DNA from: a virus
Taxonomy: Duplodnaviria > Caudoviricetes
IMG/VR virus record: IMGVR_UViG_3300024232_000005
Span: 1-43,767 of that record
Direction: 5' to 3' (one strand)
Length of the DNA: 43,767 nt
This document shows, piece by piece, positions 1 through 43,767 of this stretch. How positions within the stretch are numbered: the first letter of the stretch is position 1; each line of letters opens with the position of its first letter. The notes under the pieces are model-generated. The model was given only the letters and a program-made list of their open reading frames with translations. It ran no database searches and had not been told where the DNA came from. The position numbers and the translations under genes were made by a program.

Positions 1-127
1 AAGCCAGCACAGACCGAAAAGTTCAAAATGGACTTCAAGATGTTGGGCTACTTCAGCACCGTCAAGGGTGAGATGAAGAAGCTGCTCGACGACGACGATA
101 AGCGCTATTACGAGATCCTGGCGGCCA
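1..127. repeat. Terminal direct repeat (copy 1); circular-assembly overlap
   Basis: Identical to 43641-43767; the ERF ORF reads in frame across the junction. Confidence 0.97.
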
Positions 128-234
128 ACGGGTACACGACCAGTAAGGAAATCCGAACGCGCGATGAAGCCGAGCGCATCTACAGAGAATTGAAGCAGGT
201 GGTTAAGGATGAACTTGCGAGGGCTACAGCGTGA
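1..234 (+). CDS. erf: C-terminal part of ERF-family ssDNA-annealing protein (continues from 43161)
   Basis: Frame 1 (KPAQTEKFKMDFK...) continues the ORF starting at 43161; joined protein about 237 aa. Confidence 0.85.
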   Translation, partial: KPAQTEKFKMDFKMLGYFSTVKGEMKKLLDDDDKRYYEILAANGYTTSKEIRTRDEAERIYRELKQVVKDELARATA

Positions 235-494
235 CGGAGCGGCAAAAGGCGAAGCTTGCGGCTGTCCGCAAGAAAAACGGCCAACGGGCCAACGCTGAGC
301 GAAAGGCGCGTGGGCAGAAAGACATCACGTTTTACAAGGGCAAATATCGACGATATTGATCTTCGCTTGCGCCTGTTTGATCCTCTAGCATTCAGGCGCA
401 GCAAAGGACCCCAGCGCTTCGGAAGCGTGCCAACAGCTTGCAGTTCGCGTGACACCGCCGGGACGCTGGGGATTGAGATTGAGAAGGAGAAACG

Positions 495-767
495 ATGGCA
501 GAAGTAGCTCTATTGGCAGAATATGAAGCTGTAGAAATTCAGAGATTGTCACAGGCCATAGCTGACAGTCGAGTTAACATGCATCAGGCCGAAGAACGGC
601 TCCGCAGGGCCTGCGCTGACCTCGATATGTTCCTGTGTTCGCTTAAGAAAAAAGCTAAGCCTGCTAGGGCAACGCGCAGCGACAAGGGAACGAAGCGCAA
701 GACAGAAGAGCAGCGCGAAGAGGACAGGCTTCGCAATGATCTGGCGCATGGAACCGAGGAACGATGA
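495..767 (+). CDS. Hypothetical protein (coiled coil, basic RSDKG motif)
   Basis: AAGGAG RBS; ATGA overlap with next gene. Confidence 0.7.
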   Translation: MAEVALLAEYEAVEIQRLSQAIADSRVNMHQAEERLRRACADLDMFLCSLKKKAKPARATRSDKGTKRKTEEQREEDRLRNDLAHGTEER

Positions 768-1000
768 CGGAGCCGAAGATGATTCTGATTGACAAGCGCT
801 GCGACTGCTGCAGCCAGCCTCTCGCGACCGAAGAGTTTTTCGACCATATGACAATCACTCAAGGTGGCACCTACACGACGTGGGAAATCTGCGGAACCTG
901 CGCCAAGGAACTGTTTGAGCGCTTCGAGCGGGAATTCGCGTACACGCGGAATCGTCGAAGCCAAGTCAAGGAGGAAGTGGATGCCACTACCAAAGCCTAA
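764..1000 (+). CDS. Small Zn-binding hypothetical protein
   Basis: CDCC...ICGTC cysteine pairs; GAGG RBS. Confidence 0.7.
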   Translation: MTEPKMILIDKRCDCCSQPLATEEFFDHMTITQGGTYTTWEICGTCAKELFERFEREFAYTRNRRSQVKEEVDATTKA

Positions 1001-1202
1001 ACTGATCGGCAAGCGGGAGTACGTGCCGATTCTTTCGGAAACCGAACGGCTCGCCTACGTTGCGGCCCATCGCATCCTCACAGAGCGTCCGTATACGGAT
1101 CGATTGGCGGCGCCAGGCGGCCGGCGTACGGCCGTGGTGGATTCGATTGCCAGTGTACTGGTGCAGGTGTTCGGCGGCCGGGAACTGGAGAGCGGCAAAT
1201 GA
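981..1202 (+). CDS. Hypothetical protein
   Basis: AGGAGG RBS before ATG 981; ATGA coupling to next gene. Confidence 0.65.
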   Translation: MPLPKPKLIGKREYVPILSETERLAYVAAHRILTERPYTDRLAAPGGRRTAVVDSIASVLVQVFGGRELESGK

Positions 1203-1411
1203 GTAAGTCTTTCCGCGCGGCTCAGGTGATCAGATGTCCCTTTTGTTACTCTGGATCGTCTCCTATTCACGTGGGACACTCTGTTATGGTTTGTCAGCCT
1301 TGTGGAAATACTTTTCGCGTGGTGCACGCCGATAAGGGCAGGACTGGCATGAGTCTGGGGCGGAAGATCGAAGAAGTAGTAGTTTGGCAAAAGAATGAGC
1401 AGCCATCATGA
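1199..1411 (+). CDS. Zn-ribbon protein
   Basis: CPFC...CQPC; coupled at both ends. Confidence 0.65.
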   Translation: MSKSFRAAQVIRCPFCYSGSSPIHVGHSVMVCQPCGNTFRVVHADKGRTGMSLGRKIEEVVVWQKNEQPS

Positions 1412-1707
1412 CCAGCCGCAGGAATCCGCGAGCGGATGCCAATCAGGTTGACGTCGTGAAGGCCCTGCGTCAGGCCGGATGCGCTGTACAATCCCTCGGC
1501 AGGGTGGGCAATGGCTGTCCTGACATTTTGGTGTGCCGCGGGGAGCAATTGTGGCTAATGGAGCTCAAGGATGGCACTTTGCCGCCATCCAAGCGCAAGC
1601 TGACGTCCGCTGAATACCGATTCCATGCTAAGTGGCCGGCTTACATTCCGATCGTGCATAGCGTTGCGGAAGCTCTGGCAGTAGTGGGCGTGAAAACTTC
1701 GGTGTGA
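1408..1707 (+). CDS. VRR-NUC family (PD-(D/E)xK) nuclease / resolvase
   Basis: DANQ...GCPDILV...LMELKD...LTSAE motif pattern. Confidence 0.85.
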   Translation: MTSRRNPRADANQVDVVKALRQAGCAVQSLGRVGNGCPDILVCRGEQLWLMELKDGTLPPSKRKLTSAEYRFHAKWPAYIPIVHSVAEALAVVGVKTSV

Positions 1708-1785
1708 TTATGGGCTTCCCTCCGCATTGGTTTTGGTGTAAACTTGAAGCTGGTTCGCCGCCTTGCGCGGAATACAAAACGGAGG

Positions 1786-1836
1786 CTAAGGGCTGGATGC
1801 CACTACATCCGGCCCAAGGCCACGCCTTAGTGGGGG
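1786..1836 (+). promoter_or_regulatory. Structured leader of replication initiator gene
   Basis: 10-bp stem 1790-99/1806-15 with loop CCACTA complementary to TAGTGG (1828-33) at the RBS; alternative pairing CTAAGG/CCTTAG. Confidence 0.45.
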
Positions 1837-1840
1837 CAAC

Positions 1841-2266
1841 ATGTTACCTTTCGAGTGGGCACGTCTAAACGACATCGCCCGAGACATCCTGAGACTCTTT
1901 CACTGGTTCAAGCGGCGCGGCATGAAGATCTTCCTGCGCCAAGGGGAAATTGCGCGGCGCGTCGGCTGTTGCCGGGCGACCGTTAACCGCTGGTTGGACA
2001 AGCTCATTGAGCGAGAATTCCTGAAGCTGGATCGGCGCACCCCTAGATTCTGCTCGTATGTGCTTGTTACACCACCTGTTACATCATGTGTTACATCACA
2101 GAGCGTTTATCCTTTAAGTGAATCTATTGATCGAAGAGAACGGCAATTCCTCCGAAGAAAACCGCCCCAACACGAACGCAAACCCTCCGTAGATTGGTGG
2201 GCCGTCGAAAAACTGGTACGCGGCGGGATGGAGTACGAAGCAGCTAAGCTGGCGGCGACATCATGA
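1841..2266 (+). CDS. Putative replication initiator, N-terminal HTH
   Basis: QGEIARRVGCCRATVNRWLDKL helix-turn-helix; internal iterons; followed by loader-like gene. Confidence 0.75.
   Translation: MLPFEWARLNDIARDILRLFHWFKRRGMKIFLRQGEIARRVGCCRATVNRWLDKLIEREFLKLDRRTPRFCSYVLVTPPVTSCVTSQSVYPLSESIDRRERQFLRRKPPQHERKPSVDWWAVEKLVRGGMEYEAAKLAATS
2065..2130. repeat. Putative origin: three 12-bp-period iterons (TGTTACA core) plus AT-rich tract
   Basis: TGTTACAccacc TGTTACAtcatg TGTTACAtcaca at 2065, 2077, 2089 inside the initiator gene, as in lambdoid origins. Confidence 0.65.
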
Positions 2267-2805
2267 TTGGGATTTTGTTCGCTCAAGAGCAAGTGGCTCG
2301 TCTGCTTGGTCTGAAGTGTTTCGTTTCTAACGAGCACAAGGCATCCGCCATAACGGAAATGGAAAAGGCTATGCAGACGGCGCACAACATAGCGGCGGCG
2401 ATGGCCTTCGCGAACGATTGGCTCGCTGAACAGAATGAATGGCCTACGCCGGCGCAGATCCGCCAATTGCTTTTTGAGGCGCACCAAGGCCGACAGGAAT
2501 ACAGGCCGGATGCCGAGACGTACGCGCCAGATCCACTACATTGCAAGCGCTGCCAAAACTTCGGTGCCTACGGCGGTAAAATCGGCACAAAGTACGACGG
2601 GGAATGGAAATGGTGCGACTGTGAAGCGGCCATCGAAAAGCGGCGTGTAGAGCCAGACCTAGTGGTGCTAGCAAACGAAACGCGCAATCGGCTCATTGAG
2701 ATAATATCCAAGTCTCCAAAGATGATCGGTCGCAGTGGTCCGCGATCCAACGTCATCCGCACAATCGCGGCGATTTCCAATGAGGATTATCATGGCGAAT
2801 TCTGA
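2263..2805 (+). CDS. Putative helicase loader/inhibitor-like replication protein with C-terminal Zn domain
   Basis: WPTPAQIR motif; CKRC...WCDC; directly after initiator. Confidence 0.6.
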   Translation: MIGILFAQEQVARLLGLKCFVSNEHKASAITEMEKAMQTAHNIAAAMAFANDWLAEQNEWPTPAQIRQLLFEAHQGRQEYRPDAETYAPDPLHCKRCQNFGAYGGKIGTKYDGEWKWCDCEAAIEKRRVEPDLVVLANETRNRLIEIISKSPKMIGRSGPRSNVIRTIAAISNEDYHGEF

Positions 2806-2823
2806 TCGACAGAGGAAAACAGC

Positions 2824-3063
2824 ATGACCACACAAGTTCCGCAAAACCGACTATACGTGGAAACGAATGCGCTCTGCGAAGGAGCCAATGGAGATTGGAT
2901 ATTTGAGGCTTACGACGGAGATGAACAGAGTAGCGAAGAGTTCCTGGCGGCTGTAGTGCTGATGATCGCTCAGTCCGATGATCCAGAACGACGATTGATC
3001 AAGTTCATGCGCACGATGGCCGACACTTTTGAGAGGCAGCTTGCATTGAGGAAAACAGCATGA
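2824..3063 (+). CDS. Hypothetical protein
   Basis: GAGG RBS; ATGA overlap. Confidence 0.6.
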   Translation: MTTQVPQNRLYVETNALCEGANGDWIFEAYDGDEQSSEEFLAAVVLMIAQSDDPERRLIKFMRTMADTFERQLALRKTA

Positions 3064-3539
3064 CAGGCAAACGAGAGCATTTGGCAAGCTTGGTTGTCGC
3101 CCCGGATATCCTGCCAACGCGGCGGTTATCGCAGCGGTCCCTTGACGATCCTGCTCCGCGTCAAGAGTTTTGGTACAGAGCATCAGGGCAGACCTACGCC
3201 GCAATGCCCGACGAATGGGGTGAGTCTCGTGGTGTTGGTAGAACGGATGTCCATATCACGCAGTATCAAGTGTTGAAGCGGACCGCCAAGGGAGTTTGGC
3301 TGTACAATTTTGGAGACCGAAAATTTGTTCTGGCGTCCGCGCGTAAACAGTTCGCATCGCCCACGGAAGCAGCGGCTTGGGAAAGCCTGATCCACCGTAA
3401 AAAGCGGCAGATAACAATTCTCACAAACCAACTAGAAACTGCCAAACTGATTATGCATTTGGCGGAGGCGGCGGCAGGCGGGTCAAAGCAAAAGGAGGCA
3501 AGTGAATGCACATCTGGAAAATTGAGGACGATTTGGTGA
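3060..3539 (+). CDS. Hypothetical phage protein
   Basis: VLKRTAKGVWL...KQFASPTEAAAWESL pattern seen in phage accessory proteins. Confidence 0.65.
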   Translation: MTGKREHLASLVVAPDILPTRRLSQRSLDDPAPRQEFWYRASGQTYAAMPDEWGESRGVGRTDVHITQYQVLKRTAKGVWLYNFGDRKFVLASARKQFASPTEAAAWESLIHRKKRQITILTNQLETAKLIMHLAEAAAGGSKQKEASECTSGKLRTIW

Positions 3540-3742
3540 TGCGCAAAGGACAAGTGATAGCAGAGATCTATCGTGAAGACGGGAAAGTGGGCTGGCGTGG
3601 TCTAGGAATGCATCGCGAGAACTTCAAGCAGGATGAGGGGATGATGGAGCGTATCCTAGAGGACGTTAAGTACTTTCATCGCTACAATCCGCCGAAGTTG
3701 ACGCTGACCTTTGCCTCCGGTAGGAAGGCGGTTTATCGATGA
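3506..3742 (+). CDS. Hypothetical protein
   Basis: AGGAGG RBS; coupled to next gene. Confidence 0.65.
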   Translation: MHIWKIEDDLVMRKGQVIAEIYREDGKVGWRGLGMHRENFKQDEGMMERILEDVKYFHRYNPPKLTLTFASGRKAVYR

Positions 3743-3930
3743 TCAGCGAAGCGAAACTGCGGGAGATTGAAGCGCGAGAAGTTCAGGCGATGAGCAGCGA
3801 TTCCGACATTCCTGCGCTCACCAAGGCGCTCAGGGAAGCGGCGGAGATCATCGGAAATATGAGAGATCTGCATATCTGGTATCCGTTAGCAGATGAGTGG
3901 CTTCGCGAATGGCGTGGCGAGACCGAGTAG
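3739..3930 (+). CDS. Hypothetical protein
   Basis: ATGA overlap with upstream gene. Confidence 0.6.
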   Translation: MISEAKLREIEAREVQAMSSDSDIPALTKALREAAEIIGNMRDLHIWYPLADEWLREWRGETE

Positions 3931-3938
3931 AGGGAAGC

Positions 3939-4316
3939 ATGAGCGGCTACATCGTAATTTCAGGACACATCGTTGGCAACCAAGAGCGTGGCTTTGTGAC
4001 CGTTTGGGAATCCGATCTCGAGGAGAAGCACACTGTTTCCGCTGCGATTTCTCACGGATTCCGAACGGTTGGTTCGGATGACTTCCGCATTGGTTTGGTG
4101 AAGTTTGGAGCACTGCGCCAGTTGCAATTCATGGAGGAAGCGCCGCGCTACTTCGATGAACTTGAATACACGGCTGAGCAATTGGGGCTGCGTTGCATTC
4201 GCAGTTCGATTGACGATGGACCACCATTGAAGGGGGCCAGAAAACGAAGCCGTGCCATTAGCGGTAGGCATGGCGAGAGCGAGAAACAAGGGGAAGCACA
4301 TGAGCGCAAGACTTAA
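3939..4316 (+). CDS. Hypothetical protein
   Basis: AGGG RBS before ATG 3939. Confidence 0.6.
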   Translation: MSGYIVISGHIVGNQERGFVTVWESDLEEKHTVSAAISHGFRTVGSDDFRIGLVKFGALRQLQFMEEAPRYFDELEYTAEQLGLRCIRSSIDDGPPLKGARKRSRAISGRHGESEKQGEAHERKT

Positions 4317-4572
4317 CGAAATCTGTCTGGACAAAAGCGATTCAATCATCATCAGACCGTTTTCTAACTATGAGGGATCGCTTCATATCCGCCTGACTGC
4401 CAGCGGAAAACTAGAAGTAGCAGGACCCGTCAATTGGAACAAACGCACCTTCATTGTATGTCCAGAGGGTTGGGTTGAAACCGCTGAGTCAAAGAAGTTG
4501 GCACTCGAAACCGCCCGCGCCAAACTCGCCAATTCCACAGGACTACCACGGAAGAGAAAGCCTGAGGCATGA
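4300..4572 (+). CDS. Hypothetical protein
   Basis: AGGGG RBS; coupled to next gene. Confidence 0.6.
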   Translation: MSARLNEICLDKSDSIIIRPFSNYEGSLHIRLTASGKLEVAGPVNWNKRTFIVCPEGWVETAESKKLALETARAKLANSTGLPRKRKPEA

Positions 4573-4982
4573 ACGATATATCTGCTGAGACTCGCGAAGT
4601 GGAGAGAGAGTTCAATCTCGATGATCGGTTTCACGCCGTGCAGACCCTGGTTCACGCAATGGACTATATCCGCCTCAGTGATCATAAAATGCTGGACCGG
4701 GTTAACGCCAACGAAATCCTAGCGGACGGTATCAAGAACGCGATTGATGGTCGCGCAACCGGGTTTGAGCACCGCACAGTTCGACACACGTATCGGAATG
4801 CCCGCGACGGCGCGAAGCTTCCCGCAGCCAGAGATCGACGATGTGAACGCTGCGGGGCAGTGGATGCGCCGTACTTCACTCATTGCTACTATCACGCACC
4901 CCCACGGCTGGAAGCGCGCACGCTCCAATCGACGGCAACAGAACGCGCGGAAGGAAGCTCGAAAGCAAAGAAGGAGAAATGA
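4569..4982 (+). CDS. Hypothetical protein with CxxC
   Basis: ATGA overlaps at both ends. Confidence 0.6.
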   Translation: MNDISAETREVEREFNLDDRFHAVQTLVHAMDYIRLSDHKMLDRVNANEILADGIKNAIDGRATGFEHRTVRHTYRNARDGAKLPAARDRRCERCGAVDAPYFTHCYYHAPPRLEARTLQSTATERAEGSSKAKKEK

Positions 4983-5218
4983 TGGACTGGTATCCAATTG
5001 AAACAGCGCCTAAGAGCACACCCGTATTACTGTGGGCACGAGGATGGTCGATTGAACTTGGGATCTACTTCGGAAATCAGCGCGGAGAAGAAGGCTGGCA
5101 CCACTGGGAAGGAAGCCGCAAATTCTTCTCGGAACCAACCCACTGGATGCCACTTCCAGATCCTCCAAGCGCGAAAGAAGCAGCAGTAGATCCTCCGAAA
5201 GGGGCAGAATCAGAATGA
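4979..5218 (+). CDS. DUF551-like protein
   Basis: WYPIETAPK...PTHWMPLPDPP signature. Confidence 0.85.
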   Translation: MMDWYPIETAPKSTPVLLWARGWSIELGIYFGNQRGEEGWHHWEGSRKFFSEPTHWMPLPDPPSAKEAAVDPPKGAESE

Positions 5219-5385
5219 TGGCTAGACAAAAAGTGTTGTACGCGGTTTCGTTTCTATTGTCATGTATGGCCGCTGTTTTTGACGTGCGAGTGTTGGATCA
5301 TCCAATCGGATACATGTGCTGCTTCTTCAGCGGCTACCTATTGGCCTTCGCGCGAAAACCCAAAGGGGCAGAGGTAACAGAATGA
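5215..5385 (+). CDS. Small two-TM membrane protein (56 aa, not in ORF track)
   Basis: MMARQKVLYAVSFLLSCMAAVF...YMCCFFSGYLLAFARK; ATGA overlaps at both ends. Confidence 0.55.
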   Translation: MMARQKVLYAVSFLLSCMAAVFDVRVLDHPIGYMCCFFSGYLLAFARKPKGAEVTE

Positions 5386-6107
5386 GCGAACAGAGGTCGG
5401 CGGCGGAAGTGGTTCTGGAAGTATTCGAGGCGATTGAGTCAGAGTTCAGCATTGAACCGCCAATCCCCAAGGAGATAACAAACTTACTCCATTCCAGGTT
5501 TACGGCCCTTGTTGAATCGGAACGATCCCGAGCGCGTGCGGGTTTCACCTACCCGCATATGTGCCGAGACGGGCATCCTGAAATCGGCCACAGCGACAAT
5601 AGCAGCGAGATGTGCCCATTGTGCCGAGCGCGTGCCGCAGACTATCCGTTGGATGCATCGTGCATGGATGTGGCCGACATCCTTGTTGACGAATACGCGC
5701 CCAACTGGTGCCCAGACCTTGCCAAGCCAGAGGCTCGGGAAAACCGCAACGAACTGAAGCGGCGGATAGGCAACGTGCTCTCATTCCAACGCGAGCAACT
5801 CAAAAAAGAGGCGCGTGCAGATGTGGCGGAACGCGATAAACTGCTGGCGGAAGTTCGCCGACAAGCCGACCAACTTGGCGAGAGATACCGAATCGCGGCG
5901 GCGGGACCGGGCCGTGAGTTCACGGCTGCGCTTGTGTGTGGAATCGGAGACAAGGTATCGGAGGTTGTGGCGGAACTGGTGGAGGCGCTGAAGAGCGTCA
6001 TTGACGCGCCGACAAGTGGATCGATTGACGTGATCACAGCGAGAAACGCTACGTTTCGGCGGGCGCGTGCCGCACTTGCCAAGCACTCCGAAGTGGAAAA
6101 GGTATGA
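5382..6107 (+). CDS. Hypothetical mosaic accessory protein
   Basis: GAGG RBS; CRDGH...CPLC module. Confidence 0.65.
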   Translation: MSEQRSAAEVVLEVFEAIESEFSIEPPIPKEITNLLHSRFTALVESERSRARAGFTYPHMCRDGHPEIGHSDNSSEMCPLCRARAADYPLDASCMDVADILVDEYAPNWCPDLAKPEARENRNELKRRIGNVLSFQREQLKKEARADVAERDKLLAEVRRQADQLGERYRIAAAGPGREFTAALVCGIGDKVSEVVAELVEALKSVIDAPTSGSIDVITARNATFRRARAALAKHSEVEKV

Positions 6108-6313
6108 GCAACACCAGTAAAATGCCATGGCCACCGCCTGAAGGATGGCCGGATTGCATGATTTGCAAGGATGAAGGAGTCTGGGGTGGTGGGGTACAGC
6201 CATTTCACTGGTGCGGATGCATCAGGGGCCGCGTGAGGGCGGCTACAGAGCCATCGTATGTGTCGGATGCAAACGCTGAATGGCAACGACTGAGGGATTT
6301 GGAGATTCGATGA
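6104..6313 (+). CDS. Stand-alone Zn domain paralogous to C-terminal half of 2263..2805
   Basis: CxxCxxxGxxGG...WCxC...EPxxVxxANxxxxRL shared with the replication protein. Confidence 0.65.
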   Translation: MSNTSKMPWPPPEGWPDCMICKDEGVWGGGVQPFHWCGCIRGRVRAATEPSYVSDANAEWQRLRDLEIR

Positions 6314-6594
6314 TGCTGCGCGGCAGGCCCGGAGATCTAGATCGTCATACACGCGAGGTGAGGCTTGCGGTCGGCAAGCCAAACGATATTGAACGCAGCG
6401 AGATTGTTACGGCCATTATGAAGCATCGCGACGCGCTTGGCGAACGATTTGAGATTCTGGAGGTAAAAGCCGGTGCCCTGCTTATCCGGCGAGGAGGGCA
6501 TTACGATCGAACCCATGAAGCATGGACGTGGCTTAAAGCAATCAGCTATTTAGGGAGCGAAGATGTTACACGGCTATTTGCCAAATCCTGCTGA
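6310..6594 (+). CDS. Hypothetical protein
   Basis: GGAG RBS; ATGA overlap. Confidence 0.55.
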   Translation: MMLRGRPGDLDRHTREVRLAVGKPNDIERSEIVTAIMKHRDALGERFEILEVKAGALLIRRGGHYDRTHEAWTWLKAISYLGSEDVTRLFAKSC

Positions 6595-6790
6595 CTGGCG
6601 GATTGCGGCAGACCGGGCGCGGCGGACCAAGTATCAGCGCGCGGAGGCCCAGAGGAAAGCTTCGCGAGATGATGCCGGCAAGCGCTGGGAACGCGATGAA
6701 GAGCTGCAAAAGGAGCGGGAAGCAAGCGCTAACGTAAAGATTCGATTGACGCGAGAGGACATTATGGGGCAGCATGGACAAGGATTCTGA
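6563..6790 (+). CDS. Hypothetical charged helical protein
   Basis: GGGAG RBS. Confidence 0.55.
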   Translation: MLHGYLPNPADWRIAADRARRTKYQRAEAQRKASRDDAGKRWERDEELQKEREASANVKIRLTREDIMGQHGQGF

Positions 6791-6793
6791 ATC

Positions 6794-7027
6794 ATGAGAA
6801 GAAGCCCTAATAAACGCCGCGACCAATCCACGCACAGGTTGGCTTTTATCGGAACTGAGCGACTGACAGGATTTGGTAGGCATATAGCTGATGTCGGGGC
6901 GATGACGCCGATGCAAATTGCCCTAGCTGATCCGCGTAATGATGTGCGGTTACCAGAACCGTGCAAGGTGCTTGTAAAGGATGGCGAGGTCACAGAAGAG
7001 GGCAGGCGTCGAGGAATCAAGCTATGA
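6794..7027 (+). CDS. Hypothetical protein
   Basis: AAGGA RBS; coupled to next gene. Confidence 0.55.
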   Translation: MRRSPNKRRDQSTHRLAFIGTERLTGFGRHIADVGAMTPMQIALADPRNDVRLPEPCKVLVKDGEVTEEGRRRGIKL

Positions 7028-7329
7028 CCCAAGGAATGCTATTCGAGCAGCAAGCACCAGCCAGGCGCACAGACCCGGAAACAGCGCACGAAGCAGCCGC
7101 CGAGAATCAGGACGTCAGGACATCCACAAGGCGAGAAGTGCTTATTTATCTACAATTTTGCCGCCAAACCGGTGCGACAGATTATGAGATTTGCGAGGCT
7201 TTAGGCATACTTAGGACGTCAGCCGGCAAGCGGCGCCACGAACTTGTAGCGCTCGGGCTTGTGGAAAACAGCGGGCAGCGGCGACAAACCGATACCGGCT
7301 CAACAGCGATCGTGTGGAGGGCTAAATGA
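7024..7329 (+). CDS. Winged-helix DNA-binding protein
   Basis: ARRTDPETAHEAA...GATDYEI...KRRHELVALGLV...AIVW pattern of phage wHTH proteins. Confidence 0.75.
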   Translation: MTQGMLFEQQAPARRTDPETAHEAAAENQDVRTSTRREVLIYLQFCRQTGATDYEICEALGILRTSAGKRRHELVALGLVENSGQRRQTDTGSTAIVWRAK

Positions 7330-7544
7330 AAGTGGACGAATTTTGTGATGAATTGGTGGTGGCCGCCTCAGACTTCATTGATGCTGCGCTGGACGATCAC
7401 GAGGGGCCTACCGTTTCCAAGGAATTCAGCCAATCGCGGGAGAAGCTGGTGTCATTGATAACTCAGTGGGTGCGGGGCGACGTAGCGCGAACGCTCAACA
7501 CCACGACTACAGACTGCGATGAGGGGAGCGCCAATCCAAAATGA
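7326..7544 (+). CDS. Hypothetical protein
   Basis: GGAGG RBS; coupled. Confidence 0.6.
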   Translation: MKVDEFCDELVVAASDFIDAALDDHEGPTVSKEFSQSREKLVSLITQWVRGDVARTLNTTTTDCDEGSANPK

Positions 7545-7831
7545 TATGGGAAAGAAAATGCGCAAGATGTGGGTTTGTGCGGAAGTTTAGCGGACCAGTG
7601 GCACTATTGCCTTGTCCTGGCTGCATAAAGCGATTCGATCCACCAACAGATGGTGAAGGGACAATGAAGCTCAGTGACGTAGTACGCGAATACCTTGAAA
7701 CTCGCGGCCCTGGCCAGCACCGTTTGATTGACGGATTCGCTTGGGTTTCAGAAAGGTGCGCAGAACTCGGGATTACGGCCACAGACGACGAAATCAAGCG
7801 CGAGTTTCGCGATGTCGCAGGCTACCCATGA
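7541..7831 (+). CDS. Hypothetical protein with Zn ribbon
   Basis: CARC...CPGC; may also have an internal start at MKLSD. Confidence 0.5.
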   Translation: MIWERKCARCGFVRKFSGPVALLPCPGCIKRFDPPTDGEGTMKLSDVVREYLETRGPGQHRLIDGFAWVSERCAELGITATDDEIKREFRDVAGYP

Positions 7832-7840
7832 CTATCACAC

Positions 7841-7869
7841 TTGCAGAATCAAAGCTTTAGGAGTACGAT
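7841..7869 (+). promoter_or_regulatory. Sigma70-like promoter upstream of packaging genes
   Basis: TTGCAG-N17-TACGAT. Confidence 0.55.
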
Positions 7870-7898
7870 TGATTCTCTAAAGTAGAAATTCCTTAGAT

Positions 7899-8357
7899 AT
7901 GGCGAAACGTGGACGGAAGCCTGGTACCCCCAAGACCGGCGGGCGCAAAGTCGGAAGCAAGAGCAAGCATGTCTTGGCACTGGAGCATCGCGATAACCCG
8001 CTAGTGCTGTTGTCGAGCAAACGAATTGAGCAAATCCTAACCAACACATTGCCTTGTAGTGTTTGCCGCGGAACCAAGGAAACGCCCTACGAGCTCCCAG
8101 CGGGAAGCCACGCAGCGGTGTGCAGATCCAGAATAGGCGCAGAATGCTCATGCCAGGGGATTGGGCAGCGGCCGTGTGCATCCTGCAAGGACGGATTCGA
8201 GCAGCTTTCGCCAGAGGTTATTGCAAAGGTGGCTATGGCGGTGCGCGAAGAGGCATACCCCAAGCTCAAGTCTATTGAGCACAAGGGAACTGTAAACGTT
8301 GATTTGATGGCCCAGAAGATCATCGCAGCCCGTAAAGCGCGAATGCTGCAGCAATGA
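7899..8357 (+). CDS. terS: Terminase small subunit with Cys-rich Zn-finger insert
   Basis: GRKPGTPKTGGRKVGS N-terminus, YPKLKSIEHKG C-terminus, position before terL. Confidence 0.7.
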   Translation: MAKRGRKPGTPKTGGRKVGSKSKHVLALEHRDNPLVLLSSKRIEQILTNTLPCSVCRGTKETPYELPAGSHAAVCRSRIGAECSCQGIGQRPCASCKDGFEQLSPEVIAKVAMAVREEAYPKLKSIEHKGTVNVDLMAQKIIAARKARMLQQ

Positions 8358-8452
8358 AAATCCCCCACCGATTCAAAAGATTGCTGCTCACGAGCATCAC
8401 CATTCTAGTGTTCCTTCTGGTGGCTTGGTTAGCAGGTAGGTATGTCCCGTGA
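8354..8452 (+). CDS. 32-aa single-TM peptide between terS and terL
   Basis: MKIPHRFKRLLLTSITILVFLLVAWLAGRYVP; ATGA and GTGA overlaps at both ends. Confidence 0.55.
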   Translation: MKIPHRFKRLLLTSITILVFLLVAWLAGRYVP

Positions 8453-9948
8453 CTGAAGCAGCGGAACAACTCGATTTGACGATCCAAGCGGGGTTGTATT
8501 GGGATAACCCGCTCGGATTCGTGTTGGATTGCTTTGAGTGGCCCGAAGGCGAGGGTCCTGATGAATGGCAGCGGCGGTTCCTAGAAGATTTTGGGAGTGC
8601 GATTAGATCGCGGTCTTTTGACCCCACTGTGCCCGAGCCGGTTGACCCGGTAAGAATGGCGGTCGCCAGTGGGCACGGAATCGGTAAATCCACGCTTATG
8701 TCGTTTGTTTTCTGGTTCATAATGTGCACCAGACCAAACGCTAAGGGCCGCGTCACGGCTAATACCTTCAGCCAGCTCGAGACGACAACATGGGCGGAGA
8801 TTCAGAAGTGGGGCAAGCGCTGCCGATTCAAGGATTGGTTCGAGGTTGGGGCCTCTAAGATCTATCACAAGGAAAACAAAGAGGGTTGGTTCGCTGTCCC
8901 GCTGACTTGCGCAGAGGAGAACAGCGAGGCGTTCGCTGGCCAGCATAATCGCGAGTCGACCAGCTTCTATTTGTTCGATGAATCGAGCTTGATACCCGAT
9001 ACGATATGGGAAGTTGCCGACAATGGACTTACCGACGGTGAGCCGATGTGGTTTGCCTTCGGGAACCCAACGCGCAATACGGGCAAGTTTTATGAGGCCT
9101 GTTTCGGTGATTGGCAGCATCGCTGGAATGCGCGATCAATCGACAGTCGAGACTGCAAGTTTCCGAATCACCAACTCCATGAAGAATGGATTGCAGATCA
9201 CGGGCTCGAATCGGATTTCGTTAAGACGAGGATTCGAGGATTGCCGCCGTCACAGGCTGAAGGGCAACTCATCAGCCGTGAGTTGGTGCAAGAGGCGCAG
9301 CATCGGCGTGTGGAAACACTGATGGATGAGCCATTGGTGGCCGGCGTAGACGTGCCTGACGGTGGGTCGGCATGGTTCGTGATTAGATTTCGCCGCGGGC
9401 TGGACGCTCGGCCTGGACCGCGCGTACCTTCGCCAATCAGAATTGCCGGTTCAAAGGTGGATCGGCCACAAATGATCGCTATCTGTTCGCAGGTGTTGAG
9501 CGAGCAGCATCCCGACAAGTTTGTGGATGCTATGTTCATCGATTCGGCCTTCGGTGCAGCCATTGCGGAGCGTCTTAAGTCTTTGAAATACGATAATGTT
9601 CACGAGATTAGCTTCGGTGGAAAGTCGCCAGATGAGCGGTTCGGGAATATGCGTGCGTTCATGTGGGGAAAGCAGATGAAAGATTGGCTCAGCAAGGGCG
9701 GAATCGATCCCGAGGATAAGAATTTGGTTAGGCAGTTGTCGGCGCCTGGGTTTCACCTGAAAGTTGGCGGCGATGGGGCGTTGATTGTCGAGAGCAAGGC
9801 TGACATGGCGAAGCGTGGTATCCCGAGTCCGGACGACGGGGACGCGTTGGCGCTTACTTTCGCGCGTGCAGTGGCCAAAAAGGAAAGAGCGCAGGTTGTG
9901 GAACATCCGCAAAGACACAGCCCAGACGCATGGATGCGTAGCATTTAG
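8449..9948 (+). CDS. terL: Terminase large subunit
   Basis: Walker A SGHGIGKS, Walker B FYLFDES, FGNPTR coupling motif, VAGVD and SPDDGDALALTF nuclease motifs. Confidence 0.95.
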   Translation: MTEAAEQLDLTIQAGLYWDNPLGFVLDCFEWPEGEGPDEWQRRFLEDFGSAIRSRSFDPTVPEPVDPVRMAVASGHGIGKSTLMSFVFWFIMCTRPNAKGRVTANTFSQLETTTWAEIQKWGKRCRFKDWFEVGASKIYHKENKEGWFAVPLTCAEENSEAFAGQHNRESTSFYLFDESSLIPDTIWEVADNGLTDGEPMWFAFGNPTRNTGKFYEACFGDWQHRWNARSIDSRDCKFPNHQLHEEWIADHGLESDFVKTRIRGLPPSQAEGQLISRELVQEAQHRRVETLMDEPLVAGVDVPDGGSAWFVIRFRRGLDARPGPRVPSPIRIAGSKVDRPQMIAICSQVLSEQHPDKFVDAMFIDSAFGAAIAERLKSLKYDNVHEISFGGKSPDERFGNMRAFMWGKQMKDWLSKGGIDPEDKNLVRQLSAPGFHLKVGGDGALIVESKADMAKRGIPSPDDGDALALTFARAVAKKERAQVVEHPQRHSPDAWMRSI

Positions 9949-9989
9949 CGAGAATTGGAGTATACTGCCTTGGTGACACATTCACGATC

Positions 9990-10253
9990 ATGATGACAAG
10001 AAAGACGCTCCTTCGCGTACTGCTGGCGATTAGACTCTTTGAGTCTAGCCGAGCATCCGACGCATATTACGCACTTCCACGAAAATTCAAACGCGGCTAT
10101 CTGTCGCCGATACACGTTTGGATATTTCGTCAGAACCTGCGCACGTTGTCGGAAGTTCTGCGGCCCTACCTGCGGCAGTTCATGCAGTCGGACGGTCGTC
10201 AGAAGATCGGCGATAAGATCCATATTCGCAAACCAGCGAGGTATGTAGCCTGA
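9990..10253 (+). CDS. Small protein resembling coat protein N-terminal region
   Basis: KIGDKIHIRKPAR versus coat KIGDTVYVRKPAR; stop overlaps groES start. Confidence 0.65.
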   Translation: MMTRKTLLRVLLAIRLFESSRASDAYYALPRKFKRGYLSPIHVWIFRQNLRTLSEVLRPYLRQFMQSDGRQKIGDKIHIRKPARYVA

Positions 10254-10753
10254 TGGGTAAACAAGATTCAAAATTCGACCACTTGCGGCCGCGCATCGAT
10301 GTAACCGAGTTCACGCCCTACTATGAGGATCGCGTCATGGTGCGCCGCATTGCGCATCCGGTAACGGACGGCTCGCTGTACCTACCTGAGAAGCGAAACA
10401 CGATTGGCGAAGGCGACTACGACCTTGTTGAGCTGCAATTGGGCGAGGTTGTAGCGCTTGGGCCTGGTTCCTCGGGGATCTGGAAGGATGGGGAGATCCG
10501 AGGGCATGGAGAGCACGCGCAGCAGCAGCCAGGGTATCCAAAAGCTTTCAAATCCGGCGGGCGCCTGCCGTTTCAGGTGAAGATTGGCGACAAAGTGCTG
10601 TATCATCGAGTTCACACGAACGAAGTGGTCCACGAAGGCGAGACGTACACGCTGCTTTTCGAAGAACAGAACATCCTGGCGGTTGTGGAGCAATCACAAA
10701 GCGAAGTATTTCGCGAGGTCAACGAAATGATGGATGCATGGGCTAAAACATGA
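10253..10753 (+). CDS. groES: GroES/Cpn10-like co-chaperonin
   Basis: PYYEDRVMVRR, LYLP, GEVVALGPG, VKIGDKVLY, EQNILAVVE motifs. Confidence 0.9.
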   Translation: MGKQDSKFDHLRPRIDVTEFTPYYEDRVMVRRIAHPVTDGSLYLPEKRNTIGEGDYDLVELQLGEVVALGPGSSGIWKDGEIRGHGEHAQQQPGYPKAFKSGGRLPFQVKIGDKVLYHRVHTNEVVHEGETYTLLFEEQNILAVVEQSQSEVFREVNEMMDAWAKT

Positions 10754-11028
10754 ACTCAAACGGAAACATGATCGTCGACCGCACCCGCGCAGTCTCGGGA
10801 CACCTGATTGAGCCTTCGGGCTCTTCGCCATTCTTCGGATGGTTGGATTCGCAAGGGGGATTTTGTACCGTTCGTGTTGAGAATGTGATGGCGATTACGC
10901 CGGCGGATCGCAGCGACCGAATGCAGGTGATCTTGGGCACCGGGCAAAGCGTTGCGCTTCCCGTCGAGGATGGCTTGCGGCTGATGAAGCGATGTGGCTG
11001 GACGGAAGGGAAGAGGATTCAACCGTAA
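10750..11028 (+). CDS. Hypothetical protein
   Basis: Coupled at both ends. Confidence 0.6.
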   Translation: MNSNGNMIVDRTRAVSGHLIEPSGSSPFFGWLDSQGGFCTVRVENVMAITPADRSDRMQVILGTGQSVALPVEDGLRLMKRCGWTEGKRIQP

Positions 11029-11192
11029 TGCCACTCAAAAAAGGAAAATCAAAGGCTGCGTTCGTTTCTAACGTCAAGACTGAGATTGGCGCGGGGAAAC
11101 CGAAGAAACAGGCGCTCGCGATTGCCTACTCTCAGCAACGTCGTGCGGGAAAGCGGACGAACAATGCGCTGGAGCGGGCGGCTGGCTACTGA
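11028..11192 (+). CDS. Small basic phage protein (MPLKKGKS...QALAIAY type)
   Basis: Motif commonly found near terminase/portal genes; GAGG RBS. Confidence 0.75.
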   Translation: MPLKKGKSKAAFVSNVKTEIGAGKPKKQALAIAYSQQRRAGKRTNNALERAAGY

Positions 11193-11423
11193 TTGCTTGC
11201 GGTACTCGGCCTCAAGCGCACGTTGCGCTTCGCGGATTGCGAGACTGACGTTGCAGGCCATGACGAAAAGATGAGCACCTCCAACATTATGCTACAGATC
11301 CTAGGAGATTTGTGATAGCATTCCAATAACCGTGAGAGGCGTACGCCCGGGCTTTGCTGGTTCAACTCCAATTTCCCGCTGCCCGGGCGTCAAAAGTTGT
11401 GATCCACGTCGTGATGACGTTGA

Positions 11424-13538
11424 ATGTCAATAGAACGAGACGAAAGCTTTTTCGATAAGGCGCAGCGGCGGTTCAAGGCCGCTGTCGACGCTTGGAAACC
11501 CATCTATGATGAGATGGACATCGATCTCAAGTTCGCCACCGGGGACCAATGGGACGAAGCGGTAAAAACCAATCGCGAAACACAGCAAGGCCGTCCGACA
11601 CTCACCTTTGACGTTCTCCACACCAATATTCAGGTAGTCGCCAACAAGATCCGCCAAGACAAGCCGGCCATCAAGATAAGTCCGGCGGGCGGAGGCGCCA
11701 AGCAGGAAACCGCCAAGGTCTATGCGGGCATCATTCGCCACTGGAATTACCTGTCACAAGGCGATATCGCCCGCGACACGGCTTCGAAGTATCAGCTCTC
11801 GGGCGGAATCGGGTTCTACCGCGTCGCCACGAAGTACGTCAACCCAGATCCATCGCCAGATGACGCCGATGCCTTTGATCAGGACGGAACGACCGAATGG
11901 ATTCGTGACCCGAAGTCGGTTTACTTCGATCCTGATGTGGAGCAGCCGCAGTTTAAGGATGCCGGTTACTGCTTCATTATCAAGTGGATGTCCTGGGAGA
12001 AATACAAGGACAAATATGGCGACCGAAGCGATGCGAGCTGGGAAACATGGGACCAATCGGCACCGCTTCTGCGACCGTGGGCCAATGAAAAGGAAATAGC
12101 AGTAGCAGAGTATTGGCATAAAGAGACCACTAAAACTGAGATCAATGTTAATGGGAAGAAACGCATCAAAACCACCACCGTTGTGAAGCAGGACTTCATG
12201 AACGGAATCGAGGTGCTTTCGTCGACGGAATGGCTGACGGACGACATCCCCATCATTCCGGTGCTCGGTGAGGAAACCATTGTAGAAGGTAAGTTGAAAA
12301 TTGCAAGTCTGATCCGCTACGTGCGTGACGCGGCGAAACTGCGAAACGGCTACAAGTCGGCGATTGCGGAAAACATCGGACTCACGAACCGAGTGCCGTA
12401 CACCGGGCCGCGCGGCATGTTCAAGGGGCCAGGCTGGCGCGACGCTCACCTGACAAACCCTGCGTATCTCGAATGGGATCCGGTTTACGATACAAACGGG
12501 CAGCTGATCCCAGCCAAGCCAGAGCGAAACCCCATTGAGCCGGCTGTTCAGGCGCTCACCGAATCGGCGGCGGTTGAATCTGACGACATCAAGTCTGGAA
12601 TGGGTATTTTCGATTCAAGCATTGGGGCGGCCAAGGCCGAATACAGCGGGGTTTCCGTTGAGCGGCGCACCCAGCAGGCTGATATCACGAATTTCCATTT
12701 CAGCGACAACTTGACCCGTGCAATGTGGGTTGAGGGGAACATCCTGCTCAAGCTCATCCCGAAACTGATCGACACGCCACGGGCGATGAAGATCATGGAT
12801 GAGGACGGTACGATTTCGGAAGTTGCGATCACAATGGCTCTGAATGACGGTGAGCCGCCGATGGTCGATGGAATCGATCCCAAGGATCATCACAGGGTCG
12901 ACGTGGGGCGATATTCCTGTACGGTGAGCACCGGTCCGACCTGGGACACGCAGCGTAAGGAAGAATATGAGACGTGGATGGAGTTTCTCGCGAAAGCTCC
13001 TGAACTGGCTCCTGCGTTTCTGCCGGTGGTTCTGAAGTGGTCGGATACGCCAGGCGCCGACAAACTGGCCGAAATCGCTGGCGCACTCGCTCCGCCAGCG
13101 GTTCAGGCGATTCTGAAGGGCGAACAGGCCCCGGATCCGCAAGCTCAGGCGCAATTGGCGGCGGCATCTCAGCAGATGCAGGAACTTCAGGCTGAGAATA
13201 TGAAGCTTAAGTTCGATGCGGCGGCTAAAACGCAAGAACTGACGATGAAGCATTCGACTCAGATTGAAAGCAACGTCGTCGATCTGCTAAAGGCTGAAAT
13301 CTCTTCCAAAAACAAGGAAACAATCGAGATGGTTCAGCAGCAGTTCGCCGCCTTTGGGCAAATGCTTGAAATGTGGCAGGGGCACGCCGAAATGGCTCAA
13401 CAGCACGAGCACGACATGGCGAAAGGCCAACAGCAAATCGACGCTGCGCAGCAGGCGCAAGCCTCAGATCAGGTACACTCGACTATGCAACAGCAGGCAG
13501 CCGCGGAACAACAGCAATCAGAAGGAGCAGGACAATGA
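11424..13538 (+). CDS. P22-like portal protein
   Basis: GDQWD...RPTLT, IPIIPVLGEE, VGRYSCTVSTGP motifs; Q-rich C-terminal barrel; synteny. Confidence 0.93.
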   Translation: MSIERDESFFDKAQRRFKAAVDAWKPIYDEMDIDLKFATGDQWDEAVKTNRETQQGRPTLTFDVLHTNIQVVANKIRQDKPAIKISPAGGGAKQETAKVYAGIIRHWNYLSQGDIARDTASKYQLSGGIGFYRVATKYVNPDPSPDDADAFDQDGTTEWIRDPKSVYFDPDVEQPQFKDAGYCFIIKWMSWEKYKDKYGDRSDASWETWDQSAPLLRPWANEKEIAVAEYWHKETTKTEINVNGKKRIKTTTVVKQDFMNGIEVLSSTEWLTDDIPIIPVLGEETIVEGKLKIASLIRYVRDAAKLRNGYKSAIAENIGLTNRVPYTGPRGMFKGPGWRDAHLTNPAYLEWDPVYDTNGQLIPAKPERNPIEPAVQALTESAAVESDDIKSGMGIFDSSIGAAKAEYSGVSVERRTQQADITNFHFSDNLTRAMWVEGNILLKLIPKLIDTPRAMKIMDEDGTISEVAITMALNDGEPPMVDGIDPKDHHRVDVGRYSCTVSTGPTWDTQRKEEYETWMEFLAKAPELAPAFLPVVLKWSDTPGADKLAEIAGALAPPAVQAILKGEQAPDPQAQAQLAAASQQMQELQAENMKLKFDAAAKTQELTMKHSTQIESNVVDLLKAEISSKNKETIEMVQQQFAAFGQMLEMWQGHAEMAQQHEHDMAKGQQQIDAAQQAQASDQVHSTMQQQAAAEQQQSEGAGQ

Positions 13539-14047
13539 AGAAACTGACTTTCGCAATTCTCTTGATAGTGGCCGCTGCGCTTCCCGCGCGCGCCCAGGTA
13601 GCCCGTACCTGTTCAGCAGGTCCGGTTGACGCTAACCGGCATGTTGCCGTTAAGGAAACCACGCTTTCAGGGGCAGCTGAGAAGATCACGGTTCAACAGG
13701 CCTCCGGAAATGCGTCAAAGCGCGTAACGTTCGAGTGCATCGATGTGCGCTGCTCGATTGCCTGTGAGATTTTCTTCTATCAGAATGGCGCGGCAGCGAC
13801 GACAACAGCGTTAACGATCAGCGATATCAATCTGAGCCCGTCATCGACTGCGGCGGCATTTTCTTCAAGCAATGGAGGCGGAAGCACTGCGTATCGGGCG
13901 GCATATCTTGAATCGGCGGGTACCGTCGTCTTTGACGCAACAAACGTGTTTCTGCCGGCCAAGGCGGGGGCTACGGCCAACTTCAGCGTAGGGACGGCTT
14001 CGATGACCGGAACCGTCCGTATCCAGATCCAATGGATAGAAAATTGA
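13535..14047 (+). CDS. Signal-peptide-bearing beta-rich protein in head module
   Basis: MKKLTFAILLIVAAALPARA|Q Sec-type leader. Confidence 0.75.
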   Translation: MKKLTFAILLIVAAALPARAQVARTCSAGPVDANRHVAVKETTLSGAAEKITVQQASGNASKRVTFECIDVRCSIACEIFFYQNGAAATTTALTISDINLSPSSTAAAFSSSNGGGSTAYRAAYLESAGTVVFDATNVFLPAKAGATANFSVGTASMTGTVRIQIQWIEN

Positions 14048-14089
14048 TGACAAAGGACGTTTCTGTGTTATTGTTTCTGAAAGGGATAC

Positions 14090-15076
14090 ATGGCTGAAGG
14101 GACCGTTGAGAGCACCAAACCGCAAGACGCCAAGACATTCGCGGACTTTCAAGCCTCTCCCGAGGTACAACAGATTTTAGGGGTATCGCCGACCAGGGGT
14201 AAACCCGAACCGGCGTCACCGGCATCGCCAGCCGTTGAAAAAAAGGCGGATGACCCACCTGAACCTGAAAAGGTTGAAGCCACTGCTACCCCAGGTGAAG
14301 CAGACGACAAAGCAAATCAGGTTAAGAGAGATCGAAGCGCTGAAGGGCGCGTCAGAGAGGCTTTAGCTAAATCCAAAGCTGCCGAAGAGCGGGCCGAGCG
14401 GCTCGAAAAAGAGCTTGAAGAATTGCGTAAGGGGACTCGCAAACCCGAGGAAACCGTTAAAACAGAGGTAGCCAAGGAACCAGCGAAAGATGGTCCGCCG
14501 AAATTGGCGGATTTCACGGGCGATTCAAAGTACAAGACGTACGATGAAGCGCTCGAGGCCTACCATGACGCGCGTGATGAGTTTCGCGATCGCAAGGCCA
14601 GCGAAAAGGCAGCGGCTGAGAAGGAAGCGGCGGAAGCCAAAACCAGAAAAGCCGAAATCGATAAACGCTTGGAACCTGCGAAAGCGAAGCATTCGGATTG
14701 GCAAGAGAAGCTTGACGAGACAGCAGCCAAGTATCCAGAGTCTGCAAATATCGGCATGGAAGCCGGATTAAAAGACTGCGATGATATGGGCGAAATGATG
14801 TACCACTTCGCGACTCATCACGATGAGTTTGAGAGGGTGGTATCAATGGAACCCAAAGCTGCGTATCGGGAAGTTCTTCGAACCGAAATCCGATTGGGCG
14901 CGAATCAATCTTCAGAACCTGATAAACAAGAGCCAGTTGTTTCGAAAGCTCCAGCACCGGCGGAACGGATCACCGGCGGAGCCCGCGGGAGCGAAATTAC
15001 TCCGGACAAAGCGCGAAGCCAGCGTGAGTTCGAAAGTAACTCGGAAGTCCAGCGGATTTTGAAACAAGCACGTTAA
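14090..15076 (+). CDS. Scaffolding protein
   Basis: Charged coiled coil, VSKAPAP C-terminal motif, directly before coat. Confidence 0.85.
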   Translation: MAEGTVESTKPQDAKTFADFQASPEVQQILGVSPTRGKPEPASPASPAVEKKADDPPEPEKVEATATPGEADDKANQVKRDRSAEGRVREALAKSKAAEERAERLEKELEELRKGTRKPEETVKTEVAKEPAKDGPPKLADFTGDSKYKTYDEALEAYHDARDEFRDRKASEKAAAEKEAAEAKTRKAEIDKRLEPAKAKHSDWQEKLDETAAKYPESANIGMEAGLKDCDDMGEMMYHFATHHDEFERVVSMEPKAAYREVLRTEIRLGANQSSEPDKQEPVVSKAPAPAERITGGARGSEITPDKARSQREFESNSEVQRILKQAR

Positions 15077-15079
15077 CCC

Positions 15080-15166
15080 CGACTGTCGCGAGATAGACGG
15101 GCAACCGTAGTCGCAGAGCCTTTTTGAAGGCATGATTGCGGTTCTAGCGTCGTGAGACGCGAGGAG
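15080..15166 (+). promoter_or_regulatory. Structured RNA in coat gene 5' UTR
   Basis: Three GNRA-tetraloop hairpins plus a fourth hairpin, ending at the GAGGAG RBS. Confidence 0.55.
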
Positions 15167-15176
15167 ATCGCCCATT

Positions 15177-16433
15177 ATGGCGAACGCGCTGCTTACCAGC
15201 CAGGTCATCACTCGTATGCCCTTGGCGGTTCTGAAGAACAACACTGTCGCAATTCCGCAGATGACGCGGGATTACGATAAAGAATTCGGCAAAAAGGGCG
15301 ACAAGATCGGCGATACCGTCTATGTCCGCAAGCCCGCACGGGCAATCGGGCGCGACGGCTCCGGTTATGCGCCTGAACCAATGATCGACACTGAGGTACC
15401 GATTAGCATCACTCAACAGTCGGGTGTCGACTTCCAGTTCAGCACTGCTGAAAAGAAGTTGAGCCTCGACGAGATGTCGAAGCGGTACCTGATTCCTTAC
15501 GGAATTGCGATCGCGAACAAGTTGGATCTGCGGGCACTGCAGATGGCCCAGCAGAACACATTCAACTTCGTGGGAACTCCCGGCGTAACGCCCGGGCTGA
15601 GTGGCTCGAATGCGTTCCTGACATGGATGCAGGCGGGTGCTTTCCTGGACATCATGGGCTTCCCGCTGAAGGGCGGCAGCCGATGCGCGTTCATGAACCC
15701 GGACGGTCGAGTGGGATGGGTAAGCTACAATTCTGCGCTGTTTAACAATCAGACCGAACTCGGTGAGCAGTGGAAAACCGGGCAGGTCATGGGCAATCCG
15801 CTGGGCTACAAGTGGTGGATTGATCAGAACATGCCGACCCAGACCATCGGGACACTGGGTGGAACTCCTACCGCAAACGGCGCCAACCAGACCGGCACTT
15901 CGATCCTGACGACCGGCTGGACCGCCAGCATCACCAATGTTTTGAATGTTGGGGACAAAATCAGCTTCGCGGGCGTGTATTCGGTTAACCCGCAATCGCG
16001 GCTCTCAACCGGAAAACTGGCGAATTTCACCATTCAGGCCGCGGCAAGCTCCGATGGAAGCGGAAACGCGACCTTGACGATCTACCCGGCCATCGTTCCT
16101 AGCGGCCAATTCCAGAATGTGACGAATTCGCCTTCAGTGAATGCGCTCATTAACGTATTTGGAGCGGCGGCGGCCGGCCAAGGCGCTCTTTCGGCTCTGC
16201 CAACCGTTCAGAACATGCTATGGGATAAGACGGCGTTCGCGTTCGTCAGCTTCCCCGGTGACGTTCCGGATGGTGTGGACATGGGCGACGAAGAGCGAGA
16301 CGAAGATACCGGCGTTTCCATGCGTTTCGTGCGCCAGTTCATCGGCGGGACGGATCAGTGGATCAATCGATTCGATGTGTATTACGGCTATGGGCCGCTG
16401 TATGCCGAAGGGAGCGTTGTGATCTGCGGATAA
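15177..16433 (+). CDS. Major capsid protein, P22 gp5 coat family
   Basis: MANALLT, KIGDTVYVRKP, insertion domain GDKISFAGVYSVNP, RFDVYYG C-terminus. Confidence 0.93.
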   Translation: MANALLTSQVITRMPLAVLKNNTVAIPQMTRDYDKEFGKKGDKIGDTVYVRKPARAIGRDGSGYAPEPMIDTEVPISITQQSGVDFQFSTAEKKLSLDEMSKRYLIPYGIAIANKLDLRALQMAQQNTFNFVGTPGVTPGLSGSNAFLTWMQAGAFLDIMGFPLKGGSRCAFMNPDGRVGWVSYNSALFNNQTELGEQWKTGQVMGNPLGYKWWIDQNMPTQTIGTLGGTPTANGANQTGTSILTTGWTASITNVLNVGDKISFAGVYSVNPQSRLSTGKLANFTIQAAASSDGSGNATLTIYPAIVPSGQFQNVTNSPSVNALINVFGAAAAGQGALSALPTVQNMLWDKTAFAFVSFPGDVPDGVDMGDEERDEDTGVSMRFVRQFIGGTDQWINRFDVYYGYGPLYAEGSVVICG

Positions 16434-16455
16434 CGCTGCTCACGAGGATAAAATC

Positions 16456-17253
16456 ATGAAAAACTTCATTTCAATTACAACTTTGCTGCTGATGGGTGCT
16501 TTGGCCGCTATCGGAGCCACCAATTCTGGTGCTCAGAACGACACGACCAATACTACCCTTTCGGCTCAAATGACGCTGACTTCCGGGCAGGCCTGTCTGA
16601 CCTCCGGAACCGGCGTCGTGCTGCCATCTCTAGCAACGGGCGTCGTCGGCAGTATTTTCCTTGTCGAAGGCGAAGTTATGCAGGCGTCAACCAATCCATC
16701 GGGAACCTGCTATGGCGTTAAACGGGGACTATATGGGTCGCAGGTGGTAACTCATGCGTCTTCGGCCTTTGTTTGGGTAGGTAATCCGGCAACATCTACG
16801 GGGGATTCTTCGCGGCCATTCACCGGCGGGGCGTTTATCACCACCATCCCGCAGGGGTCTTGCATTCCGGCGAATCAGTACACGCTGCCGGTTATCCGAA
16901 TGGGGGACCCATATGGGTTCGCGGCCAATGGGCAGGCCTATCACTGCTTTGCAACCAGCGCGACCGCTACAGGCGTCTGGGGGTTGATGTCGGGGAATGT
17001 CTACGGTGGTACCGTGGCATCGGTGGCGGGCGCACAGTGGCTCGCTGGCACTTCGCTCACAATTTCCGGAACGAACGCAATTACGGGGTTCACGATCCCG
17101 AACGGCTTCGCCTCTGGGCAGTGCATCACCATCATGCCTACGGGGGCGTTTACAACAACCACGGCGGGCAACATAGCGAAAGCGAGCACTGCAGTCGCTA
17201 ACGTCACCTTGCTTGAATGCTGGAACGGTTCTAAGTTCGTTCCGAGTTATTAA
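16456..17253 (+). CDS. Putative capsid decoration/head fibre protein with signal peptide
   Basis: Immediately after coat; hydrophobic leader; TTLSA...VEGEVM...VKRG domain; C-terminal domain shared with tailspike. Confidence 0.65.
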   Translation: MKNFISITTLLLMGALAAIGATNSGAQNDTTNTTLSAQMTLTSGQACLTSGTGVVLPSLATGVVGSIFLVEGEVMQASTNPSGTCYGVKRGLYGSQVVTHASSAFVWVGNPATSTGDSSRPFTGGAFITTIPQGSCIPANQYTLPVIRMGDPYGFAANGQAYHCFATSATATGVWGLMSGNVYGGTVASVAGAQWLAGTSLTISGTNAITGFTIPNGFASGQCITIMPTGAFTTTTAGNIAKASTAVANVTLLECWNGSKFVPSY

Positions 17254-17261
17254 GGAGAATC

Positions 17262-17483
17262 ATGAGAGTACATCCGTTCGATGAATGGCCGAAGCATTTG
17301 CATCGCGCTACTGACGAAGTAATCGCTGGACTTACCGGCGAGGAAGAGCGGCTCTTACGGCTTGCCGGATATCCCGGCGGAGTCGTGGCGCATGACACGG
17401 ACACCGAAGCCATCGCCAGAAAGCACGGGTACGGCGATGAGTATCTGCAGGGAGCGGCGCCGGCAGAAGGAGACGAATCGTAA
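17262..17483 (+). CDS. Small head-module protein
   Basis: AAGGAG RBS; EWPKHLH motif. Confidence 0.65.
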   Translation: MRVHPFDEWPKHLHRATDEVIAGLTGEEERLLRLAGYPGGVVAHDTDTEAIARKHGYGDEYLQGAAPAEGDES

Positions 17484-17484
17484 T

Positions 17485-18045
17485 ATGGAAACACGCCAAG
17501 CGACACCCGAGATGGTTCAGAAGGTGTTGGCCGGCCTCCAGCAGCCTGGGATTAACAATTCCCAGGTGCTGGGGGTCCACATCATCAACATGCAGCGGGC
17601 CAAAAACCAGGGATTTCCGCATGATATGTACCATGAGACGCTGGAGCCGGTCCGCGTGGACAACGCTGAGCAGGAACTGGCGCTTTCTACCCAGTTCGGC
17701 TTCGTGAATCACTACATCCGGCAGGAATGGCCGCAGCACTGGTATCGCCGCAACTTCAGCCCGAAGTTCGAAAAGCAGAACATGACGAATTCAGTCGCCG
17801 ATGATGAATTCATCGAATCCCGGCTGGTGCGCAATGCTGACGATCTGGCGAAGCTCAAAGCGCAGCGGGTCCCGAAGAGCTGCAGCGCTTGGGTGTTCCG
17901 GTTGACTGAGTTACCGGCACTTCCGGAGCAGGGTGCTGAAGATCCCAGCGTGACGATTGCGCGGCTACAGGGACAGCTCGATGAAGCGCAGCGGAACACG
18001 CCGAAGGGCAACGCCAAAAAGAAGGATGAGACAGTAGCAGCCTAA
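17485..18045 (+). CDS. Head-module protein with repeated aromatic-P-xx-hydrophobic-Y motif
   Basis: GFPHDMYH...VDNAEQE and EWPQHWYR; AAGGAG RBS. Confidence 0.7.
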   Translation: METRQATPEMVQKVLAGLQQPGINNSQVLGVHIINMQRAKNQGFPHDMYHETLEPVRVDNAEQELALSTQFGFVNHYIRQEWPQHWYRRNFSPKFEKQNMTNSVADDEFIESRLVRNADDLAKLKAQRVPKSCSAWVFRLTELPALPEQGAEDPSVTIARLQGQLDEAQRNTPKGNAKKKDETVAA

Positions 18046-18047
18046 AG

Positions 18048-18764
18048 GTGGCGAGCTTCAATCTAACGCAGGTTGCCAATAAAGCGGCGCAGAAGTTGAT
18101 GGTTATCGACTCCAGCGGATCTTTGTCCACTCAACAGCTCAATGATGCGAAGGACATCGCGAACAACCTGCTAGAAAATTGGTCGGTGCAGCGGATCTAT
18201 GCGATCTCTGCACCAATCTCCGTCTTTAATCTGGTTTCAGGCCAGCAAAAATATTCAATCGGAACCGGGCTGAACTTCAATATCGCCCGTCCAGCAGCGA
18301 TTGAAGCAGCCAGCTTTCAGTTGAGCTTCGGAGGAGGCTCTCAGTCGTCCGAATTGAAGGTTTTGACCGCGGCGGAGTGGTCCTCGCTTCCGGATCGCAA
18401 CAGTTCGAGCACGTTGCCAAAGTTTCTCTATTACGATCGTGGATTCCCCACCGGATTCGTGTATCTGTCGCCCGTTCCGTTGGGTGGAACGCTTGAAGTA
18501 ACCAGTTGGGGCGCTCTCACGCAGTTCGCCGATCTGACTACGCCGATTACTCTCCAACCCGGCTATGCTCGGCTGCTTATCGCTGGGCTCGCTATCGAAA
18601 TGGCGCCGGATTACGAGGCTACGCCTGGCGCGGCGCTCGCCCAGGATTTTGCCGATGCCGCGGCGAACATTCGGCAACTCAATGCCGAGCTCATGGGGCC
18701 AGAGCCTCCAATTGGTCTGGTGGCGCCGAACCCCAATCAACCCGTTGCCGCCGGTGGAGGTTAG
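18048..18764 (+). CDS. Head-tail adaptor (P22 gp4-like), copy 1
   Basis: NNLLENWS, RPAAIEAA, PKFLYYDR, PGYARLLIAGLAIEMAPDY. Confidence 0.75.
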   Translation: MASFNLTQVANKAAQKLMVIDSSGSLSTQQLNDAKDIANNLLENWSVQRIYAISAPISVFNLVSGQQKYSIGTGLNFNIARPAAIEAASFQLSFGGGSQSSELKVLTAAEWSSLPDRNSSSTLPKFLYYDRGFPTGFVYLSPVPLGGTLEVTSWGALTQFADLTTPITLQPGYARLLIAGLAIEMAPDYEATPGAALAQDFADAAANIRQLNAELMGPEPPIGLVAPNPNQPVAAGGG

Positions 18765-18767
18765 CTT

Positions 18768-19598
18768 GTGTCGCGAACCTATACCGGCACTCAAATCATC
18801 TACCGCGCGGCGCGGGCGCTCGGAAACCTGCGCTCAGGCCAACCTGTGCCGACAGAGCAACTCCCTGACTTCATGGATTCCCTCAATGATATGGTGGATG
18901 GCTGGCAAGTCGATCAACGCAAGATTTTTTGCGTTGCGGCCAATCTCTACCAGCTCACGGCAGGTCAGCAGTTCTATCTGATCGGGCCCAACGCGCCTGC
19001 GTCGACAGTCGCAAACGGCAATACCTACATTGGAATTCAGGCGCCGCGTCCGAACGCGATTGAAGAAGCCAACATTCTAATTCAGAGCACGAATCCGGTG
19101 GTGCGCTATCAGATGGCGATTGTGAATGCGGAGCAGTGGAGCACCATCGCTGTGCAGACGCTGCCTTTCGCAATCCCAATGGTGCTTTGGAACGATAACA
19201 ATTTCCCGTCGACTGGGGCGACGGCAGGCTGCGCGGCGCTTAGCCTGTGGCCCGGCCCGCTTGGAAGCTATCCGCTTGAGCTGTTCACGTGGCAACAGAT
19301 TCAACAATTCGCCGATGCGACGACTTCTTATGCTTTCCCGCCGGGATACGCCGAAGCTATCATCTTTTCACTCGCTGAACATGCTGCATCGCTGTTCCGA
19401 TTCTACTTTAAAGTGCCCAATGCAGTGTTTGCCGAGCAATTCGAGCTGGTTAAGCAGCAAGCACGGCGCGCGCGGCAAAACATTGACGAATCGAACGCAC
19501 GTCAGGAGTTCATGGCGATCGATCCAGCATTTCAGTCTGTCGACTCGCGCTATGGGGCCTGGTCTTATTTGACCGGGGGATGGGGGCGTACACTCTGA
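18768..19598 (+). CDS. Head-tail adaptor (P22 gp4-like), copy 2
   Basis: LNDMVDGWQ, RPNAIEEA, FPPGYAEAIIFSLA. Confidence 0.75.
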   Translation: MSRTYTGTQIIYRAARALGNLRSGQPVPTEQLPDFMDSLNDMVDGWQVDQRKIFCVAANLYQLTAGQQFYLIGPNAPASTVANGNTYIGIQAPRPNAIEEANILIQSTNPVVRYQMAIVNAEQWSTIAVQTLPFAIPMVLWNDNNFPSTGATAGCAALSLWPGPLGSYPLELFTWQQIQQFADATTSYAFPPGYAEAIIFSLAEHAASLFRFYFKVPNAVFAEQFELVKQQARRARQNIDESNARQEFMAIDPAFQSVDSRYGAWSYLTGGWGRTL

Positions 19599-21073
19599 TG
19601 CCCACTGTCCCTGATTTTGGTTTTTGCGGGGCTTGCTATACCGCCATCACGCCGCTGCTTGATGCGCAGGACTGCCTTAACCTCTATCCTGAGCCCGGAA
19701 TCGCTCGCAGTAAGGGGCCTATGGCCCTTATCGGTACTCCTGGCCTGTCGCTGTTTACGACGCTGCCTCATGGCCCGGTTCGCGGGCTGTTCGCGGGTAA
19801 CGCGCGGTTGTTCGCTGTCGGGGGAACGCACGTTTACGAAGTTTCAAACACGGGGACCATAATTACCGATTTTGGAGCTATCCCCGGCGCCACGAATGGG
19901 CCGGTTCGAATGGTGGCGAACGGCAATGACCTGGCTGTGATGGATTCCTCGGTAGCTCAGGTCTGGATCGCAGCCGGCGGTACACTCACGCTTGGCATCG
20001 CTGCGTTCGACATCGATTATCTGGATACGTTCTATTTTGCGCTTGCTGACACCCCAGTTAATCAAGTGAACCAGTCGGCTTCCCTGGATGGGACGACTTG
20101 GCCGGTGCTCAATTTTGCTGTTCGAACGGGGACTCCGGATTTTCTGACCGCGATTGCGGTGATCAACAATCAGGTTTGGCTGCTCGGTCAGAAGAACACC
20201 GAAATCTGGTACAACGCCGGCAATCCTGGGTTTGTTCTGCAGCGCGGCTCGGGCGCAGCAACCATCAATCAGGGCTGCTCGAATCGAAACAGCGTCATCA
20301 AGATCGACAACACGATTCAATGGCTCGGCGGTGACGACCGCGGACCGAATGTGGTCTACCAAGCCTCCGGGCAGACGCCGAAACGCATCAGCAATTATGC
20401 CGTGGAGCAGTTGATGGGCGGATACAGCGTCGTAGGAGAAGGCACGCTGGGTCCGGGGAATGTTCGCTGCTTCGCCTATCAGGAAGATGGGCACCTGTTC
20501 AATGTGATGAACTTCAACGGGGCCAATGGTGGAGTAGGGGCAACGCTGGTTTATGACTGCACGACGGGCTTTTGGCATCGTCGAGGGTACTTGAACCCTG
20601 GATCGGGGGTGATCGAACGCATTCGGGCGGATTGCTTCGCATCCGTTCCGCAATTCCTACCAGGTGGGCTCACGGGCAACTTCGTGGGTGATTATGCGAA
20701 TGGGAACATCTACATTCAATCGCTCTCGACTGCTTCTGACAACGGGGACCCGATTAAGAGAATTCGCACTACGCCGCATGTAGCGGATCGGGATTTCTGG
20801 TACACCTATCCGAGCCTTCGGGTAGACGCCGATTGCGGGACGGCCACGGCAACACTCGAGCTGTCAGACAATGGCGGGAAAAATTTCCGCTTTGCGGCAG
20901 GCGGCGCAATCCCGACGATCACGCCTCCATCGACCAATGACCTGCCGTACTATCAATGGCTGCAGCTTGGGCACTCACGGGACCGCGTGTTTCGATTCTC
21001 AACTACATCGTCGACGCAATTGATTCGCCTGCAGGGCGCATATTTGAATGCGAACAAAGGGCAGGAGGTTTGA
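19598..21073 (+). CDS. Tail hub / DNA stabilization protein (P22 gp10-like)
   Basis: CLNLYPE...GTPGL, NTEIWYNAG, AYQEDGHLF, TLVYDCTTGFWH, LGHSRDRVFR. Confidence 0.88.
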   Translation: MPTVPDFGFCGACYTAITPLLDAQDCLNLYPEPGIARSKGPMALIGTPGLSLFTTLPHGPVRGLFAGNARLFAVGGTHVYEVSNTGTIITDFGAIPGATNGPVRMVANGNDLAVMDSSVAQVWIAAGGTLTLGIAAFDIDYLDTFYFALADTPVNQVNQSASLDGTTWPVLNFAVRTGTPDFLTAIAVINNQVWLLGQKNTEIWYNAGNPGFVLQRGSGAATINQGCSNRNSVIKIDNTIQWLGGDDRGPNVVYQASGQTPKRISNYAVEQLMGGYSVVGEGTLGPGNVRCFAYQEDGHLFNVMNFNGANGGVGATLVYDCTTGFWHRRGYLNPGSGVIERIRADCFASVPQFLPGGLTGNFVGDYANGNIYIQSLSTASDNGDPIKRIRTTPHVADRDFWYTYPSLRVDADCGTATATLELSDNGGKNFRFAAGGAIPTITPPSTNDLPYYQWLQLGHSRDRVFRFSTTSSTQLIRLQGAYLNANKGQEV

Positions 21074-21639
21074 TGGCCACTGACGTTAACACTGGCTATA
21101 CTCCGGCTCCGGTAACGACGCCGCAGCACATTCCGATTCCTGAGGAGATCGATATCACCACTCAGGATCACGGAATTCCTTCGTGGTCTTGGGTGTCCTG
21201 GTATAACCGCATTGACGGCTACATTCAACAGTTGCTAGCTTTCATGGCGCTCGGTGGGCAGATTACCGTTGTGAACGCAGTTGGTACGGCGAATCCGGCT
21301 CTGACGACAACCCCCACGGCAATCGCTGGAACCACCATCACTTTGAACAAGGCAGGGACTTGGATCATCCGTGGCTACTCGAACATTCGCGCCGATCCCG
21401 CGAGCAATCTGTGTATTATTGGGCTTAAGCTTTCCGTTGGGGGAATTCAGGCCGGAGACATGGAATGCGCGGCACCAACCGGCTTGATCGCAGTTTTCCA
21501 GTTGGCGTATGAGTGGCTGGTGACAGTCACGGGAACGACGACGACGGCGCAGTTGGTAGGTTCTAAATCGGTAAATGCGGGGGTGAGCTTGTGCAACAGT
21601 GTAGGCACGGCAATCTTCGCGGAATGGATTCACGCGTAA
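21073..21639 (+). CDS. Tail accessory protein
   Basis: SWSWVSWY motif near N-terminus, beta-rich C-terminus, GGAGG RBS, position after gp10-like gene. Confidence 0.65.
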   Translation: MATDVNTGYTPAPVTTPQHIPIPEEIDITTQDHGIPSWSWVSWYNRIDGYIQQLLAFMALGGQITVVNAVGTANPALTTTPTAIAGTTITLNKAGTWIIRGYSNIRADPASNLCIIGLKLSVGGIQAGDMECAAPTGLIAVFQLAYEWLVTVTGTTTTAQLVGSKSVNAGVSLCNSVGTAIFAEWIHA

Positions 21640-21657
21640 TGGCTGGAGAAAATTAGC

Positions 21658-23805
21658 ATGGCGAATTCGCAGGTATCGCAGAACTTTGCGCAGCTCGGCA
21701 AATCAGGCAATTATGTTGTTACTTTCCGATGGACCGGGGACGACGCTAACGGAACGGTCCCGATAACAGCAGCCATGCTGCAGGCCGACGTTCAGGGGTT
21801 CCGTATCCTGTCGGTCGAAACACAGCCTTTGACGCCGGCACCGACCGCCTCTTACAATATTCAGCTTCTCGATTCCTTCGGGGCGGATATGATGGGTGGG
21901 GCGCTCACTGGCTTGAGCAATTCATCGAGTCAGATCTTCGCAGCTTCCAGTGCGACTCCAGCGATTAATGGGACATTCAGCCTGAAGATCACAGGCAATT
22001 CCGCAGTGAGCGCACGCGGTGTTGTAGTGGTCTATTTTGGACCTACGAGCCTGATCAATAGTAACGCGGGGAGTCCAGGACCCGCCGGACCTGCCGGACC
22101 GACTGGACCTGCGGGACCGACTGGGCCAACTGAATCTGGAATTCTGGTATCGGCACAGGCTTTCTCGCGATCTCCTGGAGGGAGCCTCACTGCAGCAAAT
22201 CCGTCAACGGTTACACTCGCCCCGGTTCCGTTCGGGGTCAACGGCACCGATACAAACCACTACGTTTATATCTCCGGGGGAACCGGGACAGCAGAAGCGG
22301 TCCTGATTACAGGCGGTACGGCCGTCAGCGGAGCAGCGACCGGGACGATTACGTTCACGCCGGTGAACAATCATACGGGAGCTTGGACGGTGAGCTCAGC
22401 CAGCGGCGGGTTGGCGGAAAGCCTTGTGCTGTTGGCAGGCAACGGCACAATCCTCATGGACATCACAGCTCCATGTACCCTGCACCAGAAAGTCACTTTC
22501 CCGGCGGCTCTCATCACGCTTCAAGGTGGCAGCACTTTCAATCCGTGCATTATTCGCGGAGCCGATTACGTAAACGGCGATCTTCTGTATGTTGGACCAA
22601 CTGCAAGCCTTGAGCTTCAGAGCATACGCATCGAGAATGGAGCGATCAGCACGCAAACCAGCGGTGCCGCGATCCACTACCAGCGTGGCAATGGAAGATT
22701 TACGAACGTCTCAGTTTTCAATGGTTACATCGGCGCTTTACTGGAAGGCGTTTCGATCTTCGAATCGGTGAATTATTTCTTCTACAGCGCCGACGCTTGG
22801 ACGTTTTCTGGCCTGCACGTGAAAGGCGATAGCGCCATTCCTTCGGCTGATCTTATTTTCTTGGGTGGCCACATCTACCTGACTGGTGGAACACCCACGG
22901 GAGCCAGCGGTTCAGGCAATGTTCGTCTGAGCGGTGTCGACTCCTTCAAGATGATCGGAACCACGCTAGGTTTCGGCAATTACCAGATCAACATCAACCC
23001 GGACACTGGCTACAACGTGCTCAATGTTTTCTTCGGCGACATCGAAGGCGATACGGCCAATATCAACGGGATCGCGTTGAACTCGCTCAATGGAGGTGTC
23101 GTCTCGAATGTCACTTTCAATAATTGCAAGTTTTTAGGGGAGGGTGGTGTCAATACAACCTACGGTTTCGATTGGGCTTTTTCCGCAGTTCCGACAGGAA
23201 CCATCAACACGATTCAGGTCTTGAACTGCACCTTCCAAGGGTGGGGAGATTTTGGGATTGCAATCGCGGTATCTAGCCCTTCATCGCAGATCAATAATTG
23301 CCTGATTTCGAATAACAACACAAACAACACGGCGGCGCATGGTGGACTTTGGTGCTTTGGAGCTGCCGGCATCAATATCAGCGGCAATGTCATGCAGGGC
23401 ACAAACCCGACAGGTGGTCATCAGTATTACGGACTGGTGATTTCATCGACGTGCGACAACTTGGTGGTCACTGGAAACAATCTCAGTGGCATCACGGCGC
23501 CCGTTCAGTTCAATAGCATCCCTGCTAATTTTGTGCTGAGAGGGAATATCGGGATCGACAATATCATCCCGGCTGTCGCTAGCGCGGCCGCACTCAGTTT
23601 CCCGCCGAATCCGTTCTTTACTATCACAGGAACGACAGGCGTGACATCGGTAAATTCGATGTGGGCCGGTGAGTCGGGTATGTTCGTTACGACCACTGGA
23701 GCCGTAACGTTTACTGCAGGCGCGACGATCGGCAACACGTTCACCACGACGCAAAATGTACCCGTTAACTTCTTCTTTGATGGGACTAAGGTTTGGCTGC
23801 ACTGA
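21658..23805 (+). CDS. Tailspike with collagen linker and parallel beta-helix (depolymerase-like)
   Basis: (Gxx)7 repeat; N/I-rich repeats such as NISGNVM and VVTGNNL. Confidence 0.8.
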   Translation: MANSQVSQNFAQLGKSGNYVVTFRWTGDDANGTVPITAAMLQADVQGFRILSVETQPLTPAPTASYNIQLLDSFGADMMGGALTGLSNSSSQIFAASSATPAINGTFSLKITGNSAVSARGVVVVYFGPTSLINSNAGSPGPAGPAGPTGPAGPTGPTESGILVSAQAFSRSPGGSLTAANPSTVTLAPVPFGVNGTDTNHYVYISGGTGTAEAVLITGGTAVSGAATGTITFTPVNNHTGAWTVSSASGGLAESLVLLAGNGTILMDITAPCTLHQKVTFPAALITLQGGSTFNPCIIRGADYVNGDLLYVGPTASLELQSIRIENGAISTQTSGAAIHYQRGNGRFTNVSVFNGYIGALLEGVSIFESVNYFFYSADAWTFSGLHVKGDSAIPSADLIFLGGHIYLTGGTPTGASGSGNVRLSGVDSFKMIGTTLGFGNYQININPDTGYNVLNVFFGDIEGDTANINGIALNSLNGGVVSNVTFNNCKFLGEGGVNTTYGFDWAFSAVPTGTINTIQVLNCTFQGWGDFGIAIAVSSPSSQINNCLISNNNTNNTAAHGGLWCFGAAGINISGNVMQGTNPTGGHQYYGLVISSTCDNLVVTGNNLSGITAPVQFNSIPANFVLRGNIGIDNIIPAVASAAALSFPPNPFFTITGTTGVTSVNSMWAGESGMFVTTTGAVTFTAGATIGNTFTTTQNVPVNFFFDGTKVWLH
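22069..22131 (+). repeat. Collagen-like Gly-X-Y repeat (7 triplets)
   Basis: GSP GPA GPA GPT GPA GPT GPT. Confidence 0.85.
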
Positions 23806-24266
23806 TGTATACGTTTGAACGCACACTCGACATGGAGCAGGTCCGACAGATCGTGACGCATCCGCGCGTCTACGGGCACGTATCCGATGATTCGGCGCCG
23901 CCGGCATCCAGCTACAAGCCGAATCCAGACCTGTTCTATCTCCTGGCGCGTTTCAACGATGTGCTGCTCGGCTGCTGGGTGTTCCTTCAGATGGAGGAGG
24001 CGTGGGAGGTTCACACGTGCCTGCTTCCAAACGCTTACGGGCGGGCCAAGATCGCAGGCCGCAAAATGCTCGATTGGTTGTGGCAGAATACCGGCGCGAA
24101 GCGAGTCACAACCGCGGTTCCGGTGACTAATAAGCTCGCGATTGCGCTCGCGAAAGAGTGCGGGATGGTGGAGTTCGATCATAAGGCCGAAGCCTATCCT
24201 AAAAACGGCAAGAAGCACGACGTGGTGCTGCTCGAAATCAATCGTCCGGAGGTCAAATGTCCCTAG
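23805..24266 (+). CDS. GNAT-fold head assembly protein (DUF2824-like)
   Basis: WEVHTCLLP, VTTAVP..NKLAIALAKECGM; usual position before ejection proteins. Confidence 0.8.
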   Translation: MYTFERTLDMEQVRQIVTHPRVYGHVSDDSAPPASSYKPNPDLFYLLARFNDVLLGCWVFLQMEEAWEVHTCLLPNAYGRAKIAGRKMLDWLWQNTGAKRVTTAVPVTNKLAIALAKECGMVEFDHKAEAYPKNGKKHDVVLLEINRPEVKCP

Positions 24267-25180
24267 TCTCTGGATTGCTTGGGTTCTCGGCAGTCGGACG
24301 CGCTGGAAACGCCATCAACGATGCGAATATTGCGGCTGAACATGGCGTCCTGAACGCGACGGACAGCGCACAGAAGGGCGTTCAACAGCAGCTCGGCAGC
24401 AATGCGATCAACGTCGGTGCTGCAGGCGACACCGCCAAAAACATGGTTGCAGATGCGACCACGAACGCTAACAACGCTCTTTCAAATACGCTCAGCGCAT
24501 CCAAGGCAAACTTTGACCCGTATTTGGCTGCTGGCCAAGCTGGTGCTGCGGGGCTCGCGGATCGCGCGACGAATCTCCCGCAATTCGATTTCGGTAAGGC
24601 AAATTTCCAAGATCCGAACGATCCGGCATATCAGGCGCAGCAGTTTCAGCTTAAGCAGGGATCGGAGGCGATCAACAATTCGGCGTCGGCTACCGGGCTT
24701 GCGAATTCCGGTAACGTTCTCAAGGCTCTGACGGGATACGGTCAAAGTCTCGCGAACACATATTACGATCAGGCGTTCCAGCGGGCGAAGTCGACATTCG
24801 ACACCAACCAAAACGCAAGTCTCGCAAACCTGACCGCGGCGGCGGGGACCGGGCTAAATGCGGCAGGTCAGTACAACAATGCCCTGCTGAATGTCGGTGG
24901 ACAGCAAGCGGCGAACACCATCGGAGCTGGTGTGTACGGCGGCAACACGATCAACAATAACGCTCTGTTCAACGCGCAGCAAGGGTTGCAGGGTGAGGAG
25001 TACATTGGCAACGCTGGAATCGGTGGTTCCAAGCTGGCCGGCGATTACGCGGTAAATGGTGCGCAGGGTCGAGCCGCTGGCATCCTCGGGCAGGGGAATA
25101 GCTTGAGCAACATCATCGGGGGCATTGATTTCGGGAAGCTTTTTGGATCAACTGTGGGTGATTGGGCGGGAGCTTTATAA
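24257..25180 (+). CDS. DNA ejection protein (P22 gp7-like)
   Basis: PYLAAG, DPAY...FQLKQG..AINNSASATG..SGNVLKALTGYGQSLA pattern. Confidence 0.8.
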   Translation: MSLVSGLLGFSAVGRAGNAINDANIAAEHGVLNATDSAQKGVQQQLGSNAINVGAAGDTAKNMVADATTNANNALSNTLSASKANFDPYLAAGQAGAAGLADRATNLPQFDFGKANFQDPNDPAYQAQQFQLKQGSEAINNSASATGLANSGNVLKALTGYGQSLANTYYDQAFQRAKSTFDTNQNASLANLTAAAGTGLNAAGQYNNALLNVGGQQAANTIGAGVYGGNTINNNALFNAQQGLQGEEYIGNAGIGGSKLAGDYAVNGAQGRAAGILGQGNSLSNIIGGIDFGKLFGSTVGDWAGAL

Positions 25181-26745
25181 TGGGCGCACTCCTCAACGCA
25201 ATTGCGCAGGGCATTGATCCTCAGGCAGGGATTCAGCGGCGGCAGGCGACACAAGCCAATCAGAATCAACTCGCGCTTGCGCCTGGCCAACAGCAGATTC
25301 AGAATGAGCAGGTCAGGCAGCAACAGCTTAAAACTCAACAGGAGGAACTCGCGGCGAACGATGAGAAAATTCAGCGTCAATCGATGATTGATGCCGCTGG
25401 TGATCCTGATACCTACATTCGTTTACTCGCGAAGCGCGGTGCGCGCCCGACAACGGTAGCGGCGGCGCAGCAATCCGTATTTCAGCAGAAACAGAACTAC
25501 CTGACGCTCTCGAAGGAACAAAGGGCCGAGTTGGATGCACAGCATGAAAGGCTTAGGGGCGGACTCGAAGCAATTCAGGCAGCTCCGGTTGATCAAAAGC
25601 AGGCCGCATGGGATCAGGTTCTCAAGCAGACGGCGCAAACCGATCCGAAAGAAGCCGCAACACTCCCATTGCAATATCCTGGCGACGATTGGGTTGCTTT
25701 GCATCACAATGCAATGGGGATGAGCGGATCGATTCTAAAACAGGCCAACGAAGAGGCGACTGGCAACAAACTACAGGCTGAAGCAGATAAAGCTACAGCG
25801 GATGCGCTCAAGACCGAAGCTGAGCTACCTGGAGTCGCTGCCGAGGCTACTGGTAAGGTAGCGACATTGCCGGTGACGCAGGCGACTGCAGAGGCTACGC
25901 TTGCGGATAAGCAGCTATTGCCGCCGGTGGAGCGCGTCAAGGCCGATGCCGAAGCAGCCAAAGCCGTCGAAGAGAAACGCTGGCATGGAGTACAGGAAGC
26001 GGCGGAGAAAGGCAAACTCAGCATCGAAGGCGCGAAGCTCGCGCTCTCACAAAAGGAGTTCAATGCCAAGTTTGGAAGCCCTACATCTCGCGCGGCTTTC
26101 ACGGAATCGGTGAAGAACAATCCAGATTCATATTTTTCACTGCCGCCTGAAATGAAGCCTGGGGTAGCAGCGGATCTGGTAGCGCAAGGGCTGAGTGTTC
26201 CTACGCAACTACCCGCCGACATCAAATCTCGCGCTGCATCCGCTGGGCTAACGCTGCAATCGATTGATCGCGTAAAAGCGCTGCTGGCTGATCCTGACAT
26301 CGCGGGAGCGATCGGGCCAATTGCGGGCAGGCTTGGCAATCTTGAGCAATCTGTCGGGGATACTTTCTTTGGGGAGAATGACCCGCGGGCGCGAAAAGAG
26401 CAGCAGCTTCGCACAGAACTGGCTTACCTTAAATTTCAGGAGTCCAAGGGGCTATTCGGCGGGCGGCCAGCGCAGCAGCTCATCAAGAGTCTGTCATCGG
26501 TGAGTGCGAATGCTTCAATGTCGCAGAATCTCATCAACGGATCACTGGACGCAATGTCAAATTCGATGAAGGCGGTAGGAAAGGAAGCAAAGGCTTATAG
26601 TTTCGGCGGAGCGCAGGGCGCCGTGAATGCGACCGGCGATGCAGCACCAGTTTCAAATTACAAGGTGGGCGATACCGTAAAGATCAAAGGCAAGGAAATG
26701 AAGGTAACAGCCGTGCATCCAGACGGCAGTTTTGACGCGAAGTAA
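25180..26745 (+). CDS. DNA ejection protein (gp20-like)
   Basis: Q/A-rich helical protein coupled after gp7-like gene. Confidence 0.65.
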   Translation: MGALLNAIAQGIDPQAGIQRRQATQANQNQLALAPGQQQIQNEQVRQQQLKTQQEELAANDEKIQRQSMIDAAGDPDTYIRLLAKRGARPTTVAAAQQSVFQQKQNYLTLSKEQRAELDAQHERLRGGLEAIQAAPVDQKQAAWDQVLKQTAQTDPKEAATLPLQYPGDDWVALHHNAMGMSGSILKQANEEATGNKLQAEADKATADALKTEAELPGVAAEATGKVATLPVTQATAEATLADKQLLPPVERVKADAEAAKAVEEKRWHGVQEAAEKGKLSIEGAKLALSQKEFNAKFGSPTSRAAFTESVKNNPDSYFSLPPEMKPGVAADLVAQGLSVPTQLPADIKSRAASAGLTLQSIDRVKALLADPDIAGAIGPIAGRLGNLEQSVGDTFFGENDPRARKEQQLRTELAYLKFQESKGLFGGRPAQQLIKSLSSVSANASMSQNLINGSLDAMSNSMKAVGKEAKAYSFGGAQGAVNATGDAAPVSNYKVGDTVKIKGKEMKVTAVHPDGSFDAK

Positions 26746-28070
26746 TGGCACAGGGACAATACAGTAGCGCCGATATCGATCAGACGCCACCGAAGGGACA
26801 ATTTCGCCCAGGTGATGTTGACAAACCTCCTCCTTCCGCGTGGGAGCGGCTTAAAACTGCTTTCACCGATGAAATGCAGCACGGTCCAACACGCTTGCTC
26901 GATGCGCTGAGCGGGTCGCATCCGTTGGATGTTTTGAAAAACATCCCCGGTGGTATCAAGGAAATGCTCGTCGGCTTGAGCGAGGGCGATCCCGAGGTAG
27001 CGGGGCGTACGCTGGCGCAACTGCCCTTGATGCTTTTGAATGAAGGGGCCGCTGGCAAATTTGGCGAAGCTGCTGGGGCAGCAAAATCTGGTGTTGTAAA
27101 AGGTGCGACTGCGGTAGCTGAAAAGGCGGTTGATGCAGCGGTATCACCAACCGGGCAGGCAGTGCGTACGTTTGTCAAGGAACTGCCAATTGTGAAGGGA
27201 GCACGCAAGGCGCTCGATGTGCGCAATGATGCCCTTGCTCAGCAGATATTGGATGAAGCGCCAACGATTCCTGATCCGAGGACTCCACCAGGATTGACTA
27301 CGCAGTATCAAGAGCCGTTTGTTCCTAAGCCTGTGGTTCGCGAAACTCCGCAGACATACGGAACTCCAGCGAGTTCGCTTTATCCCAAGGAAACAGCCAA
27401 GCCATCAGTGCCATCTAAACCGCCGGTTATTGATGCCACTGTAGTCGACCCATTGCAGGCGGCGATGGAAGAAATCTCGATGAAGATGGAGAAGGTGCCG
27501 TTAGCGCGCCTCGATCCGCGGAGACGTGCAGCTATTCAGAAGATCGCAGAGGCTGATCTTGCGCAACGGGCTGCCGCTGTTTTGCCCGCCACGCCGCCAC
27601 CCGCAGCCGTCGAAAATTCGCCAGCAATGCAGAATCAACCAGTTACCATCGAAAATTCGCCGAACATCGTCGAAAATTCGACAGCTAACCCTGTTTCACG
27701 TGAAACTGGAGATGTTCCACAGTCCACGAATCCATCATTGGTCGTAAGTCCAGCTCGCGCAAGTGCTCCATTTTCACCATCGCTTCCTGATCGGCAGCTT
27801 ACCGGCAAGGGAACCATGGCGGAAGGTGCAAGTTCAGCTTTTGATGCTCAGCAACAGGCCGAAGGTTTCGCTAAACTGTTCAAGGAAAACGGAATTTCGG
27901 CAAGTGACCTAGAAAAAGCACCACTGGAGCAGTGGGAAGGTGCGGCCAAGATGGGCGGACTCGCGAAACCGACCAAGGAAGTGATATCGCGGACGCTATT
28001 CGAGCTTCGCAGGGCCGAAAGAGCTTCACCTTTCGCGGAAAAACTGAAAGCGGCTTTAAGTCAGCCATGA
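26745..28070 (+). CDS. Putative ejection/internal virion protein
   Basis: Third coupled A/P-rich helical gene of the ejection cluster. Confidence 0.55.
27610..27680. repeat. Three copies of TCGAAAATTCG next to parS-like site
   Basis: Exact copies at 27610, 27649 and 27670. Confidence 0.75.
27692..27707. promoter_or_regulatory. parS-like ParB/Spo0J binding palindrome
   Basis: TGTTTCACGTGAAACT, 15/16 match to chromosomal parS consensus TGTTTCACGTGAAACA. Confidence 0.7.
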
Positions 28071-28084
28071 AGGAGAAAAACGGT

Positions 28085-29755
28085 ATGAAAATCATCATCT
28101 TGGCTGCTCTATTGGGCGCGGCTTTCGGCCAAGTTCCGATTCCTGGGCCATTCGCCGGCGGCGGAGGCGGTTCCGGGGGATCTGGCGGGGCCAGCGGCCA
28201 ATATTCCACAGGATCAGCAACCTACGTTGGCACACTTTTCTTGCCGCCTGGTGGCGGGCTCGCGGCGAACGCGACAGAGGCTAGTGTCCAGGGATTAGTC
28301 GCCACTGCTGGAACAATAAGCAACTTCAGCGTTTCTATTCCGGCGGCGCTCGGCGCGGGTAAGACGCTTACGTTCACGTGGCGGAAGAACGGCGCAGATC
28401 AAGCCACTACCTGCGCGATCAGCGGGGCAAGCGCGACGAGCTGCTCAGACGTGACGAACAACTTCGCCATCGCAGTCAATGATTTGATCGACATCAAAGT
28501 CGTTTCGTCAACTTCGCAGGTTGTGGCTGCAATTACGGCTCTCTGGACCACGCCAGGCGTTGCCGGCCCAGTTGGTGCGCAGGGCGCTACGGGTCCAACG
28601 GGAGCCACAGGCGCAACAGGTGCTACCGGAGCCACAGGCGCGACAGGGGCAACCGGATCAACTGGAGCCACGGGTGCTGCCGGATCTGGGAATAACGCGC
28701 TGTGCGTGCCTGTGAGCGCAAGCGGCACTGCCTTTACTTGCCCCACTCCGACACCTACAGTGACCACGCTAGGTGGATTGCTGTTGTCTTTTAAGCCGGA
28801 TGTGAACAGTAGCGGAGCCTTCACGATCAATCCAGCAGGACTCGGGGCCAAGGCGGCGAAGCAATCCGATTGCTCGACCGATGCGACGGTAACGGCGGGT
28901 GTGGTTTATATGTTCGCCTACAACGGGACCGTGTTCTGCCAGGCAGCCGGAACGGGAGGCGTGAACAGCGTTACGGGCGGGTTTGGGATCACGATTGGTG
29001 GTACGGGAACTAATCCATCTGTTGCCGCGAACACGACGGATCTGAGCACGGTCTACTTGCCCAAAGCTGGCGGCACGATGACCGGCATCCTTACCGGGTT
29101 TTCCTCAGTGAGTCATGACGGCGTGGTCTATACATGCGCGGCAGATCCAACGTCGTCGTCCGGGTTTGAAATCGGGTGTAGCCTCGCGGGAGATTTGCGG
29201 TGGTTCAATAATACGAATCGGGTTGTGGGGCTTCATGTGTCTGGATCAGGACAGAACTCGCCAGCTAATCCAAGCGCGGGGATTGCGCATTTTCCTGGCG
29301 GTGGTGATCCGTTTGGATTAACGAGTTCGGCAGTCGTCAGCGCCGACATGAATATTACGACCACAAGTTGCACGGCTCCGGCTGTGGTCACGGCAATCAG
29401 CGCTGGAGGCGTCGGGACATGCACAACGATCCCGGTGACGCAGAATTCGCAATCGGCGGCATACACGACGGTCTTGGGCGATGCGGGGAAGCAGATCTAT
29501 CATCCTGGCGCTGACACGACGGCGCGGACTTGGACCATCGACAGCAACGCGAACGTCGCGTATCCGATCGGCACGGTCATCACGTTCATCAACGATACGA
29601 GCGCTGGGGTAATCACGATTGCGATTACCAGCGACACTCTTGTGCTCGCCGGAGCAGGCACGACAGGATCACGGACGCTGGCAGCAAGCGGAATTGCGAC
29701 CGCGATCAAGATAACAAGCACGCGCTGGATGATCAACGGAACGGGGCTTACTTAA
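28085..29755 (+). CDS. Collagen-containing fibre protein with signal peptide
   Basis: AGGAGA RBS; [15 protein letters not shown]|Q leader; (Gxx)14; [11 protein letters not shown] fibre motif; WMINGTGLT end. Confidence 0.8.
28556..28681 (+). repeat. Collagen-like Gly-X-Y repeat (14 triplets, mostly GAT)
   Basis: [15 protein letters not shown] (GAT)6 GST GAT GAA. Confidence 0.9.
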
Positions 29756-29759
29756 ATCC

Positions 29760-30623
29760 ATGAAACGATTTATCGCGTTCATTTTTGCGACTGCGTTGTG
29801 TTTCGCCCAACGCGGCCAGCAGTTGTTGATTTCCCAGAAGATCTCAGCGGTGTCCTACACCGGCCCCGGCGACATCATTACCACCAACACGCTCGCTTGG
29901 TGGGGGCTGCGGGCATGGAGCGCGGCGACACGCGGCAACGCAGCGGCGAATGTCTGTGACTCAGGGGATGCTCACTGCGTAGATGCGTTGACCGACGCCA
30001 CCACGGGGAACTTGATCGTTCCGTCCTCGAATCCGAACTGCGGATCTTCAGCCTGTACGGTGAAGAAGCTCTATGACCAGACAGCGGGCGGGAACTGCGG
30101 AGGGTCTTGCGATCTTGTGCAGGCGACGGAAGCGAATCGCCCAGTACTGACCACGAGCTGCATAGGTTCCCTTACGTGTATGACATGGACTGCATCACAG
30201 ACTTTACTTTCGGCGGCAGGAACAACTACTGTCAATGATCCATTTACGTTTTCTACTGTAGTTATTAGAACAGCTTCAGGGACCGGAAACCCTCTGATTA
30301 TAGGTGTGGAAAACGGTCAAGTGCAGTTATCATTTTTTTTAACTGCCAATACGGTTTTTGGTTATGGCGGCAATGCGGTTTTTGGAACCGCTGCCGATAA
30401 TTCATTTCACGCGATGCAAATGTTGTTCAACGGGGCTAGCGCCAACTTGTACATTGATGGGACTCCAAACACAGGTAACGATGGAGGAACTGTGCTTGCA
30501 GGTAAACTATGCATGAGCATTGGAGTTGTGGGGTCTTCCACAGAAGGCGGAATGTGGTCCGCCGACAAGTCGGCAAACTTCTCAGCCCTGAATTCAAATC
30601 AACATACCTACTGGGGTTTTTAA
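29760..30623 (+). CDS. Secreted-type lectin/ConA-like (arabinofuranosidase-B-like) receptor-binding protein
   Basis: MKRFIAFIFATALCFA|Q leader; WWGLRA, VKKLYDQT, LVQATEANRP, LYIDG motifs. Confidence 0.65.
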   Translation: MKRFIAFIFATALCFAQRGQQLLISQKISAVSYTGPGDIITTNTLAWWGLRAWSAATRGNAAANVCDSGDAHCVDALTDATTGNLIVPSSNPNCGSSACTVKKLYDQTAGGNCGGSCDLVQATEANRPVLTTSCIGSLTCMTWTASQTLLSAAGTTTVNDPFTFSTVVIRTASGTGNPLIIGVENGQVQLSFFLTANTVFGYGGNAVFGTAADNSFHAMQMLFNGASANLYIDGTPNTGNDGGTVLAGKLCMSIGVVGSSTEGGMWSADKSANFSALNSNQHTYWGF

Positions 30624-33600
30624 TGCGTTCTGCTCTACTGCTATTGGCGTCAACTCTGGCGTTTGCGAATTATCCCAATCAGACCTCGCTTCTGCTCGAT
30701 GCGAACAAGAACACCGTCTCGGTCACGGATCTTGGCTCGGTAGGGACGACGGAAACAATCACGTTCGATGCCCCTGCAAGCGGCCATCGCCTGCGGGTGA
30801 CGTTCACGCCGATCAACGTCCCGCCGAAGATCAGGGATACCTATACGGCTTGTCCTGATCCTTGTTCTTCAAGCTTCTTTCGCAATTGGGGGGTGCAGTA
30901 CAGGAAGTCAAAAGAAGGCGTAGCGACCACAGCCACGCAAACCACGGTCGGGTCCACAACGATTGTCGTGGCATCGGCAACCGGAATCGTTAACGGGATG
31001 CGCGTTGAAGGTCCGGGGTTTGCCGACGAGAAGATCGGCGACACGCTTGTCACTAATGTCAGTGGAACAACGATCACGATCTCACGCGTAACCACAGGCT
31101 CTATGACCGCAGCCGATGTGTTCTTCGTAAGTGGCGAGAGCGCTATGATCCCGATGGGGCAGCTTGAAGCGAGCGCTCCAGCGGTCGGTGCATGGAAGAT
31201 GCCTATCGTCGCAGTCGGGCAGGACAACTACGCCCAGCACGTCCAGGTTTCGGTTCCCGGATCGGTCGGGTCAAGCATCCGAATGCACGTGCGTGCAGAC
31301 AATCTCGGATACGGCGCCCAGATCCAAGTCGATGGGAAGATTTCGGTTCAGATCAATTCCTGCGCGTGGCAACCACTCGTGAACACCGCCGTCACTCCGA
31401 TTGACGAAATTTCCAAATGGTACGGCCAGTCGAGCGCGGTTGCGGGTACGGGAGTTTTCCGGCCAGTAGGCGGCGCGGTTCAGATGCTGGATTTGACGAT
31501 CCCGATTACGAACGGCTGCCTGACGACCGGAACGAACACAATAGGCTTCAAGTTCAACGGCACGGACGGCGTGACTTCGGGGGCGACCATCATCGATTTC
31601 AACTTCTTCGAGTCCTCTAACGTGCTACTCACGCAGGCGGTCGTATTGAGCAACGTAGCGACTTGGACCACCAGCGGGGCGCACGGATGGAGCACCGGCG
31701 ATTGGGTGTATATCCGCGATGCGCCAGGGCCGCGAGGCCGGCTGAACGGAAATTATCAGATAACCGTCACGGACTCGACGCATTTTCAGACCGCCACTTG
31801 TGGCGATGCCACGGTGTCGATGATCACCTGTACCGCGCCAAACGGGACGTACGTAGTTCCAACTTCCTACTACACAACCGGCTCTTGCTCCCCGCAGTCG
31901 AATTGCATGTATGCCACGCCTCCGGCGATGTATGCCTCTCGGGAACTGATTCCGTTCTCACAGTTCACGCAGGAGAATCCAGCGACCTATGCTGCGCCAG
32001 CGAGCGGCAACGCAACCAACGGGAAAACATACTGGGACACGGCTACGCTCGTGCTACCGAATTCGCCGTACTTCAACTACGCGAGTAATTCAACCGTGCA
32101 TTGCGGGAGTTGCCACTTCAAGGACGGCAGCGATCTGAAATATTTCGCATACTCGAATCATCGAATTGAGCAACGCACGATCTTTCATGGGGGAACTTGG
32201 CAGAACGCGCTCGATGTTGCCGCTTACATCCGGGGAATCTCTATCACTGTCCCCGCGATCGCGCGTCCGTGGGTTCCTCCGCTTCAGCCGTTTCCCGGCC
32301 TCGATGCGGCAGGAGTCGATGCGCTACTCGCTGGTGGCGGGTTGGACGCCTACACTTCCTACGATCACGACTTGCCTGAGTTTTGGTATCCAGGGGGATC
32401 GTTCGCGAGCTGGGCAGTGACTGCTATCCCGGCACTCCATGAACTGCCTTACTCGTTCCTTTTCCTGCCGTGGAACAAATGGCTGCCGGCGATTCATCCG
32501 AGCGACTACTTCCCCAACTTCGCGAGTTCCGTTTATGGCCAATGCGCGGATGCGGCCTACGCCGCAGTGACTCCGGGAGACCTGACTTCGTTTTTCAACT
32601 TCTCCTGCGGCGGTGGGAACCACTACATGATAGATATTGCGCAGTCGTTCCTGAATTGGCAGGACACGGTGAACATCATGAAGTTCAACCCGGCGCTTTT
32701 GGACAGGGCGGGCATTGTGCGTCCATCTCCGTATATCCTAGCTCTTTACTCCTCCGGCAACTGGGGCCAGGTAAAGGTGATTGAGATTACTAAGTTATTC
32801 GGTTTTGAGAGTAGCCTCGGCGCTGAGTACACATCAATCTTCGGAGCCAGTGCAAATGGATACTACACCACGGGTTACATCGGCTCAACCATGCTATTCG
32901 ACGCCTCGCCTCACCTGAATGGCCTGCCGACTGATCATGGCCTTTTCAATGACACTTACGAAGCGTGGGCGTACGCGAGTAATTGGCAATACCTAGCGAC
33001 TGCTGTAGCCGATTGCGGCAACCGGCAAGAGAATGGAGCTGGTCCAATCGACACGAACTACCTTCAGGCATTCGTCGCAGACGCAGCGCGGGTGAGAGCA
33101 GCCAGTATCCAGGTAAACGTAAACGCCCGGTATATGGGCGCGTGCGGGATAGAATACCCGTTGAACGTGATTGTTTGGGGCGTGAATGCGGGGAACAGCA
33201 TTCTGACAGCCGCATATCAGCAAAACGCGGTATTCGACTCATTGGCCGACCGGACGGTTTACCTCACCGGTATGGCGCAGACTTGGACCAACACGCTGAA
33301 TTCCAAGCCACCGTCTTATTGGCTAAACGCATTCGGATCTCAACCGGCGACCTGTTGCACGTCGCAGGAACTATTCGACGCCGGATTCGCAGGAGCGCTC
33401 AATAGAATCGGAGCTTCTCTGGCGTTCGCGCTGCCGATCATGCGAGAAACAGGCGTGGATAATACGACGCTGACGAATCTCGCAAACGCTCTCCAAACGA
33501 TCTATCCGCTGGTCGGCGGGAATCGAAACTTCATCACCCAGGATCGGGATGCCACGTGCGGTACGTGGACGGGCGCTCCGAATGCCGGTGGGAATCCCGT

Positions 33601-33637
33601 TCAGGATTACATCCGGTGCAATAACACGTTTCCTTAG
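30623..33637 (+). CDS. Large secreted-type multidomain protein with single CxxCH haem-c motif
   Basis: MRSALLLLASTLAFA leader (TAATG coupling); phage-tail-like beta domains; GNATNGKTYW...CGSCH at 32102-32116. Confidence 0.75.
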   Translation: MRSALLLLASTLAFANYPNQTSLLLDANKNTVSVTDLGSVGTTETITFDAPASGHRLRVTFTPINVPPKIRDTYTACPDPCSSSFFRNWGVQYRKSKEGVATTATQTTVGSTTIVVASATGIVNGMRVEGPGFADEKIGDTLVTNVSGTTITISRVTTGSMTAADVFFVSGESAMIPMGQLEASAPAVGAWKMPIVAVGQDNYAQHVQVSVPGSVGSSIRMHVRADNLGYGAQIQVDGKISVQINSCAWQPLVNTAVTPIDEISKWYGQSSAVAGTGVFRPVGGAVQMLDLTIPITNGCLTTGTNTIGFKFNGTDGVTSGATIIDFNFFESSNVLLTQAVVLSNVATWTTSGAHGWSTGDWVYIRDAPGPRGRLNGNYQITVTDSTHFQTATCGDATVSMITCTAPNGTYVVPTSYYTTGSCSPQSNCMYATPPAMYASRELIPFSQFTQENPATYAAPASGNATNGKTYWDTATLVLPNSPYFNYASNSTVHCGSCHFKDGSDLKYFAYSNHRIEQRTIFHGGTWQNALDVAAYIRGISITVPAIARPWVPPLQPFPGLDAAGVDALLAGGGLDAYTSYDHDLPEFWYPGGSFASWAVTAIPALHELPYSFLFLPWNKWLPAIHPSDYFPNFASSVYGQCADAAYAAVTPGDLTSFFNFSCGGGNHYMIDIAQSFLNWQDTVNIMKFNPALLDRAGIVRPSPYILALYSSGNWGQVKVIEITKLFGFESSLGAEYTSIFGASANGYYTTGYIGSTMLFDASPHLNGLPTDHGLFNDTYEAWAYASNWQYLATAVADCGNRQENGAGPIDTNYLQAFVADAARVRAASIQVNVNARYMGACGIEYPLNVIVWGVNAGNSILTAAYQQNAVFDSLADRTVYLTGMAQTWTNTLNSKPPSYWLNAFGSQPATCCTSQELFDAGFAGALNRIGASLAFALPIMRETGVDNTTLTNLANALQTIYPLVGGNRNFITQDRDATCGTWTGAPNAGGNPVQDYIRCNNTFP

Positions 33638-33768
33638 TCAATCTTCCCGCAGTTTCCGCACCGCTTCTCGCCCGAGAACAGCATGTCAACCGAGCGCCGG
33701 CCGCAGTTCGGACACTGTTGCGGGTAGAGCGTGAAGAATTCGCGGATGCGGCGGAGGAGGATGGTCAT
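33634..33768 (-). CDS. 44-aa Zn-ribbon protein (not in ORF track)
   Basis: MTILLRRIREFFTLYPQQCPNCGRR...RCGNCGKID; ATGA coupling. Confidence 0.6.
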   Translation of the reverse strand: MTILLRRIREFFTLYPQQCPNCGRRSVDMLFSGEKRCGNCGKID

Positions 33769-33890
33769 TTCGGCGGCTTCTCTTTTCGTACTGCCTTAAA
33801 AATAGCGTCCCTGACCGCGAAAGCGGATACCAGGATCGTCACGCACAGGCCCGTGAAGATGAAAATGATGTCGGCTCCGGTTATTGGCAT
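33765..33890 (-). CDS. 41-aa single-TM protein
   Basis: MPITGADIIFIFTGLCVTILVSAFAVR... Confidence 0.55.
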   Translation of the reverse strand: MPITGADIIFIFTGLCVTILVSAFAVRDAIFKAVRKEKPPK

Positions 33891-34021
33891 GGTGGGCCCG
33901 GCTTCTCCAGCTTGCGGGCGATGTCGCGAAGGGCATTGCGGATGGTTCCAAGCCGAACATAAACCGCCACAATCCACACGATGATTGTCAGCATCCCCAA
34001 AAATTTAATGTCATCCGTCAT
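33881..34021 (-). CDS. 46-aa single-TM protein
   Basis: MTDDIKFLGMLTIIVWIVAVYVR...; GGAGG RBS. Confidence 0.6.
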   Translation of the reverse strand: MTDDIKFLGMLTIIVWIVAVYVRLGTIRNALRDIARKLEKPGPPCQ

Positions 34022-34158
34022 CCCGCCCTCCGTTGAGGCTTGGGCTTGGGGGCGCGGTAATCGCGTAAATCTCCTGCAAGCGCTACTACAAACGCGCCTA
34101 GCATGAATCCAGCAGCGGAAAACACGAAGCAAGCATAAACTATGCGGTCGGTTTCCAT
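34018..34158 (-). CDS. 46-aa single-TM protein (not in ORF track)
   Basis: METDRIVYACFVFSAAGFMLGAFVVALAG...; AAGGA RBS. Confidence 0.6.
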   Translation of the reverse strand: METDRIVYACFVFSAAGFMLGAFVVALAGDLRDYRAPKPKPQRRAG

Positions 34159-34194
34159 CTCAATCCTTTCCTTCCGCCCTTGCGAGTCGGCGGG

Positions 34195-34428
34195 TCATTC
34201 ACTGCCCTTCCATATCCACCTAACGGCTGCGATCAATCCTACTCCGGCCCACATAGCCGCAGCAGTCAATGCAGCAGCCATATACGATCTCCATACGAAC
34301 TGGAACGAGTAGATGTCTTGCTCCCTCAGATCATATTCGCTGAGCACGTGGATTAAGACCACATTCCTGAACACAAAGAATAGAGTCACAGCCAAGCAAG
34401 CGAGAGCAATGCGAGCGAGGCGGGTCAT
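34195..34428 (-). CDS. 77-aa two-TM protein
   Basis: Two hydrophobic segments; AAGGA RBS. Confidence 0.6.
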   Translation of the reverse strand: MTRLARIALACLAVTLFFVFRNVVLIHVLSEYDLREQDIYSFQFVWRSYMAAALTAAAMWAGVGLIAAVRWIWKGSE

Positions 34429-34556
34429 TTGGATGATTCCTTTCGCTTCGCGCAGTGAACGCGAGCATCGCGGGCTGATGGGCACTTGCGACCGCAGGTA
34501 CCGCAGTGGGTAGGCTTCGGCGGATGGCCGCGTTTGCGTTTTATTGGACGCTTCAT
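34425..34556 (-). CDS. 43-aa basic Zn-finger peptide (not in ORF track)
   Basis: MKRPIKRKRGHPPKPTHCGTCGRKCPSARDARVHC...; ATGA coupling at both ends. Confidence 0.6.
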   Translation of the reverse strand: MKRPIKRKRGHPPKPTHCGTCGRKCPSARDARVHCAKRKESSK

Positions 34557-34777
34557 CGGCAGTAGTACCCCCGCAACTGTCGAAGGCTGTCTAGAACTTT
34601 CCTGATTTCTGTTTTCCCGACGCCGCTGTGGTCGGCGACCAAGACCAAGATGGCCCGTTCGTTAACTCCCGATTGCTTGAGTTTTTCAAATCCCTGGCCG
34701 ATTCGGATGATCGCTTCGGCTAGAATTTCGGTACTCTCTGGTTTCTCCGCATTTTTCTTCACTGAAACATGGGGCAT
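34553..34777 (-). CDS. Hypothetical protein, first gene of minus-strand operon
   Basis: ATG 6 nt downstream of a -10 box (leaderless). Confidence 0.7.
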   Translation of the reverse strand: MPHVSVKKNAEKPESTEILAEAIIRIGQGFEKLKQSGVNERAILVLVADHSGVGKTEIRKVLDSLRQLRGYYCR

Positions 34778-34783
34778 ACGAAT

Positions 34784-34850
34784 ACATTACACCAATTCAT
34801 CATTTTGTGCAATCTATTTCCTTGACATCTTTCCCGACCTCCTTCATACT
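34784..34850. promoter_or_regulatory. Divergent sigma70-like promoter pair
   Basis: Plus: TTGACA(34822)-N17-CATACT; minus: TTGCAC(34812)-N17-TAATGT. Confidence 0.7.
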
Positions 34851-34906
34851 GACAATCGAGGCCACTCAATGCAACTCAACATGAACGAGATCGCGGAGGT
34901 GCAGGG

Positions 34907-35305
34907 ATGCTGAAGGAACTGGACGATTACGATTGGGCAGAGGTATTCGGCGAAGGCAGCGGTGGCAACTGCTCGGCGATTAAGCCAATCATCGCTCCTG
35001 GTGATCCTGTGGCGCCCGAGACATTCACTCGGGAAGATGTTGCTGAGATTCGCGGGCAGATCGAAGGCGATAACTTGGGACCAAGTTGGATCGTCTGGGG
35101 CCAGTTGAAGGATGGCCGCTGGTTTTTTGCCGAGGGTTCGTGCGATTACACAGGGTGGGATTGCCAAGCTGGCAATGGTGGCTCGGTCGCATCAACTGAA
35201 GATCTTCTGCTTCGGTTTGGCATGAGCGATTCAGACCGTGAGCGCTTCGGAATTGCGCTAACGCCACCTCCTGAGATCGCGGCGGTTCCGCAGGGCGGGG
35301 AGTAG
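34907..35305 (+). CDS. Hypothetical phage protein
   Basis: GGAGG RBS; LKDGRWFF...CDYTGWDCQ motif. Confidence 0.75.
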   Translation: MLKELDDYDWAEVFGEGSGGNCSAIKPIIAPGDPVAPETFTREDVAEIRGQIEGDNLGPSWIVWGQLKDGRWFFAEGSCDYTGWDCQAGNGGSVASTEDLLLRFGMSDSDRERFGIALTPPPEIAAVPQGGE

Positions 35306-35307
35306 TT

Positions 35308-35535
35308 GTGACCCTGCCGACGCCTGAGCAGATCGAGGAGCGGGTGTGTCAAAGCGATGGGATGCGGTACATGAGCAATCCAGCGCAGCTTCGTTGCAAA
35401 ATATGCGGCGCATATTGGTCCCAGGAACGCGAACAGCCACCGCGCTGCGCTGGCGTCGGCACGATCCCACAATCAAGTTATAGCACTACAATCAAACAAG
35501 GAGAAACTGATGTACCCAGTACAGATCCCCGGTAA
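35308..35535 (+). CDS. Hypothetical protein
   Basis: GGGGAG RBS; CKIC. Confidence 0.45.
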   Translation: MTLPTPEQIEERVCQSDGMRYMSNPAQLRCKICGAYWSQEREQPPRCAGVGTIPQSSYSTTIKQGETDVPSTDPR

Positions 35536-36097
35536 CACCTTCGCTGACCAGTATAATCGGGCGTACCTGCAATCTCTGACGCCTGATGTTTTCTACGGCC
35601 TGTGGGCCACTTCCGGTTCTTTCGGAATCCCTATGACGGGTACTCCGATGGACGCCGCGCAACGCATTCAGGCGGCTTACGCGCTTGCTGGTAAGGGAGC
35701 AAAAGTCACGCTGGCCGACATGACCGCGCGTGCTCCATACGATGTGATGCGCGATTACATCACGGACGGCTACAAGGTGTTCGGATACCTGCTTGAGGGA
35801 ACCGCTGACTGGGCGATGTCGCCTCCGGGGCAATCGCTGCCAGGGCTGCCCGCTTACGATCCGACTGGGCACACGGGAATCGTGGCGTTTACTCCGCTGC
35901 CAGCTCCGTACAGCGGTCCAGTAGTTGAGCCTACCAAGTATGTCGGCCTGCGGGCGAACAATGACAACGGTGGCGAGTACAATGGCATCAACGGCGCAGA
36001 AACGAAGTTCGTCGTCGGCGAAGCAACCGTGCAGGACGGAATCCAGTACGTATTCATCGGCGGCAATCCCTGCTGGCAGCTGGTTGGAAGGGCTTAG
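35510..36097 (+). CDS. Hypothetical protein
   Basis: AAGGAG RBS; 195 aa. Confidence 0.75.
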   Translation: MYPVQIPGNTFADQYNRAYLQSLTPDVFYGLWATSGSFGIPMTGTPMDAAQRIQAAYALAGKGAKVTLADMTARAPYDVMRDYITDGYKVFGYLLEGTADWAMSPPGQSLPGLPAYDPTGHTGIVAFTPLPAPYSGPVVEPTKYVGLRANNDNGGEYNGINGAETKFVVGEATVQDGIQYVFIGGNPCWQLVGRA

Positions 36098-36101
36098 GTG
36101 G

Positions 36102-36488
36102 GTGACCAAGAGAATACATCCAGATAATGCTTATCTTCCTGGAATTTGTGCAGGGTGTGGTAGCTCCTTCCGTGCATTGAAGTATGAGGTGGCTAGAGGT
36201 AGGGCGAGATATTGTTCTCGCCTTTGCCTTGTAAAACTACACCCAACAATAGGTACCCACGGGGCATCTGGTGAGGGAAAACCTCCGGTATCTATTAGGA
36301 GAAAATGTAGAGACGCTTTGAATTCAGCAATCAGACGCGGTAGGATTAATCGACCGTCGGCGTGTTCTGTTTGTGGATCTGAAAATGATGTTCAAGCCCA
36401 CCACGAAGATTATGAAAGACCGCTCGATGTTGTGTGGTTATGCCTGAAATGCCATAGAGCTACTCATTGGCAACTCGGCAGGGCGTAG
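36102..36488 (+). CDS. HNH-type Zn-finger endonuclease
   Basis: CAGCG...YCSRLC and CSVCG...AHHEDY..PLDVVWLCLKCH; more AT-rich than flanks. Confidence 0.75.
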   Translation: MTKRIHPDNAYLPGICAGCGSSFRALKYEVARGRARYCSRLCLVKLHPTIGTHGASGEGKPPVSIRRKCRDALNSAIRRGRINRPSACSVCGSENDVQAHHEDYERPLDVVWLCLKCHRATHWQLGRA

Positions 36489-36491
36489 GGA

Positions 36492-36713
36492 CGGCGCGAA
36501 AGCGCTGGAAGGTTAGATCTTTTCAAAGGACGTAGTACTAGGAGAGGGATGCGCCATAGAGTTAAAAATGCGCCCGATCTGTACCGGGGAACCATGGTCT
36601 ACCCCGAACGCGAACGAAAGGTAATACGCGTGAAGTCAATCAGGCTTGCCGTGTCTAGTCTTTCACACATCTGGTTATGCGGGTGTGGCGGGTAACCGCA
36701 CTGGACACGGCAA
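36492..36713 (+). ncRNA. Candidate structured RNA (may overlap a 48-aa ORF 36549..36695)
   Basis: 14-bp stem 36646-59/36700-13 enclosing two hairpins; additional GNRA hairpins. Confidence 0.4.
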
Positions 36714-36739
36714 ATTCAATTTCAATATACGGAGGAACG

Positions 36740-36940
36740 ATGAGCAAATGGACTCCATCCCGCGCCCGCCGACTATGGCTCAGCCTTCCGGAGGGTGAGC
36801 GCGTACGCTTGGGATCGCTGATTGCGAATCCTCCTGTTGAACTGGAACCGGCGAAGCTGATCGCGGAGGATCGTTGCCCGATTCAGGCGTTGACGGAATC
36901 GGAAAATAAAGCTTTGCTGGCGTCGCTGACTCTGGGATAA
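36740..36940 (+). CDS. Hypothetical protein
   Basis: GGAGG RBS. Confidence 0.65.
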   Translation: MSKWTPSRARRLWLSLPEGERVRLGSLIANPPVELEPAKLIAEDRCPIQALTESENKALLASLTLG

Positions 36941-36947
36941 TAGACCG

Positions 36948-37118
36948 ATGAAGTCGCTACTGATAGTCGCCGCGCTCTCGCTCACCGGATGCATGTTCCA
37001 CAACGTGCACACCAACACCGCGCTCGACCGTACGGTGTGCCCCGATCCGCCTCCGGTTCATCCCGACGCGATCATTGGTTCGACGCCGTGCAAAGTTTTA
37101 CCGGAAGCACAAAAGTAA
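36948..37118 (+). CDS. Small Pro-rich lipoprotein (o-spanin-like; not in ORF track)
   Basis: MKSLLIVAALSLTG|C lipobox; CPDPPP. Confidence 0.65.
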   Translation: MKSLLIVAALSLTGCMFHNVHTNTALDRTVCPDPPPVHPDAIIGSTPCKVLPEAQK

Positions 37119-37435
37119 TGTGGCATTGGAAACGCAAGACGCAGTTAGATCGAATCGAAGGAAAGGTAAACAAAATGGATCTTGACATTACGAAACTTCA
37201 GGCATTCGCCGACGCGAACAAAGCGAAGGTGGAGGCCCTACTGGCATCGCAGGCGAAAGCGGTAGCGCTTCTGCAGGCGCTCTCGGCTGCAGCCGGGCAG
37301 GGTGGCTCTGTCACCCAGGCGCAGATTGACGCGGTAGCTGCCGAGCTGAGCGCGACCTCCGATGAGGCGAGCGCCGGTGAAGCTGCGCTGGATGCTGAAG
37401 TGGCGAAGGATACGCCGCCCGCGCCTGCGGGATAA
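37118..37435 (+). CDS. Ala-rich coiled-coil protein
   Basis: TAATG coupling; QLDRIEGKVNKM heptads. Confidence 0.65.
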   Translation: MWHWKRKTQLDRIEGKVNKMDLDITKLQAFADANKAKVEALLASQAKAVALLQALSAAAGQGGSVTQAQIDAVAAELSATSDEASAGEAALDAEVAKDTPPAPAG

Positions 37436-37535
37436 CGACTTCCGAGAGCCGCTGAGACTATCGGCTTTCAAGAACCCCAGGGCGTCGGGGCGGGACGGCA
37501 CCATATGCAACGTACTTGTGAGATTGATCCTGGTT

Positions 37536-37575
37536 CCGCGCCGTATCCTCGGGGGAGGGCGGCGCGGTTTGCTTT
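37536..37575 (+). terminator. Putative intrinsic terminator
   Basis: CCGCGCCG...CGGCGCGG stem followed by TTTGCTTT. Confidence 0.45.
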
Positions 37576-37875
37576 ATGATGAACAGACGCGGATTCTTCG
37601 GATTGCTTGGCGGGGCTGTCGCGGCGCTGACGCTGGACCCCGAAAAGGCGCTATGGGTTCCGGGGAAGAAGCTGATTTCGATTCCCCTTCATGGCGGAGG
37701 CAGACTACAGCAGTTCTACGTCACTGGAATCGAATATTCTTTGGGTGACTATGCTGACATTTACCTGCGGCCAGGGGATGACGGAAACATACTATCTATA
37801 AGATCAGGTTGGGCAACAGAGATCCTGAAGCCAGGTGATAGGTTCACGATCGCCGGAATGTATCAAAAAAACTGA
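37576..37875 (+). CDS. Twin-arginine-leader protein with coat insertion-domain-like segment
   Basis: NRRGFF leader; LQQFYVT and GW...LKPGDRFTIAGMY similar to coat. Confidence 0.65.
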   Translation: MMNRRGFFGLLGGAVAALTLDPEKALWVPGKKLISIPLHGGGRLQQFYVTGIEYSLGDYADIYLRPGDDGNILSIRSGWATEILKPGDRFTIAGMYQKN

Positions 37876-37902
37876 GCATCCATTTGTGCTAGACTCTCGG
37901 CA

Positions 37903-38400
37903 ATGAAGCAGATCGAACTAACGAAGGGCTACTGCGCCCTGGTTGACGATGATGATTTTGATTTGCTCAGTCAGCATAATTGGTGCGCGGCCGTATATCG
38001 TTACAAGGATCGCTGCATTGTAAACGCTCAGGCCGACATCAAGAGAAACGGCAAGAAATTCAGTGTCCAGATGCATCGTTTCTTGATGGGCATACCAGAC
38101 TGCAAGACTGATCACAGGGACGGTAACGGACTAAACAATCAGCGAGAAAACCTGCGCCTTGCTACACATCAGCAGAACATCCACAATAGACGCAAACACC
38201 AGACCTCGACATCGGTATCCATGTTCAAAGGGGTCACGAGGAAAACTCCCGGATCTAGGTGGAAAGCCAGAATTATGCATAACGGGGTTTCTCATGACAT
38301 CGGGTTGTTCACTGAAGAATCTGATGCTGCTCTTGCATACAATCTCAAGGCCGAAGAGCTGTTCGGTGAATTCGCCTGCTTCAATCGAGCTGCTGCATGA
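37903..38400 (+). CDS. HNH-AP2 homing endonuclease
   Basis: IELTKGYCALVDDDD, DHRDGNGLNNQRENLR, FKGV...WKARI...AALAYN..AEELFGEFA. Confidence 0.9.
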   Translation: MKQIELTKGYCALVDDDDFDLLSQHNWCAAVYRYKDRCIVNAQADIKRNGKKFSVQMHRFLMGIPDCKTDHRDGNGLNNQRENLRLATHQQNIHNRRKHQTSTSVSMFKGVTRKTPGSRWKARIMHNGVSHDIGLFTEESDAALAYNLKAEELFGEFACFNRAAA

Positions 38401-38660
38401 AGGGATTCATCAGCGATCCCGTGTTGATCATTCTGCTGTTGGCAACTTTCACTTTCGTCGGACTAACTATTTTCATTTCGTTGCACAACCCTAACGATGG
38501 GCAGACGTTCCAGCTTCTGGGGAATCTTTCTACCGGGTTCGCTGGAGCTGTCCTGGGGCGTGTTAAACCACAGGCGGCTCACGAAACAGCGCCAGGCACA
38601 ACTGGAATCACCAAAACTGAAACATCGACTGTTCAAGTTACCCCGCCCGTCGACAAGTGA
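38397..38660 (+). CDS. Two-TM holin-like protein
   Basis: Two hydrophobic segments, polar tail. Confidence 0.55.
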   Translation: MKGFISDPVLIILLLATFTFVGLTIFISLHNPNDGQTFQLLGNLSTGFAGAVLGRVKPQAAHETAPGTTGITKTETSTVQVTPPVDK

Positions 38661-38896
38661 CCGATGCTGTCAAAGCTGCGCTGATTGCAGGCGCTGCCTC
38701 CGTCCTAACCTGCTTCCTGACGTGGTGGCTAACCCGTATTTCCAACCGCAAACAGGCCGTCAAGCTGATTCGCTCGGGGATGAACGGGGAACTCGATAAG
38801 CTGCTCGCTATCGCTCGGGAGGGCGGCCGGCAGGACGGATTCCGGGAAGGCGTGGCGCACACTTTGAAGCGCCTGGGATTGCCACCAACGGTATAA
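38657..38896 (+). CDS. Single-TM holin-like protein
   Basis: N-terminal TM followed by MNGELDKL; GTGA coupling. Confidence 0.55.
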   Translation: MTDAVKAALIAGAASVLTCFLTWWLTRISNRKQAVKLIRSGMNGELDKLLAIAREGGRQDGFREGVAHTLKRLGLPPTV

Positions 38897-38943
38897 TCAC
38901 AAATGTCTCGCCTTTCCGTCTAAATTCGTGATAAACTTTGCCC

Positions 38944-39072
38944 ATGCCAGACGAAAAAGAGAAACACCCACACCCCGACCCGCATCCTCCTGTTAGCTAT
39001 GATGAGACTGATCCACCCCCACCGCCTCCTCCAACTCAAGGCGGAGGACCGGGCGGCGATGGCAAAGGCTGA
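38944..39072 (+). CDS. 42-aa Pro/Gly-rich peptide (not in ORF track)
   Basis: MPDEKEKHPHPDPHPPVSYDETDPPPPPPPTQGGGPGGDGKG; TG-A-TAAACT 6 nt upstream of ATG. Confidence 0.55.
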   Translation: MPDEKEKHPHPDPHPPVSYDETDPPPPPPPTQGGGPGGDGKG

Positions 39073-39082
39073 ACAGTCGGCG

Positions 39083-39352
39083 ATGCAGACGCCCGATCAT
39101 CAGGATTGTCAGAACACGTCGCAGGTAGTCGCCGGCTTGTCGGCTATCTCTGGAGGGCTTGTTACAGCTTTCCTGACCTGGTTGAGGATGAAGTTTAGGC
39201 CGCCGGCCGATCCGCGGATACAGCGCATGGAGCGGGAGCTAGAGCAGTTGCGTACGGAGCGCAGCGAGGCTCATATTTTGGAAAACTTCAAGCGCTGGTT
39301 TCGTGATGAGGGACTGAAGGAGCTGCGTGCTGAGTTCGGGAGACGGCGGTAA
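39083..39352 (+). CDS. Single-TM coiled-coil protein
   Basis: VVAGLSAISGGLVTAFLTWL then charged helix. Confidence 0.55.
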   Translation: MQTPDHQDCQNTSQVVAGLSAISGGLVTAFLTWLRMKFRPPADPRIQRMERELEQLRTERSEAHILENFKRWFRDEGLKELRAEFGRRR

Positions 39353-39767
39353 ACTCCACCTGCGTAGAGGCCATGTAGTTGTAGATCATCTGGGCTTCTC
39401 GATTTCTGCGCACTAGCAGCACTTTGGCGTCTTCAAGTTCTTGAGCTTGCGAAACCGATAAAGTTGCACCAGGCAGACGCCTATTGTAGTGCGGATCATT
39501 TGAGATCGCAGCAGCTATAAGTTCGGGCAGTCTATTGATTGTTAGAGTTGGACGATGCCTAATCAGCCTCTCTGCCTTAACCTGTCCGTCCCATTGATCT
39601 TCCCCTTCATAAAATCTCAAGGCTTCTGCGCGTTCCTTATCCGAGATCGGGTTGCGATCACTGTCGATGATCGATCTAACGGTTACGAAAGATCCAACCT
39701 GATCACCCATCCATTGAATCGGCTGTTCTAGCGATGGTATTTGTATTTGCTCCTGTGGTATTTCCAT
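39288..39767 (-). CDS. Miniature, internally deleted portal-like protein
   Basis: LRFYEGEDQWD..VK..R...RPTLTINRL and LVRRNREAQMIYNYMAS match two separate portal segments; AAGGAG RBS. Confidence 0.75.
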   Translation of the reverse strand: MEIPQEQIQIPSLEQPIQWMGDQVGSFVTVRSIIDSDRNPISDKERAEALRFYEGEDQWDGQVKAERLIRHRPTLTINRLPELIAAAISNDPHYNRRLPGATLSVSQAQELEDAKVLLVRRNREAQMIYNYMASTQVEFTAVSRTQHAAPSVPHHETSA

Positions 39768-40353
39768 GTTCTCTCCTTGTCCTTTTTGTTGCGAAGATCA
39801 TAGCCGCTAGCGCCACGATCTGCAGCGATTCCGTTACCAGCGTATTCGTCCACCACTCCGCGCCCGCTTCCCGGCGGCTGCTGACAATCGCTGCCAGCAG
39901 GTAGCCAGCCAAGCATCCGTGAATCCAGACGGCCCCATGTTCGTATCCTTCCCACCAAGTCAGAATCACCATCAATATAGAAACGAATAGCGCCACAAAG
40001 CCCCAGAGCTGCACGAACGCCCGGTAAGGCTCACCGGCGGCGCCGAACACCAGCGAGATGCCGGCAACCAGGCAGCCGATAGCCAGCGAGTAAACTGGTA
40101 CGCTCCCCTGGTAGTTGGTGGAGCGGAAGGTTCGGGCCATGGTTTCTACGACCGCCAGGAGCATCAGCAAGGCCGCGACTTCGGTTGCAATTGATGTGGT
40201 ACGCCACATAGAAGCCTCATAGAAGATGCAGCGAGCGGCTGTTGATGCGATCAGCAGGGAGAGCGTAGGGCGCACGCGGCCGAGGCTGAAGAGCAGCCAC
40301 AGGCAGAGAATCAGCATCACGGCGGGGAGGATGCGGAGCGTCAGGAGCGGCAT
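39703..40353 (-). CDS. Polytopic membrane protein (about 7 TM)
   Basis: About seven hydrophobic segments; GGAG RBS. Confidence 0.7.
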   Translation of the reverse strand: MPLLTLRILPAVMLILCLWLLFSLGRVRPTLSLLIASTAARCIFYEASMWRTTSIATEVAALLMLLAVVETMARTFRSTNYQGSVPVYSLAIGCLVAGISLVFGAAGEPYRAFVQLWGFVALFVSILMVILTWWEGYEHGAVWIHGCLAGYLLAAIVSSRREAGAEWWTNTLVTESLQIVALAAMIFATKRTRREHGNTTGANTNTIARTADSMDG

Positions 40354-41213
40354 CGATTTTTTCTCCACTGGAGATCGCGCTCCTCTTCTTTCTCTGCTTC
40401 GAGCTTCGTGGCTGGATTCCCACCACAGCACATCGGAATACCGCAATTTCGATTGGAGAGGGTGTAAGTAAATCCCGACAAGTTGCAGCGGTACTCGCGC
40501 TCCTGATCGCTTTCCTCTTCGGGGCCGCTGGTGTAAGGCGCGGCCAAGTGTTCATAGCCCGAGCCGTACCCAGGAGGAGATGGATTCTGTCTATACGTAA
40601 CCGAGCCGTTTTCGTTGTGAATAGCAAAGCTGTCGGCCCATGCTGATTGCTCAACGTTGAACTTGCGAGCCAATTCCCACGGTGCAGGCATTGCCTGCAT
40701 GGCTCTTGCAAGCCCCGTGGGGTAGCTGCAATTGGGTTTGTGCCGCCCATTGGTCGGCTCTCCGCATTCTGCGCAACGCGCTTGCTGCATCAGGTTGGCC
40801 TGCCGCTCGATTGCGTCTGGGTCATTCTGCATAGCCTTCCATTGGCGTGCAAAATCAGCATTTGGGATATCGTTCACTCGGCTATACATTCGCGTGAAAT
40901 CACCGATTGCAAGGCGTTCGTCCGGGAACAGGTTCCCTATGGTATAGCGCACCCATCCATCACGGACTTCTAAAATTCGTGCATATGTGGGAGGTAGCTT
41001 ATCAGGAAAGGGGTCGCCTTCGCGTTTCTCCGCAAAAAAATACCATGATTCTCCAACTACAGGAACAGGCCACAGATCCACATGGATGGTATCCACTGGT
41101 ACTCCGTCGATATAGGGTTGTGAATCAACTTCGCCGCGACCAAACAACCAATCGATTAGCCATAGCAGGCCAGCGAAGCCGAAGATGATGATGCCGAACC
41201 AGAGTAGTGTCAT
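40341..41213 (-). CDS. Membrane-anchored hypothetical protein
   Basis: N-terminal TM; CAECG...HKPNC; GGAG RBS. Confidence 0.65.
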   Translation of the reverse strand: MTLLWFGIIIFGFAGLLWLIDWLFGRGEVDSQPYIDGVPVDTIHVDLWPVPVVGESWYFFAEKREGDPFPDKLPPTYARILEVRDGWVRYTIGNLFPDERLAIGDFTRMYSRVNDIPNADFARQWKAMQNDPDAIERQANLMQQARCAECGEPTNGRHKPNCSYPTGLARAMQAMPAPWELARKFNVEQSAWADSFAIHNENGSVTYRQNPSPPGYGSGYEHLAAPYTSGPEEESDQEREYRCNLSGFTYTLSNRNCGIPMCCGGNPATKLEAEKEEERDLQWRKNRCRS

Positions 41214-41476
41214 GGTTTCTCCATTTCGATTCCGATGTTCAAGCCGATACAAAAGGCCATATGCAGGATACTGCAAACCTTAGTCATAACAGCTATAGGA
41301 TCTGATCCTGAAGCATATTCTTTGGCGACCTCGACCATCAGGATTGTGGCGTGGTCTTTGATCATCTCGTAAAACTCAGGGTTTTTCATATGCTCGGCGC
41401 GGCAAGACAAAAGATTAGCGATGAGCATGTCATCATCGATCAGAACAGATTGAATTGCTTCATCGAAGGTTTTCAT
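41210..41476 (-). CDS. Hypothetical protein
   Basis: ATGA coupling at both ends. Confidence 0.65.
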   Translation of the reverse strand: MKTFDEAIQSVLIDDDMLIANLLSCRAEHMKNPEFYEMIKDHATILMVEVAKEYASGSDPIAVMTKVCSILHMAFCIGLNIGIEMEKP

Positions 41477-41622
41477 GCTGCCGCCTTGGGGCGCTTCACA
41501 GCCTCCTGTAATGCCTCCACGACGTACTGTTGAAGCGTTTGCCCGCGCTCCGCAGCCCGCACAGAAACGCGGATGTGCAGTTTCGGGTCACACTTAATAT
41601 TCAAACGAACGGGTTTCTCCAT
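41473..41622 (-). CDS. Ribbon-helix-helix (Arc/HicB-like) regulator
   Basis: VRLNIKCDPKLHIRVSVRAAERGQTLQQYVVEAL. Confidence 0.8.
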   Translation of the reverse strand: MEKPVRLNIKCDPKLHIRVSVRAAERGQTLQQYVVEALQEAVKRPKAAA

Positions 41623-41628
41623 GCACTG

Positions 41629-41708
41629 ATGATGCCACAGGTGACGCCGATGCGTCAACATAATTCTTCAAAATAGTGCTTGACGCAAATAACGCAATCG
41701 GCTATGAT
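41629..41708. promoter_or_regulatory. Divergent early promoters with TGACGC operator boxes
   Basis: Plus TTGACG(41680)-N17-TATGAT; minus TTGACG(41658)-N18-CATCAT; TGACGC/GCGTCA at 41642, 41652, 41681. Confidence 0.7.
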
Positions 41709-41714
41709 GAATTC

Positions 41715-42053
41715 ATGAGCAGCCAACTGATGGAATCGCTTTACACGCACTCGAAACAGCTTTGCCCAAACTGCAACAAGCCTTGCACGTTTACTGAGCA
41801 CAGCTCAACCAGCATCGAGACTCACGGATTGGATTGCGGGCCTTACGAATCCTTCCATGAAGAATGGCTGACGTGCAACGGTTGCGGCGTCAACACGGAT
41901 GCCGATGAGCTTGAGATGCATCAGGTGGAGGATGCTTGCGAGCGCTGCCTGAAGAATGAAGGAACGCATACAGTCGGCGATCGGCGGTTATGCGTTGACT
42001 GTGCGGACGATGCCGACATGCCGGAAGATATGAGCGAAGGATGGGAGGATTAG
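41715..42053 (+). CDS. Cys-rich Zn-binding hypothetical protein
   Basis: Four CxxC pairs; leaderless start. Confidence 0.7.
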   Translation: MSSQLMESLYTHSKQLCPNCNKPCTFTEHSSTSIETHGLDCGPYESFHEEWLTCNGCGVNTDADELEMHQVEDACERCLKNEGTHTVGDRRLCVDCADDADMPEDMSEGWED

Positions 42054-42055
42054 CG

Positions 42056-42334
42056 ATGCCATTGTATCCGTGGCCCGGTAGTGATCTGTCTAAAGTTGCT
42101 GGGCAAGAGAAGGGTTCTATGCTCAATTGGCTCAGTGAGCGATTGCGCACAGCGCAGGAAGACCTTGCGAGATTGCGCATATCTGATCCTAACGAGTTTC
42201 TTCCGGGATCGGAGGCGGTGGTGGCCGACATGCTGGCTTTGAAATCCGAACTTGAGGCGCTGGGATTCGTTTACACGATTCCCGATCATCTGAAAGACAG
42301 GTACGACAGTAACTTTGCGCCGATGGTGAGGTAA
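42056..42334 (+). CDS. Hypothetical protein
   Basis: GGAGG RBS. Confidence 0.6.
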   Translation: MPLYPWPGSDLSKVAGQEKGSMLNWLSERLRTAQEDLARLRISDPNEFLPGSEAVVADMLALKSELEALGFVYTIPDHLKDRYDSNFAPMVR

Positions 42335-42337
42335 GTT

Positions 42338-42508
42338 ATGAATCAGATTTTAGCGCTGATTGCGGTCATTAATCTTTTGTGGATGATGCGGCTCGGGGTT
42401 CAGGTATCGTTTTACAGGTCCTACTTCTTCCAAAAACAGATCAATCTCGGCAAGGACCCGGATGATGTTTTGAAGAAAGAATTCCCGTGGGTATGGAGGC
42501 TGATGTAA
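42338..42508 (+). CDS. 56-aa membrane protein (not in ORF track)
   Basis: MNQILALIAVINLLWMMRLGVQVSFY...; GAGGT RBS. Confidence 0.55.
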   Translation: MNQILALIAVINLLWMMRLGVQVSFYRSYFFQKQINLGKDPDDVLKKEFPWVWRLM

Positions 42509-42509
42509 G

Positions 42510-42659
42510 ATGTTGACCGTTGAACCTAGGGGCACGTTTCTAATGCTGGACGCTTCGCACATGGAAGCGCTGCGCATCGATCCGAAGGAGATCATAGCGG
42601 GATTTTTCGATCACGCTGAGCGCGTGCAAATCGGCACAGTAAGGATTGTGGAGCAATGA
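42510..42659 (+). CDS. 49-aa hypothetical protein (not in ORF track)
   Basis: GGAGG RBS; ATGA coupling to next gene. Confidence 0.5.
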   Translation: MLTVEPRGTFLMLDASHMEALRIDPKEIIAGFFDHAERVQIGTVRIVEQ

Positions 42660-43126
42660 GGAGCGCGACCAGGAAACGAATCGGCGAGCGCTGTCCCACC
42701 TGTGGACGAAAGTATCTGCGAGCGATTCCAGCAAAGCGAGCGAAAGCGCGGCGCGGTCCGATGCGTGACCCGAAGTATAGGCGATTCTTAGCGAGCTGCA
42801 CGTGCGTCATCGCAATGCTGCCGTGGCAGGAAGCGGACGGAGTTGGAGTATCACGCGAAGACTTCTGTAAGAACGCATACCCGATCAAAGGTAATCCCAA
42901 TGATGCGGCGCACACCCAGAACAACGGAATGGGCAGCAAAGGTCCAGACAGTTCCTGCGTGCCTCTGTGTCGCAAACACCATGACGAATACGACGCCGGG
43001 CGCGCGGCGTTCGAAAAGAAGTACGGTGTCGACATGAAGGCGCTGGCGGCTGAGCACTGGAAACGATACTGCGTTGAGATGGGTGTCGAAGCGGACTTTG
43101 ATCCCAAAGACGACTATCGCAAATGA
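42656..43126 (+). CDS. DUF968-like HNH-fold nuclease domain protein
   Basis: RDPKYRRFLASCTCVI...DAAH...GMGSKGPD..CVPLCRKHHDEYD. Confidence 0.75.
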   Translation: MRSATRKRIGERCPTCGRKYLRAIPAKRAKARRGPMRDPKYRRFLASCTCVIAMLPWQEADGVGVSREDFCKNAYPIKGNPNDAAHTQNNGMGSKGPDSSCVPLCRKHHDEYDAGRAAFEKKYGVDMKALAAEHWKRYCVEMGVEADFDPKDDYRK

Positions 43127-43160
43127 GCGGAACTGAAGCAGCAATTTGAAAAGGAATGCA

Positions 43161-43767
43161 ATGGAAACTGAAACGCCAACCGTTACCGGACTGAACATCC
43201 TGCGCAAGTTGCACGCCGTCATGAAGGATTGCGCCTACATCCAAAAGGACAAAGAGAACTCGTTTCACAAGTACAAATATGCGAGCGAAGCGGCCATCAA
43301 GGAAAAGCTCCACGAAGCGCTGGTTGCTCACGGCGTGCTGCCGCAGTTCAGTATCATTGGATTGACAGAGCGAACCGGCCTGGGCAAGGAAGGGAAAGAG
43401 GCCCTGACGACGGCGCACGTCCATTACCGATTCTTCGACGTGGAAAGCGGGGAATCGATCGAGGGAACCTTCTACGGGTGCGGCGTTGATCAGGCGGATA
43501 AGGGTGTTTACAAAGCCACCACTGGGGCAATCAAGTACATCCTTACGTCTCAATTCCTGATCGCGACCGGCGATGATCCCGAGAATGAGCAGGCAGCACC
43601 GGAGCCCAGATCGCGGCCGACGCGTGCGGCGGCTCCGCCGAAGCCAGCACAGACCGAAAAGTTCAAAATGGACTTCAAGATGTTGGGCTACTTCAGCACC
43701 GTCAAGGGTGAGATGAAGAAGCTGCTCGACGACGACGATAAGCGCTATTACGAGATCCTGGCGGCCA
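43161..43767 (+). CDS. erf: ERF-family ssDNA-annealing recombination protein (N-terminal part; missing from ORF track)
   Basis: IQKDKENSFHKYKYAS...DKGVYKATTGAIKYILTSQFLIATGDDPE; AAGGA RBS. Confidence 0.88.
   Translation, partial: METETPTVTGLNILRKLHAVMKDCAYIQKDKENSFHKYKYASEAAIKEKLHEALVAHGVLPQFSIIGLTERTGLGKEGKEALTTAHVHYRFFDVESGESIEGTFYGCGVDQADKGVYKATTGAIKYILTSQFLIATGDDPENEQAAPEPRSRPTRAAAPPKPAQTEKFKMDFKMLGYFSTVKGEMKKLLDDDDKRYYEILAA
43641..43767. repeat. Terminal direct repeat (copy 2)
   Basis: Identical to 1-127. Confidence 0.97.

Follow-up and report, generated by a model that had tools for sequence, protein, structure and literature searches.

The window, that is, the whole stretch of 43,767 nucleotides that was analysed, is the complete genome of a soil phage, with terminal repeats and a full set of head genes, among which portal, scaffold, coat, adaptors and nozzle are all intact, so that a defective phage can be ruled out. 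Four small ORFs, which an earlier note had picked out as fragment copies of larger proteins, are likewise intact at the coordinates given for them. The genes and elements discussed here are the following.

11424..13538, plus strand: intact P22-like portal (PF16510, E 3e-128)
15177..16433, plus strand: intact P22-like coat protein with insertion domain (PF11651, E 1.7e-30)
10253..10753, plus strand: GroES-like co-chaperonin of the phage (PF00166, E 9e-11), its start overlapping the stop of the 9990 mini-gene
9961..9966, plus strand: TATACT, a -10-like hexamer and candidate leaderless promoter (comparison of the window with L064 and L029)
9990..10253, plus strand, 87 aa: coat mini-gene, R-K variant leader plus coat residues 18-57 (coat profile, p 1e-8)
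37576..37875, plus strand, 99 aa: mini-gene made up of the next two features
37576..37686, plus strand: constant, family-defining leader of twin-arginine type (27-protein alignment)
37687..37875, plus strand: cargo of permuted coat pieces (coat-profile and homolog alignment)
39288..39767, minus strand, 159 aa: mini-portal without leader, in which portal residues 29-69 are fused to residues 296-321 (PF16510; hhalign)
6104..6313, plus strand, 69 aa: zinc-finger ORF (CxxC...CxC) standing alone, a homolog of the C-terminal portion of 2263-2805
2263..2805, plus strand: full-length counterpart of 6104, a hypothetical protein after an HTH gene, with a weak lead to G39P-like helicase loaders

Residues 241-331 of the coat protein match PDB chain 6mpo_A (132 aa), which we take to be the Sf6 I-domain. 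The mini-genes are slightly lower in GC (49-52%) than three core genes (55-57%).

Single-sequence searches are too blunt for such ORFs, since all four were missed when BLAST was used to compare small ORFs with the large proteins of their own genome (nine matches for 798 small ORFs in 19 records, against 1.7 for shuffled sequences). The pairwise score against the named full-length gene was equalled by 1, 0, 8 and 3 of 5000 shuffles for 6104, 9990, 37576 and 39288, respectively; when 878 frames from across the genome were compared with 24 larger proteins, a scan in which chance frames reach about 1e-3, 9990 (E 8e-5) was the only mini-ORF clearly above chance, and 6104 (7e-4), 39288 (9.5e-4) and 37576 (0.011) were borderline. 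These borderline values, and the probable nature of 6104 discussed below, would suit the view that the set has no function and consists of recombination debris plus chance similarity selected after the fact. That view is barely credible, and for the leader family and the mini-portal it has largely been refuted already: homologs of similar length, also intact, exist for all four ORFs, coat motifs occur in real cargos and in none of the shuffled or reversed controls, and the leader is under constraint as a protein. As far as sequence goes, profile matches settle that 39288, 9990 and 37576 are real mosaics of virion-protein pieces. Recent duplication is ruled out, because codons at identical residues are the same in 71 of 145 cases, which equals the coat-versus-coat level between different phages and is no closer to the donor than that baseline; homologs, moreover, retain the same design, so that the ORFs were rightly said not to be fresh duplication debris. 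An assembly artefact is excluded as well, since contigs of runs X2 and X4 cover 9990 without differences and all four ORFs have homologs.

The mini-portal at 39288 scores 40.5 bits against PF16510 (E 1.7e-10; curated cut-off 26.1), and hhalign aligns it as two separated portal pieces, residues 29-69 (probability 94.9) and 296-321 (probability 92.3), so that the internal deletion suspected in one of the fragments is real; a third portal piece at the N-terminus, suspected by eye, found no support in hhalign. Members of its family have 157-167 residues, where a full-length portal subunit has about 600-750; there are two standalone homologs with 61-62% identity, and the homologs P0002 and P0003 score 32.2 and 39.0 bits against the same cut-off. 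Residues of the parent consensus are preferentially kept in the family (25/36 vs 46/123 of the others, p 6e-4), and in contigs of runs X4 and X5 the gene is replaced by 213 other letters. The phage's own portal ranks only 17th of 30 as a match, the portals of other phages being closer, and the idea that the fragments copy the phage's own proteins fails for this piece. The structure model is all helical (pLDDT 64); Foldseek gave no PDB match at E<=0.001, a VIA fold search gave generic helical matches only (best Z 5.1, to an unrelated protein), and a profile search of PDB sequences with the mini-portal gave no match. Complex prediction for mini-portal residues 15-148 with residues 1-600 of the own portal lent no support to a partnership (score 0.01), which is evidence neither way, and scans of viral contigs with the mini-portal returned three full portals and no standalone relative.

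When 17,490 ORFs were searched with a profile of the 6104 family, ORF 2263-2805 came up at E 7.8e-4. Homologs of 6104 are found in L021, L029 and G004, and the ORF is at its position in all relatives covering that region. Being leaderless and kept in place, it does not bear out the proposal that the four ORFs form one system; to judge from sequence it is probably outside the leader system, an ordinary zinc-finger paralog being likeliest. For 2263-2805, the putative replication protein, Pfam gave nothing above cut-off, the helicase-loader lead consists of G39P_N only (score 0.89, 11% of members), and a viral-contig scan found nothing.

Neither 9990 nor 37576 has a coat match in Pfam or PHROG, and their local homology to coat is seen only with a home-made profile built from 31 related coats. 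A homolog of 9990 (P0032) is 79% identical, and against this one homolog there is no preference for coat-consensus residues (12/15 vs 57/72). The gene occupies a slot between terminase and groES, inside the head operon, and this slot has three states: the 9990 type, a leader with a coat C-terminal piece (L003/L021/L064), and empty (L029). The flanking genes are 87-93% identical among phages with differing slot states, and the TATACT hexamer immediately precedes the slot; in the other two states 6-7 nt separate it from the start codon. The coupling of 9990 to groES, together with the own-coat bias of cargos described below, the position of 16 of 22 leader genes within 2 kb of a head gene (at loci containing one) and the overlap of the leader-gene stop with the next start in 33 of 86, would fit proteins that assist or regulate head assembly in the phage itself, acting on timing, chaperone loading or the membrane anchoring of assembly sites. 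Such a role is nevertheless very unlikely: 9990, 37576 and 39288 are each missing or replaced in close relatives sharing the same head genes, L028 and L029 encode coat proteins with 100% identity, and of 22 leader genes 12 point the same way as the nearest head gene and 10 the opposite way, a nearly even split.

In 37576 the leader contains N-R-R-G-F-F, then a hydrophobic stretch and a conserved DPE..LWVPGKKLISIP motif, and scores 11.3 bits against PF10518, below the cut-off of 22.7. Its cargo consists, in order, of a piece like coat 272-283, a shortened piece like the spine helix, and coat 239-263 from the insertion domain, the last matching the coat profile at p 9e-6. The permutation that had been suspected is real, because the homolog P0005 shows coat pieces in the order 270-283, 92-130, 245-261; another homolog, P0006, reaches 12.2 bits against PF11651 (cut-off 24). 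Parent-consensus residues are kept in 10/21 positions of the family vs 11/49 others (p 0.036), and contigs of runs X4 and X5 have 91 different letters in place of the whole gene.

This leader, whose MM-x-R-(R/K) start and hydrophobicity had been flagged from the outset, has the form of a Tat-type leader. The family that it defines comprises about 3,200 clusters (3195 match the leader profile at E<=1e-3), in which a constant leader of 36 residues precedes a variable cargo. RRx[FLW] is present in 238 of 244 leaders, partly by construction, as these were picked by the leader profile; the h-region after the motif has a median of 15 residues (12-15) and a mean Kyte-Doolittle value of 1.8, and AxA occurs within the last nine leader residues in 191 of 238, in a stretch that is itself alanine-rich. 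The leaders fit the Tat motif Z-R-R-X-phi-phi (PMC13673990) and score below the library cut-offs, the best of 31 proteins having 18.6 bits against PF10518 (cut-off 22.7) and P0013 12.2 bits against TIGR01409 of NCBIfam (cut-off 16.7). Within the window the full leader is confined to 37576; 9990 has the R-K variant, and 39288 and 6104 have no twin-arginine motif. The Pfam, PHROG and NCBIfam libraries searched hold no model of the family, matches were few when 83 cargos and 131 whole proteins were run against PHROG, the leader (a 37-residue query, low-complexity filter on) matched none of 50,697 deposited phage records, and the literature search found no description of this leader-plus-fragment family. 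Of 87 leader genes, 17 have a -10-like hexamer 5-8 nt ahead of the start, as against 8 of 227 head genes, so that early expression from a promoter of their own is conceivable for many leader genes.

It is the protein sequence of the leader, and not its DNA, that is conserved (pN 0.07-0.42 vs pS 0.54-0.75, synonymous sites being close to saturation), and a mobile DNA repeat is ruled out by the use of all synonymous codons, with pS about 0.7. Leaders 81-92% identical to that of the window carry different pieces (P0009, P0010, P0011, P0013, P0015), and dN/dS of cargos in five alignable pairs is 0.11, 0.18, 0.46, 0.62 and 0.98; the expectation of selection thus holds for the leader and some cargos, and not for the last pair, which is neutral. 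That pair, the conservation of the leader far above any cargo, the brevity of several cargos (14-31 residues, two of them cut by the contig end) and the unrelated tails into which many continue would all be explained if the leader were the working part, occupying the Tat machinery or signal peptidase or perturbing the membrane, and the cargo were decaying filler from neighbouring structural genes. This account is improbable in the face of coat motifs that persist in 39 of 130 separate 50%-identity clusters with codons no nearer the donor than baseline, of leaderless minis that are conserved (the 39288 family, L063:9350, L011:16927), and of tandem arrays that in some genomes hold different pieces (L025, L075).

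A profile match to coat, adaptor, portal or nozzle was found for 65 of 240 cargos and for none of the shuffled controls, and 162 of the 240 had no match at p<1e-3. With the coat profile at p<1e-4, 26/113 and 39/130 real cargos matched, as against 0/2260 and 0/1300 shuffled and 0/113 reversed ones. For 9 of 15 coat cargos the phage's own coat ranks among the five best of 33; a single-sequence coat model (pLDDT 29) was unusable. Terminase motifs resembling catalytic sites, which we take not to be subunit interfaces, occur in 3 of 240 cargos, a weaker line of evidence than the other classes and given little weight, because the patterns were written after the cargos had been seen and the shuffle control flatters the counts. 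Coat cargos come from four hot spots (coat 2-60, 87-125, 236-310 and 333-406); each position in 130-230 is covered by at most 1 of 67 cargo segments, and simulated pieces from there are detected about as often as elsewhere. The hot-spot ranges presumably include the N-arm, P-domain and D-loop. In P22, contacts within the capsid are made or stabilised by the N-arm, the P-domain and the D-loop of the I-domain (10.1101/626804). The pieces might poison assembly, entering the heads of co- or superinfecting P22-like phages while the leader drags subunits to the membrane. Such a role is unlikely, although it agrees with the mini-portal being nearer to other phages' portals than to its own and lying on the strand opposite the late genes, with 10 of 22 leader genes being antisense to the nearest head gene, with an integrase in the carrier G012, and with interference in assembly by mobile elements as known from Tai (PMC11364771). 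Against it, self-poisoning is to be expected from the own-coat bias of the cargos and from the place of 9990 in the head operon beside groES; the complete window genome has no match to tyrosine or serine recombinases (PF00589 or PF00239), and three of the four other carriers tested have no integrase; and terminase-motif cargos offer no obvious interfaces.

The best explanation, put forward tentatively, is that the mini-genes act as bait for host sensors of virion proteins, taking these to the membrane or out. It starts from the copies themselves, the constant leader, swapping among close relatives and the conservation, as proteins, of the leader and some cargos, all of which are observed, and supposes that the genes are expressed, that Tat recognizes the leader, that sensors are bound and that the phage benefits. 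The optional, swappable genes carry conserved coat and portal segments as short, diverged copies; the copied piece would bind a sensor without switching it on; where a twin-arginine leader is present, it would keep the sensor-bait pair at the membrane or export it via Tat, for which co-export of a partner is known; and the baits of each phage would be few, would turn over and would correspond to whatever sensors its hosts possess. The bait reading is supported by the overlap of cargo classes with reported targets of bacterial sensors, namely MCP, portal, portal adaptor, tail nozzle and terminase (PMC13581612). Avs1-3 sense terminase, Avs4 and Avs11 portal, Avs7/8/10 MCP, Avs12 adaptor and Avs13 nozzle, so that the earlier note, in naming Avs2 for portal, had the wrong sensor; short MCP motifs are read by Lit and CapRel (PMC13581612). 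Further support comes from the preferential retention of parent-consensus residues in the mini-portal and 37576 families, from cargos with terminase motifs outside subunit interfaces, and from the three-state slot in close relatives, a turnover expected in conflict. The reading is weakened, on the other hand, because coat cargos avoid the A-domain region: Avs sensors enclose whole monomer folds, and Avs7/8/10 bind the A-domain interface of MCP (PMC13581612). Cargo selection is uneven, with most cargos lacking a profile match; the leader is below the Pfam and NCBIfam cut-offs and complete in only one of the four ORFs; among the coat parts that are copied are elements known to contact other subunits, which suits poisoning equally well; and a sensor-binding fragment could itself trigger the sensor. 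A role in lysogen defence is weakened here by the missing recombinases. It is possible, if doubtful, that soil phages hold a shuffled bait library on a common export handle, with thousands of genes in fixed slots, by which receptors for capsid, portal, adaptor, nozzle and terminase would be removed from the cytoplasm via the Tat system of the host.

Most core virion proteins are sensed by bacteria (PMC13581612), and phages cannot easily change the sensed folds. If the mini-genes are bait, modular bait on an export tag would be a new class of counter-defence, the cargos would name candidate trigger surfaces, and genes of 250-500 bp would allow a direct test; if the shuffled library exists, its catalogue of cargos would map the virion surfaces watched by uncultured bacteria; and if the pieces are poisons, they would form a large new class of phage-against-phage inhibitors. 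The earlier ideas of decoy and poison still lead, and on the sequence evidence the overall reading is partly supported.

Phage morons are optional genes inserted between conserved late genes, and the capsid-interference proteins of satellites are small mobile genes acting at virion assembly. The mini-genes resemble morons in their optional insertion between conserved genes, in the -10 element that some possess and in slightly lower GC, but share a leader with shuffled virion-derived cargo; promoter- or terminator-like sites flanking 37576 or 39288 were not found, including any terminator-like site right after either, and counts in 36000-43767 were at chance level. Tai inhibitors of prophages and satellites are likewise small mobile genes acting at virion assembly, but block tail assembly and may need a counter-gene (PMC11364771), whereas the minis are head-protein pieces in a genome without integrase. 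Tad and Acb sponges and the antitoxin mimic Gp145 of ICP1 resemble the minis as small accessory proteins of phages for which sequestering or mimicking some part of immunity has been proposed; those described so far bind nucleotide signals or are mimics of DNA or of host antitoxins, and the literature searched offered none that copies the phage's own trigger proteins or bears an export tag (PMC13728456). With the targets of Avs/STAND, CapRel and Lit (PMC13581612) the cargos share the classes of virion protein, but they are short pieces and not whole folds, and those from coat avoid the region bound by Avs7/8/10. Tat signal peptides and anchored Tat substrates (PF10518, TIGR01409; classes I and III, PMC13673990) share with the family Z-R-R-X-phi-phi followed by a Gly/Ala-rich hydrophobic stretch; the family leader, in contrast, is below cut-off, encoded by phages and followed by its own conserved motif, its export is putative, and its cargo consists of pieces of virion proteins that assemble in the cytoplasm.

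The genes typified by the ORF at 37576 join a constant twin-arginine N-terminus of 36 residues (the leader) to a variable remainder (the cargo), and this leader-plus-cargo family is a real and apparently undescribed design. Homologs of 37576 have the first 36 residues in common and diverge beyond them. A profile of 27 leader proteins matches 3,195 clusters (50% identity), 1,304 of them at E<=1e-10, and all but one of the best 150 of these 3,195 are 50-189 residues long. RRx[FLW] followed by a hydrophobic stretch of 12-15 residues is kept in 238 of 244 leaders; they match the general Tat motif (PMC13673990), and score below the curated Tat cut-offs. In an Atlas look-up, unnamed clusters ranked ahead of Tat-signal clusters, which scored 0.83-0.86 and are leads only. 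Literature on decoys and mimicry in phages, on truncated portal or capsid proteins, on twin-arginine genes of phages and on interference with assembly gave no description of the family; supplementary gene tables could name members.

Cargos were stripped of the leader and scored with profiles of full-length head proteins from the fetched loci. In a first set, from which three cargos under 20 residues were left out, 26 of 113 reached p<1e-4 (21 coat, 4 adaptor, 1 portal), as against 0/2260 shuffled and 0/113 reversed controls; a second set, biased to insertion-domain pieces because its query profile contained some, gave 39/130 (shuffled 0/1300). Pooled, 65 of 240 cargos passed p<1e-4 and 78 passed p<1e-3, 11 of them with at least two pieces. 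PHROG profiles added matches to a further capsid family (phrog_212, E 1.3e-4) and to adaptor families (E 3.5e-10 and 4.9e-8), together with one that is excisionase-like (E 9e-4); the non-virion profiles are shallow, and an exclusive virion origin of the cargos cannot be claimed. Coat pieces concentrate at residues 2-60, 87-125, 236-310 and 333-406, with no position within 130-230 lying in more than 1 of 67 cargo segments; simulated pieces of 130-230 were found at about the same rate as those from elsewhere. Locus L025 carries three consecutive leader genes with coat 3-57, 246-300 and 333-401, and L075 has three coat pieces on three twin-arginine genes.

L008:9579-10004, a tandem neighbour of a standard leader gene, is a twin-arginine gene whose own leader differs, and its cargo by eye resembles tail-nozzle propeller strands. 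A recurring cargo (L014:9986-10255, L016:2116-2379, L113:132-422) matches none of the profiles used and may be the N-terminus of a further capsid family; its L014/L016 pair is under purifying selection (dN/dS 0.11). Four leader copies on both strands of L111:1763-3612, with cargos of 17-58 residues and in some cases no clear start, may be decaying.

Among 90 leader DNAs, synonymous differences (0.54-0.75 per site) exceed non-synonymous ones (0.07-0.42, lowered by collection through protein similarity), and codon choice in the conserved motif spans the whole range, which excludes conservation of the leader as DNA. Five cargo pairs gave dN/dS of 0.11, 0.18, 0.46, 0.62 and 0.98. Residues that equal the parent (full-length counterpart) consensus stay unchanged more often than the others, both in the mini-portal family (p 6e-4) and in the family of 37576 (p 0.036); between 9990 and its homolog this was not found. 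A function of the leader only is unlikely.

The window is a complete virus record of 43.8 kb with direct terminal repeats and a P22-like head module, made up of the terminase, GroES-like, portal, scaffold, coat, adaptor-like and head-closure genes; the following features are relevant:

6104-6313, plus strand, small zinc-finger ORF
8449-9948, terminase of the P22-like head module
9990-10253, plus strand, small coat-like ORF
10253-10753, GroES-like gene
11424-13538, portal, P22-like
14090-15076, scaffold
15177-16433, coat, P22-like
18048-19598, two adaptor-like genes, tandem paralogs (both phrog_12985; E 3e-21 to each other)
19580-21073, head-closure (nozzle-type) gene
37576-37875, plus strand, leader gene
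39288-39767, minus strand, mini-portal

The four small ORFs are all intact, as the earlier note had stated. Their pairwise scores were equalled in 5000 shuffles once (6104), never (9990), eight times (37576) and three times (39288), and a genome-wide scan set only 9990 clearly apart from chance frames; profiles were therefore needed for identity. The mini-portal matches the Pfam portal family above cut-off and is internally deleted as claimed, joining portal 29-69 to 296-321; two standalone homologs (157 and 167 residues) have the same build. ORF 9990 aligns with coat 18-57 and has a single homolog (79% identity). By profile, the 37576 cargo aligns with coat 239-263, and its closest homologs carry three coat pieces in changed order, which bears out the proposed permutation. 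The grouping of all four as one set was not supported: 6104 is a homolog of the ORF 2263 zinc finger (2263-2805), lacks a leader, and has homologs in L021, L029 and G004, with a conserved front end and variable remainder, so that it is treated as a probable separate zinc-finger paralog.

Around these ORFs, the 3' end of the mini-portal (39288-39352) shares 65 nt with a convergent ORF (38999-39352). An HNH endonuclease gene (37903-38400) directly follows 37576, with a TAGACT hexamer 7 nt upstream of its start, and is replaced in a contig of run X4. The GroES-like co-chaperonin has an internal insertion and a C-terminus that extends 19 residues beyond those of L064 and L029, whose version ends at the next insertion point. 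In G016, L169:10387-10812 encodes a 141-residue, internally deleted adaptor paralog adjoining the full adaptor; the window has two full-length paralogs.

The mini-genes occupy swappable slots. The slot that follows terminase and precedes groES holds 9990 in the window, a full leader with a coat C-terminal piece in L003, L021 and L064 (flanks about 89-91% identical), and nothing in L029; its replaced and empty states appear in contigs of runs X4 and X6. X4 and X5 contigs have 91 letters in place of 37576-37879 and 213 in place of 39133-39790. The leader was matched in 11 of 26 records searched, namely the 11 picked for having one, and at E<=0.01 in none of the 15 picked by coat or portal similarity; divergent coat minis are present in two of the records searched (G017, G018). 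An X4 homolog of 9990 (window 10158-10251) has other DNA downstream, with a beginning like that of the ejection-protein gene after the L002 leader gene, so this mini-gene type may also occupy a second slot. The L064 head operon has two further inserts: a twin-arginine gene after groES (2599-2820; cargo without assigned match) and a leaderless ORF after portal (5949-6221), whose end weakly resembles the coat spine helix (own coat rank 23/33).

In eight mini-parent pairs, identical residues share their codon at 71 of 145 positions, resembling coats of different phages (42-51%), and the minis are thus mostly old copies; single pairs above this baseline are 9990 (9/13) and one from G010 (11/14). 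The earlier view that they are not fresh duplication debris agrees with this, and functionless debris is hardly credible. For 9 of the 15 coat cargos that could be tested, the own coat ranks among the best 5 of 33 (four more, with the own coat absent from the locus, were left out). That the minis copy the phage's own proteins agrees with the ranks for 9990 (own coat first) and 37576 (third) and fails for the mini-portal (own portal 17 of 30); judged by these rankings, the copies lean to their own lineage and are not always self. Poisoning of virion assembly is unlikely, and help to the phage's own assembly very unlikely.

In 17 of 87 leader genes TANNNT lies 5-8 nt upstream of the start (shuffles mean 3.9), as against 8 of 227 head genes. 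The head gene closest to a leader gene is on the opposite strand in 10 of 22 cases, and it is therefore plausible that part of the family has early promoters of its own. Back-to-back sigma-70-like promoters at 41473-41718 (10 and 9 of 12 matches) separate a minus-strand ribbon-helix-helix gene from plus-strand early genes and are a possible control switch in an integrase-less phage; neither tyrosine nor serine recombinase was found in the window genome. An ERF-family single-strand annealing gene (43137-43767 plus 1-234; PF04404, E 5.5e-16) extends into the terminal repeat. The runs containing the window sequence are soil metagenomes, and the host may be Acidobacteriota, since L021 (85-94% identical to the window) sits in a Pyrinomonadaceae MAG, where a binning error is possible.

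The favoured reading, a tentative one, is that the minis are bait for host sensors: the cargo would act as bait by putative binding to a sensor of virion proteins, and the leader would serve as a handle that removes the bait-bound sensor, putatively to the membrane or out of the cell. It is favoured because cargo classes overlap reported sensor targets, mini-gene turnover is fast and the phage shows no lysogeny genes. PMC13581612 describes Avs sensors as reading whole folds, with Avs7/8/10 binding the A-domain, and CapRel and Lit as motif readers. Whole-fold reading by Avs, and the skipping in cargos of the A-domain bound by Avs7/8/10, are the main objections to bait; its targets would therefore have to be motif readers (CapRel, Lit) or unknown sensors.

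Follow-up and report, generated by a model that had tools for sequence, protein, structure and literature searches.

Introduction

Bacterial immune receptors detect conserved folds that are hard for phages to alter, and the portal is one of these. The reported ligands of Avs receptors include portal, portal adaptor and capsid, the portal being sensed by Avs4 and Avs11 (available text of 10.64898/2026.01.04.697583), and SpbK is activated by a portal as well (available text of PMC13728456). The closest described relatives of the protein reported here are the portals of P22-like phages (PF16510, phrog_156; P22 gp1, Sf6 gp3, Pa223, Pan3), which are about 700 residues long. In the portal of P22, the first stem helix spans residues 320-343, and the clip starts at residue 344 (PMC12005531, in the text available). 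Trp41 of this protein lies near the subunit interface, and rings of the W41A variant fall apart (PMC9320234, in the text available).

Small, patchy accessory genes also encode the anti-defense mimics of phages, such as the DarTG antitoxin mimic of ICP1, Nip, which acts against the portal-activated SpbK, the anti-Avs proteins ORF55 and ORF83, and the DNA mimics; as far as the accessible parts of their descriptions go, these copy DNA or antitoxins or block an effector, and none is a shrunken copy of a sensed virion protein. In satellites, the capsid-interference protein Ccm of SaPIbov5 is a near full-fold paralogue of the capsid protein that has turned non-structural. Lastly, a portal may act on the host: T7 Gp8 binds and inhibits RelA and SpoT, for which its N-terminal region and its stem matter and its clip does not, whereas the C-terminal region and the whole ring are also needed (accessible text of PMC13483052).

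Here we analyze a 43,767-base stretch of DNA (the window), which is the whole of a virus record and is circular, its ends wrapping round in sequencing-run contigs. It encodes a protein of 159 residues, the mini-portal, which shares with P22-like portals two segments, their predicted mutual arrangement, and the invariant residues G, QW, R, RP, N, Q, N and E. Unlike those portals, however, it lacks most of the wing, the clip, the second stem helix, the crown and the barrel, adds a WxG motif, and is encoded by an accessory gene outside the head module, alongside an intact portal. Unlike Ccm-like satellite proteins, it is a collapsed portal core carried by autonomous phages with head genes of their own. 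Its retained parts resemble those that matter in T7 Gp8, but Gp8 is a working portal and not a separate gene. With the anti-defense mimics it may share a role in conflict. No such protein was described in the literature searched (subscription papers and supplementary tables were outside the scope and could hold an unnamed example), nor in the available text of PMC13386823 and 10.1101/2025.06.06.658234. We regard its architecture as new in kind, and its function as an inference that can be put to the test.

Results

A gene that joins two distant portal segments

The mini-portal gene (P0002) occupies positions 39288-39767 on the minus strand, and a Shine-Dalgarno-like AAGGAG (39773-39778) lies 5 bases upstream of its ATG. 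The initial annotation had described the product as two distant portal segments joined together, with the intervening residues and everything downstream missing. Both peptides on which this was based are present in the protein, and the analysis bears out the description. Residues 19-36 (39660-39713) comprise a WxG motif and a short helix that are specific to the family (W in 85% and G in 88% of 110 members); this region of the mini-portals has no match to the portal profile. Segment 1 (residues 44-94; 39486-39638) consists of a helix, an FYxGxQW loop, an arginine, an RPxLxxN motif and a further helix. Through the alignment of the phage's own portal with that of P22, it corresponds approximately to P22 residues 28-70, i.e., the N-terminal wing with W41. 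Segment 2 (residues 118-142; 39342-39416) is the first stem helix, with Q126, N130, S134 and E138 nearly invariant, and corresponds by the same route to P22 residues 318-344. Between the two, a linker of about 25 residues (residues 95-117; 39417-39485) stands in for approximately 220 portal residues; it varies across the family, and its second half is predicted to prolong the stem helix. Nothing of the portal is retained past this helix. The last 17 codons (39288-39340) overlap the end of a plus-strand gene (38999-39352).

The relationship of segment 1 to portals is evident by itself. Residues 37-87 match positions 9-58 of the 594 in the Pfam P22_portal model PF16510 (E 1.7e-10), at 40.5 bits and thus above the curated cut-off of 26.1 bits, and segment 1 aligns with the phage's own portal in BLASTP with 19 of 42 residues identical (E 2e-4). 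Segment 2, as a 36-residue piece, has no significant Pfam match, and a comparison with just the own portal does not reach significance either (BLASTP E 3.8); it was therefore tested on a profile of many portals. Against a profile of 14 full-length portals, gathered by the segment-1 motif only, segment 2 scored 14.6 bits at profile positions 311-337, and none of 2000 shuffles scored as high. Four mini-portal homologues matched the same place, with 0, 0, 1 and 0 of 2000 shuffles as high. When a profile of the 110-member family was aligned with one of 67 portals, segment 1 was recovered over 53 columns (98.8%, E 5.5e-17) and segment 2 over 37 columns (95.6%, E 1.2e-8). The alignment to the P22 portal family that had been proposed as a check is thus significant. 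The mini-portal covers only the portal-profile regions of about 30-78 and 306-340, without a full wing, both stem helices, clip or crown. Judged by its sequence, it is a homologue of PF16510 by membership, yet not a portal.

It had also been suggested that the two segments are closer to the family consensus than the phage's own portal is. For segment 1 this is not so, as the Pfam score is 35.3 bits versus 35.7 bits for the own portal. For segment 2 it is partly borne out: at the positions where most of 73 portals have Q, Y, N, Y, S and E, the mini-portal has these letters too, whereas the stem segment of the own portal has neither that Q nor the YNY; the set of 73 was gathered with motifs like those of the mini-portal and is biased for a comparison of this kind.

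Genome setting

The head and tail genes of the window are P22-like and include a large terminase (8449-9948), portal, scaffold, P22-type coat, adaptor-like genes and head closure. The phage's own portal (11424-13538, plus strand; 704 residues, PF16510 E 3e-128) is intact and holds the portal position between terminase and scaffold, 26 kb away from the mini-portal gene. Nearly all genes of the window are on the plus strand; the exception is a set of five overlapping ORFs on the minus strand, from 41622 to 39288. This is the operon that the initial annotation had seen, with a ribbon-helix-helix (RHH) regulator as its head and the mini-portal as its last gene. The 49-residue RHH protein (41473-41622), recognized by a family match, is followed by ORFs of 88 residues (41210-41476) and 290 residues (40341-41213), neither of a known family, and by a 216-residue hydrophobic, probable membrane protein (39703-40353), which is the upstream neighbor of the mini-portal. 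Divergent sigma-70-like promoter matches are located within 41629-41708 (41658-41629 on the minus strand, 41680-41708 on the plus strand); three were found and 1.8 expected, so that their count is not above chance. The end of the minus-strand match is 7 bases from the RHH start codon, and this distance suggests that the transcript is leaderless. In a related phage, 409 other bases take the place of 41215-41700, and four sequencing runs share a loose end at 41717.

No integrase was found among the 54 window ORFs scanned with PHROGs. The runs listed as holding DNA of the window are soil or rhizosphere metagenomes, and none is RNA. A portal in the same 90% cluster as the own portal is labeled Pyrinomonadaceae. 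Just before the own portal lies a gene for a GroES-like co-chaperonin (10253-10753, plus strand), whose counterpart in another genome, L123 (9234-9806, minus strand), overlaps the mini-portal gene there. Two paralogous adaptor-like genes of phrog_12985 are found at 18048-19598 (plus strand), and three at 2722-6261 of locus L064. The window also has a second fragment gene, a 99-residue ORF (37576-37875, plus strand) that combines a twin-arginine-like leader with a short match to the coat profile (238-260; 8.8 bits, 0 of 500 shuffles as high) and matches the phage's own coat in BLASTP with an E of 0.001.

The mini-portal gene is an optional cassette

A segment of 450 bases (39341-39790), comprising the ribosome site and codons 1-142 of the mini-portal and set against the gene of the membrane protein, is absent from relatives of this phage. 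In run X7, one contig passes directly from 39340 to 39791 and lacks exactly these bases; in contigs of runs X4 and X5, 213 bases replace 658. Pieces of the filled allele, without any differences, are present in runs X3, X4 and X6. Altogether, empty-site alleles were found in three of the six other runs compared. In the relatives with an empty site, the membrane protein ends with residues like the last 17 of the mini-portal (E 0.01). The sequence clusters of portal, coat and scaffold include contigs of 43,865 or 43,013 bases, and that of the mini-portal has one member. Given the empty site in relatives, the mini-portal gene is a dispensable 450-base cassette, and insertion into this phage is a simpler reading than deletion in the relatives. 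The mini-portal is an accessory, variable phage gene.

Conservation and descent of the family

A search of 1.84 billion cluster representatives returned 129 matches, 115 of them shorter than 350 residues. Both segments in the same collapsed layout are carried by 106 of these 115, each a separate 50%-identity cluster, by calls that used lenient thresholds of 5 and 0 bits on matches pre-selected by their likeness to the query. From the start of one segment to the start of the other there are 36-105 residues (median 61) in these proteins, versus about 280 in portals. We aligned 107 of the short matches with P0002, P0004 and P0010, leaving out P0018, P0058, P0075, P0106 and P0131, which are cut or single-segment, and P0122, P0138 and P0139, which are ordinary portal fragments. 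One of these fragments, P0139 (247 residues), matches the portal profile at 4-86 and 256-341 and has a less collapsed internal deletion; it is possibly an intermediate form.

All 110 aligned members match PF16510 at an E of 0.01 or better, at a pairwise identity of about 30%. Thirteen positions are conserved in at least 90% of the members: E138, which is invariant, and F52, G55, Q58, W59, R67, R72, P73, L75, N78, Q126, N130 and S134. Among 73 full portals, the G, QW, R, RP, N, Q, N and E that the mini-portals share are likewise conserved to 92-100%; the features that were kept are therefore the least escapable ones of a portal. These portal-invariant residues are at 94-100% across the mini-portals, higher than the family-specific parts. 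The proteins end a median of 17 residues past E138, where the clip of a portal would start.

In a comparison of P0002 with a partial homologue in locus L007, 26, 11 and 49 of 71 codons differ at the first, second and third position, respectively, and 29 of 46 identical residues are encoded by a different codon. The excess of third-position over second-position differences indicates selection on the protein. With this and the 106 two-segment matches, the possibility raised earlier of a unique, unconserved remnant falls away.

The descent of the shared segments was examined on 68 columns. In a FastTree phylogeny, 106 of 108 mini-portals and none of 73 portals are on one side of a branch with a support of 0.98, and a quick IQ-TREE phylogeny requires 3 changes of the mini/portal label versus 57 for shuffled labels; these trees rest on few columns, and two mini-portals fall outside the mini side. 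The own portal ranks 46th of the 73 in identity to P0002 (35%; best portal 46%), and the own portal of the phage L123 ranks 40th in identity to the L123 mini-portal. The unrelated portals of L001, L067 and L070 have a stem motif much nearer to that of P0002 than the own portal's is. At the DNA level, blastn found no likeness between the mini-portal and own portal genes (best same-strand E 0.43). These sequence comparisons place the mini-portals in one lineage, apart from full portals, and the own portal is not the donor.

Other loci and the rarity of the gene

The gene was examined in five other loci. It immediately precedes the large terminase gene in L008 and is separated from that gene by one small ORF in L009, where only the last 40 codons are present. 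In L007 it follows small same-strand ORFs and the sequence is cut, and in L064 it is antisense between adaptor-like genes. In the complete 87.8-kb genome of L123, it lies on the same strand as the intact portal and 7 kb after it, in the late gene run of that portal, and overlaps the Cpn10-like gene. The position in a separate operon is thus not a trait of the family, since in three or four of these five loci the gene shares its strand with packaging or structural genes. In both complete genomes examined, a mini-portal occurs alongside an intact portal.

Mini-portals were found in 2 of 100 motif-matched viral loci, one of them on the same contig as L064. Another motif scan, of 14 loci, gave one mini-portal, 11 portals and two blanks, and a word-indexed search gave only three to four relatives, with one full portal among the longer proteins. 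Four candidates (L107, L121, L163 and L165) were rejected as full portals, with portal-profile scores of 154-622 bits. INPHARED phages gave no match, IMG/VR yielded no mini-portal when scanned with the protein by itself, with small alignments or with neighbors, and samples of 53 GTDB loci and of 401 genomes of the phylum of G001 contained no two-segment mini-portal. Taken together, the lack of an integrase in the window and of two-segment mini-portals in the prokaryote genomes searched favor a role on the phage side over one in prophage defense.

Predicted fold

An AlphaFold2 model based on 5 sequences had a pLDDT of 76, and one based on the 110 sequences, an alignment that contains no full portals, had a pLDDT of 93 and a pTM of 0.82. 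The predicted structure consists of four short helices and one long helix, residues 105-147. Exhaustive structural alignment against 48,161 chains ranked portals, or portal-sized chains of tail complexes, at positions 1-9 with the 110-sequence model; two of the top matches are such portal-sized chains and are probable portals. With the 5-sequence model, portals or probable portals filled ranks 1-11 of the 48,161 chains. The portal of Pa223 aligned with a Z of 6.0 (rmsd 3.8, 97 residues). On the P22 portal (3lj5; Z 5.2, rmsd 4.9, 109 residues), model residues 39-158 superpose on chain residues 25-359, from N-terminal wing to stem. Z values of 4.4-6.0 are modest and within the range of common helical arrangements, so the weight is on the ranking and on its agreement with the sequence alignments. 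Foldseek returned nothing at an E of 0.001 from the PDB and BFVD; PDB sequence searches with P0002 or a 4-member profile gave chance matches only; and the ESM Atlas had a poor model and no usable feature match. The structure prediction that had been called for thus yields a confident domain, in which the two segments are predicted to keep their portal-like mutual arrangement, a wing-stem core.

Leaders and fusions in other members

Among the 84 members with a leader of at least 40 residues, 16 match the N-terminal helices of an adaptor profile built from 60 adaptor-like ORFs, each scoring above all 200 shuffles. This adaptor-like family itself matches the head-tail adaptor Ad3 and SU10_adaptor models. 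For a second, C-terminal adaptor segment in these fused proteins, hhalign gave weak support (1.8%, E 0.027). A relationship of the WxG helix to the N-termini of adaptors was not supported (hhalign 2.9%). Tat-like leaders, defined by an ad hoc rule as an RRxF/L motif plus a hydrophobic stretch, occur in 23 of the 110 members versus none of 164 portals, adaptors and coats; the one leader tested on Pfam scored below the TAT_signal cut-off (E 0.36), and no TAT model is among the family matches listed for members. An added coat piece was clear in one case, P0132. P0002 itself carries no adaptor piece, coat piece or Tat-like leader. Among the 25 of 31 that were listed, NCBIfam assigned no family to more than one member.

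In L123, three adjacent small ORFs with RRxLF leaders are antisense within the late region (7175-8267, plus strand), and two of the three share a motif with the window ORF at 37576-37875. Two Tat-leader ORFs of L123 considered as coat-like failed the shuffle test, with 181 and 239 of 500 shuffles as high.

Discussion

The reading that we tentatively prefer, while rating it slightly below an even chance, is that the mini-portal is a non-assembling decoy for a host protein that recognizes portals. It would bind a portal sensor similar in role to Avs4, Avs11 or SpbK and, without triggering it, would blunt the response of this sensor to the real portal. Adaptor, coat and Tat-like additions in other members would widen or relocate the decoy. 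With the clip, the second stem helix, the crown and the scaffold-contact residues missing, the protein cannot be a working portal and would be unable to build a DNA channel. We favor the decoy because the part that was kept is the most conserved one, because the gene behaves like a conflict gene, and because portal, adaptor and capsid are sensed by Avs receptors and the portal by SpbK. The core wing-stem arrangement of the portal is predicted to be present in it. In addition, a place in the late run beside the own portal, as in L123, or abutting the terminase gene, as in L008, suits something harmless to the assembly of the phage's own head. As to the partner, the initial annotation had listed Avs2, which senses the terminase, among the proteins to try in a pull-down. 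For the portal, it is Avs4 and Avs11 that are named as sensors (10.64898/2026.01.04.697583, in the text available). A decoy for the scaffold was rejected, the scaffold contact residues being outside the kept segments.

Several points count against a decoy. Avs4 also grips the portal clip, which the mini-portal lacks; a literature search on this contact found nothing, and portal epitopes of Avs sensors were not found in the accessible text of the literature searched. The residues conserved in both mini-portals and portals may only hold the fold together, and a faithful mimic of the portal risks triggering the sensor. Tat-like leaders point to the membrane or to export, which is awkward for a cytoplasmic sensor. 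Moreover, with W41 near the subunit interface and W41A rings falling apart, the kept surface could equally bind another portal subunit.

A wider form of the decoy reading, which we consider possible but doubtful, is that P22-like soil phages possess a modular kit of self-mimics. These would be collapsed cores of the phages' own sensed virion proteins (portal, head-tail adaptor, coat pieces), chained together and often provided with a Tat-like leader. They would soak up the pattern-recognition receptors of bacteria and either tether these or take them elsewhere, at a distance from the virion under assembly. If true, this kit would be a new class of anti-defense, in which the decoy is of the protein pattern itself, and the self-mimics would show how little of a portal is enough to form the epitope sensed by bacteria.

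The strongest rival, although an unlikely one even with its variants taken together, is that the mini-portal modulates assembly. Through the wing loop and the stem helix it would bind portal monomers, or coat at the portal vertex, and cap rings, so as to poison the heads of co-infecting P22-like phages or to serve as a dispensable chaperone for the own portal. The kept W41 loop is located where subunits meet, the loop of residues 41-59 is a candidate for binding coat, and there is cross-talk with the stem helices (accessible text of PMC9320234). The late-region placement in L123, L008 and L009 and the adaptor pieces fused in 16 members, adaptors being natural partners of portals, agree with such a role, and the middling ranks of the own portals in identity to P0002 and to the L123 mini-portal fit a weapon against other phages. 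However, a general poison of rings would harm its own phage where it is co-expressed with the portal, as in L123, and a needed chaperone should be neither missing from close relatives nor so rare. The residues of the P22 portal that contact the scaffold (179, 187, 191, 266, 292, 474 and 495-504; PMC12005531, in the text available) are outside the kept segments. Exclusion by a resident prophage lacks support here, since no integrase was found. Even if this rival were correct, the mini-portal would offer a natural minimal portal domain with which the nucleation of rings could be dissected.

Rather less probable than a role in assembly is that the portal core serves only as a scaffold that is small and stable, or is carried along as a mobile shard of a gene, and that its activity is unrelated to its portal likeness, e.g., that of a membrane-tethered factor. 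The family-specific WxG motif, the varied leaders and the cassette-like mobility would all be expected from such an origin. It does not account for portal-invariant residues that are kept more strictly than the family-specific parts in members only about 30% identical, nor for the repeated fusion to a second virion piece.

It is less probable again that the mini-portal is a distilled moonlighting module, which retains a host-directed side function of portals such as the inhibition of RelA and SpoT, and delivers it early and in excess. The parts needed in the T7 portal would be consistent with this, as would the operon of the window, separate from the late genes, and the net charge, which is negative in most members (median -3; P0002 -5). 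Nevertheless, this charge varies from -11 to +10, the requirement of the T7 portal for its C-terminal region and an intact ring is at odds with the truncation, P22 does not appear in the main text of PMC13483052, and the adaptor and coat fusions are left unexplained. Finally, an origin by decay of a portal gene or by a recent deletion within one, as the short length, patchy occurrence and annotation only as a partial PF16510 match might suggest, is hardly credible, and a pseudogene that is unique, drifting and of local portal origin was rejected, in view of the junction common to 106 clusters, the single lineage, the codon pattern relative to L007 and the lack of DNA likeness to the own portal.

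As a natural family that retains just the conserved core of the portal, travels as a small cassette and is fused to other sensed virion pieces, the mini-portals make it testable whether phages produce decoys of their own protein patterns, and which surface of the portal is sensed or drives ring assembly. It also means that short PF16510 matches in metagenomes are not all broken portals.

Other unusual ORFs were seen in the loci surveyed. In the Rhodomicrobium-like genomes L020 (9947-10237), L035 (8080-8337) and L043 (7944-8153), short ORFs of 69-96 residues with the portal N-terminus are found, and a longer portal ORF lies approximately 2 kb downstream of each. In L086, L133 and L147, the portal ORFs have 1075-1128 residues, about 350 above the usual length. 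The large terminase gene of L008 (723-3947) contains an intein, with a separate HNH-like ORF inside it in another frame (1555-2403).
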